Source: an uncultured bacterium (GTDB lineage: Bacteria > Zixibacteria > MSB-5A5 > UBA10806). Taken from it: a stretch of 64,000 bases of DNA. Both the position numbers and the translations under genes were made by a program. The DNA is taken from assembly GCA_965541585.1 (NCBI GenBank), contig CBEUCH010000008.1:64001-128000 (forward strand), in the 5' to 3' direction. The notes beneath the pieces are model-generated. The model was given only the letters and a program-made list of their open reading frames with translations. It was not told where the DNA came from and did no database searches. Position 1 is the stretch's first letter, and each line of letters opens with the position of its first letter. Of the stretch, positions 1 through 64,000 are shown in pieces.

Positions 1-378
1 GAATTCGATATAAATATCGATTACGCCTGGAAAAAGCAGGAGATATTATCGGGTATCGATCTGAGATTCTCCGATTTTTCAATATCGGCCTCGATTAGAA
101 AATCGATTGCGCTGTCTGCGCTTAAGCCATATATAGGCGTCGGCGTGGGCCAGCACTGGGTGGCGTATTCGATTGAGCTCGGCGATCAGGTAATCGGTGT
201 AGTGTTACCGAAGGATGAAAGCAAAATCGGTTATCATTTTAAGGCTGGAGTCGATCTGGATTTTCCGGTGTTTCCTTTGACCCCGTACGGCGAATGGAGG
301 TATAATATCATCAAAACGGCGGGAGAATCGACGAAGTATACGGCCATACTGGTCGGCCTGACTCTGGATCTGCCGTAG
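1..378 (+). CDS. Outer-membrane beta-barrel protein (5'-truncated by window edge)
   Basis: Frame +1 is open from base 1 (EFDINIDYAW...LKPYIGVGVG...GYHFKAGVDL...). Alternating hydrophobic strands and a PYxGxGxG motif are typical of OmpA-like/porin-family barrels. Confidence 0.65.
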   Translation, partial: EFDINIDYAWKKQEILSGIDLRFSDFSISASIRKSIALSALKPYIGVGVGQHWVAYSIELGDQVIGVVLPKDESKIGYHFKAGVDLDFPVFPLTPYGEWRYNIIKTAGESTKYTAILVGLTLDLP

Positions 379-391
379 CGAGGAGGAGAAA

Positions 392-1012
392 TTGAATAGA
401 ATAGTAGTTTCATTATTATTGGTAGCGTCGGTGGCGTCCGGCGCGACGGCGCAATACGCTGCGCAATTGTCCACCGCCGGGACGGTGCTCAAAGGCAGCG
501 CCGCGGGCGGAGGTTTCGTCGGTATATATGATGGAGCGTTCGGGGTCTCAGGTCAATACCGATATGGCATCGGCGGATACTCCGATATTGGCGGCAAGTT
601 GGGGATCATAGATCTTGACTCTAATTCGGAAGAGGGCGACCTGGGTTTATTTATTGCAATCGATTCCAAATACCAGGTTATGGAAGTGCGGATTATGGAT
701 CCGATTGATCTGTCGCTTGGCGGCGCCCTTGAACTTGCCCTTTTCGACCACGCTAACAATTTTATCATCGGCGGATTTGTGGTGGGTTCCTATCCCGTCA
801 CCCTCAAGAATGGACGAGTCTTATCGCCTTACGGGCGATTGATAATGGGATTTAACAGGGCCGATTCGAGGTGGGCATCCGATACCGAATTCGATCTGGG
901 CCTCAATATGGGTGTTACCATGGAGCTATCGTCATCGACAAACGCTCTGGCTGAATTTCAGATTGACGATAATACAGCTGCATTTCTTATGGGTCTCGAA
1001 TTCGGGCTGTAA
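392..1012 (+). CDS. Secreted outer-membrane beta-barrel protein
   Basis: Signal peptide (MNRIVVSLLLVASVASGATA), amphipathic beta strands, C-terminal GLEFGL; GAGGAG SD upstream. Confidence 0.65.
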   Translation: MNRIVVSLLLVASVASGATAQYAAQLSTAGTVLKGSAAGGGFVGIYDGAFGVSGQYRYGIGGYSDIGGKLGIIDLDSNSEEGDLGLFIAIDSKYQVMEVRIMDPIDLSLGGALELALFDHANNFIIGGFVVGSYPVTLKNGRVLSPYGRLIMGFNRADSRWASDTEFDLGLNMGVTMELSSSTNALAEFQIDDNTAAFLMGLEFGL

Positions 1013-1015
1013 TAC

Positions 1016-1816
1016 TTGGGCTTAGTCGAGAGCACAGTCCTTGGCCTGATTCAGGGGCTGACAGAATTTCTGCCCATTTCCTCGTCAGGGCACCTCGTAA
1101 TTTTCGAAAAACTTTTCCATATAGAAGCGGATGATCTCGTTTTCGAGATTTTTGTCCATCTGGGAACCCTGATGGCCGTGTTGTTTTACTTCAAAGAGAG
1201 AATATTCGCTATTTCAGGTTCCATTGCCAGATCGTTTTTTCCTACCCGAAAACTGGAAAGCGATAAAGCCAACATGAGACTTTTTTGGTATCTGATCCTG
1301 GGAACCGTCCCGGCCGGCCTTATAGGTCTTTTATTTGAGGATTATATTGAGCTGGCGTTCGCATCACCGCGATGGTCGTCGGGCATGCTGCTGGTCACAG
1401 CTGCGATTCTCCTCTCCACGAGATGGGCGGCGGGGGAAGATCGCAAATTAGACACGCGCCGGACCATAATAATTGGAATTGCCCAGGCCCTTGCCATCAT
1501 GCCGGGCATATCGCGATCGGGAAGCACCATCTCCGCCGGAATGTTCTTGAGAATGAAAAAGTCCGAGGCTGCCGAATTTTCATTTTTACTTTCAATTCCG
1601 GCCATAGCCGGAGCTACTATTCTGCAGATTCCGCAATTCGCCAGAGATATTACAAACGCCGATCTTATGATTAATTATTTTGTTGGAGCTGTCACGGCGG
1701 CAATTATCGGCTATATATCCATTACCTATCTGATGAAAATCTTAAAGAAAGGTAAATTCTTCTATTTCGGTTTGTATTGCGCCGTGGTTGGTTTTTTGGG
1801 TATCTTGCTTCTGTGA
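1016..1816 (+). CDS. uppP: Undecaprenyl-diphosphate phosphatase (BacA/UppP)
   Basis: QGLTEFLPISSSGHL and PGISRSGST signature motifs; multi-pass membrane protein. Confidence 0.97.
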   Translation: MGLVESTVLGLIQGLTEFLPISSSGHLVIFEKLFHIEADDLVFEIFVHLGTLMAVLFYFKERIFAISGSIARSFFPTRKLESDKANMRLFWYLILGTVPAGLIGLLFEDYIELAFASPRWSSGMLLVTAAILLSTRWAAGEDRKLDTRRTIIIGIAQALAIMPGISRSGSTISAGMFLRMKKSEAAEFSFLLSIPAIAGATILQIPQFARDITNADLMINYFVGAVTAAIIGYISITYLMKILKKGKFFYFGLYCAVVGFLGILLL

Positions 1817-2817
1817 ATCCCCCGAAAAAAATCCTGATTTTTCGCAAAAGCTCCCTGGGTGACGTAATCATGACTCTGCCAGTAGTCCGGGCGTTAAAAG
1901 ACCATTTTCCCGGGGCGCAGATTGATTATTTGACCAGATCGCAGTATGCTCCGATAGTCGAATATAACCTCGCCATCGATAATGTGATAACCTTCCACGA
2001 CAACTCATCCTTTATAAGAACAGCACGAGGCTTGCGTCCTGAAAAGTATGATCTTCTAATCGATTTGCAGGCGAATTTTCAATCACTTATTATTGCCGCT
2101 TCATTGTTTCCGGTACGCGCCATGAGCTATAAGAAACGTCGTCTTGCCAGAGAGTTGATTGTCAGGCGTCCGCAGCAGAAATTGAGAGTGGATCATACAA
2201 TAGACGCCTATTTCGGAACCCTTCGCCGTCTGGGTATTGATATTCAGCCGTCGCCCCCGGCCATGACCATTCCGGCAGAGCTAATCGAATACGCCGATAG
2301 CTTTATTTCAAAAATGTTGCCCTCTGATTGCAAGATGATAGTGGCACTCTGCCCGGGTGCCAGGTATTACGAAAAAAGATGGCCGTATGACAATTTTCGC
2401 GGTGTGGCGGAGCGTTTGCTGGATGATCCTGCCATCGGCATTCTCGTAATCTCGTCGGGAAGCGACGATCTCCCGGCGGGCCTCGAATTGAATCACCATA
2501 GGGTGGTGCCAGTTAGAGATTTCGAGATTCTCAAGGTGGGGGCATTGCTTTCAAGATGCCGGGTGGCGGTCACCAACGACTCGGGGATCATGCACCTGTC
2601 CTGTGCCTCCGGAACCCCGGTACTGGCCCTTTTCGGCCCCACCAGCCCACGCCTGGGATTCTCCCCGACGCTGGCCGGTTCGAAGGTTTTATGCGATGAT
2701 GTCTTCTGCTGTCCCTGCAGCGTTCACGGAAAAAAAAGATGCCGTCAGGCGGAAAAATATTGCTTCAAGGAAATCACGCTGGAGAGGGTTTATAGCGAAT
2801 TGCAGGAGATGATCTGA
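1813..2817 (+). CDS. Glycosyltransferase family 9 (LPS heptosyltransferase-like)
   Basis: ILIFRKSSLGDVI, KRWP, TNDSGIMHL, LFGPT motifs. The GTG start at 1813 overlaps the uppP stop. Confidence 0.9.
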   Translation: MNPPKKILIFRKSSLGDVIMTLPVVRALKDHFPGAQIDYLTRSQYAPIVEYNLAIDNVITFHDNSSFIRTARGLRPEKYDLLIDLQANFQSLIIAASLFPVRAMSYKKRRLARELIVRRPQQKLRVDHTIDAYFGTLRRLGIDIQPSPPAMTIPAELIEYADSFISKMLPSDCKMIVALCPGARYYEKRWPYDNFRGVAERLLDDPAIGILVISSGSDDLPAGLELNHHRVVPVRDFEILKVGALLSRCRVAVTNDSGIMHLSCASGTPVLALFGPTSPRLGFSPTLAGSKVLCDDVFCCPCSVHGKKRCRQAEKYCFKEITLERVYSELQEMI

Positions 2818-2923
2818 GTTCCCTCCTCGTTTGAAGTCGCTTAAGGCCATCTATCCAGGCTCTTTAGCCTTCATATCATATACGAATTGCGTTTTCGGTG
2901 TCATGACAATATCTTACTCTTCT

Positions 2924-3916
2924 ATGGAGAATATCGAAGCCAGATACTATGATAAGCTGGAAGAGAGTAAAACCAGATGCCGGCTCTGCCCGGCCAATTG
3001 TATTATCAGACCTTCGAAGCAGGGGATATGCATGGTCCGCGGCAACATCGACGGTACTCTTTACGCTTCGGAATACGGTAAGACGGTGGCTTTTAATATC
3101 GACCCCATTGAAAAGAAGCCACTCTATCATTTCATGCCCGGCAAAGACATACTCTCCATTGGTCCTAATGGGTGCAATTTCTCATGCGCCTTCTGTCAGA
3201 ACTGGAGTATATCGCAGGAGAAAAGCCATACCAAATATATCTCGCCCTCGGAATTGGTCAAACTCGCAGGCAAAGACGGGTCGATCGGCGTGGCATATAC
3301 GTATACAGAGCCTCTGGTATGGTTTGAATACGTTTACGACTCCGCAAAGCTTCTGAAGGAGGCCGGATTTTGCACGGTTATCGTCTCCAATGGATACATC
3401 AACGAGGAACCGGCCAGAGAGCTTTTCAAATATATCGATGCGGCGAATTTCGACCTGAAGTCGATCCGGCCCGATTTTTATAGAAAGCTGTGTAAAGGCA
3501 AGCTGGATGACGTCCAGAGGACAATCGGAATGGCGGCGGAAATGGGCCTTCATGTGGAGATCACGAATCTTCTGATTCCCGGAAAGAACGATTCCGACGA
3601 TGATATCAGGGGGCTTATCGATTGGATTTACGATTTCAATCCATCGACGGTTTTGCATATTTCCCGATATTTTCCCCATTATAAAATGGATACGCCTTCC
3701 ACAGCGTCGGAACGAGTTGCCTTTGCCTACGAGGCCGCGAAAGCTAAATTGAAATATGTTTATACAGGTAATATAACGGGTGTCGGCGATCCCGATACAA
3801 TCTGCTCGTCATGCAAAGCCACCTTGATCGAGCGAGACTTCTACAATGTCAGGGTTATCGGCCTGGATGGCCGTAAGTGCTCGAAATGTGGCGCCGATAC
3901 CGATATTGTGGTATGA
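2924..3916 (+). CDS. amrS: AmmeMemoRadiSam-system radical SAM enzyme
   Basis: N-terminal CxLCPxxC, DPIEKKPLYHF, CNFSCAFCQNW (CxxxCxxC), AYTYTEP, C-terminal CxxC pairs. Start chosen at ATG 2924. Confidence 0.9.
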   Translation: MENIEARYYDKLEESKTRCRLCPANCIIRPSKQGICMVRGNIDGTLYASEYGKTVAFNIDPIEKKPLYHFMPGKDILSIGPNGCNFSCAFCQNWSISQEKSHTKYISPSELVKLAGKDGSIGVAYTYTEPLVWFEYVYDSAKLLKEAGFCTVIVSNGYINEEPARELFKYIDAANFDLKSIRPDFYRKLCKGKLDDVQRTIGMAAEMGLHVEITNLLIPGKNDSDDDIRGLIDWIYDFNPSTVLHISRYFPHYKMDTPSTASERVAFAYEAAKAKLKYVYTGNITGVGDPDTICSSCKATLIERDFYNVRVIGLDGRKCSKCGADTDIVV

Positions 3917-3934
3917 ACTAAAAGAGGGGAAAAG

Positions 3935-5149
3935 ATGCGGGTTAAAAGCGATTTATCAGCGTGGAGGATGTCGAAAAGGGGAACTGAAGTCCAGGCCTCA
4001 CCTATAAGAAAGCTTGTGCCGTATGCGGAGGAGGCAAAGAAGAGAGGCGTCAGCGTATATCATCTGAACATAGGCCAGCCTGATATAGAAACACCCCCGG
4101 AATTCTGGGATGCCATCAAGGACTATCCGCAAAAGGTCCTGGCCTACGGACATTCCCAGGGTCTGTCTTCGTATTTAGCGGCGCTTTCCGGATACTATAT
4201 GCGATACGGACTCGATATCCAACCCGATCATATTGTTATTACAACCGGTGGCTCGGAAGCATTGGTATTCGCTTTTCTGCTGGTAGCGGAGCCGGGTGAG
4301 AAAATCCTCGTATTCGAGCCGTTCTATACCAACTATAATGGCTTTGCTACCATGGCCGGGGTGGAGCTGGTGCCGCTGGAGACGAAAGCTGAAAATGGAT
4401 TCCACCTGCCGCCCCGTGATATCATTGAAAAGAAAATCGATTCCGACGTGCGAGGCATAATAATCTGCAGCCCGAATAATCCGACCGGGACTCTGTTTAC
4501 CAGGGCAGAGATCGAAATGGTTGCGGAAATCGCCCGGGAGCGCGGATTATACGTGCTATCCGATGAGGTCTACAGGGAATTGGTCTATGAGGGAGAGCAT
4601 ACCTCGATTTTTGATATTCCCGACGTTGATGAATTTGCCATTATGCTGGACTCCATAAGCAAACGGTTTTCAGCCTGCGGTGCGCGAATAGGCAACCTCG
4701 TAACTAAAAACAAAAAATTGCATGAGGCAGCGGTCAAATTCGGACAAGCCCGCTTGTGCTCACCCACCCTCGAGCAGGTCGGCGCAGAGGCAGCCCTGAG
4801 GCTCGGGCCGGAATATTTCGAGAACTTAATGGCGGAGTATAAGAGGAGAAGGGACGTGGTTTATGAAGGGCTGATGCAGATCGAAGGTACAGTCTGCCTG
4901 AAACCGGCGGGAGCGTTTTATGCGATGGCGAAACTCCCTGTCTCCGATGCGGAAGAGTTTGCGAAATTTATGCTGACCGAATTCTCTATCGATAATAAAA
5001 CTGTGATGGTTGCCCCCGGGCCCGGTTTCTACGCTACATCCGGCAGGGGGGTGGATGAGTGTCGCATCGCTTATGTACTGAATATAAAATCTCTTAAAGA
5101 TGCTATGAGAATTCTGAAATTGGGCGTGGAGGCTTTCAACACCAGATGA
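3935..5149 (+). CDS. PLP-dependent aminotransferase class I/II (aspartate aminotransferase-like)
   Basis: LNIGQPD, GGSEAL, SPNNPTG, SDEVY, SISKRFSACGARIG (PLP lysine). Confidence 0.93.
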   Translation: MRVKSDLSAWRMSKRGTEVQASPIRKLVPYAEEAKKRGVSVYHLNIGQPDIETPPEFWDAIKDYPQKVLAYGHSQGLSSYLAALSGYYMRYGLDIQPDHIVITTGGSEALVFAFLLVAEPGEKILVFEPFYTNYNGFATMAGVELVPLETKAENGFHLPPRDIIEKKIDSDVRGIIICSPNNPTGTLFTRAEIEMVAEIARERGLYVLSDEVYRELVYEGEHTSIFDIPDVDEFAIMLDSISKRFSACGARIGNLVTKNKKLHEAAVKFGQARLCSPTLEQVGAEAALRLGPEYFENLMAEYKRRRDVVYEGLMQIEGTVCLKPAGAFYAMAKLPVSDAEEFAKFMLTEFSIDNKTVMVAPGPGFYATSGRGVDECRIAYVLNIKSLKDAMRILKLGVEAFNTR

Positions 5150-6102
5150 GGAAATGCTACGGCGGCATAGATCTCGGCGGGACTTTTATCAAGGCCGGTC
5201 TTTTATCGCTCGACGGTCGACCCATAGCCAGATTTAAGATTCCCACGGAGGTCGATTCGGGGGTGGCCGCGGTCGAGGCTAACCTGCTGCAAGCGGGCCG
5301 GAGGCTTTGCCGTCTGGCCAGCAAGCGTAAATTGCAGCTTGCCGGAATCGGTGTCGGTTCGCCGGGCACGGTTAAGTACCCTGAGGGCATAATAACCGGA
5401 TCGTCTCCGAATATCCCCGGCTGGGTGGGAACCAATATACGAAATCTCTTTTCGGGATTTCCTGTACCTGTCAGCGGCGATAATGACGCTAACTGCATGG
5501 GCCTTGCGGAATCGATGTTCGGTGCGGGCAAAGGTACGGATTCGGGATTTTATTTGACTATAGGCACCGGCATAGGCGGGGCCCTGGTAGTTGATGGCTC
5601 GCTGGTCAGGGGAGCCAGTTTCGCCGCCGGGGAATATGGGCATACTATTTTTAAATACGGCGGGATCAAATATAAGACGGGACAGCGCGGGCCACTGGAG
5701 GCCTATGTCGCCGCCCCGGCTTTGATCAGGCAGACAAAAAAAGCTGTCAGGAGAAGAAAAAATTCCATCCTCAGGAAAAAACTCGATTCCCTCACTCCCG
5801 AAGACATCTTCGAAGCCTTCAAGTCCGGTGACAGGGCCGCTGTCGAATCGGTATCGGGGAATGCAGAGATGATAGGAATAGCCATTGGATCGGTAGTCAA
5901 CTTGCTCAACCCCGAGGTCGTCGTCATCGGCGGCGGCATATCAAAGGGCGGCACTAAATATATAGAGCTAATCCGGAAAGCAGTGAAATCGTTTGCTTTC
6001 GATTCGGCAACTTCGAGTCTGAAAATAAAAGTTGCCAGGTTCGGTAATGATGCCGGATGGATCGGCGCCGCCTGCCTTTATATGCTGGAAGACGGCGATT
6101 GA
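5146..6102 (+). CDS. ROK family sugar kinase
   Basis: GIDLGGT, GVGSPG, DNDAN, TIGTGIGG, AGEYGH motifs. Confidence 0.9.
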   Translation: MRKCYGGIDLGGTFIKAGLLSLDGRPIARFKIPTEVDSGVAAVEANLLQAGRRLCRLASKRKLQLAGIGVGSPGTVKYPEGIITGSSPNIPGWVGTNIRNLFSGFPVPVSGDNDANCMGLAESMFGAGKGTDSGFYLTIGTGIGGALVVDGSLVRGASFAAGEYGHTIFKYGGIKYKTGQRGPLEAYVAAPALIRQTKKAVRRRKNSILRKKLDSLTPEDIFEAFKSGDRAAVESVSGNAEMIGIAIGSVVNLLNPEVVVIGGGISKGGTKYIELIRKAVKSFAFDSATSSLKIKVARFGNDAGWIGAACLYMLEDGD

Positions 6103-7475
6103 AGCGGCCAGGCGGCGAAAAATGGTGGATCTTATCGGTGGCGGCCGCCGGTGTGCTCCTGGCCACCATCGATGCTTCTATCGTTAATATCGCTCTGCCT
6201 ACAATCAGCGACTATTTTCAAACATCGGTTCAAACCACCGCCTGGGTTACCATCAGCTATCTTCTCGTAGTCACCGCATTCCTTCTGGTCTTCGGCCGGC
6301 TTTCGGATGTATACGGGCAGAAGCTGGTTTTCATTTCAGGTATGATCGTCTTTACGATCGGCTCAGGACTCTGCGTCCTGTCGGCCAGTATAGGGCAACT
6401 GATCGCTTTTCGTGCCTTCCAGGGACTCGGCGCGGCTATGATCATGTCGAACACGCCCGCAATAGTAACCAACGCCTTTCCTGCTGAGCAAAGGGGCACC
6501 GGGCTGGGCGCTATCGGTTCGGTGGTCTCGGTTGGTCTTATGCTCGGCCCTCCTCTGGGGGGAATGCTGATCCATTATTTTGGATGGCATTACATTTTTG
6601 CGGTCAATCTGCCGGTTGGTATATTGGGTACCATCTTTTCACTGAAAATACTAAAAGAACATCGGGCCGATTCATCAGGCAAGCCATTTCATCCGATCGA
6701 TCCTATTCTCTGGATCTTGAGCGTAACCTCTTTTGTATTGATTTTCGGTATAGGCGGGAATTCGGGGCTCGATTACGGTCGGACGACTATCTATCTGGTT
6801 ATAACGGTCGCTCTGGTTATTCTGTTTTTAAAAAGGCAATGGAGAAGTGAGCAGCCGCTTTTAGATCCTGTTCTACTAAAAAACAGAATATTCATGCTGT
6901 CATCGGGCGCTGGCTTTTTCTCATATATGGGAATAATAGGTCTCAGTTTTATGCTGCCTTTCTTCCTGGAGAAGTCTGTCGGGATGTCGCCTCTGCAGAC
7001 AGGCAAAGTTTTGATGGCAATACCGGCTACGACCGTGTTCATTTCCCCTCTGGCAGGTTATCTTTCGGATAAACTCGGTCAGCGCCCGATATCCACCGTC
7101 GGGCTATTCGTTTCCACGATATCAATGTTGTTTATGTCAACGTTGACCAACGATTCCTCCACCTTGCGCCTGGTGGCAAATCTCATTGGTCTGGGCTTGG
7201 GACTGGGGTTGTTCGGATCTCCCAATAATTCAGCTTTAATGGGATCTGTCGATCATAAGAATAGGGGCTCGGCCGGGGGCATCCTGGCTACGGTTAGAAA
7301 CCTGGGAATGGTTTCCGGAATCAGTATCGTAAGCCTCGTTTTCAATTCGGCCCTTGGGAGGCAACTGGTCGGTGATACGTTAAAGTACTCTGTTGCCTTT
7401 AAGGCGGCTTTGCCGGTCGCGGTAGCGTTCTCGGTTGCGGCGATAATTTTGTCCGGTTTGAGGAGGTCGGTCTGA
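6099..7475 (+). CDS. MFS transporter, DHA2 (EmrB/QacA-like) family
   Basis: DASIVNIALPTI, FGRLSDVYG, RAFQGLG, GPPLGG motifs; many TM segments. TTG start overlaps the upstream stop. Confidence 0.9.
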   Translation: MKRPGGEKWWILSVAAAGVLLATIDASIVNIALPTISDYFQTSVQTTAWVTISYLLVVTAFLLVFGRLSDVYGQKLVFISGMIVFTIGSGLCVLSASIGQLIAFRAFQGLGAAMIMSNTPAIVTNAFPAEQRGTGLGAIGSVVSVGLMLGPPLGGMLIHYFGWHYIFAVNLPVGILGTIFSLKILKEHRADSSGKPFHPIDPILWILSVTSFVLIFGIGGNSGLDYGRTTIYLVITVALVILFLKRQWRSEQPLLDPVLLKNRIFMLSSGAGFFSYMGIIGLSFMLPFFLEKSVGMSPLQTGKVLMAIPATTVFISPLAGYLSDKLGQRPISTVGLFVSTISMLFMSTLTNDSSTLRLVANLIGLGLGLGLFGSPNNSALMGSVDHKNRGSAGGILATVRNLGMVSGISIVSLVFNSALGRQLVGDTLKYSVAFKAALPVAVAFSVAAIILSGLRRSV

Positions 7476-7654
7476 GAAGGAGACGCAAAAGGGAATTTAT
7501 CGGCGTGATATTTAGCTGCTGTAAAGTATATAAACGGATCTATTTGAACAGAAAGAAAGCTGCCTTTGTCGGATGGTGCCCGAAATGCGGGGCGTCAATG
7601 GAAGTGTTATTATCTCCGACCGGTTCAAAATCAAGATTTTTTGAGACGAGATGA
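7472..7654 (+). CDS. Small Cys-rich (CC...CPxC) protein missed by the ORF track
   Basis: GAGGAGG SD at 7460-7466, then a CTG start overlapping the MFS stop. Translation: (M)RRRRKREFIGVIFSCCKVYKRIYLNRKKAAFVGWCPKCGASMEVLLSPTGSKSRFFETR*. Confidence 0.65.
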   Translation: MRRRRKREFIGVIFSCCKVYKRIYLNRKKAAFVGWCPKCGASMEVLLSPTGSKSRFFETR

Positions 7655-7736
7655 TTAATTGGGTTGATTTTTCGAAAAGGTGAGTTATTTTAGTTTAGAT
7701 GGCGACTTGAGCGTTCTGTAGGAGGCCAGAGGAGAG

Positions 7737-8279
7737 ATGTACGAAAAGATCTATGTCGTTCCCCTTGATGAAAACAGCCGAGGGCATGCTGACTGGCTCG
7801 GCCAGACTCTTGCGAAGAAGATGAATTTTCGCCTGCAATCCGGCATCGTGTCCCGCTTGCCGGAGGAGGCCTATAATGCTCAGTCCAATCAATATTATGC
7901 CGTACCCATTCTCTCCAAACTGGAGCTTCTGAAGGGATCCGAGGACGAAATCATCCTGGCGGTTACCGAGGAGGACCTCTATCTACCGAACCAGAATTTT
8001 GTATTCGGCCAGGCTAATTCGGTCGGCCGCACGGCCATTGTCTCATCCGTCAGGTTGAAACCGGAATATCACGGGCTGCCGGAGGACGAGAAGCTCACCA
8101 GAATACGGTTGTTCTCGGTGGCGCTCCATCAGATAGGCCATGTTCTGGGATTGAAGAACTGCGCCGAAGACTGTGTCATGAGGATCGCGTCAAATGTCAA
8201 CGAGCTCGATGCGCGGCCGGATACCTTCTGCCCCAACTGTTTTTTGAATTTGACCCTGCCAACTAAGGTCAAGATTTAG
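7737..8279 (+). CDS. Archaemetzincin (peptidase M54)-like protein with degenerate active site
   Basis: QYYA..IL, DLY....NFVFG, CVM, FCPNC match the family, but HEXXHXXGXXH reads HQIGHVLGLKN. Confidence 0.8.
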   Translation: MYEKIYVVPLDENSRGHADWLGQTLAKKMNFRLQSGIVSRLPEEAYNAQSNQYYAVPILSKLELLKGSEDEIILAVTEEDLYLPNQNFVFGQANSVGRTAIVSSVRLKPEYHGLPEDEKLTRIRLFSVALHQIGHVLGLKNCAEDCVMRIASNVNELDARPDTFCPNCFLNLTLPTKVKI

Positions 8280-8452
8280 AAGCTAAATATCAGCCCTCTC
8301 ATCTTAAGAATATAGACAATTCTCATTCCGGTAAATTGTCAGGCCCCGAATCCTCGCGAGACGAAAGAGAACCCCGGGATCTATTTGCGGTATAAGAGAG
8401 TCCTGAGCAGTCGCTTCTAAACTCTGTGTGCGGTTTCAGCTAAAGGATAGCA

Positions 8453-9073
8453 TTACATGGACGCCATCAGTGAATCGAATACAGCTTTTCCCTCCGGCCA
8501 TTTGACGGAAATCGAAAGAGCTCCGCGATGCTCATCCAGCTTAAAACCGGTGGCCTGATCGCCGGGATACTTCTCCCCAAGGATCGTTAAGAGTTCATCG
8601 CTAAATTTGCCCTTATCGCCGTGGCACTTCAGACAGGGAGCCTTCATCTTGATCACTTTCATGAACCGGAAGGACTTTTCCCCGTTCTCGTCGATCCAGG
8701 TGAAGTATTCATCTCCGGCGGTAGCCGGCCTGTTTTCGAGAATCTCGAGGCTCTCTGTTTCAAATTCATCCGGCGCATTATTCGGATTGCGGTAACTGGC
8801 GCTTACCCTCTTTACGGTCCATCCCGGCAGGCTTGAATAGCGGGCCGATATTTCCGGTGCCCTCTCCGCGCAGATCCTTATGGCTGCAATTTCTCCGGAG
8901 TCCTCGAGTACGGCATAAAGCTCGGTCTTTAATTCATCCATGAAACCACTTACCACATGCCTGGAGGCTTTAGCCAGTTCAGCGTCGGGTGCCGCTTTTT
9001 CTCCGCAGTTCATGATTGCCAATAGGAAAATGCAGGATATCAAAACGGTGAAAATACTGATAGGATTTCGCAT
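8453..9073 (-). CDS. DUF3365/Tll0287-like c-type cytochrome lipoprotein
   Basis: Lipoprotein-like signal ending in Cys; RNPxNAPD, CLKCH heme motif, YPGDQATGF..GxxRG. Confidence 0.85.
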   Translation of the reverse strand: MRNPISIFTVLISCIFLLAIMNCGEKAAPDAELAKASRHVVSGFMDELKTELYAVLEDSGEIAAIRICAERAPEISARYSSLPGWTVKRVSASYRNPNNAPDEFETESLEILENRPATAGDEYFTWIDENGEKSFRFMKVIKMKAPCLKCHGDKGKFSDELLTILGEKYPGDQATGFKLDEHRGALSISVKWPEGKAVFDSLMASM

Positions 9074-9161
9074 GAATCCACCTTTCATTTTCTGTATTAT
9101 AGAGTGGATAAGGATCTAAGCGCAAGGTAAATCGTCATCGGTTTTTGATAAAACAAAATAG

Positions 9162-9190
9162 TTGCACAAAAGTGCATTATGTGATAATAT
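9162..9190 (+). promoter_or_regulatory. Sigma70-like promoter overlapped by a palindromic LexA-type box TGCAC-AAAA-GTGCA (9163-9176)
   Basis: TTGCAC-N17-TAATAT. The perfect 5-4-5 palindrome over the -35 matches the TGCNC-N4-GTGCA LexA site described for Fibrobacter succinogenes and precedes a DNA-repair helicase. Confidence 0.65.
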
Positions 9191-9221
9191 GACATTTGAG
9201 AGGGTAGCGCGAGAAAAGGTT

Positions 9222-11495
9222 ATGCAATTAATACAGGTTTTAGATAAGATCAAAACGGCCAGGGAGTTCGGTCCCAATATATGTCACTGGCATATATCGC
9301 CGCCGGGCGATGGCAAATTTGCTGATTTTCCCGAGACTGTCGATACGAAATTAGCCAATGTCTTAAAATCTATAGGTATCAATAAACTTTACAGCCACCA
9401 GGCAGAGGCTTTCGAGACCGCGTCTCAAGGCAAGAATTTTGTGGTCGTCACACCGACAGCATCGGGTAAGTCACTCTGCTATAATCTTTCCGTCATGAAT
9501 CATCTCCTGACCAAGGATCCAGAGGCCCGGGCTCTGTATATTTTCCCCACCAAGGCACTGTCTGCGGATCAGGTTGATGAGCTTTACTCCATGGTCGAGG
9601 CCTGCGGCGCTGACATCAAGACCTACACCTTCGATGGAGATACTCCGCAATCGGCCAGGGCGGCAATCAGAAGGGCCGGTAATATCGTAGTCACCAATCC
9701 TGATATGCTGCATTCCGGGATTCTGCCCCACCACACCATCTGGGTAAAGCTGTTTGAGAATCTGAAGTATGTGGTCATCGATGAGTTGCATCACTACCGG
9801 GGCGTTTTTGGATCGCATCTGGCCAATGTTCTCCGACGTCTCCAGCGCCTCTGCGAGTTTTACGGCTCGAAACCACAATACATACTCTGCTCGGCAACGA
9901 TCGGCAATCCCCGGGAGCTGGCAGAGAAAGTGACCGGCCGGTCAGTCGACTTGATAGATAATAACGGTGCGCCGACGGGGGAGAAACATTTTATATTTTA
10001 CAATCCACCTGTGGTGAATCGCCAGCTTGGCATCCGGAAATCATCGGTGAACGAGGCGGCTCGCATCGCAGGCATGTTCATAGGAAATAACATCCAGACC
10101 ATCACATTCGCGCGCAGCCGGGTCAGGGTGGAGATTCTGACAACCTACCTCAAAGACCAGCTTGCCATCCAGAAGGTGCCTCCCGAAAAGGTTCAGGGAT
10201 ACAGGGGAGGCTACCTACCCAATGAGAGAAGGGCGATTGAGAAGGGGCTTCGTTCGGGCGAGATTCTCGGCGTAGTCTCCACGAACGCCCTGGAGCTTGG
10301 TATCGATATCGGCGGCCTCGATGTCTCAGTGATGTGCGGCTATCCGGGTGGGATAGCCTCCGCCTGGCAGCAGGCTGGGCGGGCGGGGCGCAAGACCGAT
10401 CTCTCGGTGGCCATCATGGTGGCATCATCATCGCCGCTGGATCAGTTCATCGTCAACCACCCCGAGTATTTCTTCGGTAAATCTCCGGAGGAGGGAATCA
10501 TCGATCCGGATAACCTCTCGATTCTCGTCAGCCATCTCAAATGCGCGGTGTTCGAACTGCCGGTTGAGCAGACCGAATCGTTCGGCGCCGCACCGACCAG
10601 CAGGGTCTTGGATTTCCTGGCCAAAGAGAGGCTGGTCAAAAAATCGCAGGATAAATACCATTACACGTCCGACATATATCCGGCCACGGAGGTTTCACTG
10701 CGCTCGGCGTCTGCCGAAAATTTCGTCATCATGGATGAATCCGACGGCGGCCGGGCTGTAGGGGAGGTCGATTATTTTTCAGCGCCGGAAATTGTTCACC
10801 CTGAAGCCATATACCTGCACGGCAGCCGCCAGTACCAGGTTCGTGATCTCGACTGGGACGGCAGACGCGCTTATGTTATTCCGGTGGAGGTGGAATATTA
10901 CACCGACGCTGAATCCAAGGTCACCATCAAGGTACTGCATACTGACCAGGAGGAGGCGATCCGGGAGGGAATAAAAATGGCCCTCGGCGATCTATCGGTG
11001 AGCCGGGTGGTGGTGGGATATAAGAAGGTCAGGTTCCATACGCATGAGAACCTGGGCTGGGGTAATGTTCATCTGCCGGAACAGGAGATGCATACCGGCG
11101 GTTTCTGGGTATCGTTTCCCGATGATATAAGCGAAACGCTGAATCTGACTAAGGAGAAATTAGGCGGCGCTATGCAGGGGGCGGCGCATCTTCTAAGGCA
11201 GATCGTCCCGATATGGATTTTGTCCGATCCGGGGGATATCAGGTCGGTGCCCATGGTCAGGTCGCCGTTTACGGAACAGCCCACTATTTATATTTGCGAA
11301 TCGATACCGGGTGGCGTGGGGTTTGCCCGACGGATATTCGATATGTTCGATGAGATCGTCAAAGGCGCGCTCTCTCTGGCCGGGGAATGCCCGTGCAAGG
11401 AGGGGTGCCCGTCGTGTGTCGGCCCTGCCATAGAGACCGGCGAGGGGGGTAAAGACGGGGCGGTGGCGCTGCTGAAGCTTTTGGCTGGCCGGTAA
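9222..11495 (+). CDS. DEAH-box helicase with C-terminal DUF1998 Zn domain (MrfA/YprA/Hrq1-like)
   Basis: TPTASGKS, DELH, SAT, STNALELGIDIG, QQAGRAGR, C-terminal GGVG...CPCKEGCPSC. Confidence 0.92.
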   Translation: MQLIQVLDKIKTAREFGPNICHWHISPPGDGKFADFPETVDTKLANVLKSIGINKLYSHQAEAFETASQGKNFVVVTPTASGKSLCYNLSVMNHLLTKDPEARALYIFPTKALSADQVDELYSMVEACGADIKTYTFDGDTPQSARAAIRRAGNIVVTNPDMLHSGILPHHTIWVKLFENLKYVVIDELHHYRGVFGSHLANVLRRLQRLCEFYGSKPQYILCSATIGNPRELAEKVTGRSVDLIDNNGAPTGEKHFIFYNPPVVNRQLGIRKSSVNEAARIAGMFIGNNIQTITFARSRVRVEILTTYLKDQLAIQKVPPEKVQGYRGGYLPNERRAIEKGLRSGEILGVVSTNALELGIDIGGLDVSVMCGYPGGIASAWQQAGRAGRKTDLSVAIMVASSSPLDQFIVNHPEYFFGKSPEEGIIDPDNLSILVSHLKCAVFELPVEQTESFGAAPTSRVLDFLAKERLVKKSQDKYHYTSDIYPATEVSLRSASAENFVIMDESDGGRAVGEVDYFSAPEIVHPEAIYLHGSRQYQVRDLDWDGRRAYVIPVEVEYYTDAESKVTIKVLHTDQEEAIREGIKMALGDLSVSRVVVGYKKVRFHTHENLGWGNVHLPEQEMHTGGFWVSFPDDISETLNLTKEKLGGAMQGAAHLLRQIVPIWILSDPGDIRSVPMVRSPFTEQPTIYICESIPGGVGFARRIFDMFDEIVKGALSLAGECPCKEGCPSCVGPAIETGEGGKDGAVALLKLLAGR

Positions 11496-11542
11496 CCGTT
11501 GTCGATGTAAGCTGAATCGGGCGAATATCAATTTCAACATAT

Positions 11543-11590
11543 TGTCATTCCCGACACCGATCGGCCATACGGCCCGTATGGGGAATCCAG
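11543..11590. repeat. REP-like palindrome (TGTCATTCCCG...GGGAATCCAG) with an internal CCATACGG-C-CCGTATGG hairpin
   Basis: ATTCCC/GGGAAT arms enclose a second perfect 8-bp inverted repeat; lies between convergent genes. Confidence 0.55.
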
Positions 11591-11607
11591 AATGGTAGCA
11601 AAAGATC

Positions 11608-11650
11608 GTCGGGTTTTGCCCATGCTAAGGCGGCCTGAAACCCGACCTAC
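11608..11650 (-). repeat. GTAG-type REP hairpin
   Basis: Minus strand reads GTAG-GTCGGGTTT...AAACCCGAC. Its TAG is the stop codon of the 712-aa ORF. Confidence 0.55.
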
Positions 11651-13785
11651 GGGCTACTGTCGTCATGTTCCCGAATAAGTCTCAACGACCCAGGGCAATC
11701 CGGGCAGCTGGAGGCCTCCGACGTGCCGCGATAAGCCTCGATCTCGGTGACGACATCGTTAAGCTCCAATGCCACGCAATTACCGTTGGGGTCAGCCGTA
11801 GGCGTGAAGTTATCACCATGCGGTGGGCAAGGGCATTCGTACGGTGGAACTACCGAACCTCTGTACATGCCGATCAAAGTCACCACGTCGTCCAATTCCA
11901 GGAATGTGCCATTATGGTTGACATCACCGGCTATATATTCACAACTGCATCCCACGCCCAGGGCGCCGATAGTTTCTCCGTTTTCGCCGGCCCCGATACA
12001 GCAGGATGTCTCCTGGAGGCGATAATTATCGAATTCCATACTACAGAAATCGGGATTACAGTTGATATTTCCCTCGCCTTCCCAGCCGCCCTGGATATCG
12101 CAGTAGGTGATAGAAGGATCGTTCCCATATCCATAATTATATATTTGAGGGTCTTCCGGCGCGTAATTATCCCAGAGAATGTTATTGATATAATCGTGAT
12201 CACCATAATAGACCCAGTTAAAGATACCGCCACCCCGGGTACCGGACGTATTACCTACAATGGTATTATTTTTCACCAGGGCCGTACCATAGAAAATCGC
12301 CATAGCGGCGCCAAAGGCTTCTATATGATTATCGTAAAATAAATGTCCTTCAACCAGCAAATCGCAAAACCGGGATTCGAATCCGCCACCGTGGCCATAG
12401 AGATAATTATCATAAAATCTGTTGTTTGTGACGTTTAAAGACGAATCCCATATCCTCATACCGCCTCCGGGGCCCCGGTCTCCATTACGAATAGAAAGGC
12501 CGGTTACAGTCATATCCCCCCAGCAATATACCATTGATATGCATCTGCCCGGCACTGCACTATTGATAATGGTAGTAAAGATATCGATTTGGTTACCTGA
12601 ATCGATATGGTTTGATGCTATTACAGCGTTTTTTCCCACGATCCCGATATTCTCGTAATATGTTCCGTTATCCACGATCACCGTATCGTTATGATTTGTC
12701 AAATCAACCGCGAATTGTATGGTTCGATAGGGGTATTCATAGGATCCGTCGCCGGACTCATCGCTACCGTTGGTAGCAACGTAAATTCGATTTCCCCCGG
12801 AACAGTCGGGATGATAATCAAAATATACGCCGATATCGGAACGGCTGCCGTCGGGATCTTCTATCGATGGATCGCCCGCGTCAATACAGGGAGACGACTG
12901 ACAGATATTAAAATCATCATTCTCCAGGTCAACGAATTGCGCGTATTCGTCTATATTCCCTTCGCCCTCCCAGCCGCCTTTAATATTGCAGTAAGTTACG
13001 CTAAAGGTCGAGTTCTGGCCATAGATTTCAACATAATCTTCACTTTGCCAGAAAATACTATTCTTAATTGTGGCTTCAGTATCAAGAAGATATAATCCAA
13101 AATAATATCCATTCAAGCATACTGTATTATTGATAATTTCAGTTGACGTGCATCCTTCAAGGTAAATCAAACAAGGAATACCCCAGACAGCTCCGCAGTT
13201 GTTTCTAATCAATATATTATTCGAAATTACGGTCCCGTCATTCGAGATGCATGCAATACCGCTTCCCCCGCCTCCCATGTCAGCGGTTAAAATGTTACCT
13301 ATAATAATATTATCCTTTATTAGCATGGTCGAGCCCATTGAATAAATGCCCGCACCGTAGCCATCACCGCTGAAGTTTTCCGAAATTATATTATTGAGGA
13401 CGCGTGGATTGCTATTGGAACAATATATTCCCGCTCCGTTAACGCTCCGCCCATTTTTGATTGTAAAACCTATAAGTTCCGTAGATGAGTTCTCTCCGCT
13501 TTCAAAAGTAACCACCGACTCATATAGCCCGTCGGCATCGATGACCGTTGCCGAAATATAGCTGGTATCGTCAGTGGTAATAAACAGCGAACCTAAAACA
13601 ATATTATGCCCGTTGAAATTGATGCTCTCATAATATGTCCCCGGGTGAACGAGCACGGTGTCGCCGTTTGCGGAGGCATCTATGCCCTGCTGAATAGTCG
13701 GGTAATCATCGGGGATGTTGATGATGCTGGCCAAGGCGGGCATAGAGATGATCACCGAAAATAATATTGTATGGCGAATTATCAT
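11647..13785 (-). CDS. Secreted protein with two right-handed beta-helix (pectin-lyase-like) regions and a C-terminal dockerin-like domain
   Basis: Signal peptide; IPDDYPTIQQGIDA, GAGIY/NN repeats, SPCIDAGDP, DUF1565-like YVATNGSD..GDGS...PY.TIQ, GDVN...DPNG C-terminus. Confidence 0.8.
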   Translation of the reverse strand: MIIRHTILFSVIISMPALASIINIPDDYPTIQQGIDASANGDTVLVHPGTYYESINFNGHNIVLGSLFITTDDTSYISATVIDADGLYESVVTFESGENSSTELIGFTIKNGRSVNGAGIYCSNSNPRVLNNIISENFSGDGYGAGIYSMGSTMLIKDNIIIGNILTADMGGGGSGIACISNDGTVISNNILIRNNCGAVWGIPCLIYLEGCTSTEIINNTVCLNGYYFGLYLLDTEATIKNSIFWQSEDYVEIYGQNSTFSVTYCNIKGGWEGEGNIDEYAQFVDLENDDFNICQSSPCIDAGDPSIEDPDGSRSDIGVYFDYHPDCSGGNRIYVATNGSDESGDGSYEYPYRTIQFAVDLTNHNDTVIVDNGTYYENIGIVGKNAVIASNHIDSGNQIDIFTTIINSAVPGRCISMVYCWGDMTVTGLSIRNGDRGPGGGMRIWDSSLNVTNNRFYDNYLYGHGGGFESRFCDLLVEGHLFYDNHIEAFGAAMAIFYGTALVKNNTIVGNTSGTRGGGIFNWVYYGDHDYINNILWDNYAPEDPQIYNYGYGNDPSITYCDIQGGWEGEGNINCNPDFCSMEFDNYRLQETSCCIGAGENGETIGALGVGCSCEYIAGDVNHNGTFLELDDVVTLIGMYRGSVVPPYECPCPPHGDNFTPTADPNGNCVALELNDVVTEIEAYRGTSEASSCPDCPGSLRLIREHDDSSP

Positions 13786-14681
13786 TTCAACAACACCATC
13801 ATCCTCGTCTCGGTATACTCACCCGCCTGAATCCTGTAGAAATACATGCCGGATGAACGGTCGCTGGCATCCCACACAACCTGATGATAGCCCGCTGGCT
13901 GTTCTCCTTGAACTATCGTTTCCACCCTGCGGCCGAGGATGTCGTAGATGTTGATTATAACGTGGGATGGTTCGGGCAAAGTGTAATTAATGATAGTGGA
14001 TGCGTTGAAAGGGTTGGGCTGGTTTTGAGCCAATGAAAAATCAGAGGGAATCATGGGAATAGGATCGATACTGATCTCCGGCTCAAAGTATAGCCCGCAG
14101 TAATCCTGCTCCGGCACGACGCTTCCGCCCGGCGGAGTTTCAAAAGACCAGGTAGTTCCCTGCCCGCTATGCGGATACCAGCCTATGGAAAACGGGTAGT
14201 ATGTATCATCTATAGGAACATCAGTATTGCAGGTCATACGAAATGAGCCGTAGTAATCCCATTCCCCCTGGGTATCTAACGGATCACCCTCAGGACCGAA
14301 AACTGTATATAAAGCCGCCTGCATTTCGCAGGTGTAGCCCGGAGGAATCGGGAAATCATCGTCAGGGTTGTAGATATATGGGCCATCGACCCAAACCGAC
14401 TCCCAGTTGGGCATATCGTAGTCGGGATCAATTTCTGCGCCGTTACGTAATACAATAACAGCGTCCTCAGACATCAGGCCATGTGCAAGACCGACAATGT
14501 AAGCTGAGTTACCGGGGTCAGTTCTTACCCACATCTCAATTTCTATATCCTCTCCATTGTGCACCGTCAAAACTCCGGCATTATCCCCCTCCAGTGGCCC
14601 GAAGACGATCTTGTTGGATTGGGCGGAGGCTATAGATGCTGCAAATAACGCAAACAACGATACAAACAATACTCTATTCAT
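13782..14681 (-). CDS. Secreted protein with C-terminal FlgD-Ig/'T9SS type A'-like sorting domain
   Basis: Signal peptide; QNQPNPFN...IYDILGRRV...W....SSGMYFYRI...MVLLK tail. Confidence 0.8.
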   Translation of the reverse strand: MNRVLFVSLFALFAASIASAQSNKIVFGPLEGDNAGVLTVHNGEDIEIEMWVRTDPGNSAYIVGLAHGLMSEDAVIVLRNGAEIDPDYDMPNWESVWVDGPYIYNPDDDFPIPPGYTCEMQAALYTVFGPEGDPLDTQGEWDYYGSFRMTCNTDVPIDDTYYPFSIGWYPHSGQGTTWSFETPPGGSVVPEQDYCGLYFEPEISIDPIPMIPSDFSLAQNQPNPFNASTIINYTLPEPSHVIINIYDILGRRVETIVQGEQPAGYHQVVWDASDRSSGMYFYRIQAGEYTETRMMVLLK

Positions 14682-14699
14682 CGCATCCCCCTTAACATT

Positions 14700-16091
14700 T
14701 TATTTCAACAGAACCATTTTCTTCGTTTCAGCATATTCCCCCGCCTGTATTCTGTAGAAATACATGCCGGATGATTGATTGCTGGCATCCCAGGTGATCT
14801 GACGATAACCCGCCTGCTGATTTTCATTAATAAGCGTCTCCACCCTGCGGCCGAGGATGTCGTAGATGGTGATTATGACATCGGAGGGTTCGGGCAGGGT
14901 ATAGCGGATGAGGGTGGAAGCGTTGAAGGGGTTGGGATAGTTCTGGGATACGGAGAACCTATCAGGCGAGGGGATTTCGTCATAGTCGATTCCTACCAAG
15001 AGCGAATCACCGCCGCCATAAGCGCCCATATCGCTTCTTATGGCTCCCAGCCCCCAGGAGCAATTCAGAAGGCTGTCAAGAATATCAGGATGCCCCGCAT
15101 CGATGCAGGGAGAATCAAAAGAATCTCCGCAGGCGGTGGACATGAGATGGAAATCGCCGTTTTCAGGATCACGGAAGAGAGGGTCGGCATCGATGTTGCC
15201 CTCACCGGGCCAGCCGCCCTGGATGTTACAGTAAACAATCTCAGGCGGCAGCTCGATACGCAAGAATACCTCATCTGGCTCATTTTCATAGACAATAGAA
15301 TTTATAATAATAGAATTCGGACTCCAACAGTAAATCCCTCCGCCCTGCACAATAGAAATGTTCCGACTGATTGTATTGTTGGCAATTAGAATGTCATCAC
15401 CACATATAATCCCCGCACCTTCGGCAGCGTAATTTCCAACAATGCTATTATTAGCGATAATAACACTACCCCAGCCACATATTCCGCCACCATATCCAGA
15501 TGAATTGTTTATGATTCTATTACCTATGATTAAGCTGTTAGCACAATCGCAATAAATCCCACCCCCGAACGATACACCCCTTGCATGATTATCTCTGATG
15601 AGGTTATTCACTATTTTTGAACTTGATCCAGTGCACAAGATCCCTCCGCCTGCTGTGGTTAGACTGGATACGATATTATTCTGAATAATATTGTGTGAAA
15701 TTACAGGGCTGGATGACAAACAGATGATCCCTCCTCCGAAGGCGTAATCATAACCGTTCTGCAACGTGAATCCAGAAATAGCTGAGGTGCTATCCTCCCC
15801 GCTCTCAAAAGTAACTACTGACCCGGATTCATTACCATCGATAACCGTTTCCGCTATATACGTTGTATCCCCCGTCATTAAAAACAACGACCCCAGCACA
15901 ATATTGTGCCCGTTAAAATTGATATTCTCTACATACGTCCCCGGATGAACCAGAACGGTGTCGCCGTCATGGGAGACGTCTATGCCCTCCTGAATGGTCG
16001 GGTAATCATAGGGGATTTCGATGATGGTCGCCTGGACAGGTATATATGCAAACACAAGCAACGCTATAACGAAAATGTATGCTCTTTTCAC
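14700..16091 (-). CDS. Secreted beta-helix repeat protein with C-terminal sorting-like domain
   Basis: Signal peptide, DYPTIQEGID, GGGI repeats, SPCIDAG, QNYPNPFN...SSGMYFY tail; GGAGG SD. Confidence 0.82.
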   Translation of the reverse strand: MKRAYIFVIALLVFAYIPVQATIIEIPYDYPTIQEGIDVSHDGDTVLVHPGTYVENINFNGHNIVLGSLFLMTGDTTYIAETVIDGNESGSVVTFESGEDSTSAISGFTLQNGYDYAFGGGIICLSSSPVISHNIIQNNIVSSLTTAGGGILCTGSSSKIVNNLIRDNHARGVSFGGGIYCDCANSLIIGNRIINNSSGYGGGICGWGSVIIANNSIVGNYAAEGAGIICGDDILIANNTISRNISIVQGGGIYCWSPNSIIINSIVYENEPDEVFLRIELPPEIVYCNIQGGWPGEGNIDADPLFRDPENGDFHLMSTACGDSFDSPCIDAGHPDILDSLLNCSWGLGAIRSDMGAYGGGDSLLVGIDYDEIPSPDRFSVSQNYPNPFNASTLIRYTLPEPSDVIITIYDILGRRVETLINENQQAGYRQITWDASNQSSGMYFYRIQAGEYAETKKMVLLK

Positions 16092-16237
16092 ACAGTCCTC
16101 CCGCTCAATGGAACCATTATAATTATAAGGCCTTTGTCCGGTTTGGCAAGGGAATTGTGCCCGCTTTCCCTCATTACCTGCTAGCCGTCAAATCCTGGCC
16201 ATACGGCTTGTCCTGATTTGCTAAGACCGCTCATGCT

Positions 16238-16264
16238 GTAGGGGCGAGGTAACCTCGCCCCTAC
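16238..16264. repeat. Perfect GTAG-type REP palindrome GTAGGGGCGAGGT-A-ACCTCGCCCCTAC
   Basis: 13-bp perfect inverted repeat with GTAG/CTAC ends, in the intergenic region left of the capsid cluster. Confidence 0.7.
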
Positions 16265-16301
16265 TAGCAAGAAAAAAATCCATCAAAACTAAAAAAACCT
16301 C

Positions 16302-16330
16302 TTGACACCTGCACGAATGTTCAGTATTTT
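16302..16330 (+). promoter_or_regulatory. Sigma70 promoter with a LexA-type box TGCAC-GAAT-GTTCA (16310-16323) in the spacer
   Basis: TTGACA-N17-TATTTT preceded by A-tracts. The box differs from the 9163-9176 palindrome at one arm position. Confidence 0.65.
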
Positions 16331-16438
16331 GGGGCCGGAAAGAAAGTAGAGGGAGGCTGGAACAACGCAGGCGATGGTTAACCTGTTATCATGTAACGTA
16401 TTATGATTATCGAGAATCTCAATATGAAGGGAGGCAAT

Positions 16439-16633
16439 ATGACCAGGAAAATGGAATACGACCTTTTCGCCGCACAAAAGCGATGCAATTGCGGCGGGGG
16501 TCTGATTTACGACGGACAGCTGATGGTCTGTGTCGGCTGCTACGATATTTTCTGCCCGAGCTGTTTTAACAGGGCCGTAACCGAGGGCGGATGTTTCGCC
16601 TGCGCGCTTTGCGGCTGGAGCGCATGCATATAG
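16439..16633 (+). CDS. Small Cys-rich putative zinc-finger protein
   Basis: AAGGGAGG SD before ATG 16439; CxC, CxxC, CxxC and CxxCxxC motifs in 64 aa; ends 6 nt before the helicase start. Confidence 0.7.
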   Translation: MTRKMEYDLFAAQKRCNCGGGLIYDGQLMVCVGCYDIFCPSCFNRAVTEGGCFACALCGWSACI

Positions 16634-16639
16634 GCAATT

Positions 16640-19183
16640 ATGAAGATCGAAAGGCTCCAGCGGTTCGGAATCCCGGAGCAGGTTATAAAACGGTGGTCTG
16701 CAGACGGCATACGATTCCTGCTGCCATTGCAGGCGGAATCGGTTAATCGCTATGCTCTTCTTGACGGCGAAAGCCTGATAATCAGCGGGCCGGGAACATC
16801 CGGTAAGACATTTTGCGGGGAGATGGCCACGCTGCACCAGGCGGCATCGAGAAAGAAAGCTATATTTCTAGTGCCGTTGAAGGCCATCGCGGAGGAAAAA
16901 TACCGGCTGTTTACGAAAAGATATTCGCCGCTGGGGCTTAAGATAAGGCTGGCCACAAGAGACCATGCGGAATACGGTCACGAAATCTCCAGGGCCGATT
17001 ATGATATCCTGATAACCATCTATGAGAAACTCAATTCATTGACTGCTACAGACGTCTCGATTATCAAAAACACCGGCTGTTTTATTCTCGATGAGTTTCA
17101 GCTGATATCCGATCCCGGCAGAGGGCCGGAGATCGAGATCGTGATTGCCAAGATAAGAGCTTTCAATCCCGACGCCCAGCTTGTCATACTGATGGGCGGA
17201 GGGTCGTCGCCTGAGAATATCTCCCGTTGGCTGGGATTGCCGGCGCTGGAAGAAACACGCCGTCCGGTGGATCTTCGGCTGGGAGTTTTACACAGAGGCA
17301 CCTTTCATTTTCGCGGTTTTAACGATCTGACCGAGGGCGATGAGCGCTGGCTGGAGGAGAGGCAGATCGATTACGACGGTCCCCTCGATGACCAGGGTGC
17401 GGCGGCCATCGAGATTCTCGCCGGGCGAGAAGAGCAGATAATCATTTTCACATCGACAAGGAAGAAGGCGACCGGGTTGGCATCGTATCTTGCCGAACGG
17501 TTGGATCTTCCGGCAGCCCGGGAATCCTTAAAGGGGATATCGGAACTGGCGCCATCCGTGCAGAATGAGCGTCTGGCGGAATGCCTGCGGAACGGTGTTG
17601 CGTTTCATCATGCCGAACTCAATAGCGAGCAAAGGCAGTTGGTCGAGGACGGGTTTCGCCGGGGGGAGATCAGGATTCTGTCGTCGACAACAACATTGGC
17701 CTCGGGCGTGAATCTTCCGGCAAAAAATGTGTTTGTAGAGACCATGAAATACGACGGTATCCGATCATCGAACTGCAGGGAAGCGCTGGTTCCGATTTCG
17801 GGAGTCGATTTTCAGCAGGCGGCGGGGCGCGCCGGACGGTTGGGAGTGGGGGATAAGTTCGGCCGGGCGGTGATGATTGCGGCTACTCCATATGAACATG
17901 AAGTTCTCTGGAATCAATATGTCTATGCCCAAAATGAGGATACGAAGTCCGGCCTGGCGAGAAGGCAGATGCCCGATCTGGCAATGCGCCTTATAGCCTC
18001 CGGTATAGCCTTTTCCTCAGATGAGGTAGTCTGCTCCATGGGAAATCTATTCGGGGTCTTCTGTTTGAACGAGAATAGCGGCATCTCAAATTCTGTGGGA
18101 TCCGCGATGGCTTATCTCGAAAAAGGGGGGCTTATTCAATTCGAGAAGGCGGGCAGTATCGTGCCAACCTCGCTGGGAATCATCGCTTGCTCGACAGGAT
18201 TCTCAGTGGGATCGATTATCAGGATCAATGAGACGCTCGATAGATGTATAATAAAAGAACCGTTAGAGTGGCTCTATTTCGCTTTCGGCCTGAGCGAATG
18301 GTCGAAGACAGGTGGATTTTATAATCCGAGAGGCGCATCAGATACTGTTTTGCTTCATCAGATCGATGAGTTAACCGAGGAGTTGTCTGTTCGGTCAGAG
18401 TATATTGCATCGCAGGTGAAATCTTATAAAGAGCGGTCGGTTGTGCGATCGTTATCATCGTTTCTGTTCGCGCTGGAGTGGGTCGCCGGCAGGCCGACTC
18501 GTGAAATGGAGATCGCCTTTAACAAGGGCAGCGGAGGACTCAAACGCGACGCACGGACATTATCCTGGATTCTGACAGCAATCGAAAAGGTCATTCGCAG
18601 TGAGGAATCGGCGTCCGAATCATATAATATGGTCGCCGGTGAACTGAATCAACTTGCTGCCAGAATGAGACATGGTGTCATCGCAGCGATGTTGCCTCTG
18701 GCGAGGATTCTCGATATCGACAGAGAATTTGTTCAGCGGCTTTATAACATGGGGATCAGGTCGGTGGATGATTTTCACGATATCGATTATTCGGTTCTAA
18801 AGGAGATGTTACCGCTAACCGTTGTTGAGAAAATCCAGAATCGTCTCAAGAACTATAATCAGCGAATATCATCGCCGGATAAGCTGACTCCCTCTCAGAA
18901 AAGGAGTGAAGTTTTATTCACCGGCAAAAACAGAAAGCTCTTGAGGGAAATAAATATCTGCGGCAAATCAATATTCTTACAGGCGAAATTATATTCTTAT
19001 ATGCAAAAACTCTGGTGGGGGAATCTGTCGGAAAATCCCTGGATACACAAAGAGAGCCTCGAACCGGGGATCAACCAGGCGAAATATGTAAGCAAGCTTA
19101 GAAGAATATTGAAAGAAAGCGGTATAAAGATAGAGATAGTTTCCAACGGCCGCGGATATTATCGCTTGGTTCTACATAGCTGA
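16640..19183 (+). CDS. Ski2/Hel308-like SF2 helicase with C-terminal OmpR-like winged-helix domain
   Basis: GPGTSGKT, VPLKAIAEEK, TIYEK, DEFQ, RPVDL, GVAFHHA, TTTLASGVNLPA, QAAGRAGR; C-terminal YVSKLRRIL...IVSNGRGYYRL. Confidence 0.85.
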   Translation: MKIERLQRFGIPEQVIKRWSADGIRFLLPLQAESVNRYALLDGESLIISGPGTSGKTFCGEMATLHQAASRKKAIFLVPLKAIAEEKYRLFTKRYSPLGLKIRLATRDHAEYGHEISRADYDILITIYEKLNSLTATDVSIIKNTGCFILDEFQLISDPGRGPEIEIVIAKIRAFNPDAQLVILMGGGSSPENISRWLGLPALEETRRPVDLRLGVLHRGTFHFRGFNDLTEGDERWLEERQIDYDGPLDDQGAAAIEILAGREEQIIIFTSTRKKATGLASYLAERLDLPAARESLKGISELAPSVQNERLAECLRNGVAFHHAELNSEQRQLVEDGFRRGEIRILSSTTTLASGVNLPAKNVFVETMKYDGIRSSNCREALVPISGVDFQQAAGRAGRLGVGDKFGRAVMIAATPYEHEVLWNQYVYAQNEDTKSGLARRQMPDLAMRLIASGIAFSSDEVVCSMGNLFGVFCLNENSGISNSVGSAMAYLEKGGLIQFEKAGSIVPTSLGIIACSTGFSVGSIIRINETLDRCIIKEPLEWLYFAFGLSEWSKTGGFYNPRGASDTVLLHQIDELTEELSVRSEYIASQVKSYKERSVVRSLSSFLFALEWVAGRPTREMEIAFNKGSGGLKRDARTLSWILTAIEKVIRSEESASESYNMVAGELNQLAARMRHGVIAAMLPLARILDIDREFVQRLYNMGIRSVDDFHDIDYSVLKEMLPLTVVEKIQNRLKNYNQRISSPDKLTPSQKRSEVLFTGKNRKLLREINICGKSIFLQAKLYSYMQKLWWGNLSENPWIHKESLEPGINQAKYVSKLRRILKESGIKIEIVSNGRGYYRLVLHS

Positions 19184-19290
19184 GTCTATAGTCCCATTGC
19201 AATTCGCCGGTTTCCATGTCGGGAGCACAGATTTTCTATCCTTCAGGATGGAAGCTGCAGCGATATCCTGAGTGTATAACCTGTCCAACC

Positions 19291-19304
19291 TGCATTTGTT
19301 TTGC
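19291..19304 (+). promoter_or_regulatory. Conserved upstream motif TGCATTTGTTTTGC (copy 1, portal operon)
   Basis: 13/14 identical to 22938-22951; both copies are followed by CCAAT and ATAATTGAAA. Confidence 0.5.
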
Positions 19305-19362
19305 TAAAGTCTTTTCCAATGGATAATTGAAATCAGCGAAAGCACCGCGCAAAGGAGCTCCG

Positions 19363-20649
19363 ATGTTCGGATTGCCGTTTCTAAAAAAAAGGGAAAATAG
19401 AAAGAAAAGCCCTCGCGCCGACCTGGCCCAGCGAGCGAAGATCATCAAGCCTCGCCGTCCCCGGCATAAGGCGGGAGCATCATTGAAGGATGACTATGCC
19501 CGGATCAGCTTCCCGGCCGATTACGGCTATTATGAGAGAATCACACTGTATCGATTCCTGCGGGAGCAGATTCCGGTGGTCAATGGCGCCATTTGGATCT
19601 GGGTACGCCTCTGCTCCAGCCCCATGGAATTTCACCCGTCCGCCAGCGACCGGGAGGCGGATATTACAAGACTGAATTCGGCCGTAGATGATCTCAACCT
19701 GCGCCTGGCGCCGAATCCCTATTATAAATCGGGCGGGCTGGAACGGCTCTCCGATCTTTTCTTCAGTTCATTATTTGTCGATGGGGCCTTTGCAGGCAAT
19801 ATCGAGGTCGGCAGCGACGGCCGGCTGATCGGCTTTTTGCCGGTCGACGTGCGAAAATTGACGTTCGAATACGACGATGGCTGGAAGATTTATCATGAAT
19901 CAGATGAGGGCAAGAGGCTCTTGGATCCGGCCAACTTCATCTATATACCGCTGGACGATGACTCCATCGATCCGCGCGGAAAAAGCATCCTCCAGTCCAT
20001 AGGCTTCGTCAGCCGTCTGGAACAGAAGCTTCTGGATGATATGCAGAAATCACAGGAGAAGGCGGGATATAACAGGCTTCACGTCCTGATCAACAAACCG
20101 GAACGCCGGATGGGCGAATCGGAGAACGATTTTCACGATCGCGCCAACAGCTATTTCGATGATACGGTTGGCCTTTTCTCCGGCATAAAGCCCTCGGATT
20201 CGGTAGTGACCTGGGATGATATCGAAATCAAGACTGTGGCGCCGTCTGGAGGGGCAACAGCGGCAACCCACTCGTGGTACCTGGCGCACCGGGCCGTTGT
20301 GGAGGATGTTTGCGCCGGCGTTCATCTCGATCCCTTTATGTTGGGATATTCATACGGCAGCACCAGGAGCTGGGCGCAATTCAAATTCGAACTGGTTTTA
20401 AGGCAGGTGATTTCCGTCCAGAAGCTGGCGGTTCGATTCTTCGAGTGGCTCGTTAATACGCATCTCACCCTGTCAGGAGTAAACCTGAAAGCCTCCGTCA
20501 ATTTCAATAACGACAGGATAGACGGCGCTCTCGAGAGATACCAATCGGAACATGAGGAGGCTCGCCGCGTGCTGGAATTATACGAGGCCGGATTGTTTTC
20601 CAAGGAGGAGGCCCGCTCCCGCGTTTTCCGAATCGAGGGGGATAATTGA
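19363..20649 (+). CDS. Phage portal-like protein
   Basis: Size and position next to the terminase; portal-like segments (IPVVNGAI, LPVDVRKL, DPRGKSILQS, VCAGVHLDPFMLG); AAGGAG SD before ATG 19363. Confidence 0.75.
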   Translation: MFGLPFLKKRENRKKSPRADLAQRAKIIKPRRPRHKAGASLKDDYARISFPADYGYYERITLYRFLREQIPVVNGAIWIWVRLCSSPMEFHPSASDREADITRLNSAVDDLNLRLAPNPYYKSGGLERLSDLFFSSLFVDGAFAGNIEVGSDGRLIGFLPVDVRKLTFEYDDGWKIYHESDEGKRLLDPANFIYIPLDDDSIDPRGKSILQSIGFVSRLEQKLLDDMQKSQEKAGYNRLHVLINKPERRMGESENDFHDRANSYFDDTVGLFSGIKPSDSVVTWDDIEIKTVAPSGGATAATHSWYLAHRAVVEDVCAGVHLDPFMLGYSYGSTRSWAQFKFELVLRQVISVQKLAVRFFEWLVNTHLTLSGVNLKASVNFNNDRIDGALERYQSEHEEARRVLELYEAGLFSKEEARSRVFRIEGDN

Positions 20650-20650
20650 T

Positions 20651-21136
20651 ATGGCCGGTGCCGACTGCACAATCTGCGAATCGCCGTTGCGAACAGAGAT
20701 CGAGAGCAAAGATACCGCCTGGAAGGCCGACAGGACCATTCAGTGGGCAAGAAAGCATGGCGTGCGAATAAGCAGGTTTTCACTGGCCAGGCATCGCACT
20801 AACCATTTAAATTCGACGAGAATTAGCGCAAAGAAAAAACCTCCGGATAAAATCGTCGAACCTCAGGCCAAAACGAAGCAAATAAAAAGTGATGCCTCCA
20901 TTAGCCCGAATCCCGTATCGGATCTGGAATTTCTCAATGCGGTACGCGACAGGGTTTATGAAAAATTAAAAGAAGGCGAATTCGACCTGAAGATCGAATC
21001 GGCGTTCAAGGCTATCGAGATTAAGAATAAGATATCCGACGAGTCTCAAAACGAAAAACTTCTATTAGAAATTCTGGCGGAGATCCGGACCGAGGAACTC
21101 GGCCGCCTCAAGCAGAGCCGGAGAGCTGCAATCTGA
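20651..21136 (+). CDS. Putative terminase small subunit (CxxC-HTH-HxxxH protein)
   Basis: CTICESP...ISRFSLARHRTNH zinc/HTH N-terminus and helical C-terminus, directly upstream of TerL. Confidence 0.55.
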   Translation: MAGADCTICESPLRTEIESKDTAWKADRTIQWARKHGVRISRFSLARHRTNHLNSTRISAKKKPPDKIVEPQAKTKQIKSDASISPNPVSDLEFLNAVRDRVYEKLKEGEFDLKIESAFKAIEIKNKISDESQNEKLLLEILAEIRTEELGRLKQSRRAAI

Positions 21137-21197
21137 TTCTATTTCGCAGTTCGGGTATCGATCATATCGATTTAATATCTTTTTTGTAACAGAGCCT

Positions 21198-22538
21198 ATG
21201 GTAAAAAGAGATCCGCTCGAATCCGGGCGAAGCTGGCGAAAAGCGGTAACGGACCCGGTCTATTTTGCCCGCGCTTTTCTGGATTTGAATCCTCATCCGG
21301 GACAGGCCAGGTGGCTTGAGAATTCGACGGGCTCGGAAAACGCGCTGGTAACGGGCAACCGCTGGGGTAAATCGCAAATACAGGCCGTTAAGCTTTTGCA
21401 TCGTGCCGTCTTTCAAATCAGGCCGATCGATCGCGATATCGACCGTTACTACCGTTGCGCTAACGTCTCCATCACCCAGGATCAGGCAAGCATAGTCTTT
21501 GCGAAGATGCTGGATCTGATAAACAGATCCGAGCCGCTGACTGCTCTTGTGAAAAATATCAGGCAGACTCCTTTCCCTCACATAGTCTTCAAAAACGGCT
21601 CGGAGATCTGGGCACGATCGACGCAGAACAGGGGGGAGTATATCCTGGGGCATGATTTCGACTATATCAATTTCGACGAAGCGGCCTATGAGCCGTTCGG
21701 GGATTGGGTAGTGGACGGCGTGATCAAGCTACGGTTGGCCGACAGGGATGGGACATTAGATCTTTCCTCGACGCCAAACGGTTTGAACTGGTTTTACAAG
21801 CGATGTGAACTCATCAAAAAGCAAATGCGCGGATTTGTGATGCGCGGCTCGACATTTGAAAATCCTCACCTGGCGAAGAATTATCTGGAGGATCTAAAAC
21901 GAGGTTTAACCGAGTCGAGGGTAGCACAGCATCTTCATGGCCGTTTCACCTCGTTCGAGGGGCGCCTTTTCCCGGACGATGTTATCAATCGCTGTTTAAT
22001 ATGCGATGCTCCCTCGTTGCGGGCGCCGAATCCGAAAGGTTTCTATATCCATGGATGGGATCTGGCCCGCAAGGTGACGTACACAGTGGGCATAACAATC
22101 GACGCCGGCTCACGTCCATTCAGGGTGATCGAAATAGCGCGGATGCAGAGGAAATGGCCGGTAACGATTAGTTCTATTAAGGAAAGGCATCGGAAATATG
22201 GCGGCGTAACGATTATCGATTCCACCGGTCTCGGGGATGTCGTCCTGGCGGAGTTGAACGATATCGGTGCGGTCGGCTTCAATTTCGGCGGCGGAAATCG
22301 TGATTTACTGCTGGCCAATCTCGAGCGGGCCATTTACGCCGGAGATGTCGTCTGGCCCCATATCGACCTGCCGGATGACGGAGGCTCGACCTGGAGTCTG
22401 ACAGATGAAATCAGAGCTATGGATAAATTATATAAGAACGTCGGTGATGGCGTTTGCGCGCTCGCGCTGGCGTTGTGGCAGGTCAGAGAACGTTCGGCCG
22501 AATCCCCGTTTTTGAAATCATCGGTTGGCAGGTTTTGA
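21198..22538 (+). CDS. Terminase large subunit
   Basis: Walker A TGNRWGKS, Walker B YINFDEAA, coupling motif SSTPNG, RNase H-like nuclease acidic motifs GWD, IIDSTG, GDGVCALALA. Confidence 0.92.
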   Translation: MVKRDPLESGRSWRKAVTDPVYFARAFLDLNPHPGQARWLENSTGSENALVTGNRWGKSQIQAVKLLHRAVFQIRPIDRDIDRYYRCANVSITQDQASIVFAKMLDLINRSEPLTALVKNIRQTPFPHIVFKNGSEIWARSTQNRGEYILGHDFDYINFDEAAYEPFGDWVVDGVIKLRLADRDGTLDLSSTPNGLNWFYKRCELIKKQMRGFVMRGSTFENPHLAKNYLEDLKRGLTESRVAQHLHGRFTSFEGRLFPDDVINRCLICDAPSLRAPNPKGFYIHGWDLARKVTYTVGITIDAGSRPFRVIEIARMQRKWPVTISSIKERHRKYGGVTIIDSTGLGDVVLAELNDIGAVGFNFGGGNRDLLLANLERAIYAGDVVWPHIDLPDDGGSTWSLTDEIRAMDKLYKNVGDGVCALALALWQVRERSAESPFLKSSVGRF

Positions 22539-22584
22539 CCGGGGGATTTCTTTTTCCAGATACTATAAACATCTTTTCCTAAAT

Positions 22585-22712
22585 AAGAGGAAGGCCGGCC
22601 TCAAGGAGGGAGGGAAAGACCGGCCTCTTTCGGCTAGCCCTTGCGGGCTTGCCATCGGACTGGCGCGACATTCGGCCATACGGTCGTCCGTATGGACGCC
22701 GTCAGGAGGAAG
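22585..22712 (-). ncRNA. Candidate structured small RNA (three hairpins, GNRA loop, CU-rich loop)
   Basis: Minus strand: CCATACGG-ACGA-CCGTATGG; GGCAAGCCC-GCAA-GGGCTAGCC; AGGCCGGTCT-(TTCCCTCCCTCCTTG)-AGGCCGGCCT. A G-U pair and the GCAA loop work only on the minus strand. Confidence 0.5.
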
Positions 22713-22736
22713 AAATTACGCTCAATTTATTTAAAA

Positions 22737-22750
22737 AGAACGCCTGTGCA
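22737..22750 (-). promoter_or_regulatory. Third LexA-type box candidate (minus strand TGCAC-AGGC-GTTCT)
   Basis: Arms match the 16310-16323 box at 9/10 positions; lies in the TerL-protease intergenic region just upstream of the RNA candidate. Confidence 0.4.
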
Positions 22751-22937
22751 TGTTATACGAGTGCAATAAATATGCCGCCGGGACCGAGTATAAACTGCCT
22801 CTGCAAAAACCGGAAAGCCAGTATCTTATAAGGCTTGTTCAACGTCTGAGCACCCCGCCCGATGTGAAATGCTCTGCAGTGTTTCCTATTTTCGGTAGCT
22901 CTCTGCATAGGGACAGGTTGCTGAAATTCGTTCAAAA

Positions 22938-22951
22938 TGCATTTGATTTGC
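22938..22951 (+). promoter_or_regulatory. Conserved upstream motif TGCATTTGATTTGC (copy 2, head operon)
   Basis: 13/14 identical to 19291-19304; followed by CCAATAATTGAAA and the GAGGAGG SD. Confidence 0.5.
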
Positions 22952-22982
22952 GATAGCTCCAATAATTGAAAGAGGAGGAGAT

Positions 22983-23789
22983 TTGGAAGGACTAAGAGAA
23001 ATACTGATAGGAAACCTCTCGGTAAGCCATCCCGACGAACGAATTGACTTTCTGGTGGGTCAAATCAATAAGAATATCAATCCCCCTCGAAAAGCGATGC
23101 TGGATAATGTCAATATCAGGGTCATGTATCTGTTAAATGATCTGGTTAATTCGCATGGCGGACGATTCGGGCAGGCCGATCTGGCAAGCCTTGGCAAATT
23201 AATTGTCGACACCCCGGTTTTGATCGGCCACGACAGGTCATCGGCGCCACTGGCCAGAAATTTCCATACAGAACTGGAGCGCAAGGAAGAAACGCTCTGG
23301 CTAAAAAGCTATTTCTATTGGCCAAAATCAAATGACGGTGAGTCCGATCAATTGCTGGAAAAGATCGACTCCGGAATTCTCAAGGAATGCTCCATATCAT
23401 TTGTTTATACCACGCCGGAGTGTTCTGACTGTGGTCAGGACATCAGGAGTTGCCCTCATGAAGCGAACGGCAAAAACGGTACGCACTTTATCTATAAAGG
23501 CATAACCCAGGTGCTGGAAACCTCGCTGGTCTCAAAAGGATCTGTAAAAGGGACTTACGTAACGGATAAATTGTCAGCTCACTCAGTCAGGAGTGTAACC
23601 ATCGGCGGAGACGGCTATATAATGGAACTGCCGGTTGCGGATAGCATGATTCATCAACAGGGAGCGGCAGTGTTATCCATAGAATCGCATGGGTGCCCGA
23701 CGCCCGAAATTATCGCTCATTCACCCGATATTATTGCTGCGCTGGCAATAAAAAATGATCGAGTCCATCTTCTGGTCAAATCAGCCTGA
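22983..23789 (+). CDS. Prohead (capsid maturation) protease-like protein
   Basis: PVLIGHD (His), GILKECSISF (Ser), CSDCG..IRSCPH insert and ETSLV match HK97/assemblin-type proteases; strong SD before the TTG. Confidence 0.75.
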   Translation: MEGLREILIGNLSVSHPDERIDFLVGQINKNINPPRKAMLDNVNIRVMYLLNDLVNSHGGRFGQADLASLGKLIVDTPVLIGHDRSSAPLARNFHTELERKEETLWLKSYFYWPKSNDGESDQLLEKIDSGILKECSISFVYTTPECSDCGQDIRSCPHEANGKNGTHFIYKGITQVLETSLVSKGSVKGTYVTDKLSAHSVRSVTIGGDGYIMELPVADSMIHQQGAAVLSIESHGCPTPEIIAHSPDIIAALAIKNDRVHLLVKSA

Positions 23790-24101
23790 ATGGAAATGAT
23801 TAGAATGAATCCCAGGGAATCGCTAATAAGATTCTTAATCACATTTGCAGTGACTATCGCTGCCGCCATATCAGGATATTTTGCGGCTTACACCGGATTG
23901 AGGGTGGAACTGGCCGGAAAGGCAGAAGAGCGTTATGTCTCGGCAATGGATATCAGGCTCTCCCGGCTGGAAGCGGTTATAAATGAAAGGTTCGCCACTA
24001 AAGAGGACCTGTCTGAATTTAAAGGAGAGGTTATCAGCAAGCTTATCGCCATTGAAGCCTTTTTATCAAATCAAAATTGGCCCCCCGAAACAAATATGTA
24101 A
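23790..24101 (+). CDS. Small single-TM plus coiled-coil protein (holin/XhlA-like possible)
   Basis: Hydrophobic N-terminal helix (FLITFAVTIAAAISGYFAAY) followed by a FATKEDL coiled-coil segment. Confidence 0.55.
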   Translation: MEMIRMNPRESLIRFLITFAVTIAAAISGYFAAYTGLRVELAGKAEERYVSAMDIRLSRLEAVINERFATKEDLSEFKGEVISKLIAIEAFLSNQNWPPETNM

Positions 24102-24134
24102 TTGCAGGAAATCCAGCATCTGCGAGGAGGAACG

Positions 24135-24380
24135 TTGGAAATAGATAAGACCATTGAGAAGATCAAGAATATAAAATCTGCTCTCGACACCGCCTTCGAC
24201 GAAGGAAGGATTGACCTGGATCGGATTTCAGCCGGCCTTGAATCCGCGGTTGCCGATCTGAAAGCCATTAGCGGCCGGCAAAAGGGGAAAGATCACAGGT
24301 CCGGGATTCAACGAGAGATCAGTCCCCTGGTCAACTGCCCCGAACGCAGACCGTCTCTTCTGGTCGAGGATTACCGCTGA
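24135..24380 (+). CDS. Short helical protein (possible scaffold)
   Basis: GAGGAGG SD before TTG 24135; heptad-like helices; lies between protease and decoration/capsid genes. Confidence 0.5.
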   Translation: MEIDKTIEKIKNIKSALDTAFDEGRIDLDRISAGLESAVADLKAISGRQKGKDHRSGIQREISPLVNCPERRPSLLVEDYR

Positions 24381-24434
24381 ATATGAACCTGAAATAAAAA
24401 ATGATTTGAAGATAAAAATCAAAAAGGAGAATCG

Positions 24435-24857
24435 ATGAGTGTAAGAGAACAAAACTTGCAGACCGTTGGCTTTATGACGGCCACGTTCAAAATCCATCAG
24501 ACCGCCAGCGAGGATGATTTAAAAGACGCGGATATCGGCAAGGCGGTCGCCATGACGGGCAATTACGAGGTCGGTCCTGGTTCCGATGGCGATGTGTTGA
24601 TCGGTAAACTGATACATCTATCGTTGACCGATGCAGACGTCGGGAAGAGGGTGGCTACCGTCCAGATCGGCGGAATCTGCACGCTGGCCGCGGCCGCCAC
24701 GGTGCCGTCCGTAGGAGATCGTGTAGTGGTTGACGGTAGCGGCGCAGTGAGACAGGCCCCGGCGCTGGCAACCGATGACCCGGCCGGGGGGAACGTGGCG
24801 CGCGGAACTGTCATCGATGTCAACGGCACCTCGGAAGTAACATTAATTCTTGGATAA
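24435..24857 (+). CDS. Capsid decoration/cement-like protein
   Basis: Gly/Ala/Val-rich beta protein (GKAV, VATVQIGG, VGDRVVVDGSG) immediately before the capsid gene; AAGGAG SD. Confidence 0.65.
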   Translation: MSVREQNLQTVGFMTATFKIHQTASEDDLKDADIGKAVAMTGNYEVGPGSDGDVLIGKLIHLSLTDADVGKRVATVQIGGICTLAAAATVPSVGDRVVVDGSGAVRQAPALATDDPAGGNVARGTVIDVNGTSEVTLILG

Positions 24858-24876
24858 GAATCAACAGGGAGAAAAG

Positions 24877-25986
24877 ATGGAAATAGAAAAATTGATGTCA
24901 TCAGATCTCGAAAGCTCGCTTGTGGATGCGATCGAGAACGAGAAGGGCTCGACCGGATCAGTCGATTTCGCAAAGGCCCGGAAGATAGACGTTGACCGCG
25001 ATACATATCTCGAAGCGCAGGCCAAGGGAATGTCTCTAACCGAACTGCTGGAGCAGACGGAATACGATCCGAGTCCCTCCGGTTCATTACTGGATGCTTT
25101 CGAGAGACAACTGGCGTTGAAGGGAATTCGTACTGGGGGCAAAAGTCCGGTAACGGTTGAGATGTTCTATCGAGGCGCACCGGCCCTTATGCCGGAATTC
25201 ATGCAGAGGGAGATCCTGCGGGGGATGAATATGCGTCCCGAACTGGCGAAACTGCTGGCCTCCAGCTCCGGCGTATCCACGTCACGCTACTCACCCATAA
25301 ATATTGACCACTCCGCCACCGATCCCGAAATGTCGCTACGGCCGGTAGGCGAGGGCGCCGTGATACCATCCGTCAATGTCACCGAGCAAAACAACACCAT
25401 AACGATTCCGGATTATGGTCTGACCCTGAAGGTAACCTACAAAGCTCTACGACACCGGAGTATGGCGCAGTTTAAAGTGTTGCTATGGTATATAGGATAT
25501 CGTCTGCAATCGGATAAAGTCGCTCTGGTCGTGGATACAATCATCAACGGCGATGGCAATTCTAATCCGGCGACGGTAATAAACACCGATATTACCAGCA
25601 CTCTCGATTACGACGATCTCATTAAATTCTGGAACGAATTCTATCCTTACCAGCCGAACGTTCTGATCTGCCATAAAGATAAAGTCAGATCGATACTGAC
25701 CCTGGCGGAATTCAAAGATCCCCTGGTCGGCTTCAGTTTCCAGACCAATGGGGAAATTACATCGCCCCTGGGCGCAACGTTGATACGCTGTGATGAAGTC
25801 CCCGCCGATTACGTCATCGGCCTCGATAACCGTTTTGCAATTGAAGAGGTGATCGGCCAGCCCCTGATGGTGGAATACGATAAAATCATCGAGCAGAAGA
25901 TCGAGGAGGCTGTGATATCCGAATCGGTGGCGTACGCAAAAGTCGTGAAGGAATCATCGCTGATACTCGATTCCGAGTGGACTTAA
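24877..25986 (+). CDS. Major capsid protein (HK97-fold)
   Basis: ~369 aa; VGEGAVIP, YGLTLKVTYKAL, IINGDGN segments typical of HK97-like capsids; follows protease and decoration genes. Confidence 0.82.
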   Translation: MEIEKLMSSDLESSLVDAIENEKGSTGSVDFAKARKIDVDRDTYLEAQAKGMSLTELLEQTEYDPSPSGSLLDAFERQLALKGIRTGGKSPVTVEMFYRGAPALMPEFMQREILRGMNMRPELAKLLASSSGVSTSRYSPINIDHSATDPEMSLRPVGEGAVIPSVNVTEQNNTITIPDYGLTLKVTYKALRHRSMAQFKVLLWYIGYRLQSDKVALVVDTIINGDGNSNPATVINTDITSTLDYDDLIKFWNEFYPYQPNVLICHKDKVRSILTLAEFKDPLVGFSFQTNGEITSPLGATLIRCDEVPADYVIGLDNRFAIEEVIGQPLMVEYDKIIEQKIEEAVISESVAYAKVVKESSLILDSEWT

Positions 25987-26008
25987 TCCTCGGTTATCCG
26001 GATTTAAC

Positions 26009-27454
26009 ATGCACAAACTGATAGCCACATCGGCGGCGAACCGGCCCACCGGGTCGCCGCCCCAGAGAAAACTGTTTCGGGTGCCGTCCGGGATATTCAA
26101 GAGAAGGCTGGCGGCTCTATACATGGACTCTGCGGCCGGTATATCGCTTTCGTACTCGGATCACCCGCATCAATCCTGGTCGTCGCCACAGCAGATAATA
26201 ACCGATTCGCTTGACTCACCTTTCAGCGTCAGCATGGATGGATCAGGTAACATATATATAGTCTATAGCGATAGTTCGAAGGATATTAAATTCGTCAAGC
26301 TGACGTTTGCCGCAGGCGCCTGGTCGGCCGGGTCCGCTGTTACGGTCCTGGATGTGGATGATAATTACAATCCCTTTATTCTAAAAGACGGCGACGGCAA
26401 GCTCTGGTGCTTCATTGTAAACCATCGAACTTCGGTCGACTCGAAATACTACGTGCGCTCGAAATTTTCAGACGATGACGGCCAGACATGGGGAACGGGT
26501 GGCAGCGATCTCGGGACGCAGCTTTCGTCGGGATCGGACGATATCTGTTACGTATCGGCCTGCCAGATATCATCGCGGCTTTACACCGTTTATGCCGACG
26601 AGCGATCGAATCTCAAATACCGCGTCTATGACCTGAAACTGGAGTCCTGGGAAAGCGAAAATGCAATCCATACGGGAGATTATATAGATGACGATTTCGA
26701 TATCGCCGTGAGTCCCGATAAGAAACTTGGCGTTGCCTTTTCAATCAGTTCCGATAGCAGGATCTATTTCAAAGAGTTCGATGGTAATTCCTGGAGCGGT
26801 TTACAGGAGGTCGAAGATGTACAGTCAAGATCCCCCCAAATCTCCTATTTGAATGAAATTCCGCATATATTCTATGCTGGATTCCTGGGCAGCAATTACT
26901 ACAGGCTTCGCCATGCGCTAAAATCCGGGGATTCATTCCTCCCTGCCGACTATGCTCCCTCCATAGGAACATTCGATAAAGTTTTGGTTTACGATGATTC
27001 GGCGAGCACTAAATTCGAGGATAAGACAACTGCCGCAGCAGATTCCTCGTCCGGCGATGTGTATCATTCTGAATCATCGGCCTTGTTGAATGGTATAGGC
27101 GATTGCCTCTATGTCGGGAATAAAGACAAGTTCTACTGCGCTACTATTATACTCTCTGTCGCAGGTGCCGGAGGCCAGGTGGTCTGGGAGTATTTCAACG
27201 GAGCTCAATGGATCGCCTTCACTCCGGACAGCGGTGCTTATCATTTCGATTCGGCTGACAAGCTGGTTTATCTGTGGGCCGACGGCGAGTCATTGCCATC
27301 GGACTGGCAAATCGGGGCGATCAACAACTACAACGCATACTGGGTAAGAGCCCGCGTTTCAGTCGGTTTCTCGTCGAACCCGGTCGGCACACAGATCATG
27401 GCAGCGCCCGCGTGCGACGATCTGGCGCTGGTTCGTAACGGCCTCGGGGGATAG
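26009..27454 (+). CDS. Beta-rich (propeller/BNR-like) putative virion-associated protein
   Basis: Asp-box FSDDDGQTW, repeated DxxGxxxI(V/Y) blades, C-terminal WEYFNG..W...YWVR module; no signal peptide. Confidence 0.55.
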   Translation: MHKLIATSAANRPTGSPPQRKLFRVPSGIFKRRLAALYMDSAAGISLSYSDHPHQSWSSPQQIITDSLDSPFSVSMDGSGNIYIVYSDSSKDIKFVKLTFAAGAWSAGSAVTVLDVDDNYNPFILKDGDGKLWCFIVNHRTSVDSKYYVRSKFSDDDGQTWGTGGSDLGTQLSSGSDDICYVSACQISSRLYTVYADERSNLKYRVYDLKLESWESENAIHTGDYIDDDFDIAVSPDKKLGVAFSISSDSRIYFKEFDGNSWSGLQEVEDVQSRSPQISYLNEIPHIFYAGFLGSNYYRLRHALKSGDSFLPADYAPSIGTFDKVLVYDDSASTKFEDKTTAAADSSSGDVYHSESSALLNGIGDCLYVGNKDKFYCATIILSVAGAGGQVVWEYFNGAQWIAFTPDSGAYHFDSADKLVYLWADGESLPSDWQIGAINNYNAYWVRARVSVGFSSNPVGTQIMAAPACDDLALVRNGLGG

Positions 27455-27464
27455 GGGAGAGATC

Positions 27465-27836
27465 ATGAACGTTACTCTGGACTACCTGAAATCTAACCGT
27501 AAATGGTTTATCCGCGATTATCGTGTCTGGGGCGATGACGGCGCCCTCGAAGCCGATATGCTGATGACGGAAACAACGCCCTCAACGTCGAGAATAGTCT
27601 TCCTGCATCAGTTCTCCGGTGGCAACGGACAGGTTGTGGATTTTGCGGATCTTCTGGATCATCGCGGCAATAAACTGCCGCTGACCATAAACAATGCAGA
27701 AGTTATTATCATCCCGAAGAATGCGGTCGCCGCCTTCGTTCCTGGCACGGTCGGCCCGACATCTTTTCGAATTGCCAAATCTAATCGGCAACTTGCGGAT
27801 GCAGTCGTCGACCTTTTGATAATGGAGATGAGCTGA
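27465..27836 (+). CDS. Hypothetical protein of the capsid cluster
   Basis: GGGGAG SD; TGATG coupling to the next gene. Confidence 0.7.
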   Translation: MNVTLDYLKSNRKWFIRDYRVWGDDGALEADMLMTETTPSTSRIVFLHQFSGGNGQVVDFADLLDHRGNKLPLTINNAEVIIIPKNAVAAFVPGTVGPTSFRIAKSNRQLADAVVDLLIMEMS

Positions 27837-28660
27837 TGTCATTTACGACGAAAGATCTCGTTAAAAAACATATCCTGGATCACCATCTCGGCTCGACCCT
27901 CATGGAAAATGAACCGCTCCAGTTAACCGGTAATGATGCCGTGTCCCTGCAGAGGAGAATGATCCTGAAAGGCTCGGAAAAGGTAAAGGGAAAAGAGCAA
28001 CTGGAGCCGGTTCAGGAAACTGTGAGCTTCGCAGGCTCCGATACATTCAGCCTGTCACATTCGGAACTGATTCCCGATACCGTGGTTGTCGCAGGGGATA
28101 GCTCTTTGGGAACCATTTATCTGGAAAATGTTGATTACCATATAGACTACGACAACGGAGAAATCAGAAGAATCAGCTCCGGATCTCTTGCCGCCGGCGC
28201 CAGCGTGGTGATCTGGTATCTCCACTTTAGAATCTATCAGCGGGGAGTGGATTACGATATCGATTACCAGAAGGGCACTATACGAAGGCGCTCATCAGGG
28301 GACGTTGAGTCCGGGCAGCGGGTCCTGGTGGACTATACGGCGGAGTACGGAGGTCTTGACGATGAGGCCATTGATAATGCTATCACGGAGGCCCATGAGC
28401 AGGTGCTGTCGTATATCGATGAGACCTACCGCGATTCCGCCGACCGTTCGCTGGTTTCCGCGGAGACCTATCTCACGGTTTCTATTATATGCCGTATCCG
28501 GGCCATGGAGGCCGTATCTCCATCGAGGGGCAGCGCCAACAACGCCACCGAGGCTAAATCCTGGTCCGCATTGTCTGACACATACAAGAAGGAGGCATAT
28601 ATTATCCTCTCGAGATTCACCGGTATCGTTGGTTCATTCAAGTCGCCATCGAAAGCTTAA
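27836..28660 (+). CDS. Head-completion/connector-like protein with two N-terminal beta repeats
   Basis: Repeats YLENVDYHIDYDNGEIRR and YQRGVDYDIDYQKGTIRR; helical C-terminus (AIDNAITEA...I...YKKEA..IL) resembling gp6/gp15/Mu gp36 adaptors. Confidence 0.5.
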   Translation: MSFTTKDLVKKHILDHHLGSTLMENEPLQLTGNDAVSLQRRMILKGSEKVKGKEQLEPVQETVSFAGSDTFSLSHSELIPDTVVVAGDSSLGTIYLENVDYHIDYDNGEIRRISSGSLAAGASVVIWYLHFRIYQRGVDYDIDYQKGTIRRRSSGDVESGQRVLVDYTAEYGGLDDEAIDNAITEAHEQVLSYIDETYRDSADRSLVSAETYLTVSIICRIRAMEAVSPSRGSANNATEAKSWSALSDTYKKEAYIILSRFTGIVGSFKSPSKA

Positions 28661-28701
28661 ATTCAGGGTTCTCATATCCAGGGATAAGCGGAGAAATTAA
28701 A

Positions 28702-29799
28702 ATGGGCAGAATCATTTTAGCCACGCTGAAAGCGTGGCTTATAGTCCCGCTTATAGCGGGACTGGCCTCGTCTGCGTGGGGGGATACATTTGGCTTTTCG
28801 ACCCAGGGTGCTGCCAGTATCGGCGTAAATCAAACGTGGTGTTACAGTAACAGATACCCACCGGATGTTTACGGTGTTTCGGGCGGCGAGATATTAACCG
28901 AGTTGTGGGTGTTTATAGATCCGCCAGCTGCCAACTACACCAGTAAAATGGGCGTATATAAGTGGTCGGCATCCGATTCATGTGTTACCGACAGTATAGT
29001 GACATCCGGCAGCGTCAGCAATCCGTCGGCGGGTGCCGGTTGGATGCGGTATGATATTGCAGATAAGGTATTGACGGCTAACGATACCATATCGATAGTG
29101 GTCGGAAATTTCCAGACGGGAACGTGGTATATATACGAAACGGCTACTACCGATGCCGCAGAAGAGCATACGGCCGGCGATCTGCCGGCTTCGCTGAGCT
29201 GCGACAGCCGGGACGATTGGCGACTCTCCATGTTCGGGTGCATTAACCAGGAAGGTGGGGGTGGTGCTCTGGGGCATAGTCCTGACACATTCAGCCTCGG
29301 CACCAATTGGACTAATCCTGACAACGGCAGGATAGATGATAATTCCTGTGCCACATATAATAATACCGGGCAGGATTATGTCTGTTACCACGATTTCGAT
29401 TTTTCCATTCCATCAGGCGTAACTATTGACAGCTTTGATGTAACCGTGCAAGTTCGTGGCTCTGCCCTGCCTGCGGCAAAACGGGAATATCGTATCGGCT
29501 TGACAAAAGATTCGACAAATGTATATGGAACCGCCAGGCTGGACACTGCCAACAATGCGGGAGCCTGTAGTGACGCAAGCAACCAGACGAATAGTGGCGA
29601 TCTGTTCGGCGGTGCGTCATGGTCGGGATCAGATATAAACGGTCGGGGATTCGGGGTTATCCTCTATGACGATGATGAACAATCAGACGCATTGGATTTT
29701 GATGCCGTCTGGGTGACGGTTTATTTTACGCCCGCAGCGGTAGGGGGGGTGACTCCATCTCCAAGACGAAAAATGATCTCTAAGGTATTCGGGGGATAA
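28702..29799 (+). CDS. Secreted beta-rich protein of unknown function
   Basis: Signal peptide ending SAWG; two beta-sandwich-like halves separated by GGGG; basic C-terminal tail. Confidence 0.7.
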   Translation: MGRIILATLKAWLIVPLIAGLASSAWGDTFGFSTQGAASIGVNQTWCYSNRYPPDVYGVSGGEILTELWVFIDPPAANYTSKMGVYKWSASDSCVTDSIVTSGSVSNPSAGAGWMRYDIADKVLTANDTISIVVGNFQTGTWYIYETATTDAAEEHTAGDLPASLSCDSRDDWRLSMFGCINQEGGGGALGHSPDTFSLGTNWTNPDNGRIDDNSCATYNNTGQDYVCYHDFDFSIPSGVTIDSFDVTVQVRGSALPAAKREYRIGLTKDSTNVYGTARLDTANNAGACSDASNQTNSGDLFGGASWSGSDINGRGFGVILYDDDEQSDALDFDAVWVTVYFTPAAVGGVTPSPRRKMISKVFGG

Positions 29800-29803
29800 T
29801 AAA

Positions 29804-31540
29804 ATGAAAAAGGTATTTACAATACTATATGTTCTCATCCTTGCCGCCGGGGTTATGGCAATATCGGTAAGGCCAACCGATCAGGTTACAGTAGCTTCCC
29901 GGACGATTTACAATGATGGCAATCTTGCACAGCCCGATTCGGTCAGGATACAGGTATTTCGCAATGGCACGGAGCTTTCTGACGCATGGTATAATACGGG
30001 CGATGCAGAGTGCTCCGCTATTGATAGTTGGTTGATATTCACCGATCAGTTGCAGGATATAGATGGTGCAGGGGGACAGGGACACTATATCATAATGGGT
30101 CGGGCATACGATGAGGATTCAACTCTCTATACGCCCTGGGTATATAATTTCGATGTCGGTATGTGGACAGCCGTTGATCTTATAGAAGATACCCTGCAAT
30201 CACAGGATGGGTGGGTAGCCAGAGAAGCTACGGTTCAGATCATTAATGACAGTTTGGATAGTCAGGATGGATGGGTTGCCCGGAATCAATATGTGGACAC
30301 CGAGGTGCAGGAGATCTTGGACACGCTGAAGACATATGACGACGCCGGTCGCTTTCAGACAGATGCGCAGGAAATCCTCGATACTTTACAGAGCCAGGAT
30401 ACCTGGGTGGCGAAGGAGGCGACCGTAAACGGCCTGAACGACTTTGATCCCCTGTCGGATTCCGTGATGGTCGATATGTCTGTTCTCGATTCGAGCCTGA
30501 TGGGCAGCACTGCCGGGCGGGCATTGCTGTCATTAGCGCCCCATTTCGGGTGGGTGTCTTCTCAGATCAGCACCGGTCAATTCAAAATCGGCGGGCCGAT
30601 GACCGCATACAGCGATGATTTTTTCAATGATCTTCAATTGATTTTCATTGACGGGAATCTGCCCGGCAGGGCATCGAAAGTGACTGATTGGAGCGGTTCG
30701 GATTCGACCATAACGGTCAACCCGTTCTCATCACAGCCCGCCGTATATGACACGTTTGTAGTCGCTCCCAATCTGGATATCTCGGCTTCGGCAGATCTCC
30801 CCGATTCCGTTTCGGCAAGAATAGACTCGATTTTTGCCTCCGTTGGGACATTTTCGGATACCTCGATTACCGCTAAACTGGGGAGTTACTCCGGTGCCGC
30901 CGGGGATAATAACAATGTCAAGGACGACATAGCCGCAATATCCACACAGGGGGGAGGTACGGAAGCTGAAACGCTACTCGTTTTCGATAGTGATTCGACG
31001 GCCATCGAGGGCGTATCCGTCACGGTTCGCAACCTCGACCAGACATCCACAAAAGTGCCCGGTCACCGCACCGACTCCTCCGGCAAACTATACCTCGAGC
31101 TCGATCCCGACAGTTTCGTGGTGGCGCTTTATGCAAACAACTATATCCAGCCGGACCTCGATACAATCGTGGTGTCGACCGGCGGGGGCACAGATACGCT
31201 CTGGATGAACCTGTTCGATCCCGGCAATCCACCATCGCCTGATCTCTGCAGGGTTTATGGCTGGGTATACGATATCACCGGCGATTCGCTCGAAGGCGTG
31301 ACGATAACTTCAGAGATTCCACCGGATTTCCATCCCGTCAAGTACTCGAATGTCATAATTACGCCCTTTAAGAAGACCACGAAGACAGATTCCACCGGCT
31401 ATTGGCAAATCGATCTATTCCCAAATTCGGTCCTGTCCGATGAGGATTCCAGGTACGCCTTTATAATCGAATATCCATCCGGTGTAGTTTTCAAAGCCCG
31501 GGTCGAGGTACCGGATTCGACCAGTTGGCAATTGAAATAA
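29804..31540 (+). CDS. Secreted fibre-like protein with internal repeats and C-terminal prealbumin-like beta domains
   Basis: Signal peptide MKKVFTILYVLILAAGVMA; three D(T/S)LxSQDxWVA repeats; TDSSG and TDSTGYWQI domains. Confidence 0.7.
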   Translation: MKKVFTILYVLILAAGVMAISVRPTDQVTVASRTIYNDGNLAQPDSVRIQVFRNGTELSDAWYNTGDAECSAIDSWLIFTDQLQDIDGAGGQGHYIIMGRAYDEDSTLYTPWVYNFDVGMWTAVDLIEDTLQSQDGWVAREATVQIINDSLDSQDGWVARNQYVDTEVQEILDTLKTYDDAGRFQTDAQEILDTLQSQDTWVAKEATVNGLNDFDPLSDSVMVDMSVLDSSLMGSTAGRALLSLAPHFGWVSSQISTGQFKIGGPMTAYSDDFFNDLQLIFIDGNLPGRASKVTDWSGSDSTITVNPFSSQPAVYDTFVVAPNLDISASADLPDSVSARIDSIFASVGTFSDTSITAKLGSYSGAAGDNNNVKDDIAAISTQGGGTEAETLLVFDSDSTAIEGVSVTVRNLDQTSTKVPGHRTDSSGKLYLELDPDSFVVALYANNYIQPDLDTIVVSTGGGTDTLWMNLFDPGNPPSPDLCRVYGWVYDITGDSLEGVTITSEIPPDFHPVKYSNVIITPFKKTTKTDSTGYWQIDLFPNSVLSDEDSRYAFIIEYPSGVVFKARVEVPDSTSWQLK

Positions 31541-31568
31541 ATACAATAAATCTGTGGAGGAAATTAAG

Positions 31569-31955
31569 ATGTTTATCGAACCTGTCTCAATTCATCACGT
31601 CTCGGCCGGCCTGTTTTCATGGGTAGGGGACATCCTGAGCGAAAGATCGCTGGCGGCGGTCGGTACGATTCTGATGATTTACCTGGGATATCTGATAAAA
31701 AAAGAAATAGTCCCGTTATTGAAAGTCAAACGCAATAAAGAGATTGCGGGCTACATACTTGTGATTGCCGACGATGTTACCGATTATTTCCGGCTGAAGT
31801 TTCCGTCGGCGCACTGGTCGGTATGGCTTGACCGGGCGGTTGACAAAATTATCGATGTTACCGGCGTCGGGAAAAATGCGGCAGAACGTGCCGCCAGAGC
31901 AGCGGTAGCAAGGAAAAAAGAAATAAAGGATCAGAATGAAGAAGGTCGAAGCTGA
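31569..31955 (+). CDS. Holin-like small membrane protein
   Basis: One TM helix (LAAVGTILMIYLGYLI), charged helical C-terminus, last gene of the cluster; GGAGG SD. Confidence 0.5.
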   Translation: MFIEPVSIHHVSAGLFSWVGDILSERSLAAVGTILMIYLGYLIKKEIVPLLKVKRNKEIAGYILVIADDVTDYFRLKFPSAHWSVWLDRAVDKIIDVTGVGKNAAERAARAAVARKKEIKDQNEEGRS

Positions 31956-31985
31956 CTATTAGCATCCGGTAAAATTGCCGTCAAG

Positions 31986-32013
31986 GGGAGCTCATATTCA
32001 GGCTCCCTTTTTT
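31986..32013 (+). terminator. Intrinsic terminator closing the capsid cluster
   Basis: GGGAGC...GCTCCC stem followed by TTTTTT. Confidence 0.8.
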
Positions 32014-32179
32014 ATTGAGCTGAGATATCCTGTGACCCGATAATCATTATCCTGATCGAAACTCGTTGCTCCGCTATTCTAAAGCCCGCCTGGATTTTTC
32101 CGACTAATTGTGGGGAGGATCATTTCTTCCATTGATCGGACAATATGAAATCATGAAAATTTTTACAGGGAGGTAGACA

Positions 32180-33421
32180 ATGAATTTCAGAAGTATTGCA
32201 GTGATTTTACTGGCTGTTATGCTCGCGTTGGCCACCGGATGCGGCGGGAAGAAGACGGTTTATCCCGATAATCCCGCTACGGCAACAGGCGTATCCGACG
32301 GTGAGGGGCATGCGAATATCGAGGTCGGCCCGTATGACGTCATAGTCAACGTCGTGAATATATACCAACAGCCTGTGGCCGGCATCAACGTTAGCGTATA
32401 TCTTTTGAAAGATCATCTGCTGGCGGTTGCCAGCGATGCCAACGGGAACTACTATTCTAATCTGGGCCTGATTTCCTATGATGATGCTCAATCCAACTCA
32501 CAATCCGGTCCCGGTCCGTATTCCGATGGTGTAAGCTCTGCCCGAGTTGCTGCGGATGCTGAAATCGAGATAACCATAGTAGTGGAAAGCTCGGGGCTGG
32601 CATCTAACGGATTCGAGGTCGAACCGGCGCATATGGGCGTTCTGGAGACCGATGAATGGATAAACGTCACCACCGGTGATTATGATATGAGCAGTTTCTA
32701 CACGCTGGCCGGCACAGTGGATTTCTCCGGTGGTACCTTCGTCCACCTGACATCCGATGTTTCATATTCGACCGGCGCCGGACGGCAAACGGCGGCATTC
32801 CTGATTGATAGAATATCCGATGCGGCGACTTTCTCCAGCCTGATGGGACTTGAGTTGAGGATATTCAGCGGGGATACGCTGCACACCCGCCAGTTGAGTT
32901 ATATGAGCAATACCATGCCGATACTGATAATCGATGATATAACCATGCATAGGGATTTCTGGATGCAATTCACATTGACCTGGGCTGAGAATCCCAGCGA
33001 CTTGGATTCCCATCTCTGGACGCCGATCATAGAAGGCAATACACATCATATCTATTTTGCCAGCAGGGGAGATTCCGCCAGCGCTCCTTACGTCGATCTC
33101 GACGTTGACGATGTCACCAGCTACGGCCCCGAGCATGTCACCATACACGACGAGTATCCCGGTACCTATACGTATGCTATTTACCACTACGCAGGAGCGG
33201 GCGATATCTCGGTATCGGAAGCCGAGGTAGGTGTCCTCCAACCCGACGGTACGGTTGAAGCTTTCATGGTACCCGAAGCCGTGGCGTCGGCCAACTGGTG
33301 GTGGCATGTCTGCACCATCGACGGCACTACCGGCGTGGTTACTCCCATAAATATTATCTCTGCAGATCCACCGCTGCCATATGCGTTTCCGGAGAACGTG
33401 GCAAAGGTAGAGATAGACTAA
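32180..33421 (+). CDS. Lipoprotein with C-terminal YfaP/DUF2135-like domain
   Basis: Lipobox LATGC; LTW....DLDSHL...LDVDD..SYGPE motif. Confidence 0.78.
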   Translation: MNFRSIAVILLAVMLALATGCGGKKTVYPDNPATATGVSDGEGHANIEVGPYDVIVNVVNIYQQPVAGINVSVYLLKDHLLAVASDANGNYYSNLGLISYDDAQSNSQSGPGPYSDGVSSARVAADAEIEITIVVESSGLASNGFEVEPAHMGVLETDEWINVTTGDYDMSSFYTLAGTVDFSGGTFVHLTSDVSYSTGAGRQTAAFLIDRISDAATFSSLMGLELRIFSGDTLHTRQLSYMSNTMPILIIDDITMHRDFWMQFTLTWAENPSDLDSHLWTPIIEGNTHHIYFASRGDSASAPYVDLDVDDVTSYGPEHVTIHDEYPGTYTYAIYHYAGAGDISVSEAEVGVLQPDGTVEAFMVPEAVASANWWWHVCTIDGTTGVVTPINIISADPPLPYAFPENVAKVEID

Positions 33422-33601
33422 AGACCTTTTTTACTAAAATAGCAAACTGCCGAGAGACGGTTCAGGCGCTCCGGAAACCTCAATTCCGGGCGCCTTTCCA
33501 TTTCAGGCTCGCTATCCTCTTATTCTACTTGATGTTGTCTGAACTATTTTCGTTGCAATATGTCGGATTTTTCTTATATTCCATGTGGAGAACGGAAGGT
33601 T

Positions 33602-35179
33602 ATGAGATTTCTTATTTCAGCCGGCATTTTCTTATTTTTGGTGAGAGTTGTTTTCGCCCAAGTCCCCTATGACAACATCCCCGGCTGGTTTTCTGCAGAG
33701 GATAATTTGTATGGAACCGGCGCCGCAATTGACGATATAAACGGCGATGGTTACCCGGATCTGGCCATCTCCAACGGCAACGATATAATTCAGGCGCCAA
33801 ACGTCGCCTATATTAATTCGGGTGGATTCCTGCCCCAGACGGCAACCTGGGTTTCGGAGAATATCGCATATTCTGGACATTGTGAATTGGGGGATTACGA
33901 TTCCGATGGATTCCCTGAATTGGCGGTATCGACCTATATCTCGCCCGGCTGGGGTGCAGCGCAGGTACATATCTACGACAATATCGATGGTGTTCTGGAG
34001 AATTCGCCGTCGTGGATATCAACGGATATGGTGCATTCCTTCAGGCTGGCCTGGGGCGATGCAGACGGCGACGGGGACCTCGATCTGGCCGTGGCGACCG
34101 GCGAAGCGTACAACTTTTATTATGAGTCAAACCTCGTTTTCTTCAATAACGATGGTGTTCTCGAGACCGAAGCCGGATGGTCATCTGCGAATCTCGACGC
34201 CTGCTATGATGTCCGCTGGGTGGATATCGAACTGGACGGTGATCTCGATCTGGTTTTCTGCGAATCCGGTGGTCCGCTCAAGATCTATTTCAATCATGGC
34301 GATTATATTGCGACCGATCCCGGGTGGCTGAGCGAGGGCGACGATAATTACAACTCTCTCGATATTGCCGATATCAACGGTGATGGCTATCCTGATCTGG
34401 CTACGGCGGCAAATACGCAGTCGGGCGGGTCCGGGCGATTCAAAATCTTTCTCAACGTCGATGGCACGCTTGAGACAACCCCTTTCTGGACATCCTTCAG
34501 TACCGGGTACGGTTCCGAAACGGCATTTTCGGACGTGGACAGCGATGGCGATTACGATTTGATCTGTGGCCGCTGGTGGGGTCTGGTCTACGTTTATCTG
34601 AATAACGACGGTAGTTTCAATCGGAATCCGGATTGGAACAGCTCCGGCTCTTATAGTAGCGTTATCGAAAATATAGTATTTGGCGATTTTAACAAGGGCG
34701 CGGAGAGAAGCCGTCGTGAAGTATTCTTAGATCCAGTCAATAGTCTTGTCATGCTCCCGTACCGTCAGTTGGCGGCGGTCGACAGTGTCAGGATGGATGG
34801 GGTGATCCTCGAACCCGGAGAATACTGCATAAACCTCTGGGACGGGTGGGTCTCCCTCGGACTCCCGGTCCTGGACTCAGTGGAAGTTTTCTATCGCCAT
34901 TCGATTTCAAAGGACATGGCTGTTTCAAACTGGGACAGAGAAACCTATATATTTCACAATACGAATCCGGGCTTTATACCAGGGGACGCTAACGATTCCG
35001 GCGACCTGGATGGTCTGGATCTGGTGTTCCTGGTGAACTATCTGAAGGGGGAGCAAGCCCCTGAGCCGCTGCTGGCGGCGGACGTAAATGGTGATTGCAC
35101 TGTCAATATCGCAGATATGGTCTATTTGCTGGATTATTTTAAGGGGGGGGCCGCCCCTCTGGCCGGTGATTGCGACTGA
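33602..35179 (+). CDS. FG-GAP/VCBS repeat protein with C-terminal dockerin-like domain
   Basis: Signal peptide; seven DxxxDGxxDL-type repeats; GDANDSG..DGLD and ADVNGDC..NIAD dockerin repeats. Confidence 0.85.
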   Translation: MRFLISAGIFLFLVRVVFAQVPYDNIPGWFSAEDNLYGTGAAIDDINGDGYPDLAISNGNDIIQAPNVAYINSGGFLPQTATWVSENIAYSGHCELGDYDSDGFPELAVSTYISPGWGAAQVHIYDNIDGVLENSPSWISTDMVHSFRLAWGDADGDGDLDLAVATGEAYNFYYESNLVFFNNDGVLETEAGWSSANLDACYDVRWVDIELDGDLDLVFCESGGPLKIYFNHGDYIATDPGWLSEGDDNYNSLDIADINGDGYPDLATAANTQSGGSGRFKIFLNVDGTLETTPFWTSFSTGYGSETAFSDVDSDGDYDLICGRWWGLVYVYLNNDGSFNRNPDWNSSGSYSSVIENIVFGDFNKGAERSRREVFLDPVNSLVMLPYRQLAAVDSVRMDGVILEPGEYCINLWDGWVSLGLPVLDSVEVFYRHSISKDMAVSNWDRETYIFHNTNPGFIPGDANDSGDLDGLDLVFLVNYLKGEQAPEPLLAADVNGDCTVNIADMVYLLDYFKGGAAPLAGDCD

Positions 35180-35326
35180 GAGAATAAAATAAATATTGGT
35201 TTCGTTCTTTTCGCCGGGGGAACATATCCGTAGATGGTTTGCTATAAACTTCAGGGTAGGGGTAATGGCGATTATTCAGTTGAGTTTTTACGACTTCCCT
35301 GCGGTTCCGGTTGGGAGCGGGAAGAC

Positions 35327-35355
35327 TTGACGCAGGTTATCAGATATTCTATAAT
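35327..35355 (+). promoter_or_regulatory. Sigma70 promoter
   Basis: TTGACG-N17-TATAAT upstream of 35420. Confidence 0.7.
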
Positions 35356-35419
35356 CTGTCGCCGGGAACGCCGCCGTGGGGTGGAGAAGATAGGAATATT
35401 CTGATTTAGAGGCGGAGAA

Positions 35420-35968
35420 TTGACTAAGGGACTTGTTTATACGATCGTTTTCTTTCTGGCGGGACCTGCTCTGGCGCAAGACAGGAGTGAAACGGTTAAA
35501 GAAAATGTATGCTATACCGAGAGCATCAGCGCCGCGAGGGGTACCTCCTTCGCCGTAAGAGTATATGTTAACAACGTGGATACCCTGGCGGGCTTGCAGG
35601 TGCCGATCTATTATCGTTCCGACGATGTGAATTTGCTTAGCGATTCGGTAACCTTCGATGAGTCCCGTTGCCATGGCTTTTCAATGAGTTTTTTCAAGAT
35701 CGATCCCCACGAGAAAGTGGTATTTTTCTCATTATTGAACATCGGCGATCCCGAAAAGGGTGCGCCTGTATTGTATCCCGGAGACGGTCTGGTAGCGAAG
35801 CTGTGGTTCACTGCTCCCGGGGACAGCGGTTCGGGCGATGTGATATTGGAAAGCGGCCCCCATGCCTTTCTCCCGGATGATCGAATCAACTACGGATATC
35901 TTTTCTGGACACCAGCCGCGATGCAGGTGAAATGCAATTATTCACCGGGAAATATTACTTTGAAATAG
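35420..35968 (+). CDS. Secreted cohesin-like single-domain protein (paralog 1)
   Basis: Signal peptide; VxVYVNNxDxLAGLQVP...DSVTF...G.G.VAKLWF...PG.IT pattern. Confidence 0.65.
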   Translation: MTKGLVYTIVFFLAGPALAQDRSETVKENVCYTESISAARGTSFAVRVYVNNVDTLAGLQVPIYYRSDDVNLLSDSVTFDESRCHGFSMSFFKIDPHEKVVFFSLLNIGDPEKGAPVLYPGDGLVAKLWFTAPGDSGSGDVILESGPHAFLPDDRINYGYLFWTPAAMQVKCNYSPGNITLK

Positions 35969-36086
35969 AGATTGGGTAGGTTATAATCGAATGTTCGCTG
36001 TAACGCTCTAATTGCATGTAATGAGCGTCGGCGGCGTTGTTTCCGGGCGAGATTTGAAAGATAGCGGTCTTGTTAAAGGAGGAAGG

Positions 36087-36644
36087 TTGAAAAAAACGCT
36101 TGTTTTAGCTCTTGTGATATCTCTGCCGGGCTTTTCCCTGGCGCAAGAGGGGCAAAAAGAGCAAAAGGAGATCAAGGGGAATATCTGCTATACTGAAAGC
36201 GTGGAGGTTGAAAAAGGTACATCGTTCCCCGTTAAGGTATTTCTGACTAATGTGGATGATCTGGCGGCATTCTCGGTGCCTATCTATTACAGATCCGATA
36301 CGGTGAATCTGCAATGCGACTCGGTTACGTTCCACGGATCCCGGGCAGAACATTTTTCAATGAGTTTTTTCAAGATCGAACCGGTCGGTAAAACCGTATT
36401 CTTTGCTTTCATATGGGTCACCGATCCCCAACAAGAGGTCCCTCCGCTCGGACCGGGCGAGGGAAAGGTGGCCGATCTCTGGTTCACGGCCCCCAAGGAT
36501 ATCGAGGCCGGCAAAGTCGAACTGGATAGCGGACCCAACGCTTTTTTCCCGCATGAATTTGCTGACTGGAGCTACACGTTCTCGACTCAGCTTGCGGAAG
36601 AGATAGATGTAGAATACATACCGGGATATGTAACCGTGAAATAG
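36087..36644 (+). CDS. Secreted cohesin-like single-domain protein (paralog 2)
   Basis: Clear paralog of 35420 (CYTES, VPIYYRSD, FSMSFFKI, LWFTAP, SGP shared); AGGAGG SD before TTG. Confidence 0.65.
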   Translation: MKKTLVLALVISLPGFSLAQEGQKEQKEIKGNICYTESVEVEKGTSFPVKVFLTNVDDLAAFSVPIYYRSDTVNLQCDSVTFHGSRAEHFSMSFFKIEPVGKTVFFAFIWVTDPQQEVPPLGPGEGKVADLWFTAPKDIEAGKVELDSGPNAFFPHEFADWSYTFSTQLAEEIDVEYIPGYVTVK

Positions 36645-36700
36645 CAGGGGCGAAAATCCTCGATCCCGGCGGATTTTCTGTAAGCTCTCTTTCGTTTAAT

Positions 36701-36730
36701 GATCGGCCTTTCCAGGCCGATCTTTTTTTT
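36701..36730 (+). terminator. Intrinsic terminator
   Basis: GATCGGCCT-TTCC-AGGCCGATC followed by a T run. Confidence 0.85.
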
Positions 36731-36855
36731 CTCTACGGTAAAGCAGCATAATTTTCGCCTGCCACCGTTATGATTACCGCAGAACGTCCGAGCATACTTC
36801 TTGAGTGTCTTGATATATACAGCGGAAAGGCCAAAATGCGCGCCGAATTATTCGG

Positions 36856-37575
36856 CTAAGATGTTACCATTATGGCGGTGAGAATCATGGAGTCCTGAAG
36901 GAAATGGGCGATTATGCATGGGAAGATGCTTTTCCTGGCAATGAATAGCCCTGAGAAGAGCATTCCATATATGAAGGTAAGGAGCACTCCTCCAGAACCT
37001 TGATAGAGGTGCCCTAATGCGAAGGCAGCCGAGCCCAGCAAAGCCCCGGTCCAGTATGATCCCGAAAGAACTTTAAGACGGGTTATTAAATATCCTCTGA
37101 AAGCCATCTCCTCGGACAGGGCTGCTCCGGCGGAAAGCAAAATCCAGATCGCCCCCTCGGTTATAGTGGATGGAAGAAGGTGAAGGAATTCCTTTTCCGG
37201 TAAATATCCCGATCTGGCCATGGAGATTTTTATGATGATTATCAATGACCAGGCGCCTGCAAAGAAGATCAGGCCCGCTATGGTATTCGACCAACTGATG
37301 TCCTTGCGACTGAGACCGATACTGTGAAATCGGTCACCGCTGCGTCTCAGGACCGCCCATACTGCGACGAACACGATTCCCTGCATGAATAATACCGGCA
37401 GATATACCTGTTCTATTTTCGATGTTATCGCCTCGGGAGAAGTCGAACCCGTGATGTTGAGAAAAATACTGAGAGCGGGATACCCCAGGAGCAGAATCAG
37501 CAGAAAATAAAGCTGAACGGGTGGTAAGGAGTGTTTTCCCGTCGCGCCGGGGAATCCCGGTTTATAACTCTCCAT
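36856..37575 (-). CDS. CPBP (Abi/CAAX) family intramembrane protease
   Basis: EEMAFRG, FALGHLYQG, IIAHFLQD motifs. Confidence 0.9.
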   Translation of the reverse strand: MESYKPGFPGATGKHSLPPVQLYFLLILLLGYPALSIFLNITGSTSPEAITSKIEQVYLPVLFMQGIVFVAVWAVLRRSGDRFHSIGLSRKDISWSNTIAGLIFFAGAWSLIIIIKISMARSGYLPEKEFLHLLPSTITEGAIWILLSAGAALSEEMAFRGYLITRLKVLSGSYWTGALLGSAAFALGHLYQGSGGVLLTFIYGMLFSGLFIARKSIFPCIIAHFLQDSMILTAIMVTS

Positions 37576-37641
37576 GTTATCGAATATAAAGCCCGGAAGC
37601 CTTTTTCAAAGGGAAATCATTTATTCCCGTATGGGGAAGTA

Positions 37642-39660
37642 TCAGTTCTCGACGCCCATGGCACTCAAGACCTTTTGCCATTCCGGATCGTTCTTGAATT
37701 CGAGGCGAACCGAGTAACTGGCCAGCTCTTCGAATCTCTCGTGGGATTTTTTCATGTTCTTGTGGTCATTCAGGGCGAGATAAGTCTCTGCCAGATAAAC
37801 ATGTGCTTTGGGGTCTGCGAAATTGAGTTCCTCTGCCCCTTTGAAAGCCGCCAGGGCATCTTTGTAAGCTCCGGAGCGATAATATGAATTGCCGAGTTTG
37901 TAATAGGCTCCGAGATTTCTGTGATCTAACCGGATTACCTTTTCATAATCCCGGGCCGCGAGGTCATAATCTTCCCGGGAAAAAAAAAGATCTCCGCGGC
38001 TGTAATAGGCTGTAAAGGTATTGGGCCGGACGTCTATCACGCCGGTTAAGGCTTCTATTTGAGTAGCGACGTTGCCTTTATTGCCGGCGATCCTGGCAAC
38101 CTGCATGAAATAGCTGGTGGACTGATCCATTTGCCCTTGTCCCTTGAAGCATCGGGCCTTGCCGATCAAGGCGGCCAGATCCTGAGGTTTCTTCTGCAGA
38201 ACCTTATCATAGTATCTCAGGGCCTCATGATAATTGCCCGCTATCTCGTTTTCATAGGCTAACTCGCCATTCGATTTCTTTTTTTTCGACGACTTCCCTT
38301 TGACAAGAGTGAATTTATAAGATAGATTCTTACCGGATTTTACAGTTATCTTCCGCGACTTTGTCTTGTATCCCTTCTTCTTGACCGCCAGTATATATCG
38401 TCCCGGTTTGACCTTATATAAATTGGATCCTACTCCCAGAGGTTTATCATCGAGATAAGCTCCTGCGCTCTTTGGACTGAGCGTCAATTTAAGCGAGCCG
38501 CGTTCCGTTTTTGATTCTGATTTGGCAAGCGCCGGCTCTTCTTTTCTGGAGGTCGTCGGTTTAGCCGGGATTGATGTTATCGGTTGACCTTGAAGCAGCG
38601 TTACGGTGGTTATATCGTTCTCGAGAACGGCGACCCGCTCCTCGGCGATCGGTGAGCCGTCTCTTTGATATTGAATCGTATACAGTCCTGACGGTAAATC
38701 ATCGAAAATAAAAAATCCGGCCTGATTGGTCCGAACCGTCCAGTTGAGCTCGACGATGGTAATGCTTTGCTTCGAAAGAGGGTTTCCGCCGGCGTCAAAG
38801 GCCATACCAACGATCTGTCCGTTTTGCCCGCCGGAAAACCCGGATACAAGAACCAATAGCGCAATAATGAGGGCGGCTCCGCCGGCAATCGCCCCCATAA
38901 GCCATCTGTTGTTTTTCGGCTTAATCCGCACCTCATAGAGCTGATCGCCTATTTGTACCTCATCGCCGGGGAAAACTCTCGCGCCGCCGGTCAATGTCAG
39001 GGTTTCGCCCGATAGAAGTACTACGCCTTTGGAGCGGGCCACGCGTGGGAGATCCGGGGGAGGAGGCTCCTGCTCCGGGGTTTCATCCGGTTTTTTTGCC
39101 GCTCCGGGCGCGAATTTGTCTTTTAAGTTTTGCAGCCTTATTCTCTGGGTGGCCGTCACATCCTGGCCGTCCGGTGAGCCTTCGCTCAGGTTATCCTGCT
39201 TCTCCTCTTCACCCTTCTCGACGGCGGGTTCGTGATCCTCCACGGATTGAATTCCTTCGCCCACTATGCCGCTAAGTGTTTGAAGAGTTACGGTGGGCTC
39301 CGATTCCACCTCTGATAAGGCGAGCTTTATCTCATCGCCTCTAAATGCTGTCGGATCTTCCTCCACAGGCTCCGGTTTGATCGCGTTATCGGGACCGCTT
39401 CCCGGAGCAGCATCGTTGCCATAGGTGCCATCGCCCATGATAAAGTCTATGGGATCGGCCATATCAATCCGATCGTCCTCGTTATCGGTAGGCGGCGTTT
39501 CCTCTTCCGGCTGCTCTTTTAAGAAGAAGTCAGTGGGATCATCGGTGCCGGAATGTTCTTTTGAAGCGGCTCCCGCTTTGGGCTGTAGAGGATGATGACA
39601 GTTTTTGCAGAAAGCTGCACCCTCGAATTGGTTTTCCGTACCACATTTCTCGCAATACAT
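37642..39660 (-). CDS. Zinc-ribbon / acidic linker / TM / carboxypeptidase-regulatory-like / PEGA / TPR protein
   Basis: CEKCG...CKNC, single TM, TNQAGFF..LPSG.Y, PEGA-like KKKGYK, several TPR repeats. Confidence 0.8.
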   Translation of the reverse strand: MYCEKCGTENQFEGAAFCKNCHHPLQPKAGAASKEHSGTDDPTDFFLKEQPEEETPPTDNEDDRIDMADPIDFIMGDGTYGNDAAPGSGPDNAIKPEPVEEDPTAFRGDEIKLALSEVESEPTVTLQTLSGIVGEGIQSVEDHEPAVEKGEEEKQDNLSEGSPDGQDVTATQRIRLQNLKDKFAPGAAKKPDETPEQEPPPPDLPRVARSKGVVLLSGETLTLTGGARVFPGDEVQIGDQLYEVRIKPKNNRWLMGAIAGGAALIIALLVLVSGFSGGQNGQIVGMAFDAGGNPLSKQSITIVELNWTVRTNQAGFFIFDDLPSGLYTIQYQRDGSPIAEERVAVLENDITTVTLLQGQPITSIPAKPTTSRKEEPALAKSESKTERGSLKLTLSPKSAGAYLDDKPLGVGSNLYKVKPGRYILAVKKKGYKTKSRKITVKSGKNLSYKFTLVKGKSSKKKKSNGELAYENEIAGNYHEALRYYDKVLQKKPQDLAALIGKARCFKGQGQMDQSTSYFMQVARIAGNKGNVATQIEALTGVIDVRPNTFTAYYSRGDLFFSREDYDLAARDYEKVIRLDHRNLGAYYKLGNSYYRSGAYKDALAAFKGAEELNFADPKAHVYLAETYLALNDHKNMKKSHERFEELASYSVRLEFKNDPEWQKVLSAMGVEN

Positions 39661-39693
39661 CTAATCCCTCCGGTTGAGGTTATCTCTTTGGAA

Positions 39694-39720
39694 TTATCGG
39701 TAGATTTGCGGCTATATTGA
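39694..39720 (-). promoter_or_regulatory. Sigma28 (FliA/WhiG)-like promoter
   Basis: Minus strand TCAA-N15-ACCGATAA versus consensus TAAA-N15-GCCGATAA, 33 nt upstream of the start. Confidence 0.45.
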
Positions 39721-39968
39721 ACGCCAATAAATATTGTATTTTCACTAATTTACAGGATCTTGAATGGGGAGGTGTGTACTATTAATTGAGCGTTGATAAT
39801 AGAGCCCTTCCAGGATTAGAGTTGATTTATGCTGATTTCGATTCTGGGGAAAAGATATCGGCAGGATATGGTGAATAATGGAGAATTGGTGGATTTTATG
39901 ATCCTTTTTTTAGCGATGATAATTGAGTTGATTTTGACTGAAATTATGGTATATTTCGACGGTCAGGC

Positions 39969-41507
39969 ATGAAGCTACTCTTTTTACATTTTGCGGTTTT
40001 TTTGCTGGCTTTTTGCACCGATAGGCTGGCGTTTATTCCTCCGCCGAGTTCGGGGGAGTGCACCATCGGCGTATTTTCCGGCGATGCGACGGTCGATGGC
40101 CGGCCGATGCTGTGGAAGAATCGCGATGTGAGTGATGCCGTGCAAAAATTCTGCTACTTCGAGCCTTCACGGGATACCGATCGACCGGCTTACGGTTTTT
40201 TGGGAAATGTATATTCCGCCGACACAAACCGGGTATATATGGGTGTAAATGAGGTCGGGTTTGCCATAATTAACTCCAACAGCTATAATCTCGGAGATAG
40301 CCTTGCGGATGGCGTCGATGACGGTGATTTGATGAGGATGGCGCTGGAGAGGTGTCGGACGCTGGAGGATTTCGAGGCTCTACTCGACCTGACCGCGGAG
40401 AAGGGACGAAAGGACGGCTGGAATTTCGGCGTATTCGATGCCGGGGGCCACGCCGCTCTTTACGAATGCTCGAATTTCGGGTATGTGAAATTCGATACTG
40501 ACAACGCCGGGCATGCTGCGGATGGCATCATACTGCGCGCCACTTTCAGCCTCTCGGGCGGCCCGCGCAGAACAGGCATCGAGCGATATAAGAGGGCCAA
40601 CCACCTTGTTTATGAAAGAGCCAATGAGAGTCCGCTAGATGCCCTGTTCATCCTGCAGGTTTTATCCAGAGATCTGGCTAACCCGATAGCGGACCCCTAT
40701 CCTTTGCCATATAATGGCGTCCAGAATGGCAGGCCCGAAGGATATATTTTGTCCCAGGCGGTTACAATCAATCGCGTCATCTCCAGGTCCTGTATGGTTA
40801 TAAGGGGAACGAAGCCAGGCGAGGATCCCTCGTTAGCGACATCTTTCTGCACCATCGGACCTCCGGTGATTTCTGTTGCCTATCCGCTCTGGGTAAGAGC
40901 CAGGCAGGTTCCGGAGCCTCTCAATCTGGGTCTCGAGGTGCCCATGTATGGTCTGACAAACAGGCACCGAGCTTATCTCTATCCCTCCCCCAAATCAAGC
41001 TTTTATATTGATAGCCGGTATCTGGTGAATCTCAATGGCGGACTCTACTCGTATACGTTGCCTCTCGAAAAACAGGCACTGGAGATGGCTGACGAATATG
41101 TTGAGGATTGGAACAATGACTTGCCTTCTCCGCAGGAGATCGCCGAGGTTCAGGAGATTATAGCGCGAAACTTATATGACTCTTACTTGGAAATCCCGTT
41201 CGATTCCAACGATCCCTCCCCGGCCGGGATTGAAGCGCAACCTGAAATTGCCAGTTTCCCGAATCCATTCAATGCTCAAACTACAATACATCTGAACGGA
41301 TTCGATGCTGATGAACCAGTTAGTATTGGTATTTATGATTTGCTGGGCCGCGAAGTCAGATCCCTGGACGCGCCCGGTGGCGGGAACCGATTCGCTCTCT
41401 GGGACGGCAGAGACAATTATGGTCAGCCTGTGGCCTCCGGTGTTTATCTGATAAGAGCGGAGAATTCAAGATATTCCGCATCAACGAAATCGCTCTTGAT
41501 GAAATAG
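39969..41507 (+). CDS. Ntn-hydrolase (peptidase C45-like) with C-terminal sorting-like domain
   Basis: E|CTIG nucleophile Cys, DGRPMLWKNRD, MGVNEVG; PNPFN...ASGVY tail. Confidence 0.8.
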   Translation: MKLLFLHFAVFLLAFCTDRLAFIPPPSSGECTIGVFSGDATVDGRPMLWKNRDVSDAVQKFCYFEPSRDTDRPAYGFLGNVYSADTNRVYMGVNEVGFAIINSNSYNLGDSLADGVDDGDLMRMALERCRTLEDFEALLDLTAEKGRKDGWNFGVFDAGGHAALYECSNFGYVKFDTDNAGHAADGIILRATFSLSGGPRRTGIERYKRANHLVYERANESPLDALFILQVLSRDLANPIADPYPLPYNGVQNGRPEGYILSQAVTINRVISRSCMVIRGTKPGEDPSLATSFCTIGPPVISVAYPLWVRARQVPEPLNLGLEVPMYGLTNRHRAYLYPSPKSSFYIDSRYLVNLNGGLYSYTLPLEKQALEMADEYVEDWNNDLPSPQEIAEVQEIIARNLYDSYLEIPFDSNDPSPAGIEAQPEIASFPNPFNAQTTIHLNGFDADEPVSIGIYDLLGREVRSLDAPGGGNRFALWDGRDNYGQPVASGVYLIRAENSRYSASTKSLLMK

Positions 41508-41748
41508 AATTTCTACTGTATGAAGATAGAATGGTTGGCCGATTCAGAGGAACAAATTTTGACAGCTATGATGTTGTATGGACAGACAATTCTATTTTAG
41601 GTGCCGGTGACGAGTCCATCGAGGTTCGTTCTTCCCTTCGGGCTAAGCTGGTAAACTGATCGAGAGAATAGGTTTTTGTAAGAATGGGAGAGAGCTACTG
41701 AGTTTGAATTATTTGATTTTAACCAATTACTTTAAGAGGAGAAGCCTA

Positions 41749-44700
41749 ATGAAACGGTCGTTATTATTCTGGTTTGTAGTTTGTAACTTCATGTGTCTTT
41801 TTGGATTGGCTGTATTCGGAAATGCATCGAATGCTTTATTTGAAGAACTGAAGGCCGATTATCCCGGGGTAAGAGCTTATGAAGAGGGCGGTCGTATTGC
41901 CCGCATTTACGGCCGGGCATTTGGTTTCGGCTCCAGCCCCGTGGATGCCGCCCTGCAGTTTAAAGACAATTACGCCGGTCTTTTCAATGTCGTACCGGAT
42001 GAGTTGTCTCCCGTCAGCATTCTCTTCGATGGGCGACATACCCAACCGGTAATGTTCGATAGAGACACTGGCGAGTATAAATTTACTCTCGTCTATTATT
42101 CACAGCATAAGGACGGGATTCCGGTATTCAGATCGGATCTGCGGCTTCTTGTCCGCAACGAACCTGGCTATCCGTTAGTTATGGCGGCTTCCGCCCTCCG
42201 TGACCTGACGGATTTCGATGAACCGATCGGCATGATGGTGAATCCCGCTCTGGCCGAGAGCGCCGCCAAATCTTTTTCACCGGGTCTGATCAATTTCAGC
42301 GAACCCCGGTTGACAATCTGGGCGGGGATCAACGATATGGAAGTCGAGCCAACTGTCACCATGGAGATCACCGCGGACAATGGCATGGAGGCTACTTTAG
42401 ATTATGAGAGATGGCTGTTTTTGGTCGATGCCCGGACCGGTGAGATTTTATATTCTGAAGATCTTATCCTCGATGTGGATGTTACCGGCAACGTCAGCGG
42501 TATGGCTACCCAGGGAGACGCAGCTGATTTCTGCGGGCCGGAGGAGCCGACCCCTCTACCGTATGCGCGGGTCTATATCGAGGGGGGAAACACGGTTATG
42601 GCCGATGAAAACGGCGATTTCGTTATTCCCAACGACGGCGATACGGAGGTCACCGTAATATCCAATATCAGAGGACAATGGTTCCGGGTTTTCAACTCGA
42701 GCGGCGGCAATGCCCAGCTTTCGGAGGCGGTGATTCCACCGGGGCCGGCCAATTTTCTCCATAATGCCGAGAACACCAGCGAATATAACCGGGCCGAGGT
42801 GAACGGTTACGTCGAGTCTAATATAGTTCGTGACTTTACATTGACATATAACCCGCAATTTCCCGTGATCTGGAACCAGAACGAATTCCGTGTCAATGTT
42901 AATATCAGCGATAATTGCAACGCCTACTACGATGGATATTCGATAAATTTCTTCACCGCCGGTGGTGGATGTTCCAACACCGCTTTTTCGACCGTTGTGC
43001 ATCATGAGTACGGCCACCACCTGGTTAATGTCGGTGGAAGCGGACAGGGGCAGTATGGCGAGGGTATGGGAGACGTGATGGGAGTTTTGATCACCGATGA
43101 TTCTCACCTGGCCTGGGGATTCTTTGGTAATTGCAACGGATTTATGAGGAATGCCGACAACAATTTCCAGTATCCCTGCTCGGGCGAGATCCATTACTGC
43201 GGGCGATTGATCTCCGGATGCGTCTGGAGCACACGTAATGAACTGGCGATCACTAATCCCGACGATTACATTGATATTCTCTCCAACCTGGCCGTAAACT
43301 CTATTCTGATGCACCAGGGGAATATGATCACTCCCTCTATCACACTCGATTACCTGACGCTTGACGATGACGATGGCAATATCTGGAACGGTACGCCACA
43401 TGGGATGGAGATAATCACCGGGTTCGCCTATGAGCACAATATGGATCCGGGACTTAGCGTTCAGATCGAGCATACGCCTCTTATTGATACCGAAGATTCT
43501 AACGCCATTCTCGGCGTTTATGCTGACGTTACCAGCTTCTTTTCAATGGAGGAAGGCTCTGTCACAACGTATTACACCTTTGACGGTGATTTTGAAGAGA
43601 TAGAGATGGTCAATACATCCGGCGATACCTGGTATGGAGAGATACCTACTCCACCGTACGAAACGACTGTAAGCTACTACATCGAGGGCATCGACGAGAC
43701 TGGACAATCCGCCACCGTCCCGGAGAATGCCCCGGATGACCTTTATAGCTTTTATGTGGGCACTGATGTCATTCCCCCAACCATGACGCTTGTCGAGGGG
43801 CCGCCGAATACGGTCGATCTGTTTGGCCCTTATGGGCCGTTCGTCATCACGGCCTGGGATGTCCACGGCGTCAATCAATCCGAAGTCATCATGCATTACC
43901 GCGTGAATGACGAGACCGATAGTGAAATTGCCCTCAATCCCACCGGTAGCGAGGACGAGTTTGGCCTCGATTTGCTTGACCTGGAGCGCCAGCTGAATAG
44001 CGGCGATATCGTACATTACTATTTCACTGCCCTCGACGAGGCTAATGATCCCAATACAGGCAGGCTCCCCGAATCGGGAACCTTCGAGCTCTTGATGGCT
44101 AACGCCGAGACATTTGAGGATTTTGAGGAATTCGGAATTGGCCGCTGGATCACGGAAGGTGCCTGGGCATTGTTCAATCAGGGACATAACAGCAGCAGTT
44201 CTATGATCTTCGGGCCGAACTACCCGGATAATGCCGACGATATGGCCTACATGGATTTCGGATATGATCTCTCGGCCTACGGCGAGGCCCGGATCGCCCT
44301 CTACGCCAAGTATGCCATCCTGGATGGAGATATATGCTTCGTGTTGATTTCTGCAGATGGCGGACAAACCTGGACGACGGTCGGTTCGATTACCGGCGTT
44401 TCCGGAAGTTCTTTTGAGTATGCTGAATTCGATATCTCGTCGGCTCTGAGCCCTGACGATCACGACTATAGAGTAGGTTTCCGGTTCGTTTCGGACGAGA
44501 GCGGACATACCATTGGTGTGTTGCTTGATGATATCGGCTGGGCTATCGGCCCCATGACCGGTGTTGATGATTATGCGGTTGAGTTGCCAATTGAGATTTC
44601 ACTGAACCAGAACTATCCGAATCCTTTCAATCCGCAGACCAATATCTCCTTCGCTCTGCCGCATGAATCGCATGTCAGTCTGGACGTATTCGATCTTCTG

Positions 44701-44868
44701 GGACGGAGAGTGATTCGCCTGATCGATGAGAAAGTGAACGCCGGCAGCTACACCATCACCTGGAATGGCAGGGACGCTGGCGGCCATGAGGCATCTTCCG
44801 GAATCTATTTCTATCGCTTATCCACGGATGAGGGTGTCAGGCAGGAGAAAATGACTCTGCTGCGGTAG
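41749..44868 (+). CDS. Secreted M4/M36-like zinc metalloprotease with accessory domains and C-terminal sorting-like domain
   Basis: FTP/PepSY-like prodomain (LVDARTGEIL), CNAYY, HEYGH...GEGMGD, QNYPNPFN tail; GAGGAG SD. Confidence 0.85.
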   Translation: MKRSLLFWFVVCNFMCLFGLAVFGNASNALFEELKADYPGVRAYEEGGRIARIYGRAFGFGSSPVDAALQFKDNYAGLFNVVPDELSPVSILFDGRHTQPVMFDRDTGEYKFTLVYYSQHKDGIPVFRSDLRLLVRNEPGYPLVMAASALRDLTDFDEPIGMMVNPALAESAAKSFSPGLINFSEPRLTIWAGINDMEVEPTVTMEITADNGMEATLDYERWLFLVDARTGEILYSEDLILDVDVTGNVSGMATQGDAADFCGPEEPTPLPYARVYIEGGNTVMADENGDFVIPNDGDTEVTVISNIRGQWFRVFNSSGGNAQLSEAVIPPGPANFLHNAENTSEYNRAEVNGYVESNIVRDFTLTYNPQFPVIWNQNEFRVNVNISDNCNAYYDGYSINFFTAGGGCSNTAFSTVVHHEYGHHLVNVGGSGQGQYGEGMGDVMGVLITDDSHLAWGFFGNCNGFMRNADNNFQYPCSGEIHYCGRLISGCVWSTRNELAITNPDDYIDILSNLAVNSILMHQGNMITPSITLDYLTLDDDDGNIWNGTPHGMEIITGFAYEHNMDPGLSVQIEHTPLIDTEDSNAILGVYADVTSFFSMEEGSVTTYYTFDGDFEEIEMVNTSGDTWYGEIPTPPYETTVSYYIEGIDETGQSATVPENAPDDLYSFYVGTDVIPPTMTLVEGPPNTVDLFGPYGPFVITAWDVHGVNQSEVIMHYRVNDETDSEIALNPTGSEDEFGLDLLDLERQLNSGDIVHYYFTALDEANDPNTGRLPESGTFELLMANAETFEDFEEFGIGRWITEGAWALFNQGHNSSSSMIFGPNYPDNADDMAYMDFGYDLSAYGEARIALYAKYAILDGDICFVLISADGGQTWTTVGSITGVSGSSFEYAEFDISSALSPDDHDYRVGFRFVSDESGHTIGVLLDDIGWAIGPMTGVDDYAVELPIEISLNQNYPNPFNPQTNISFALPHESHVSLDVFDLLGRRVIRLIDEKVNAGSYTITWNGRDAGGHEASSGIYFYRLSTDEGVRQEKMTLLR

Positions 44869-44882
44869 GGGAGTTAGATATG

Positions 44883-44908
44883 AAGGGGCGAACCTCGATT
44901 CGCCCCTT
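44883..44908. terminator. Hairpin (terminator or REP-like)
   Basis: AAGGGGCGAA-CCTCGA-TTCGCCCCTT; arms resemble the 16238 REP (GGGGCGA...TCGCCCC). Confidence 0.55.
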
Positions 44909-44926
44909 TGATGAGGTGTTGGCTTA

Positions 44927-46945
44927 GTGATCCCGAGATTTAAGTCATCCATTTTTCTCGCTCTCGTCCTGGCGATATTCTCGAGAGTATTAACTCCGTC
45001 CGTTCAGGGCTGTGATATTAATAATGTCATCAATGGCGGCTTCCTCTGGCCCGGTCAGGAGGAGACGAAATTTCTGCACGAGGGCGGCTATGCCCGTCCG
45101 GGGGTGGCGCTATTCGATTCGGTCCACGCCTTCGATGCTTTACATTACAATCTCGATTTGAATTTTCCCATGGATGGCCCCTATTTCGAGGGGAGTATGA
45201 GCCTGCGTCTCCGGGTGGTCGATGACAGCATATCCTCGGTTACTTTGCATATGGTTCACCTGGTGGCGGATTCAGCCTTTGTGGGGAACGATCCGGCCAC
45301 CCATATCAGGGACGATTCCACAATAACGGTCAATCTAAATGGATACCGGTATGCACCGGAGACGCTCTCGGTCATAATTCATTATCACGATTACACCACC
45401 AACCGTGGTTATTATTATTATCCAAGGAATGCTTATACCATGGCGGAGCCTCAGGATGCCCGCTGGTGGTTCCCCTGCTTCGATGAGCCCTGGGATAAGG
45501 CGACATCGGAAATTTTTGCTACTGTCCCCGAGGATTACGATGTCGGTTCCAACGGCTGGCTGGAATCTGTAAATCACGATCAGCAGAATCATACCAGAAC
45601 CTATCATTGGGTCAACGATGATCAGATTGCAACATATCTCATAAACCTGCTAATGGCCGATTACGCAGTCTGGAATGATTATTATATCCCCGGCCCGCAG
45701 GACTCCATCCCGATATTGAACATGGTCTATGCCGAGGATTCCACCGATGCCATTTATGATTTCGGCAACGTACCGGCCATGATGGATGTCTTCTCCGATC
45801 TCTTTTATCCATATCCTTTCAATAAATACGGGCAGGGTACAGTTTCCCCCTACGTCTTCGGAGGTATGGAGCATCAGACCATGTCTACACTGCATCGCAA
45901 CTGGATCACAGGCGACAGGGCGAGGGAGGCCGGGATTTCCCATGAACTGGCCCATATGTGGTGGGGTGATTTCGTAACAATGTCCGACTGGCGGCATATC
46001 TGGCTCAATGAAGGCTTTGCCACCTATTCCTCGGCACTTTTCAATGAGTCCTTCTATGGATCCGAGAGGTTCGACGAAAGTATAGCGGCTAATCGCGAGG
46101 CATACCTGGCGTATGTCGATCTCTTCGGGCATGAGCCACTCTACGACCCGGAATATCTGTTTGCCACTCCCTCGTATAGTAAAGGGGCCTGGGTGCTCCA
46201 CATGCTGAGAGGTATAATCGGCGACTATGCCTTCTTCGGCGGCCTGCATTATTATGCCTCTCTTTATGGATACGGCAACGCCAGCACCTGGGAATTCGCC
46301 GACGCCATGGAGACAATCTCCGGAATAGAATTGGATTGGTTTTTTGAGGAGTGGATTTTCGACCAGGCTCATCCGATCTACCAATATGCTTGGTCATATT
46401 CCGGTGAGGGGCCGTTTACGGTTCATCTGGAGATACTCCAGGTGCAGACTGCAGCGCCGCCATTCAGGATGCCGATAGAGATAGCAATCCTCTCCGATCA
46501 AATCACCTATGAGTTTACAATCGAAAACCAGTATGAATACCAGACCTATGATTTTACGATATCGAGCCTTCCCCTCGATCTCCTGCTCGATCCGGACAAT
46601 TGGATTTTGAAAGAAGCCGAACAGCTCACGGGAATCGACAACGGTTACCCGCCGCAACTGCCTGCACAAGCTGGTCTTATGAGCGTCTACCCCAACCCGT
46701 TCAACAGCTCAGCCAATATTCCGTTTTTTGTTGAGGGGAAAAGGCAGTTTCTGGACATCGCAATTTATGATATCTCGGGGAGGTTGGTGAAACAGGTTGT
46801 GTCGAAGGAATATTCCCCGGGTTACTACAATATCGTCTGGGCCGGCACCGGTGATCGGAGAGGCATTCTATCGTCCGGTGTTTACATCGTAAAGCTTACG
46901 TCCCCGATCGGGATATCGTCGAAGAAGATAACGTTAATCAAATAA
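44927..46945 (+). CDS. M1 family aminopeptidase with C-terminal sorting-like domain
   Basis: ARWWFPC, GGMEH, HELAH..WLNEGFATY, YSKGAWVLHMLR; YPNPFN tail. Confidence 0.92.
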   Translation: MIPRFKSSIFLALVLAIFSRVLTPSVQGCDINNVINGGFLWPGQEETKFLHEGGYARPGVALFDSVHAFDALHYNLDLNFPMDGPYFEGSMSLRLRVVDDSISSVTLHMVHLVADSAFVGNDPATHIRDDSTITVNLNGYRYAPETLSVIIHYHDYTTNRGYYYYPRNAYTMAEPQDARWWFPCFDEPWDKATSEIFATVPEDYDVGSNGWLESVNHDQQNHTRTYHWVNDDQIATYLINLLMADYAVWNDYYIPGPQDSIPILNMVYAEDSTDAIYDFGNVPAMMDVFSDLFYPYPFNKYGQGTVSPYVFGGMEHQTMSTLHRNWITGDRAREAGISHELAHMWWGDFVTMSDWRHIWLNEGFATYSSALFNESFYGSERFDESIAANREAYLAYVDLFGHEPLYDPEYLFATPSYSKGAWVLHMLRGIIGDYAFFGGLHYYASLYGYGNASTWEFADAMETISGIELDWFFEEWIFDQAHPIYQYAWSYSGEGPFTVHLEILQVQTAAPPFRMPIEIAILSDQITYEFTIENQYEYQTYDFTISSLPLDLLLDPDNWILKEAEQLTGIDNGYPPQLPAQAGLMSVYPNPFNSSANIPFFVEGKRQFLDIAIYDISGRLVKQVVSKEYSPGYYNIVWAGTGDRRGILSSGVYIVKLTSPIGISSKKITLIK

Positions 46946-47094
46946 TCCAGACCGCTCAGGTATTGGATAAATCCCATAGGTTTCGGTCTTCGCCCATCTT
47001 TGGGGACCTGCGCGGCAACTGACTAATATTATGGTTTACATGTTAAGGTTATATCTCGTTTTGTATTACGTTGAGATTGTCGGATCGCTCGATC

Positions 47095-47110
47095 GGGCAC
47101 ACGGTTTGCA
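47095..47110 (+). promoter_or_regulatory. Sigma54 (-24/-12) promoter
   Basis: GGGCAC-ACGGT-TTGCA (GG-N10-GC) upstream of pilin-like genes. Confidence 0.7.
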
Positions 47111-47155
47111 AATATCGGGATCTGGCATACTTGGAGGCTTAACGGTATTGGAGGG

Positions 47156-47668
47156 TTGATGATCCGATTTTCCAACAACAGAGGATTTGCGCTGGATAAA
47201 GTGATGATCCTGGTCATTGCGGTCTCGGTTGCTGCCACCGGCGTCTGGAACGCTCAGCTAACGAAGATCGACACCCTGCGTGAGCCATCGGCCGCGGGCG
47301 ACATTGGCGAGAAGATCAAAAATGCGCTGGACGAGATCAGATATCACATCCGACTTGCGGGTTATAAGCTGGAGGGCGACGCCGAGCCGCTGACGATCAA
47401 AAAGGGGGAAAAGTCGGATATCGTAGAGATAAAGCACAATGGAGTCTGCTACGAGTATTTCATCGATGGCGACGACAATCTGATAAGACGGGTCGAATCG
47501 ATTGAAAAAGTAATTGCAGAAAATCTGAGTTCTATCAGGACGGTGCGCGTGGGACAGAATACGGTGGTGGTCACAATTTCCTCAGCCCGGCATCGCCGGG
47601 AGAACAGAGATGAAATAGAGACCATGTCGAAGAGTCATTCGGTGATAGTCGAAATGAGAAACCTTTGA
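47156..47668 (+). CDS. Pilin-like protein with atypical class III signal
   Basis: RG|FALDKVMILVIAVSVAA; EIRY.IRLAGY resembles PilW-like minor pilins. Confidence 0.65.
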   Translation: MMIRFSNNRGFALDKVMILVIAVSVAATGVWNAQLTKIDTLREPSAAGDIGEKIKNALDEIRYHIRLAGYKLEGDAEPLTIKKGEKSDIVEIKHNGVCYEYFIDGDDNLIRRVESIEKVIAENLSSIRTVRVGQNTVVVTISSARHRRENRDEIETMSKSHSVIVEMRNL

Positions 47669-47819
47669 TGAGCGGGAATATCAACGCGTTTAATAATGCT
47701 AATCTGGAGCAGCGGATTGCCGATATTTGGGCAGGGATATTAAAAGAAATCATCAGGCGGGAATGGATACCAAAGGACTTCAGAATAGAGTGGATTTTGA
47801 TAGACATCGGGGAGAGATA

Positions 47820-48335
47820 ATGAATAAGATAGAAGATGAGATGAGGATAAACGGAATCGGCGAAAAGCGTACCGCGGGCTTCACAATGCTCGAAATGGCG
47901 ATTGTAGTCGTAATTATAGGAATAGTCGCAGCCATGGCAGTACCGTCGTTTCTTAGCGCCATACCCAGGCTAAAAGCTCGCACCGAAGCAAGAAACATTT
48001 TAAACTTCGTCAGGCTTGCCCGCAGTAAGGCTGTTGCGAATGGGGTTCAGTACGGTGTTTATATAGATACCAACAACAGGCAGTATATCCTGTTCAAGGA
48101 TACGATCAATCCGTCCCAGGTGATGTACAATATCGGAGATTCGGTGGTCGTTGGTCCCGAAACCATTGATTCGGACGTGGTTCTTACGAACTCCACTTTC
48201 ACCGGCAACAGCGTAATCTTCCTGCCGACCGGCGGGGCGTCCCAATCGGGATCTTTTACCCTGGATAATGCCGAAGGGGGCTCCAGCTATACCGTATCGG
48301 TGCTGAGCTCCACCGGGAAGTCGAAGCTGCAATAG
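47820..48335 (+). CDS. FimT/GspH-like minor pilin
   Basis: AG|FTMLEMAIVVVIIGIVAAMAVP; ARSKAV; F.PTG. Confidence 0.88.
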   Translation: MNKIEDEMRINGIGEKRTAGFTMLEMAIVVVIIGIVAAMAVPSFLSAIPRLKARTEARNILNFVRLARSKAVANGVQYGVYIDTNNRQYILFKDTINPSQVMYNIGDSVVVGPETIDSDVVLTNSTFTGNSVIFLPTGGASQSGSFTLDNAEGGSSYTVSVLSSTGKSKLQ

Positions 48336-48437
48336 TCTGCATTTTCTCAAGGATTTTTCACATCCATCATTTTTTTTTCAGTAGTCGTTAACTTTTGGTG
48401 CACGAAGACGATAATAGGTTGTGTGAAACAAAAAATC

Positions 48438-48466
48438 TTGACATCCGAGATAGAAGCCGATACAAT
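48438..48466 (+). promoter_or_regulatory. Sigma70 promoter of pilMNOPQ
   Basis: TTGACA-N17-TACAAT. Confidence 0.75.
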
Positions 48467-48518
48467 TACAGCGCATGAATTTGCAGACTTTTTAAGCCAG
48501 TAATGGGGGAGACCTGAT

Positions 48519-49568
48519 ATGGGCGTGCTAAAAAGATCTAAATTGGCCGTAGGTCTGGATATTGGTGCCAGTTCCATAAAGCTGGTCAAGCTCCAGGAGA
48601 AGGCTGGCGGGTATGCCCTGCGGGCCATGGGAATAAAAGACCTGCCTTACGATGCCATATCCTCCGAGGAGATAAAAGATCGCGATGCGGTCATTTTCGA
48701 TATACAAAACCTCATAGACCAGACGGATCCGAAAATCAAGGAAGTGGTCATCTCGATCTCTGGACATGGCGTCATCACCGACAAGTTCACCATGGACAAG
48801 AAAACCGGTTCGGAAGCCGAGCAGGCTATTCTCTTCGAAGCGGAGCAGAGAAGCCCCTTCGATGTCGAGGATGTGACCATGGACTATCACATAATCAAGG
48901 TCGATGAGGAGGCCGGCAAGATGGAGGTTCTGCTGGTCGCCGCTCGCAACGAGTTTTTGAAAAATTATTTAGACTTGATCCTCGACGCGGGATTGAGGCC
49001 GGTTATTGTGGATACGGATGCCTTCGCAATGTTGAACGCTTATAATATTAATTACGAAGTAGATCCATCCAGGGTCACGGCCCTGGTCAACATCGGCTTT
49101 GATAGCACTCATCTGATCTTTATCAAAGACGGAGTATTTCATTCCACCAGGGATGTCTCCAACGGTATCAGGTTGATGTTCGAAGCCGTCGGCAGAGAAT
49201 TTCGCCTCAACCAGGAAATGACATCCAAAGCCCTCAGGGGAGACATGGACGGGTCGATAGACCAGGATATGTTCAAGGCCACCGTGGCCACCTCTTTTGA
49301 GGAGTTGACGGCGGGAATTGAAGTGGCCATATCGTATTTTAAAAGCTCGTCGAATGCCGAAGATATCGATTGGATGGTGTTTTCGGGAGGCGGCGCCCTG
49401 GTGCCTTATCTTCCGGAACTCCTGCAGAATAAGCTGGGGATTCCGGTCGAGATTTTCAATCCTTTAAGAAACATAGAATATGATCCCGATCTTTTCACCG
49501 AGCACCAACCTGAAAAAGTGGCGCCGCTTCTTGCGGTTCCCATAGGGCTGGCAGCGCGGAGGCTGTAA
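48519..49568 (+). CDS. pilM: Type IV pilus assembly protein PilM
   Basis: VGLDIGASSIK actin-like motif, SPFD, LLVAA, SGGGA, IGLAAR. Confidence 0.95.
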   Translation: MGVLKRSKLAVGLDIGASSIKLVKLQEKAGGYALRAMGIKDLPYDAISSEEIKDRDAVIFDIQNLIDQTDPKIKEVVISISGHGVITDKFTMDKKTGSEAEQAILFEAEQRSPFDVEDVTMDYHIIKVDEEAGKMEVLLVAARNEFLKNYLDLILDAGLRPVIVDTDAFAMLNAYNINYEVDPSRVTALVNIGFDSTHLIFIKDGVFHSTRDVSNGIRLMFEAVGREFRLNQEMTSKALRGDMDGSIDQDMFKATVATSFEELTAGIEVAISYFKSSSNAEDIDWMVFSGGGALVPYLPELLQNKLGIPVEIFNPLRNIEYDPDLFTEHQPEKVAPLLAVPIGLAARRL

Positions 49569-50215
49569 TGATAGAAATTAATCTTCTGCCAAAAGAATTA
49601 CAATGGAAAAGATTTCGCTTCACCCTGGACAAGAACATCATTTATATTCTGGCGGCCGGAATCGTAATCACCCTGGGCATGGCAGGTTATAGTTATGTTT
49701 ACCAGGCGGGCAGCATAGCCGAGTTGCAGAAAGGTATCAGCGATGCCCGACAAGAGGAATCTAAATATTCCGCTGAAATACAAAAAATAGACGAGATCAC
49801 TGCCAGGCAAACACAGATTCTGGCCAGGATGTCTGCGATCCAGGTTCTGGATCAAAACCGCGACTACTGGATTGACCTGATGGAGGATCTGGTTCGGCGC
49901 GTTCCCGAATATGTCTGGCTAACTTCTATCCAGCAGGCACCCACGGCTGGACAAGCGGCACAGTCAACAGGTGCTCCTGCTCGATCGACGATAAAAGGCT
50001 ATTCGTTTTCGTTAAATGCCATGGCGACTTTCCTTGTGAGACTGAAGAAATCGGATATGTTCAAGAACGTGGAATTATCGGCAATCGTGTTACAGGAGAA
50101 CGAACAGGCGAAAGCTTATTCTTTTGAGTTGGCTTACAGTCTTGAGGTGCCCGGGACGGTAGCGCCGACGACAGAGACCGCCCAGGCCCCGGAAGCCACG
50201 AGCGGTCGGTTTTAA
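49568..50215 (+). CDS. pilN: Type IV pilus assembly protein PilN
   Basis: INLLP motif, TM, coiled coil, VP..VWLT. Confidence 0.93.
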   Translation: MIEINLLPKELQWKRFRFTLDKNIIYILAAGIVITLGMAGYSYVYQAGSIAELQKGISDARQEESKYSAEIQKIDEITARQTQILARMSAIQVLDQNRDYWIDLMEDLVRRVPEYVWLTSIQQAPTAGQAAQSTGAPARSTIKGYSFSLNAMATFLVRLKKSDMFKNVELSAIVLQENEQAKAYSFELAYSLEVPGTVAPTTETAQAPEATSGRF

Positions 50216-50271
50216 ACACCGGAGCGGCGGTTCATTAGGGCCGGCGCTGTAATTCCTGTGGGAGGGGATAC

Positions 50272-50865
50272 ATGAATTTGAGAGATCCCAAAAATCAAAT
50301 AGCAATTTTCGTCGTTATCTTATTCGTTGTTATATATTATCTCTGGTTCTCCAAAATTTACACCTCCTACCGGGACGAAATTGACGGTTTGAAAATTACT
50401 AACAGCACGCTGCTAACGAAACTGCATGGAGTGAAGGCAAAGGCGGAAACATTAGAAGAACTCGAAAAAGAATATAACAAGCTGCAGTTACAATATAAGA
50501 AGGTAGAAATCCTCCTGCCGGAGAAAAAAGAGGATGAGGCCTTCTTGAGTCAGATCCATGCTGCGGCGCAATTGACGAATTCGGTTGTCAGGAAGATTAC
50601 GCCTCTCGGCACCCAGGAATCGGATTTCTACGATACCAACAGCTATTCCGTTGAAGTTGAATCATCGTATCATGGTCTCGGCGGGTTTTTCGCCAAAGTA
50701 GCCAATTTTCCATTTATCATCAATCTCTCCGATCTTGAATTGAAAACGCCGGCGGTTGGCGGAGGAACCATGCTGGGGGCGCCCGTCAAAATAGAGCCGG
50801 ATAAGGCCGTAGTCGCGACCTTCAGACTTTCAACTTATAACGTTAAACAGGATACGTCAGGATGA
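50272..50865 (+). CDS. pilO: Type IV pilus assembly protein PilO
   Basis: TM, coiled coil, LLPEKKE, YHGLGGFF; position in the operon. Confidence 0.9.
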   Translation: MNLRDPKNQIAIFVVILFVVIYYLWFSKIYTSYRDEIDGLKITNSTLLTKLHGVKAKAETLEELEKEYNKLQLQYKKVEILLPEKKEDEAFLSQIHAAAQLTNSVVRKITPLGTQESDFYDTNSYSVEVESSYHGLGGFFAKVANFPFIINLSDLELKTPAVGGGTMLGAPVKIEPDKAVVATFRLSTYNVKQDTSG

Positions 50866-51719
50866 GAACTGCAGGTTTTTCCAGATCATTCATCGCGGTC
50901 GGCCTGGTTGCGGTCGCACTTCCTGCCAGCGGTGCTAATTACCTGAAAGATATCAGCGTTCAGAACGCGGGAGACACCGCCGTGGTGATAATCTCCACCA
51001 CGAAAGCTGATCAATATAAGGTGTTCCTGACCGACGGTAAGCCGGAGCGCATTGTAATCGATCTGCAAGGGGTAACCAATTCCTGGACCAGAAAAAGATT
51101 CATGGAACTCCCTTTTAAATCGATCCAGTCAATTCGAACCAGCCAGTATCGAACCACCCCGGTTCTGGAATCGAGAGTTGTGCTCGATATGGGGCGGCCG
51201 ATAGATTTCAGAGAATCTCGGAAGGGCAATGACATTATCATTAAGTTTCTCGTCATAGAGGGCGAAGCCGATTTCCCAAGCTGGCATGCCAGGGGGGATC
51301 AAGCTCCTCCTGCCGTGCGAAAAACAGCCGGGACGCCTCCCAAGCAAAAGGTCAAGGCTCCCAAGAAGGCAACTACGGGGGTGAAGCTGGAATCTTATCC
51401 CAAGAGGAAACTGGTAAGATACAGGACCACCGGCTTTAAAGATCCGTTTTTACCCCTGATCGGCGGTGCGAGCGGAATATTATCATCAAGCTTGCCGGTG
51501 CTCGAAAACCTGAAACTTGTAGGGATACTCGAGGACATCGATGGCAACAGAGCGCTGCTGGAAGATTCCGAGGGTAACGGCTATATCCTTATTCCGAATG
51601 ATAAGGTTAAAAACGGATACCTCGTAAGCGTTACGAAGAGAAAAGCAATATTCCAGGTAACGGAGTACGGGTGGACTCGCACAGTAGCTCTGGAACTTAA
51701 GATTCCGGAGTTGGAATAA
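50862..51719 (+). CDS. AMIN-domain / PilP-like fusion
   Basis: Signal peptide; AMIN (PERIVIDL...IRTSQY...RVVLDM); KDPF.P and LKLVGIL...ALLED PilP-like C-terminus. Confidence 0.75.
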   Translation: MRTAGFSRSFIAVGLVAVALPASGANYLKDISVQNAGDTAVVIISTTKADQYKVFLTDGKPERIVIDLQGVTNSWTRKRFMELPFKSIQSIRTSQYRTTPVLESRVVLDMGRPIDFRESRKGNDIIIKFLVIEGEADFPSWHARGDQAPPAVRKTAGTPPKQKVKAPKKATTGVKLESYPKRKLVRYRTTGFKDPFLPLIGGASGILSSSLPVLENLKLVGILEDIDGNRALLEDSEGNGYILIPNDKVKNGYLVSVTKRKAIFQVTEYGWTRTVALELKIPELE

Positions 51720-51732
51720 AGGGGAGTTGAAT

Positions 51733-53115
51733 ATGCGCAGAATATCATACTTTGCAGCGGCGGCCTTAGCGGTAGGTTGCCTGACGTTCATGAATATCGG
51801 AGCGCTCAAGAGCCAGGAGGGGATTGAGATTACAGAGACTGAAATGATTTCCCCGCGGGTGATCATGACTCTGTCCCTGACCAACGCCGATATCAAGTCC
51901 GTTTTGATGTATCTATCTTCCTACGGTGGCGTCAACATCGTAGCCTCGCCCAGCGTGGAGGGCACGGTTACCCTTCGCCTTTCTAATGTCACCTGGAAAG
52001 AGGCTCTCGATATAATTCTCAGTACTTATAATCTCGTAGGGGTTGAGTCGAAGAATTATATCCGGGTTATCAATGCGGAAGACTATTATGCGGAGAAATC
52101 GGCTGAGGAGCAACATCTCCAGGAACAGGAGAAAATGAAGCCCCTCAGAACCCACATCGTATCGATCAAATACAACGTTGCCGATGAAATTCAACAGGCC
52201 GTGAGAGGGTTGCTATCCAGCAGGGGCACGGTCGATATCGATAAGAGAACCAATTCCCTGGTTATCCGCGATCTGCCGGAGGTCCTCGGGAGAATTGACG
52301 AGCTCATAGGGGTTCTGGACAAGGAAACGAGGCAGGTGAAAATCTCAGCTCAGCTTCTTGAAGTCGAGTCGGGATTCTTAAGGGAAATAGGCGTCGACTG
52401 GAGAATCGTAAACCAGACCTTTGTAGAAGAAACTCCTATGGATGCGGATCAGCTTGAATATCTCGTTGATCCTCTACTTACTGGTAATCCCGATCGACAG
52501 AATTTTGCTGAGGAGGAAAGCCGAATTTTCGGTTCGAGACAGATGGCGGGGGATAAACTGGCGCAGTTCTCATTCGCAAGACTGATAGCCGATGGAGACT
52601 ACAGTGTCGGTGCCATCTTATCCACAATCGAATCGTCCAACAAAGGCAAGATCATTGCTCATCCCGAGATTACCACTCTTGATAACGTTGAGGCTTATAT
52701 CCAGATGGGTCAGAAAATTCCAATCAAGCAGTTTGACCCTTCGGGGAATACCATCATAACGTTCTACGATGTCGGTACGAAATTGAGGGTGACGCCCCAT
52801 ATCACCTCTGAGAATAGAATCCTGTTGCACCTCGTACCCGAAAGAAGTTCTTATCAGTTCGATCCCAATGGCGTGGTCATCAACACCCAGAACGCCGAGA
52901 CCAATGTTGTGGTCGAAAACGGCGAAACGGCGGTGATCGGCGGCCTGACAAACCAGGAGGTCAAGCATTTGAAGGTCGGTCTGCCTATCCTGAAGGATAT
53001 CCCGATCATTGGATTCCTCTTCGGGTACGATAAGAAAGAGGTCATATCCAGAGATCTGGTCATTTTTGTCACCCCGACTATCGTAGCCCAACCGGTGCAA
53101 GCGTTCAATGACTGA
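51733..53115 (+). CDS. pilQ: Type IV pilus secretin PilQ
   Basis: N0 domain (ADIKSVL...VTLRL..V.W), N3-type domain (DKRTNSLVI), secretin core (QVKISA, P.ITTLDN, GETAVIGGL, LP.LKDIPIIG.LF). Confidence 0.92.
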   Translation: MRRISYFAAAALAVGCLTFMNIGALKSQEGIEITETEMISPRVIMTLSLTNADIKSVLMYLSSYGGVNIVASPSVEGTVTLRLSNVTWKEALDIILSTYNLVGVESKNYIRVINAEDYYAEKSAEEQHLQEQEKMKPLRTHIVSIKYNVADEIQQAVRGLLSSRGTVDIDKRTNSLVIRDLPEVLGRIDELIGVLDKETRQVKISAQLLEVESGFLREIGVDWRIVNQTFVEETPMDADQLEYLVDPLLTGNPDRQNFAEEESRIFGSRQMAGDKLAQFSFARLIADGDYSVGAILSTIESSNKGKIIAHPEITTLDNVEAYIQMGQKIPIKQFDPSGNTIITFYDVGTKLRVTPHITSENRILLHLVPERSSYQFDPNGVVINTQNAETNVVVENGETAVIGGLTNQEVKHLKVGLPILKDIPIIGFLFGYDKKEVISRDLVIFVTPTIVAQPVQAFND

Positions 53116-53140
53116 AAAAATATAAAGAATCAGAGATCTC

Positions 53141-53169
53141 AAACCCCGGCATAAGTCGGGGTTTTTTTT
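53141..53169 (+). terminator. Intrinsic terminator after pilQ
   Basis: AAACCCCGGC-ATAA-GTCGGGGTTT followed by a T run. Confidence 0.88.
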
Positions 53170-53385
53170 AATGATTGCCTTTACCTCCCGCGATATATCG
53201 ATCTCAGAGCTCTACAAGGCCGGCTTTTCCGGCGAAAAGTCGAATTTTATCCTATTCGCAGAGGGTCTGTTCTTCACTTGCAGCGGTGAGAAACCCGACG
53301 GATATTCTGCCTTGCCAGAATTGGTCTCAACTCTTATATTTTCGGGTCAATCTATGTGGGTGCCAACGCATTCCGGGAGAAGATC

Positions 53386-55125
53386 ATGGCTGCAGTACGA
53401 ATTGAAAACAAAAGCCTTATCGAGATACTAAGACAGAGCCGCGACCTTTTTGGGGATAAGACCTGCATGAAGCGATTCGACGGCGAGAGGTTCGTGGATA
53501 TCAGCTTCGAGGAGTTCGCCGATAAGGCCTTCCGTATCGGGAAAGGTCTTCTATCCCTGGGGCTCTCTGGTGAGGATAAGGTCGCGATTTTGTCCGAGAA
53601 CAGGCCCGAATGGGGTGCATCGTATTTCGGCGTGCTCTCTGCCGGATGCATAAATGTTCCCCTGGATGCTCTTTTGAAGATAGCGGGATGGAGCCACATC
53701 CTCCGCGATTCGCAGGCCAAAGCACTGATCGTCTCACAGGGCTTGTTACCCGAGTTCGAGCAGATATTCGATGACCTTCCGGATTTGGAGTTCCTGATAT
53801 GCATGGATAATCCAGGGCCCGATTCCTCGGCCATCTCACTTGAAGAGCTGGAGGAGAAAAGCGCTCGATATCAGGGCCCGATGCCGGAACCGGGGTTATC
53901 GGATCTGGCAGCTATTATTTATACGTCGGGAACCACAGGGCAGGCCAAAGGTGTCATGTTGACCCACGGCAATATCGTCTCGGATATCAATGGCGTCTTT
54001 GAGGTCATCGAGCTTAAGGGAAATGATAATTTCCTGTCGGTGTTGCCGATCCATCACACTTTCGAGTGCACCGGCGGTTTTTTAACGCCTTTCGCCGGAG
54101 GCGGGTGCGTGACCTATGCGCGCGGGCTGGCGTCAAAGCTGATAATCGAGGATATAAAAAACAACAAGGCCACTATTCTGCTGGGCGTGCCGCTTTTGTT
54201 CGAGAAGATGCACGCCGGTCTCCTCAGGGCTATCTCCAAGAAACCTCGCGCTACACGCGCAATATTTAAAGCCTCCTACGGCCTCAGCAGGATTATGCAG
54301 AGTCTTTTCAAGGCCGATGCCGGCAAGAAAATATTCCACGGTCTGCGAGAGAAGGCCGGGCTTTCCAGTATCAGACTTATGGTGGCCGGAGGCGCCCCCA
54401 TGCCGCCGGATGTCGCTGGGGCCTTCAATATCCTCGGGTTTACCTTCATCCAGGGTTATGGATTAACCGAATCATCACCGGTTTTGACGATCAACCCCAT
54501 AGGCAAAAGCAAGGATGCCTCCATCGGAGTTCCCATTCCCGGCGCCGAAATGAAGATTGCCGAAAAGGACAGTCGTGGGATAGGGCATATTCTGGCCAGA
54601 GGCCCCATGATAATGAAAGGTTATTATAAAAACCAGAAGGCCACCGACGAAGTCATAAAAGATGGCTGGCTTTATACCGGTGATTCCGGCTGGGTCGACG
54701 ATGAGGGATATTACTATATCACAGGGCGCTTAAAGAACGTCATGGTTACCCCTGCCGGTAAGAACGTGTATCCGGAGGAGATTGAGGCCGAGCTCAACAG
54801 ATCGCCGTATATCCTGGAATCGCTCGTGAGGGGAAGACCCATGCAGGGTACGCGGGGCGATGAGATAGAGGCGGTTATCGTTCCGGATTTTGAATATTTC
54901 GACTCCATTGCGGCTGAAAAAGGAATCAAGTTCGGCCAGGAGGAGATAGAGAGGACCATAAAAAGAGAGGTCGTCGAGCTGTCAAGATCTCTGGCCGATT
55001 TCAAGCGGGTGAAATACGTTGAAGTCCGCCCGGAGGAGTTTGAAAAAACGTCAACGAAAAAAATCAAAAGATATCTTTTCACGCATAAGGCGGAACCTCT
55101 GTCTCAATCGAAAGAAGCCAAATGA
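53386..55125 (+). CDS. Long-chain-fatty-acid--CoA ligase (AMP-dependent synthetase)
   Basis: YTSGTTGQAKG, QGYGLTE, TGD, GRLKN...GKNVYPEEIE. Confidence 0.92.
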   Translation: MAAVRIENKSLIEILRQSRDLFGDKTCMKRFDGERFVDISFEEFADKAFRIGKGLLSLGLSGEDKVAILSENRPEWGASYFGVLSAGCINVPLDALLKIAGWSHILRDSQAKALIVSQGLLPEFEQIFDDLPDLEFLICMDNPGPDSSAISLEELEEKSARYQGPMPEPGLSDLAAIIYTSGTTGQAKGVMLTHGNIVSDINGVFEVIELKGNDNFLSVLPIHHTFECTGGFLTPFAGGGCVTYARGLASKLIIEDIKNNKATILLGVPLLFEKMHAGLLRAISKKPRATRAIFKASYGLSRIMQSLFKADAGKKIFHGLREKAGLSSIRLMVAGGAPMPPDVAGAFNILGFTFIQGYGLTESSPVLTINPIGKSKDASIGVPIPGAEMKIAEKDSRGIGHILARGPMIMKGYYKNQKATDEVIKDGWLYTGDSGWVDDEGYYYITGRLKNVMVTPAGKNVYPEEIEAELNRSPYILESLVRGRPMQGTRGDEIEAVIVPDFEYFDSIAAEKGIKFGQEEIERTIKREVVELSRSLADFKRVKYVEVRPEEFEKTSTKKIKRYLFTHKAEPLSQSKEAK

Positions 55126-56204
55126 TATATGGAGTTATCTTAGCCGGGGGGCGGGGCGAGAGATTCTGGCCCCTCTCAAGGAGCGACCATCCGAAGCAAC
55201 TGCTGACCCTGACCTCCGATAAAAAGACCATGATTGAGGAAACCGTAGACCGTCTTAAAGGTTTCGTGGCGGAAGATAAGATAATTGTCGTTACGGGGCA
55301 GCATCTCAAGGAAAAGATACTGAAAGCCGTCCCGTATCTTTCAGAGCATAATCTGCTTCTGGAGCCGCAAGGCCGAAACACCTGTCTGGCCATCGGCCTG
55401 GCGGCTGTCCATATTATGAAGGAGGATCCTGAAGGGGTAATGGTGATTCTATCCTCCGATCATATGATAACGCCCACCGAAAGACTGGTCTCCGTCCTCA
55501 AAAGCGGGAGCCAGGTTGCGGAAGAGGGAGATTATCTCATCACGATCGGCGTGGTGCCGACCCGTGCCGAGACCGCATACGGCTATATCGAACTCGGGGA
55601 GGAGTTGAAGACGGTTTCGGGAATAAACTTCTCCAGGGTGAAGCAATTCAAAGAAAAGCCGGATCCCGTCAAGGCGCAGGAGTATTATCTGGGTCGGCAG
55701 CATCACTGGAATTCCGGAATTTTCATCTGGCGAGCCGATTCAATATTGAAGGCGATTGAGAAACATATCCCCGAAATACATAAATGCCTGGCGGAATATG
55801 ACCGGAATATAGGCACCTCAAGCGAGTATGATGCCCGATGCGAGCTGTATTCCAACAGCGCCAACATATCTATTGACTTCGCGGTTCTGGAAAAGGCATC
55901 GAACGTCCTGACGGTCAGGGGAGATATAAAGTGGGATGATATTGGATCCTGGCTCGCCATGGGACGTATCAAGGATCGCGACGGAGACAGCAATGTTAAA
56001 GTGGGAGACGTCCTTCTCGAGGGGAGCTACGAGAATATAGTGGTCAACGATGCCGAAGGGATTATAGTAGGATTGGGAGTCTCGGATCTGGTGATAGTCA
56101 GAACCGGCGATATTGTGATGGTAGCGCATAAGACCCGGCTGAACGATATCAGAGATCTTCTAACACGCATGGCCGGAGATGAGAAATGTGAAAAATATCT
56201 GTAA
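55122..56204 (+). CDS. manC: Mannose-1-phosphate guanylyltransferase
   Basis: ILAGGRGERFWPLSR..PKQ, EPQGRNT, SDH, YGYI, FKEKP, WNSGIF, ISIDFAVLEK. Confidence 0.92.
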   Translation: MIYGVILAGGRGERFWPLSRSDHPKQLLTLTSDKKTMIEETVDRLKGFVAEDKIIVVTGQHLKEKILKAVPYLSEHNLLLEPQGRNTCLAIGLAAVHIMKEDPEGVMVILSSDHMITPTERLVSVLKSGSQVAEEGDYLITIGVVPTRAETAYGYIELGEELKTVSGINFSRVKQFKEKPDPVKAQEYYLGRQHHWNSGIFIWRADSILKAIEKHIPEIHKCLAEYDRNIGTSSEYDARCELYSNSANISIDFAVLEKASNVLTVRGDIKWDDIGSWLAMGRIKDRDGDSNVKVGDVLLEGSYENIVVNDAEGIIVGLGVSDLVIVRTGDIVMVAHKTRLNDIRDLLTRMAGDEKCEKYL

Positions 56205-56682
56205 GATAGCAATCCCGCTGTCGGTCATTGCAATTTTTTGGATTACCTCCTGTGCGCGCTATGCCGGCCCCGGTTCCGGGCAAACCATAGAAGACCGTAG
56301 AACCGCCAAGGAGTCGCGCTATAATCTTCTGGGCTTTCCCGGCGACGATGAAGTTATTACGGCAGACGTTCCCGCCGTCGATGATACCTTAAGAGAGGGA
56401 AGCGATCTTATTTCATTTCCCGAATATACCTCTGGAGAAGAAGATGTCCAGGTGGTCTTCTCGGTGCAGGTGTTCGCCTCCAAATCGAGTGAAGAGGCGG
56501 AAGAATTCGAGCATTCGATTGCCCCGCTGTTCGACGAGGAAGTGCGGACCGATTATAAACCGCCTTATTACAAGGTAAGGATCGGCAGGTGCGCGGATCT
56601 CGAGGAAGCGGAGGCTCTTCTGGAAAAAGTTAAAGAGATGAATTTACCCAATGCCTGGCTGGTCAGGATTTGGCTACGGTGA
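56179..56682 (+). CDS. SPOR-domain lipoprotein
   Basis: Lipobox-like ITSC; FSVQVFA...PPYYKVRIG...AW. Start could be GTG 56188. Confidence 0.8.
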   Translation: MRNVKNICKIAIPLSVIAIFWITSCARYAGPGSGQTIEDRRTAKESRYNLLGFPGDDEVITADVPAVDDTLREGSDLISFPEYTSGEEDVQVVFSVQVFASKSSEEAEEFEHSIAPLFDEEVRTDYKPPYYKVRIGRCADLEEAEALLEKVKEMNLPNAWLVRIWLR

Positions 56683-56701
56683 AATTGGAGTTTGAAAGGG
56701 A

Positions 56702-57307
56702 TTGGCTGGCAATATCGATTTTAGCAAATATGCGGAGTTCATAAGGAAGGGAAAGATAGCGCTTTTCCCAACCGACACGGTTGTGGGCATCGGCTGCCGA
56801 TTCGATTCGGAAGAGGATATTGCCAGGCTCCGTGCCATAAAGGGTATCAAAGATTCGGATCCCATCGCCGTCCTGATCTCATCGATGCAGCAACTCGATA
56901 GCCTGAGAATCCGCCGGAGCCGTCTTTCCAATCTGCTTACGATGAAATTCTGGCCCGGGGGGCTCACCCTGGTTTTATCGTCGGATGATCGGTTCCCGTG
57001 CAGCGGAGCAGGCAATTCTATTGGGTTGAGGATGCCGGATGTGGATTCTCTGCGTAAGATAATAGAGATGGCCGGCGTGCCTCTGGCGGCCACCAGCGCT
57101 AATCTTCATGGCTGGCCTGCTCCGGGAAGGATGGAAGAAGTTGACGTTTCTATAGTGAAAAGCGTCGATTGCACTTTCGATATTCCTGCCAGGCTTGTCA
57201 GGCTGCCATCAACCGTCGTCAGGCTCGAGGGAGGCAAGCTCAAGATCATACGCGAGGGAGCTATACCGTCCAGTGATATCTACGATGCCGTTGCGGAGGA
57301 AGTTTGA
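56702..57307 (+). CDS. tsaC: Threonylcarbamoyl-AMP synthase (YrdC/TsaC family)
   Basis: FPTDTV.G, FWPGGLT, GLRMP, ATSAN, PSTVV, REGAI. Confidence 0.85.
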   Translation: MAGNIDFSKYAEFIRKGKIALFPTDTVVGIGCRFDSEEDIARLRAIKGIKDSDPIAVLISSMQQLDSLRIRRSRLSNLLTMKFWPGGLTLVLSSDDRFPCSGAGNSIGLRMPDVDSLRKIIEMAGVPLAATSANLHGWPAPGRMEEVDVSIVKSVDCTFDIPARLVRLPSTVVRLEGGKLKIIREGAIPSSDIYDAVAEEV

Positions 57308-57804
57308 ACCGGCGAGATTTCCAGGTACTTCTGGTTTGCACAGGCAATACCTGTCGCTCTCCGATGGCGGAGGGGATTTTGAAATCACTTTTGAAACAGA
57401 AAGGAAAGGATGATATAATCGTATCATCCGCAGGAGTAGGCGCCCTGGAGGGTTATCCGGCCTCTGGATTTGCCATTGAGGTGGCAAAGAATTGGGATGT
57501 TGATATCTCCGACCATCGAGCAAGGCAGTTGAGTCATGAGATGATAAAGAAAACGGATTTGATTCTGGCCATGTCTCCGGAACACGCAGATAATATATTA
57601 CGCACGGATCCCCGGGCGAAGAGTAAGACCTACCTGCTGAAATCGTTTCCGAAACTATACGCGCCGTCGCAGGAAGGGGTCGATGATCCCATTGGAGGAA
57701 GTCTCGATCAGTACAACCATACCTATCTCGAACTGGACGACGTCCTCAGGCGGATCGCCGGAGATATTATTCAGCTCGCAAGTTCCTCCGGGAAAGGCAC
57801 TTAA
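57304..57804 (+). CDS. Low-molecular-weight protein tyrosine/arginine phosphatase (YwlE-like)
   Basis: VCTGNTCRSPMAE P-loop, SAG, DDPIG. Confidence 0.92.
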   Translation: MNRRDFQVLLVCTGNTCRSPMAEGILKSLLKQKGKDDIIVSSAGVGALEGYPASGFAIEVAKNWDVDISDHRARQLSHEMIKKTDLILAMSPEHADNILRTDPRAKSKTYLLKSFPKLYAPSQEGVDDPIGGSLDQYNHTYLELDDVLRRIAGDIIQLASSSGKGT

Positions 57805-58706
57805 TGGCTCGAGCGGCGAAAGTCGTTACCATAATAATGTTGCTGACTGCCCGTATCGTCTATGGCGATAATGGTGAACCCGATTATGATTCCTCGGCTG
57901 TGAACGGCAATCCCCTCCCGAGCAAAATAACCGTTAACTCCGCCGCAATCGACACCATACCTTTGACGGAAGAATTCATAGCCGCCTCGGCCGATTCGTC
58001 CTGGTGGTATCGCAAACTGGAAAATAAGGCCTTCGGGGTGGGCGAGAGGCTGGAATTCTCGGTTAAATATGGAATGCTGCCTGCGGGAACAGCTGTCATG
58101 AAGATCCCCGAGATAATCGATTATGAAGGACATCCCAGCTTCAGAATAGTCTCCACCGCCAGATCCAACAGAGTGATCTCAGTCTTTTATAGAGTCCGCG
58201 ATAGCGTAGAGACCATCGTAGATTACGACGGTATATTTCCTCGCAGATTTCATAAGCAACTGCGGGAGGGCGGCTACAAGGCCGATAAAACAACGCTCTT
58301 CGATCAGAGGAAGCATCTTGCTATTGCCGGCAATGATACCATTCCGACTTATGCCTTCGTGCAGGACGCACTATCCAGCATGTATTTCATTCGAACGAGG
58401 GAACTGACGCCGGGAAGCGAAATTCTAGTCGACAGCCATACGGATAAGAAAAACTTCCCGCTAAAGATATTGGTTTACAGAAAGGAGACGGTGAAGGTTC
58501 CTGCCGGTAACTTCGACTGCATCGTGATTGAACCGGTTATGAGGGCGGAGGGGATATTCAAAGCCAAAGGACGGATCTGGATCTGGCTGACGGACGATCA
58601 ATATAAAATACCCGTCAAGATGAAGACGGAGGTGTTCTTCCTGGGTTCTGTCACGGCTCAGTTAAAAAAATTCACTCTCGGAACGGTTGAGGCCGAAGAT
58701 GGGTAA
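57804..58706 (+). CDS. DUF3108-like secreted protein
   Basis: FGVGERLEF.VKYG, QDALS..Y..R, E.VKVPAG.F, IWLTDD..KIPVK. Confidence 0.8.
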   Translation: MARAAKVVTIIMLLTARIVYGDNGEPDYDSSAVNGNPLPSKITVNSAAIDTIPLTEEFIAASADSSWWYRKLENKAFGVGERLEFSVKYGMLPAGTAVMKIPEIIDYEGHPSFRIVSTARSNRVISVFYRVRDSVETIVDYDGIFPRRFHKQLREGGYKADKTTLFDQRKHLAIAGNDTIPTYAFVQDALSSMYFIRTRELTPGSEILVDSHTDKKNFPLKILVYRKETVKVPAGNFDCIVIEPVMRAEGIFKAKGRIWIWLTDDQYKIPVKMKTEVFFLGSVTAQLKKFTLGTVEAEDG

Positions 58707-59658
58707 GTTTAAGAGAGTAGATCTGTCGAAAGTCAAGACGGTTAAAATGGACGATCGCCAGAACAAAACCGATCTTAGTCGTTTCGGCAAGCCGTTCGAT
58801 CCGGACCTGCCATTTTCCGATTTCCTGAAGTCGTTGCCCGCCTTTCTCAAAGCAGGGGACCTGTTATCTCTTTCGGGAAAGATAGCCGCGGCCCGGGTAA
58901 ACGGGAAGTCTGTAGTCTGGATGATGGGAGCGCATCCCTTGAAAGTGGGACTTGCGCCCGTTATAAATGATCTGGTCAAGGAGAAATTTATCAGTCACTT
59001 GGCGTTTAACGGAGCCTGCGCCATCCACGACCTGGAGATAGCCTTTTTCGGGAAAACGTCGGAAGAGGTCTCGGATGGCCTGGCGGACGGACGTTTCGGA
59101 ATGGTCGAGGAAACTCCCGGATTAATCTTTGAGGCAGCAAAAGATGCCATCGAAAATGGCCTGGGATTGGGAGAAGGCCTGGGGAGGTTCATCTCGAAAA
59201 AATCTCCCCGATTTGCAGAGCAATCGATCTTTTCTACATGCTATGATAATGACGTTCCGGTATCGGTGCATATGGCTATTGGCACCGATACAATCTCCCA
59301 GCATCCCGGATTCGATGGCGCTGTTTTTGGCAAGCTCTCCAATGACGATTTCCTGATGTTTTGCGAATCGATTTCTAATCTCGGGGATGGGGTTATAGTC
59401 AATATCGGTTCGGCGGTGATTCTGCCGGAGGTTTTTTTGAAGGCTTTAACCGTCGCCCGAAATATATACGGGACCATAGAGAATTTTACGGCCGCTAATT
59501 TCGATATGATCCAGCATTATCGTCCCAATACCAACGTGGTTATAAGGCCTGTGACCGGAAAAGGTGCCGGATTCAGTCTTACCGGTCATCATGAGTTGAT
59601 GTTGCCGCTTCTGGCCGCCGCCATAAAATCCAGCTATAAAGAGATATCGGAAGGGTGA
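58699..59658 (+). CDS. DHS-like NAD/FAD-binding fold protein (deoxyhypusine-synthase-like)
   Basis: MMGAH..KVGL, IHDLEIA..G.TSE.V, GSAVILPEVFLKA, GHHELM.P. Confidence 0.7.
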   Translation: MGKFKRVDLSKVKTVKMDDRQNKTDLSRFGKPFDPDLPFSDFLKSLPAFLKAGDLLSLSGKIAAARVNGKSVVWMMGAHPLKVGLAPVINDLVKEKFISHLAFNGACAIHDLEIAFFGKTSEEVSDGLADGRFGMVEETPGLIFEAAKDAIENGLGLGEGLGRFISKKSPRFAEQSIFSTCYDNDVPVSVHMAIGTDTISQHPGFDGAVFGKLSNDDFLMFCESISNLGDGVIVNIGSAVILPEVFLKALTVARNIYGTIENFTAANFDMIQHYRPNTNVVIRPVTGKGAGFSLTGHHELMLPLLAAAIKSSYKEISEG

Positions 59659-59662
59659 TAGA

Positions 59663-61192
59663 ATGTCTAAATTGGTAGAATGCGTTCCGAATTTTTCGGA
59701 GGGAAGAAATCCTCAGAATATTGCCAGGATCATAGCCGAGATCGAATCCGTCGATGGCGTTCAGCTTCTCGATCAGGAAATGGATAAAGATCACAATCGG
59801 GCGGTCATAACCTTCGTGGGCGAGCCGGAACCGTCTCTCGAGGCGGCTTACAAGGCTGTTTCCAAGGCTGCTGAATTAATCGATATGGAGAAGCATACCG
59901 GCGAGCATCCGAGGATGGGGGCTACCGATGTTATCCCGTTCGTGCCCATCTCGGGTGTCACCATAGAGGAATGTGTCGAGCTGGCAAAGCGGCTGGGAGA
60001 GAGGGTTGGCAAAGAGCTTGAGATTCCCGTCTACCTCTATGAGGCCGCCGCCACCAGGCCGGAAAGGGAAAACTTAGCCGATGTCAGGAAGGGGGAATAC
60101 GAGGGCATTAAGGCAACCATCGGATCCGATCCGGATAGAAAACCGGACTTCGGTCCCTCCAGGACGCACCCCTCGGCCGGGGCCATAGCCATAGGAGCCA
60201 GAAATTATCTCATAGCCTTCAACGTCTACCTCGGCACGCAGAATCTACAGATAGCCAGAAACATCGCCAATGCCATCAGGCATGCACGGGGTGGATTCCG
60301 ATTTGTCAAGGCCATGGGTTTCGAGATAAAGGAACGTCAGCAGGTTCAGATATCCATGAATCTTGTTGACTACGAAAAATCGCCGATTTTCAGGGTCTAC
60401 GAGATGATCAAGGTCGAAGCCCGCAGGTACGGCGTACCGGTCGTCGGCTCCGAGATAGTAGGATTGGCGCCGCTGAAAGCGATCACAAAGACCGCGGACT
60501 TCTATCTCGGCCTGGAGAATTTTAAGATGAATCAGGTATTGGAATATAAACTGAAATCGCGGAAAGTTGCCGCCAAAGAGGGCACGAAAGGTTTTCTGGA
60601 TCTGGTGGCGGCCAAGACAGCGACTCCGGGCGGCGGTTCGGTTGCGGCGCTGGCGGGATCACTGGCCGGAGCGCTGGGTGCCATGGTTTGTCGCTTGACC
60701 GTTGGCAAAAAGAAATATGCCGGTGTTTCCCCGGAATTGACATCGGTGCTGGACAATATCGAGAATCTGCGTTCGGAGTTGACGTTTCTCATCGAAAAGG
60801 ACGCACAGGCCTTCGACCAGGTTATGCTGGCCATGAAGATGCCCAAATATACTGATTTTGAGGTTCAACAGCGCGACGCCAGGCTCCAGGAGGCCACCAT
60901 TCTGGCAGCCTCGGTGCCCCTTGAAGTAATGGAGAAAACCGTGGCCGTTCTGGAACTCTTGCCGATCATAGCCGAAAAAGGAAACGAGAATTCCATCTCC
61001 GATGTCGGCGTGGCCAATCTCCTGGCTGATTCCTCTCTTAAGGGAGCTCATCTGAACGTGAGAATAAATATTCCCGGACTTGCTGACGAAAAGAGGAAAA
61101 CAGAACTCTCTCAAAAAGCGTCAAAGCTCCTTGAAAAAGGGGAGAAGTCATTCGCCCTGACGGCGAGAACTGTGGAAAGTAAACTGGAATGA
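59663..61192 (+). CDS. ftcD: Bifunctional glutamate formimidoyltransferase / formimidoyl-THF cyclodeaminase
   Basis: ECVPNFSEGR, DHNRAV, GEHPRMGATDV; second domain TPGGGSVAA...NVRIN. Confidence 0.93.
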   Translation: MSKLVECVPNFSEGRNPQNIARIIAEIESVDGVQLLDQEMDKDHNRAVITFVGEPEPSLEAAYKAVSKAAELIDMEKHTGEHPRMGATDVIPFVPISGVTIEECVELAKRLGERVGKELEIPVYLYEAAATRPERENLADVRKGEYEGIKATIGSDPDRKPDFGPSRTHPSAGAIAIGARNYLIAFNVYLGTQNLQIARNIANAIRHARGGFRFVKAMGFEIKERQQVQISMNLVDYEKSPIFRVYEMIKVEARRYGVPVVGSEIVGLAPLKAITKTADFYLGLENFKMNQVLEYKLKSRKVAAKEGTKGFLDLVAAKTATPGGGSVAALAGSLAGALGAMVCRLTVGKKKYAGVSPELTSVLDNIENLRSELTFLIEKDAQAFDQVMLAMKMPKYTDFEVQQRDARLQEATILAASVPLEVMEKTVAVLELLPIIAEKGNENSISDVGVANLLADSSLKGAHLNVRINIPGLADEKRKTELSQKASKLLEKGEKSFALTARTVESKLE

Positions 61193-62016
61193 AGAAAGAG
61201 TACGTTGATCTCCACGTGCACACCAATGCCTCCGACGGTCTGTTTACGCCGTCGGACGTAGTGGAGAATTCACTCAAACTGGAGCTGGGAGCAATCGCCA
61301 TCACCGATCACGATACCGTCGACGGATACGTGGAAGCATCCCGAATGGTCGATGAGAAAGTGATGGAGGTTGTTCCGGGTGTGGAACTCTCCAGCAACTA
61401 TAAGGGAGCCGACGTTCATATTCTGGGTTATTATATAGATTATCAAAACCCCGAGTTTGTCAAAAAAATCCTCAAATTCAGGCAGTATCGCTATGAGCGC
61501 GGCGAAGATATGGTAGCCCGGCTAAACGAACTCGGGTTAAACCTCTCGATGGACACCGTGAAGACTATAGCCGGCAAGAGCTCTCTGGGGCGACCTCACG
61601 TGGCTGATGCCCTGCTGAGGGAGGAGTTCGTTCAAACCTATGATGAGGCATTTGCCAGATATATCGGCTATCATGCGCCTGCCTACGTGCCGAAAAAAAT
61701 TCTGACCTCGGCCCAGGCGATTGATCTAATACATCTGATAAGGGGCGTTGCGATTATGGCTCATCCCGGAACACTCAGACACGATGAGTTTATACCAGAT
61801 CTGGTGGAGATGGGTATCGACGGTATCGAAGCTTATCATTCGCAGCATAAAAGAAACGATACCACCCGCTATAAGAACCTGGCCGGGAAACTGGGCATTA
61901 TATATACCGGCGGCTCGGATTGTCATGGGCCCCGCAAGGGGAAATCTCTGATCGGAACTCAGCGCGTTCCCTATAGCGTGTTGGTGAAATTAAAAAAGGT
62001 CAAGGAGAGCAAGTAG
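61189..62016 (+). CDS. PHP-domain phosphoesterase (YciV/TrpH-like)
   Basis: DLHVHTNASDG, AITDHD, PGVELS, HILGY, GRPH, AHP, GGSDCHG. Confidence 0.92.
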   Translation: MKKEYVDLHVHTNASDGLFTPSDVVENSLKLELGAIAITDHDTVDGYVEASRMVDEKVMEVVPGVELSSNYKGADVHILGYYIDYQNPEFVKKILKFRQYRYERGEDMVARLNELGLNLSMDTVKTIAGKSSLGRPHVADALLREEFVQTYDEAFARYIGYHAPAYVPKKILTSAQAIDLIHLIRGVAIMAHPGTLRHDEFIPDLVEMGIDGIEAYHSQHKRNDTTRYKNLAGKLGIIYTGGSDCHGPRKGKSLIGTQRVPYSVLVKLKKVKESK

Positions 62017-63854
62017 TGCGAAAATTATTTATCGGGATATTTCTCTTTTCCCTTATAGCCGTTTCGGTATCGGGCGGCCCGCCAGACGATGCGACAGAAC
62101 TGTTGAAAACCAGAATGGCTGAAATCAAAGGAGAGATTCCTTACGAAAGGGTGAGTGCCGATTTGCCTGATCCCAAGTGCGGCACACCGGTCACGGTGGC
62201 AATATACCCTATCATGAATCAAAGGCATGATGAAGACCTCATAACCCTCCTGCAACGCCCCGATTACCTGCAGGATACGCTGGGAGGGGAAAATATCCTG
62301 GTTCATTATACTACGGTGGGTATTCATGCTCCCTATCAGGTCGGCAACGACACTCAGCCGGCGGACGGGATACCCGATTATATCAACCGGGTTTTCGAGG
62401 TCTTCGAATATGTCTGGGAATTCCAGATTGGTTCCCTGGGATATAATACTCCTCCCGCCGATGTCGGCGGTGGCGGAGATAACAGGTATGATATTTATGT
62501 AGAGAATCTCGGTGCCGGTTTTTACGGATTCACCACCCCCGAAAATATGGTGGACCAATTTCGGGCATACAGCTACATAAACATCGAAAACGACTTCGCC
62601 GGAACGTATTATGGCAATAATCCGGTGGATGGTATGAAGGTGACTGCCGCCCACGAATTTTTCCATGCTATCCAGTTCGGCTACGATGCCCTGGAGTTTG
62701 ATTTTGATGATCCGCTTGATGCATTCACCTATAAACCCTGGTGGCTGGAGGCATCGGCCACCTGGATGGAAGATGTAGTTTACGATGACATTAACGATTA
62801 CGTTGCGTATCTTCCATTCTACTATGGATACTCATGGATGGGGCTGGGGACTTTCTCATATAATTATGGAGACCCTCGCGCCTTTCATCCTTATGGCTCC
62901 TGCGTCTGGCCGATCTACCTGACAGAAAAATATGGCGTCGAAATTGTGAAAGAGATCTGGGAACGATGCGCAACGATAGCCGGATATAATACTCTTCATG
63001 CTACCAATGACGCCCTGCTTTCCCGATCGTCATCGTTATCGACCGGCTTTCTTGAATTCTCGGTCTGGAATTTTCATACCGGGGATTTTGCCGATCCGGT
63101 AAACTTCTTCAGCGAGGGGGCTCTGTTTCCGGAAGTCGATACTGTGACTTATGTTAGCCAGCTCATGGAGAGCCCGCGAACATTGGGCACTGTATTTAAT
63201 CCACCCGAGCATCTGGGCGCAAACTTTATCGTCATACGATCAGGTACCGAGCCCGGCGGGGTGCAGGTTAATTTCGACGGGCAGGATTTATCCAATGCCT
63301 CGTGGCATGTCGCCATACTCGGCCATATCCAGGGGGATAGCGAATGGATCGATATGCTGGTCGAAGAGAACACCGGCGACGGTTCCGAGGAATGGCGAGA
63401 CTGGAATTTTTTCGACAACGTGGTGGTGATTCCGACCGTTTCCGGACTTACTCCCCTGTATAATCAGTTTACCTATAGCGGCAGGGTTTCGTATGATCCC
63501 ACGCTCATCGGCGACGAGGACCCTAATCCTGATTTTAAATTATCTCCGGCATATCCTTCACCGTTCGTTATATCCGGCGAAGCCTCCCTCTTGAGGATCC
63601 CGTATTCCCTCGATAAACGTTATACCAAAAGCCAGCTGGGAATATGGATTTATGATGCATCGGGCGTACCGGTGGCCGAGATACCCAAAACGGCCATACC
63701 ATCATCCAGCCCCGGCCAGCATCAGAGCGGCGCAACCTGGTATGGAAAGAATGATGACGGCGATTACGTGGCATCCGGCATATACATAATCCATATGGAG
63801 GCCGAGGGCAATTCGTCGACGACCAAGATTGCGGTCGTAAACGGCTTCAGGTAG
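62016..63854 (+). CDS. Secreted zinc metalloprotease (MXAN_6640-like) with C-terminal FlgD-Ig-like domain
   Basis: Signal peptide, PKCGT, TAAHEFFHAIQ, WWLEASATWME; YPSPF...W.GKN..G..VASGIY tail. Confidence 0.85.
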   Translation: MRKLFIGIFLFSLIAVSVSGGPPDDATELLKTRMAEIKGEIPYERVSADLPDPKCGTPVTVAIYPIMNQRHDEDLITLLQRPDYLQDTLGGENILVHYTTVGIHAPYQVGNDTQPADGIPDYINRVFEVFEYVWEFQIGSLGYNTPPADVGGGGDNRYDIYVENLGAGFYGFTTPENMVDQFRAYSYINIENDFAGTYYGNNPVDGMKVTAAHEFFHAIQFGYDALEFDFDDPLDAFTYKPWWLEASATWMEDVVYDDINDYVAYLPFYYGYSWMGLGTFSYNYGDPRAFHPYGSCVWPIYLTEKYGVEIVKEIWERCATIAGYNTLHATNDALLSRSSSLSTGFLEFSVWNFHTGDFADPVNFFSEGALFPEVDTVTYVSQLMESPRTLGTVFNPPEHLGANFIVIRSGTEPGGVQVNFDGQDLSNASWHVAILGHIQGDSEWIDMLVEENTGDGSEEWRDWNFFDNVVVIPTVSGLTPLYNQFTYSGRVSYDPTLIGDEDPNPDFKLSPAYPSPFVISGEASLLRIPYSLDKRYTKSQLGIWIYDASGVPVAEIPKTAIPSSSPGQHQSGATWYGKNDDGDYVASGIYIIHMEAEGNSSTTKIAVVNGFR

Positions 63855-63856
63855 CC

Positions 63857-64000
63857 ATGGCCCGGGAAACCGATAAACGGTCGAATATGAACAATATAGC
63901 AAGAGTGGCCGTATTCGCAGCCCTGGCCTTCGGGGTCAACGCCCCGTTTCTGGCGATACCGAACGTGGAAACGTTCAGCCTGGTCCTTTTTCTCTCAGGC
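63857..64000 (+). CDS. Probable ECF transporter S-component (3'-truncated)
   Basis: MARETDKRSNMNNIARVAVFAALAFGVNAPFLAIPNVETFSLVLFLSG: AxxxA helix and IPNV motif; runs off the window. Confidence 0.6.
   Translation, partial: MARETDKRSNMNNIARVAVFAALAFGVNAPFLAIPNVETFSLVLFLSG

What the first reader, a model, noticed from the sequence alone, without database searches (positions are those of the whole stretch)
16302..32013. Tail-less, integrase-less capsid/packaging cluster: candidate new gene-transfer-agent-like system
Seen: 15 co-oriented ORFs without obvious disruption, from a promoter (16302) to a terminator (31986). They encode portal, TerS, TerL with ATPase and nuclease motifs, protease with His/Ser, decoration, HK97-like capsid and connector-like proteins. 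Not seen: integrase, CI/Cro, primase/replication initiator, tail tube/sheath, tape measure, baseplate, endolysin, flanking tRNA or a convincing att. The neighbours are ordinary host genes. Known: GTAs (RcGTA, VSH-1, BaGTA) are ~15-kb domesticated phage clusters but keep tails, and capsid-forming PICIs lack tails but keep integrase and primase. This cluster fits neither. Inference: a host-owned, head-only particle that packages host DNA, either delivered without a tail or borrowing tails in trans.
Basis: partly seen in the sequence, partly recalled or inferred. Interest (0 to 1): 0.92.

Follow-up and report, generated by a model that had tools for sequence, protein, structure and literature searches.

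The report
Zixibacteria's inherited tail-less phage capsid system
This is a virus-derived set of capsid and DNA-packaging genes that almost all members of the uncultured phylum Zixibacteria have inherited from their ancestors and kept intact, most likely to make DNA-filled particles without a normal phage tail.

Summary
Window 16.3-32.0 kb carries one co-oriented block: Hel308-like helicase, portal, TerS-like protein, TerL (ATPase and nuclease residues intact), prohead protease (His/Ser), decoration protein, HK97-type capsid, a lectin-like beta-propeller, a 123-aa protein, a head-tail adaptor, two secreted proteins and a membrane protein. Host genes flank it. I found no integrase, tRNA, att-like repeat, tail tube, sheath or tape measure.

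It is not a prophage remnant. The capsid gene is single-copy in 255 of 285 Zixibacteria genomes searched (189 of 198 high-quality ones). Its identity falls with host kinship as slowly as the RpoB core does. dN/dS is 0.04-0.30 for all 11 cluster genes compared, and 0.18 for the helicase. The portal-TerL half lies 20-100 kb from the capsid half in some genomes. The nearest free viruses are at most 37% identical in the capsid protein, and the long contigs checked are long-tailed.

"Head-only" needs correcting: there is a neck adaptor and a probable glycan-binding appendage. Host ownership is strongly supported. Packaging and transfer of host DNA (GTA-like) is inferred, not shown.

My literature searches found no description. 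Four earlier notes of this scan reached the same reading on other Zixibacteria genomes.

The parts
16302..16330 (+). sigma-70-like promoter candidate upstream of the block
   Evidence: TTGACA-17-TATTTT, 10 of 12. A consensus match only.
16403..16633 (+). 76-aa Cys-rich small ORF (zinc-ribbon-like by eye), function unknown
   Evidence: ORF list. No Pfam or PHROG hit. No homologue seen in 12 related loci.
16640..19183 (+). Hel308-like superfamily-2 DNA helicase, 847 aa, linked to the packaging module
   Evidence: DEAD, Helicase_C and Helicase_dom4_arc domains. Full-length match to NCBIfam PRK02362, E 2e-109, below its cut-off. phrog_6819. Present in 57 of 61 relatives and missing from family f6, as are MCP and TerL. 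Within 25 kb of TerL in 20 of the 22 genomes where both share a contig (my reading). dN/dS 0.18.
19327..20649 (+). portal protein
   Evidence: phrog_3753, E 1e-25. Conserved next to TerL in relatives. dN/dS 0.085.
20552..21136 (+). small-terminase-like protein. The true start is probably the internal Met near 20651.
   Evidence: Sits between portal and TerL. Has an HTH-like N-terminus and a coiled-coil C-terminus by eye. Only unnamed PHROGs hit. Conserved in this slot in L013, L018, L023, L109-L111. The TerS role is inferred.
21198..22538 (+). large terminase (ATPase plus nuclease)
   Evidence: phrog_2, E 2e-26; PF03237. Catalytic residues invariant. 57 of 61 relatives have a match; the full-length ones read as intact open frames, a few are cut by contig ends. 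dN/dS 0.09.
22983..23789 (+). prohead (capsid maturation) protease-like protein with a Cys3His cluster
   Evidence: phrog_16951, which occupies the protease slot in related phages. H83, S137, C147, C150, C157 and H159 invariant in 14 sequences.
23790..24101 (+). 103-aa protein with an N-terminal membrane helix and a coiled coil
   Evidence: Conserved in 9 of 12 loci. The hydrophobic N-terminus is conserved. Role unknown; scaffold-like or lysis-related is a guess.
24102..24380 (+). 92-aa helical ORF in the scaffold slot, poorly conserved
   Evidence: Homologues seen only in close relatives. dN/dS 0.30.
24435..24857 (+). head decoration-like virion protein
   Evidence: phrog_4588, E 3e-9; phrog_122. 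53-82% identical across 11 loci. dN/dS 0.041.
24850..25986 (+). HK97-fold major capsid protein
   Evidence: phrog_3922, E 1e-64; PF25209. Found in 255 of 285 phylum genomes. dN/dS 0.053.
26009..27454 (+). lectin/glycosidase-like beta-propeller with a C-terminal beta-sandwich; probable glycan-binding appendage
   Evidence: Model pLDDT 94.8. Z 26-27 to PLL/PHL lectins, PL25 ulvan lyase and glycoside hydrolases. Sialidases and a chain of the phage LME-1 portal-tail complex by Foldseek. Large phage proteins in BFVD. Found in 72 of 80 loci directly after MCP. dN/dS 0.089.
27465..27836 (+). 123-aa conserved protein always next to the adaptor; neck or stopper role guessed
   Evidence: 12 of 12 loci, though its order relative to the adaptor swaps. 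No PDB, Pfam, PHROG or Atlas match.
27836..28660 (+). head-to-tail adaptor (gp6/gp15/gp4-type helical core) with two inserted beta-sandwich domains
   Evidence: Model pLDDT 87.4. All 10 top VIA-wide rows are phage neck or portal-tail entries: Mu 5ydn Z 9.5, HK97 gp6 3jvo Z 8.6. RcGTA 6tba_2A scores Z 7.5. dN/dS 0.088.
28702..29799 (+). variable-slot protein with an N-terminal signal peptide
   Evidence: Only partial similarity even within the genus. The slot holds unrelated secreted proteins in other genomes, with Disaggr_repeat in L015 and L017.
29804..31540 (+). secreted protein with a variable N-half, short repeats, and a conserved C-terminal part that includes a CarboxypepD_reg beta-sandwich
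   Evidence: PF13620. C-terminal ~200-280 aa conserved in 11 of 12 loci. Signal-peptide-like N-termini in most homologues. Nearest Atlas clusters are viral, score 0.91; a lead only.
31554..31955 (+). 133-aa membrane protein closing the block (holin-like by architecture only)
   Evidence: Conserved in 8 of 12 loci after the previous gene. Membrane helix seen. No family hit.
31983..32018 (+). intrinsic-terminator-like hairpin plus T-run
   Evidence: 10-pair stem with 5 GC pairs, followed by TTTTATT.

Best explanation
The block is this genome's copy of a phage-derived capsid and DNA-packaging system. An ancestor of Zixibacteria domesticated it, and the phylum has inherited it vertically under purifying selection.

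Shown here:
- It encodes a complete head-building and DNA-packaging set: portal, TerS-like protein, catalytically intact TerL, protease, decoration protein and HK97 capsid.
- It encodes a neck adaptor.
- A conserved lectin-like propeller follows the capsid gene directly.
- It has no integration, lysogeny or replication-initiation genes and no tail tube, sheath or tape measure.
- It is not mobile.

Inferred: in a subpopulation the cell assembles proheads. The terminase fills them with DNA through the portal, probably host DNA by a headful mechanism. The adaptor, perhaps with the 123-aa protein, closes the neck. The propeller protein provides binding to cell-surface glycans. The particles leave by lysis and carry DNA to kin, as a gene transfer agent does, but without a conventional tail. 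The linked Hel308-like helicase may process DNA for packaging. The secreted and membrane proteins at the 3' end may serve release, or docking on the recipient side.
For: Distribution:
- MCP in 56 of 61 relatives and 255 of 285 phylum genomes; 189 of 198 high-quality genomes; 118 of 130 genera.
- TerL in 57 of 61 relatives.
- One copy per genome in nearly all cases.

Vertical descent:
- MCP identity to the window is 92-93% within the genus, 78-86% within the family, 64-71% within the order and 56-67% within the class.
- TerL: 88-89, 71-78, 54-58 and 41-53%.
- RpoB core: 90-91, 77-80, 69-74 and 63-69%.
- Spearman correlation with RpoB is 0.85 for MCP and 0.87 for TerL, n = 50.

Selection: dN/dS is 0.04-0.30 for all 11 cluster genes compared with a congener, and 0.18 for the helicase, with dS 0.36-1.13.

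Not a mobile unit:
- MCP and TerL lie 19-100 kb apart or on different contigs in G009, G013, G048 and G047.
- Flanking genes differ between genomes, and host genes sit inside the cluster.
- No integrase on the contig, no tRNA, no att-like repeat.
- GC content matches the flanks.

Function kept:
- TerL catalytic residues are invariant.
- Protease His/Ser are invariant.
- Adaptor fold and lectin-like propeller.

No close free virus:
- Only 5 GenBank phage records match, at about 32%.
- In IMG/VR, one Zixibacteria-type fragment at 57%; everything else at or below 37%.
- The three long viral contigs checked with this head module carry long-tail genes (sheath, tape measure or major tail protein) that the cluster lacks.

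A DNA role is also suggested by relatives. In one genome the protease is fused to an intact LigD-like ligase/phosphoesterase. In 11 others it carries a homologous C-terminal extension; in the 11 long homologues aligned, the site of the catalytic Lys holds another residue.
Against: - No particle, packaged DNA or transfer has been observed.
- No nozzle, tube, needle or ejection protein was recognised, so DNA delivery has no identified device.
- No endolysin is in the cluster.
- The two proteins after the adaptor carry signal peptides. That is odd for parts of a particle assembled in the cytoplasm.
- The adaptor match is moderate (Z 8.3-9.5). The tool warns that helical folds reach such values easily.
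- Losses occur. Family f6 has no MCP, TerL or helicase (0 of 2 each). One complete genome (G049) and G055 have MCP but no TerL, even with a profile search.
- Identities to a single reference among kin are not independent data points.
Confidence: 0.6

Rival explanations
1. Anti-phage or interference function. The domesticated capsid and terminase are kept to hijack or abort infections, for example by packaging or cutting invader DNA or by misdirecting phage assembly as PICIs do, rather than to transfer host genes.
For: The linked helicase matches Hachiman HamB models over its helicase core, E 2e-37. A second defence-like helicase (BrxHI/DECH type) lies 5 kb upstream. Long-term retention implies a benefit to the host, and defence is a common one.
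Against: None of the 15 non-helicase cluster proteins scanned hits PADLOC. The helicase matches Hel308 full-length, which is a better fit than HamB, and no neighbour hits any PADLOC model, HamA included. Phylum-wide single-copy vertical inheritance at an RpoB-like rate is unlike defence islands, which are usually patchy (recalled).
Confidence: 0.12
2. Tail-borrowing heads. The cluster makes DNA-filled heads with a free adaptor that become infectious only after joining tails made by co-resident or environmental phages, as capsid-forming PICIs do.
For: The cluster has an adaptor but no tube or sheath. An 8.4-kb IMG/VR contig (L117) has a compact set of MCP, adaptor-like protein, TerL, portal and protease, resembling a satellite.
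Against: A host-owned system conserved over a whole phylum would depend on tails of fast-changing phages. The conserved propeller and the variable spike-like slot suggest the particle has its own adsorption parts. No integrase, primase or att, which define PICIs.
Confidence: 0.1
3. A cellular role unrelated to transfer between cells, such as a DNA-storage or DNA-export capsule (eDNA for biofilms) or a protein compartment.
For: No delivery device was found. Secreted and membrane proteins are part of the conserved block.
Against: An intact nuclease plus ATPase terminase, a portal and an adaptor are a DNA-packaging and DNA-exit apparatus. A lectin-like appendage implies binding to a target surface.
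Confidence: 0.1
4. An ordinary decaying prophage, or a normal prophage whose remainder is hidden by assembly.
For: The genes are phage-derived. Some genomes have lost parts.
Against: The window lies mid-contig between host genes. The cluster is conserved in 255 of 285 genomes with dN/dS of 0.3 or less. The full-length matches read as intact frames.
Confidence: 0.02

Closest known systems
RcGTA-type gene transfer agents of Alphaproteobacteria (Rhodobacter capsulatus GTA)
   Same: A roughly 15-kb phage-derived head and packaging cluster resident in the chromosome, with no integrase or replication genes. It is inherited vertically over a large clade under purifying selection, with parts at separate loci in some genomes. 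It has an HK97-type capsid, portal, TerL, protease and a gp6-like adaptor; the RcGTA adaptor chain 6tba_2A aligns at Z 7.5. Features of RcGTA itself are recalled, plus the abstract of PMC10883770 in the listing.
   Different: No tail tube, tape measure, distal tail or hub genes. No match to NCBIfam families beyond a sub-threshold HK97 capsid hit, so this is an independent domestication. Extra parts: a lectin-like propeller, an adaptor with Ig-like inserts, a linked Hel308-like helicase, and secreted proteins.
Capsid-forming PICIs (cf-PICIs)
   Same: They encode their own small capsid, portal, terminase, protease and connector but no tail. Released heads need a delivery device from elsewhere (recalled).
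   Different: cf-PICIs are mobile islands with an integrase, att sites, primase/replication and regulators, and a patchy distribution (recalled). Here none of these is present, and inheritance is vertical across the phylum.
Domesticated head-tail virus-derived loci proposed in Thaumarchaeota (Krupovic et al. 2019, PMC6563490; passages read)
   Same: Morphogenesis modules without att sites or replication genes, suggested by the authors to be GTA-like domesticated elements.
   Different: Those are described as head-tail proviruses in a few genomes, mutually divergent and of separate origin. Here there is one orthologous set spanning a bacterial phylum, without a tail module.
Long-tailed phages carrying the phrog_3753/30703 - phrog_16951 - phrog_4588 - phrog_3922 head module (IMG/VR contigs L118, L129, L130; gut phage records)
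   Same: Homologous portal, protease-like protein, decoration protein and capsid in the same order.
   Different: At most 37% capsid identity. They carry Neck1, sheath or major tail, and tape-measure genes. They lack the propeller, the 123-aa protein, the inserted adaptor and the 578-aa protein.

Membership tests
Gene transfer agent / viriform (functional class) | Virus-derived structural gene set resident in the host genome, without its own replication, integration or lysogeny functions | tested here: met
   The only DNA-metabolism gene is a Hel308-like helicase.
Gene transfer agent / viriform (functional class) | Vertical inheritance with the host and purifying selection | tested here: met
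Gene transfer agent / viriform (functional class) | Particles package host DNA, in pieces too small to carry the whole encoding gene set | not testable with these tools
   Needs particle DNA sequencing. No RNA or virome evidence was obtained.
Gene transfer agent / viriform (functional class) | Particles deliver DNA to recipient cells | not testable with these tools
   Needs an experiment.
Gene transfer agent / viriform (functional class) | A tail, as in all characterised GTAs (recalled: RcGTA, BaGTA, VSH-1, Dd1, VTA) | tested here: not met
   No tube, sheath, tape-measure or baseplate family in the window cluster or in 12 related loci. No tape-measure match in the genome. The only sheath and tube genes belong to an eCIS-type cluster on another contig. 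Several cluster proteins remain without a fold.
RcGTA homologous family | Orthology to RcGTA head-tail cluster genes (NCBIfam/TIGRFAM models) | tested here: not met
   Among the 15 non-helicase cluster proteins scanned, only a sub-threshold HK97 capsid hit (21 bits against a cut-off of 27.5) and a sub-threshold domain-level hit of the adaptor's Ig insert.
Capsid-forming PICI | Integrase and att sites; mobile island | tested here: not met
   Vertical inheritance.
Capsid-forming PICI | Own capsid, portal, terminase and connector genes but no tail genes | tested here: met
HK97-fold Caudoviricetes head/packaging module | HK97-type MCP, portal, TerL with ATPase and nuclease motifs, prohead protease with His/Ser | tested here: met
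gp6/gp15/gp4-type head-to-tail adaptor | Helical-bundle adaptor fold | tested here: met
   The top 10 of 48,161 chains are all phage neck or portal-tail entries, Z 8.3-9.5, 89-109 residues aligned. These Z values are moderate for a helical fold. No sequence-profile hit in the PDB.
Sialidase (GH33) enzymes | Six-bladed propeller with a conserved Arg triad and Tyr/Glu nucleophile pair | tested here: inconclusive
   Propeller fold and Asp-box are present. Among 68 homologues only R33 is invariant and R205 nearly so. Lectins and lyases score as well as or better than sialidases.
Hachiman (HamAB) defence system | HamB helicase together with a HamA nuclease | tested here: not met
   The helicase core matches HamB models, but no neighbour matches any PADLOC model. 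The full-length match is to Hel308.

The most novel reading that the evidence does not exclude
Zixibacteria run a sixth, independently domesticated kind of gene transfer particle that has no tail or injection device. It would be a DNA-filled HK97 capsid closed by a decorated adaptor. It would dock on kin through a lectin-like propeller, possibly onto the secreted and membrane proteins encoded at the end of the same block. Its DNA would then enter through the recipient's own uptake machinery. The linked Hel308-like helicase and, ancestrally, a capsid-targeted LigD-like enzyme would serve DNA processing. That would be a new mode of horizontal transfer midway between transduction and transformation, maintained for the whole history of a phylum.
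Probability: 0.25. Interest if true: 0.95.

Novelty: new variant of a known kind. Interest (0 to 1): 0.8.

Why it matters
Known gene transfer agents are few, each an independent domestication, and all have tails (recalled). A capsid and packaging system kept by about nine in ten genomes of an entire uncultured phylum, with its capsid protein evolving about as slowly as the RNA polymerase core, would be one of the most ancient and best-conserved virus domestications in bacteria. It would also be the first without a recognisable tail. It offers a testable route to gene exchange in sediment bacteria that cannot be cultured. It supplies a compact head-neck set for structural work. It also warns virus-detection pipelines: one Zixibacteria-type fragment sits in IMG/VR as a viral contig (L113).

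Tried and rejected
- Complex prediction of adaptor with the 123-aa protein: the queue was full, then the tool was withdrawn. Nothing was folded.
- Expression: no RNA holder listed for the stretch.
- Sequence-profile searches of the PDB gave nothing useful for the adaptor, the 123-aa protein or the protease.
- Foldseek on the adaptor model gave only scattered beta-sandwich matches. The adaptor assignment rests on VIA-align.
- Atlas look-up of the 123-aa protein: scores 0.85 or lower, uninformative.
- The 121-aa ORF of L117 is not detectably related to the 123-aa protein (hhalign probability 2%).
- Idea that the propeller is a podovirus nozzle: T7- or P22-type nozzles did not appear among the listed matches. 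A chain of the LME-1 portal-tail complex did, at Foldseek rank 7. The question is left open.
- Spread outside the phylum: the adaptor family has 142 clusters at E <= 1e-30, including a second length class (277-304 aa). One member of that class is named as from a Calditrichota MAG. Two metagenome scans for their context found nothing. A viral scan found only L117 itself. Whether sister phyla have a related system is therefore open.
- PF27730, listed for some adaptor homologues, is not in the local Pfam copy.
- att search: only short repeats that look like chance matches.
- The eCIS cluster on C22 was considered as a possible tail in trans. I set it aside because it has the standard eCIS parts (Pvc16 cap, AAA ATPase, VgrG, PAAR) and no link to the capsid genes. 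Its distribution in relatives was not tested.

Full report
**What is there.** The window is G000:C8:64001-128000, inside a 162,632-base contig of a 3.52-Mb, 98%-complete genome. Between 16.4 and 32.0 kb all sizeable ORFs lie on the + strand.

Family scans and my later analyses name them as follows:

| Coordinates | Product |
|---|---|
| 16403-16633 | 76-aa Cys-rich ORF |
| 16640-19183 | Hel308-like helicase |
| 19327-20649 | portal |
| 20552-21136 | TerS-like protein |
| 21198-22538 | TerL |
| 22983-23789 | prohead-protease-like protein |
| 23790-24101 | small membrane/coiled-coil protein |
| 24102-24380 | small helical protein |
| 24435-24857 | decoration-like protein |
| 24850-25986 | HK97-type capsid protein |
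| 26009-27454 | 481-aa BNR/propeller protein |
| 27465-27836 | 123-aa protein |
| 27836-28660 | 274-aa protein (adaptor) |
| 28702-29799 | 365-aa protein |
| 29804-31540 | 578-aa protein with a CarboxypepD_reg domain |
| 31554-31955 | 133-aa membrane protein |

A promoter-like site at 16302 and a strong terminator-like hairpin at 31983-32010 bracket the block. The flanks are ordinary host genes: T9SS cargo proteins, a DECH-box helicase, FG-GAP/dockerin proteins, and a type IV pilus operon further on. There is no tRNA in the window. None of the genome's six integrase matches is on this contig. No att-like repeat flanks the block. GC content is the same as in the flanks.

**It is a phylum-wide, vertically inherited system.**
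- The capsid protein has a match in 56 of 61 related genomes.
- At phylum level it has a match in 255 of 285 genomes: 189 of 198 high-quality ones and 118 of 130 genera. Only families f6 (0 of 2) and f19 (0 of 1) have none.
- Record titles identify the phylum as Zixibacteria.
- TerL is found in 57 of 61 relatives. Apart from a few matches cut by contig ends, the frames are intact.

Identity to the window falls with kinship, with no outliers:

| Protein | Genus | Family | Order | Class |
|---|---|---|---|---|
| MCP | 92-93% | 78-86% | 64-71% | 56-67% |
| TerL | 88-89% | 71-78% | 54-58% | 41-53% |
| RpoB core (513 aa) | 90-91% | 77-80% | 69-74% | 63-69% |

So the capsid protein is about as conserved as the RpoB core. 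Across the 50 genomes that have all three values, Spearman correlation with RpoB is 0.85 for MCP and 0.87 for TerL. Ten genomes were left out because one value was missing, partial or split. Kin are not independent, so I treat this as descriptive only.

Against a congener, dN/dS is 0.04-0.30 for all 11 cluster genes compared (portal to adaptor) and 0.18 for the helicase, with dS 0.36-1.13.

**Gene order and context.** In 12 loci from seven families (f1, f2, f3, f9, f10, f15, f16), plus three more of the window's own family, the core order is kept: protease, membrane/coiled-coil protein, decoration protein, MCP, propeller, 123-aa protein and adaptor (these two swap order), a variable ORF, the conserved C-terminus of the 578-aa protein, and the 133-aa protein. 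In 80 further loci of MCP plus or minus 3 kb, the counts are decoration 76, propeller 72, adaptor 63 and 123-aa protein 56. These are limited by contig ends and by the flank length.

The neighbourhood differs between genomes, and host genes are inserted between TerL and the protease. The portal-TerL half lies 19-100 kb from the capsid half in G009, G013 and G048, and on another contig in G047. This is the behaviour of host genes, not of a mobile prophage.

**No close free virus.**
- GenBank phages give 5 records at about 32% capsid identity.
- IMG/VR gives 153 relatives, of which the best 80 were kept. One, at 57%, is a Zixibacteria-type fragment with the same gene order (L113). All the others are at or below 37%.
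- Among those 80 contigs, only L113 has the propeller and only L117 has an adaptor of this type.
- The three long viral contigs examined with the same head module carry long-tail genes: Neck1, sheath and tape measure (L129); Neck1 and tape measure (L130); major tail protein (L118).

The ancestor's head module therefore belongs to long-tailed phages, and the tail module is gone.

**Is it really tail-less?** No tube, sheath, tape-measure or baseplate family appears in the cluster or in the related loci. The genome has no tape-measure match. Its only sheath and tube genes sit in a standard eCIS-type cluster on contig C22, together with a Pvc16 cap, an AAA ATPase, VgrG, PAAR, gp25 and Baseplate_J.

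The particle is nevertheless not a bare head.
- **Adaptor.** The 274-aa protein was modelled at pLDDT 87.4. In a search of 48,161 chains, its ten best matches are all phage neck or portal-tail entries: the Mu neck subunit at Z 9.5, T4 gp13/14, HK97 gp6 at Z 8.6, and podovirus adaptors of A4, Pa223, GP4 and SU10. RcGTA scores Z 7.5. The helical core is split by two beta-sandwich domains (residues 19-171) that resemble Ig-like domains of phage baseplate and tube proteins. The Z values are moderate. What persuades me is that all ten top matches are phage neck proteins.
- **Propeller.** The 481-aa protein was modelled at pLDDT 94.8. It is a propeller plus a C-terminal beta-sandwich. It matches Photorhabdus lectins, a PL25 ulvan lyase and glycoside hydrolases at Z 26-27. 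Foldseek finds sialidases and a chain of the LME-1 phage portal-tail complex, and large phage proteins in BFVD. A sialidase-type arginine triad is not conserved among 68 homologues. I read it as a glycan-binding or glycan-cutting appendage.
- **Variable slot.** After the adaptor, the slot holds unrelated proteins in different genomes. In L015 and L017 these carry a disaggregatase-related repeat.

**Unexpected features.**
1. The variable-slot protein and the 578-aa protein have signal-peptide-like N-termini in most homologues. The 103-aa and 133-aa proteins have membrane helices (read by eye). Secreted proteins are not expected on a particle assembled in the cytoplasm. They may serve lysis or release, exclusion, or recipient-side docking. 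I cannot tell which.
2. The Hel308-like helicase matches NCBIfam PRK02362 over its full length at E 2e-109. It is present in 57 of 61 relatives and missing from family f6, where MCP and TerL are also missing, and from G055, which also lacks TerL. By my reading of the coordinates, it shares a contig with TerL in 22 genomes and lies within 25 kb of it in 20 of them. I take it as probably part of the system. Its PADLOC hits to HamB cover only the helicase core, and no neighbour matches any PADLOC model.
3. In L019 the protease is fused to an ATP-dependent DNA ligase plus a LigD phosphoesterase domain, with an intact KxDG motif. BLAST finds a homologous C-terminal extension in eleven other genomes. 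In the eleven long homologues aligned, the position of the catalytic Lys holds another residue. The window's family lacks the extension. This points to an ancestral DNA-end enzyme carried on the prohead protease.

**Losses.** Family f6 lacks MCP, TerL and the helicase. G049, a one-contig genome rated 99% complete, and G055 have the capsid half but no TerL, even with a profile search. In G049 the propeller gene is split. So the system can be lost or eroded.

**Mechanism.**
- Shown: a complete, catalytically intact head-assembly and DNA-packaging gene set with a neck adaptor and a conserved lectin-like protein. It is host-owned and under selection, and it has no tail module and no mobility genes.
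- Inferred: production of DNA-filled, tail-tube-less particles that carry host DNA to kin (GTA-like).
- Unknown: the packaging substrate, how particles are released, and how DNA enters a recipient.

I put the full reading at 0.6. That the system is domesticated and vertically inherited I put at about 0.9. The rivals are a defence or interference role (0.12), tail-borrowing heads (0.10), another cellular use of DNA capsules (0.10) and a decaying prophage (0.02).

**Comparison with known systems.** It works most like a GTA and meets the testable criteria: resident, non-replicative, vertically inherited and under selection. It is not homologous to the RcGTA cluster at family level, and it lacks the tail that every characterised GTA has (recalled). 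It shares the tail-less capsid set of cf-PICIs but has none of their mobility or replication features. Krupovic et al. (PMC6563490; passages read) proposed GTA-like domesticated head-tail loci in a few Thaumarchaeota. Those keep a head-tail module and are of separate origins.

**Novelty.** Full-text searches returned nothing on such an element. The term pairs were Zixibacteria or Zixiibacteriota with 'gene transfer agent', terminase, capsid and prophage (listings only). Two broader GTA searches also returned nothing relevant. Four earlier notes of this same scan, on other Zixibacteria genomes, reached the same reading. They are unchecked AI notes, not independent evidence, and I re-derived their claims here.
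- the adaptor and propeller folds;
- the correction of 'head-only';
- the helicase linkage;
- the secreted 3' proteins;
- the protease-ligase fusions;
- the calibration against RpoB;
- the long-tailed nature of the nearest free viruses.

**Verdict.** A real, phylum-wide domesticated capsid system. It is a new variant of the GTA/viriform kind. Interest 0.8.

Noticed in passing
G000 contig C22, about 23-37 kb (locus L107:1014-15338): A complete-looking extracellular contractile injection system cluster on the - strand: sheath, gp19-like tube, Pvc16-type cap, AAA ATPase, VgrG-like spike, PAAR-like DUF4280, gp25 and a Baseplate_J protein. It is unlinked to the capsid cluster.
   Followed up: partly
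window 9162-11495 (+): A 777-aa DECH-box helicase with an MrfA Zn-binding domain. It matches TIGR03817 at E 4e-203 (below cut-off) and BrxHI/SngC/DruE-like PADLOC models. It lies 5 kb upstream of the cluster and may be a defence or repair gene.
   Followed up: partly
L019:11608-13941 (-), and long homologues in L022, L055, L057, L072, L080, L081, L092, L093, L095, L096, L097, L098: In other Zixibacteria the prohead-protease-like protein is fused to a LigD-like module (ATP-dependent ligase plus phosphoesterase). The KxDG motif is intact only in L019. In the other long homologues aligned, the position of the catalytic Lys holds another residue. The window's family lacks the extension.
   Followed up: partly
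L117 (IMG/VR contig of 8420 bases): A compact set of MCP, a 121-aa ORF, an adaptor of the inserted type (33% identical to the window's), TerL, portal and a protease-like protein. It may be a satellite-like or mobile relative of the ancestor. Host unknown.
   Followed up: partly
G049 (locus L015) and G055: The capsid half is present but no TerL was found, even with a profile search. In L015 the propeller gene is split into ORFs of 311 and 187 aa, and only a 65-aa portal fragment matched. This may be erosion of the system in that lineage, or assembly errors.
   Followed up: partly
L015:5389-5751, L017:5330-5578, L019:5645-6166: In more distant families an ORF similar to the TerS-like protein lies next to the 123-aa gene rather than between portal and TerL.
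   Followed up: no
window 32180-33421 (+): A 413-aa lipoprotein-like ORF just after the terminator. It is conserved in the same position in the window's family only (L013, L014, L111), has no family hit, and may or may not belong to the system.
   Followed up: no
Proteins P0236/P0272 and others (277-304 aa): A second length class of adaptor homologues exists outside the Zixibacteria-type set. One is named as from a Calditrichota MAG. Its genomic context could not be fetched.
   Followed up: partly
window 47727-53115 (+): A type IV pilus assembly operon (GspH-like pilin, PilM, PilN, PilO, an AMIN-domain protein and a PilQ secretin) lies 16 kb downstream. No link to the capsid cluster was tested.
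   Followed up: no

Follow-up and report, generated by a model that had tools for sequence, protein, structure and literature searches.

A predicted LexA-controlled helicase operon neighbouring an inherited capsid cluster in Zixibacteria

Genes and promoters at the locus

A promoter of consensus type lies on the plus strand at 16302-16330 of the window, which here means the whole 64,000-nt stretch of DNA analysed. Its -35 hexamer TTGACA (16302-16307) and -10 hexamer TATTTT (16325-16330) were read in the sequence and recovered by a consensus promoter scan, with 10 of 12 matches and a 17-nt spacer. TTGACA is followed by CC, by TGCACGAATGTTCA at 16310-16323, by a single G and by TATTTT, just as the original prediction had described. 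The box fills the 17-nt spacer and overlaps the core promoter. Together with a conserved GTAT extension, TGCAC-GAAT-GTTCA makes up a predicted LexA operator at 16310-16327 (+), recognised by its PWM score and by its conservation upstream of helicase orthologues. The pattern TGMAC-N4-GTKCA was matched twice in the window against 0.16 matches expected, a count reached by 1 of 100 shuffles, and TGCAC-N4-GTGCA had a single occurrence across the whole 3.52 Mb genome.

This promoter had been taken for the first one of a capsid cluster. The promoter elements are present, but the genes that directly follow them encode a Zn-ribbon protein and a helicase; the capsid genes come later. The small Cys-rich, Zn-ribbon-like ORF (16403-16633, +) is the first gene of the operon and encodes 64-76 aa, its likely start being ATG 16439 after GGAGG rather than 16403. 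It is conserved beside the helicase in relatives, as found by tblastn, and had no match in Pfam, PHROG or NCBIfam. Immediately upstream of the promoter, three beta-helix/DUF1565 genes with T9SS C-terminal sorting domains occupy 11647-16091 on the minus strand; this family has many paralogues in the genome, and its members also occupy the gap between helicase and portal genes in two relatives (G002 and G003).

The second gene of the operon (16640-19183, +) encodes an 847-aa Hel308/Ski2-like DNA helicase, matching NF002654 over residues 1-747 (E 2.4e-109). Its best PHROG match was phrog_6819, a phage helicase family (E 2.9e-67). The protein scored below the equivalog cut-offs of both NF002654 (366.7 versus 887 bits) and NF040935 (234.4 versus 1200 bits), and because its architecture is collinear while its score falls under the cut-off, it is called Hel308-like and not an equivalog. 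The last ~90 residues (~756-847), conserved in relatives, make up an OmpR/PhoB-type winged helix. The AF2 model of this domain (pLDDT 87.6) comprised a sheet, three helices and a C-terminal hairpin. VIA alignment gave a Z of 10.8 to the DNA-binding domain of SaeR, with an rmsd of 2.5 Å over 84 residues, and Z values of 10.8-8 to SaeR, AdeR, VanR, PhoP, PhoB and OmpR over ~84 residues at 2.2-2.8 Å. The Foldseek E value was only 0.035, and Trans_reg_C was not among the Pfam matches listed for residues 700-847 even at E up to 10. Judged from the model, the helicase C-terminus is an OmpR/PhoB winged-helix fold that is invisible to Pfam.

Downstream, positions 19327-28660 hold the portal, terminase, a protease-like gene, a decoration protein, the major capsid protein, a BNR-repeat protein and others. 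The portal gene (19327-20649, +; phrog_3753, E 1.2e-25) is the first of this capsid cluster; its listed start is TTG at 19327, and ATG 19363 is the likelier one. The major capsid protein is encoded at 24850-25986 (+; phrog_3922, E 1.1e-64).

A second predicted LexA operator, TGCACAAAAGTGCA at 9163-9176 (+), belongs to an unlinked gene. It overlaps the -35 element TTGCAC (9162-9167), which is separated by 17 nt from TAATAT (9185-9190). The gene (9162-11495, +; likely start ATG 9222) encodes an MrfA/YprA-type helicase with a DEAD/Helicase_C core (PF00270, PF00271), WHD_HRQ1 (PF22982) and the MrfA Zn-binding domain MZB (PF09369, E 1.6e-18). The palindrome reported over the -35 of this helicase is thus present, and nine of ten relatives from the family and all three from the order keep it (scores 18.5-22.0). 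It was found in none of 10 class-level relatives (best score 11.9), nor in the one short-contig row.

The LexA-type motif in the genome and its relatives

The genome contains one recA and one lexA (C1:311184-311810), the latter scoring 216.1 bits with TIGR00498, whose cut-off is 110.95. The LexA translation is canonical, with a VAAG cleavage region and the GDSM serine, as expected of a LexA that has a cleavage site and a Ser/Lys dyad. The promoters of lexA (C1:311087) and recA (C6:181898) have TG[A/C]AC-N4-GAACA-GTAT in or over them: the lexA promoter reads TTGACG-AT-TGAACAAATGAACA-GTAT and the recA promoter TTGCACATCTGAACA-GTAT, both sharing their 18-nt frame with the 16310 site.

Upstream regions of lexA and recA were gathered across 40 relatives, giving 60 regions in all. 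Among 30 lexA loci, 23 have the element between TTGAC(A/G) and the -10; of the seven without it, one has only 83 nt of upstream sequence. Its form at lexA ranges from TGAAC-N4-G..CA in the order of the source genome up to a perfect TGCAC-N4-GTGCA in other families. A conserved (G)CAG was also seen ~7-9 nt after the -10 of lexA promoters in two families (for example L001 and L003-L019), and may be a transcription start mark or a further element. For recA, the element was present in 12 of 13 loci of the source genome's family, as the variant TGAAC-N4-GTT(A/T)T in four order-level genomes and as a perfect TGAACATATGTTCA in the more distant G031, and no box was found upstream of recA in most class-level relatives. 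De novo EM on the 60 regions, given no prior input, returned C-A-W-W-T-G-N-N-C-A-G-T-A-T. Motif discovery at lexA and recA, which had been proposed as a check, recovered the same element as that of the 16310 site.

An 18-nt matrix was built from 23 unique lexA/recA sites, with the capsid and MrfA sites absent from the training set, and used to scan 7,041,200 genome positions. Only 8 positions scored at least 15.9. Ranks 1 and 2 were lexA (27.15) and recA (26.35), both represented in the training set. Rank 3 (C12:72350, minus strand, 25.36) directly follows TTGACG, in a promoter with the TTGACG-N2-box layout, and precedes by 45 nt a 405-aa ORF labelled as a DinB-like Y-family polymerase by eye from its N-terminal sequence rather than by family search. 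The 16310 site (+) was rank 4, at 20.78. Ranks 5-7, with scores of 18.8-19.96, fall within coding sequence and probably arose by chance, and rank 8 (15.92) is the site in the promoter of the MrfA-type helicase. One of the coding matches, C22:19598 (minus strand, 18.8), was treated as chance since it falls inside an 829-aa ORF and has no -35; the N-terminal region of that ORF resembles a phage baseplate or contractile-injection-system protein. In the source genome's family the right half of the lexA/recA boxes is imperfect (GAACA), and part of what the matrix captures is therefore promoter context such as GTAT.

The layout TTGAC(A/G)-N2-box at 16302 recurs in the lexA and dinB-like promoters. 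A TG[C/A]AC-N4-G..CA-GTAT element stands in the same place in these two, in the recA promoter and at the 16310 site. The attribution of the box to a LexA regulon, part of the original prediction, is borne out by this shared motif and -35/-10 position and by its rank in the scan. Promoter function could account for the GTAT extension and for the AT-rich spacer, and on that reading the palindrome might belong to another regulator or be merely conserved promoter-spacer sequence. This is highly improbable: a gene set in which lexA and recA are joined by a Y-family polymerase and two repair helicases is the signature of an SOS regulon controlled by LexA, and the dyad is perfect (TGCAC-N4-GTGCA or TGAAC-N4-GTTCA) in several relatives. 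From the identity, rank and conservation of the motif we infer LexA binding and repression, and the 16310 site is very probably a LexA operator.

The helicase operon and the capsid cluster among relatives

Helicase orthologues were found in 39 of 41 genomes. Thirty helicase loci were retrieved, 28 with usable upstream sequence, and TTGACA-N2-box-GTAT was located upstream of the helicase in 27 of them (scores 12.7-27.7), at 35-1096 nt from the start of the helicase match; the sole exception was a truncated gene (G013). All eight further genomes from other Zixibacteria families also had the box (scores 22.0-27.7). Across the phylum, the helicase C-terminal domain was found in 148 of 151 genomes sampled. 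The box is therefore likely to be the operator of an SOS helicase operon that occurs throughout the phylum, and not of the capsid cluster.

Of 41 relatives, 39 had the portal and 37 the major capsid protein, and the identity of the latter fell with phylogeny from 93% to 56%. In sequence records the phylum bears the name Candidatus Zixiibacteriota. The capsid protein was matched in 145 of the 151 phylum genomes, once per genome in all but one, and the cluster is syntenic and single-copy across the phylum, with a divergence that tracks host phylogeny. Domestication of the cluster, for which the original prediction had used the box as an argument, is well supported by this pattern of vertical inheritance in the compared genomes; the box itself does not support it, being not conserved with the capsid genes. 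Distant capsid homologues (30-34% identity) were also noted in Oscillospiraceae MAGs. A literature search on a Zixibacteria capsid system found nothing related.

No LexA box was found within 1.5 kb upstream of the portal at any of 30 loci, comprising 29 relatives and the source genome (best score 7.9). Among 42 Zixibacteria loci (636,612 nt), no box scoring at least 14 was found upstream of or within capsid genes; the only four boxes at this score all lay beyond the last capsid gene found, at distances of over 3 kb from it. Seven unlinked class-level clusters, scanned over ~10 kb upstream each, had no box of at least 12 in promoter position and two weak intragenic matches. The box is thus not kept at orthologous capsid clusters, and the notion of a capsid cluster wired to LexA finds little support: the box stays with the helicase (27 of 28 and 8 of 8 loci) and was found neither in the portal upstreams (0 of 30) nor upstream of or within the capsid genes of the 42 loci.

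A direct wiring was weighed as well, in which the boxed promoter would be the first of the capsid cluster, LexA would repress particle formation, damage would induce it, and the arrangement would have been selected in a domesticated element. In the source genome, helicase and portal lie on the same strand, 143 nt apart to the listed TTG or 180 nt to the likelier ATG 19363. No terminator was detected in the spacer (19184-19326, +) by a hairpin scan, and its fold z-score was 0.58. The order of helicase then portal on one strand, which is that of the order to which the source genome belongs, recurs in G002, G003, G008, G010, G017 and G023. In all six of these order-level relatives, however, the interval measures 2.7-5.5 kb and is interrupted by at least two opposite-strand genes, so the spacer is uniquely short in the source genome. 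One of the opposite-strand genes, convergent with the helicase, encodes 362-377 aa and has no close homologue in the source genome (best match 27% identical). The spacer was compared by blastn with those of G002 and G001, both of the same genus as the source; G001 has non-helicase sequence upstream of the portal and lacks the junction. Because the intervals of relatives hold other genes, the direct juxtaposition is particular to this assembly, and an exact 40-nt search of metagenome_contigs with the junction returned no match, so that it is known from this assembly alone.

Gene order in other families also argues against direct wiring. The boxed helicase operon is downstream of the capsid genes on the same strand in G042, convergent with them in G050, G049 and G141, and divergent from them in G052, G061, G094 and G165, where the box is 282 nt from a protease-module gene; in some other-family genomes the helicase is unlinked to capsid genes and yet keeps its box. 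With the absence of boxes at portal and capsid loci, and with a conserved motif of the portal's own described below, direct wiring is quite improbable. Since no terminator was found in the spacer, read-through is possible in the source genome, although such an arrangement is not conserved; a rise of portal transcripts on LexA derepression is conceivable for this strain but doubtful.

When portal upstreams from 13 family genomes were aligned, an AAAC-N-GTYCA-N4-GCATTTGTTTT block stood out as conserved, ~45-90 nt ahead of the start. The 3.52 Mb source genome has exactly two copies of GTNCA-N4-GCATTTG, both of them before capsid modules: GTCCA-ACCT-GCATTTG at 19283-19298 (+) upstream of the portal, which is kept in family relatives, and GTTCA-AAAT-GCATTTG at 22930-22945 (+) upstream of the 268-aa protease-like gene (22983). 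The extended form is GTYCA-N4-GCATTTG(T/A)TTT, with copies 50-80 nt before the first gene of a module. Paired, near-identical copies precede both modules in G008, G004 and G009, and in the latter two genomes the pair is kept although a rearrangement has moved the modules apart. A search at 35 loci for 18-mers common to the portal and protease-module upstreams gave clear results in some genomes only, and the motif is claimed for the source genome's family only. A sigma-54 reading of it was rejected by eye, the block spacing being ~3 nt too short. The Bacteroidota-type -7 element has the consensus TAnnTTTG and fits the motif only in part. Judged by position and conservation, GTYCA-N4-GCATTTG is the likeliest seat of the capsid cluster's own regulation.

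Helicase and capsid genes shared a contig in 33 genomes, lying at most 35 kb apart in 25 of them, which belong to 8 families; in the other 8 the distance exceeded 180 kb. The tally was made by hand, and short contigs bias it toward close pairs. This neighbourhood may leave room for a functional link, in which wiring would be indirect: a product of the LexA-controlled operon would activate or service the capsid system, so that particles would appear upon DNA damage. Such a product might bind GTYCA-N4-GCATTTG or process DNA for packaging. The helicase does end in an OmpR/PhoB-type DNA-binding fold (Z 10.8) and has a phage helicase family as its best PHROG match, the 25 close pairs occur in varied orientations, and both capsid modules share a private motif. 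Against this, five genomes (G044, G056, G115, G159 and G160) have the full helicase C-terminal domain and no capsid protein match, and G027 has a partial match only. Three others (G053, G132 and G136) show the reverse, a capsid match without the helicase domain, MAG incompleteness being applicable to these counts. In one family (f9), helicase and capsid genes are far apart or on different contigs, and winged helices in repair helicases can serve DNA handling alone. With the helicase domain in 148 and the capsid protein in 145 of 151 genomes, both are near-universal and their few absences do not coincide, so co-occurrence gives no support for dependence. An indirect wiring of this kind is therefore considered unlikely, as is its particular form in which the winged helix of the helicase, perhaps with the Zn-ribbon protein, switches on the capsid modules or feeds them DNA.

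Proposed control and comparison with known systems

Taken together, the sequence comparisons are probably best explained by a LexA-run helicase operon to which the capsid cluster is a mere neighbour. Host LexA would sit on the 16310-16327 operator in the spacer of a sigma-70-type promoter and block RNA polymerase until its RecA-stimulated self-cleavage after DNA damage. The unit so controlled would be an old Zixibacteria SOS operon of the Zn-ribbon protein and the winged-helix Hel308-like helicase, within a small LexA regulon that would otherwise comprise lexA, recA, the dinB-like gene and the MrfA-type helicase. The capsid cluster would be a neighbour and not a target of this promoter. A local loss of the intervening opposite-strand genes would have placed the portal 143-180 nt behind the helicase in the source genome, where damage-induced read-through into the capsid genes would be possible as a strain-specific effect, while the capsid modules would retain their own shared upstream motif.

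This analysis outlines by computation, for the first time, an SOS regulon for the uncultured phylum Zixibacteria. Its predicted members are lexA, recA and a dinB-like gene, along with two helicases, one of MrfA type and one that is Hel308-like and fused to a transcription-factor-type winged helix. The analysis also corrects a tempting inference, in that the capsid cluster inherited in this phylum has no LexA box of its own, and it gives the search for capsid regulation a concrete target, the private motif before both modules. The repeated neighbourhood of helicase and capsid genes is a testable lead as to how DNA damage might be tied to particle production; if true, the cascade would amount to two-step SOS control of a phylum-wide domesticated virus-like particle.

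The LexA operator of Fibrobacter succinogenes is TGCNC-N4-GTGCA, and the Gram-positive LexA box is GAAC-N4-GTTC. The Zixibacteria box shares with these a 14-bp dyad with a 4-nt spacer, half-sites in which TGCAC/GTGCA alternate with TGAAC/GTTCA, and a position overlapping the promoters of lexA and recA and that of a Y-family polymerase gene. It differs in its conserved 3' GTAT extension and AT-rich spacer, in the degenerate right half-sites of the lexA/recA boxes in the source genome's family, and in a predicted regulon that includes winged-helix Hel308-like and MrfA-type helicases. The F. succinogenes LexA is named in passages of PMC3091678 that do not give its motif. The helicase itself resembles archaeal Hel308 and bacterial Ski2-like proteins in its collinear match over residues 1-747, including domain 4 (PF21280), and differs from them in the extra C-terminal OmpR-type winged helix, the predicted LexA control and the Zn-ribbon partner.

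Direct use of host LexA is known from phages such as CTXphi and from coliphage 186 with its tum gene. It is also described for GIL01 with gp7 (PMC4551915). As in those phages, a predicted LexA box occupies a promoter beside phage-derived genes, and transcription might conceivably run on into head genes in this single genome. In contrast to them, the boxed promoter in Zixibacteria would drive a helicase operon, the structural genes are without boxes in all relatives examined, and the element is a vertically inherited cluster rather than a temperate phage. An SOS/LexA influence on the gene transfer agents of Alphaproteobacteria is described, among others, for the network of Dinoroseobacter shibae (PMC6473078). 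In those systems the link runs through global regulators, whereas for the Zixibacteria capsid genes only a neighbourhood with a predicted LexA-controlled operon was seen. What the two have in common is a domesticated capsid system, the production of which may be linked to DNA-damage signalling.
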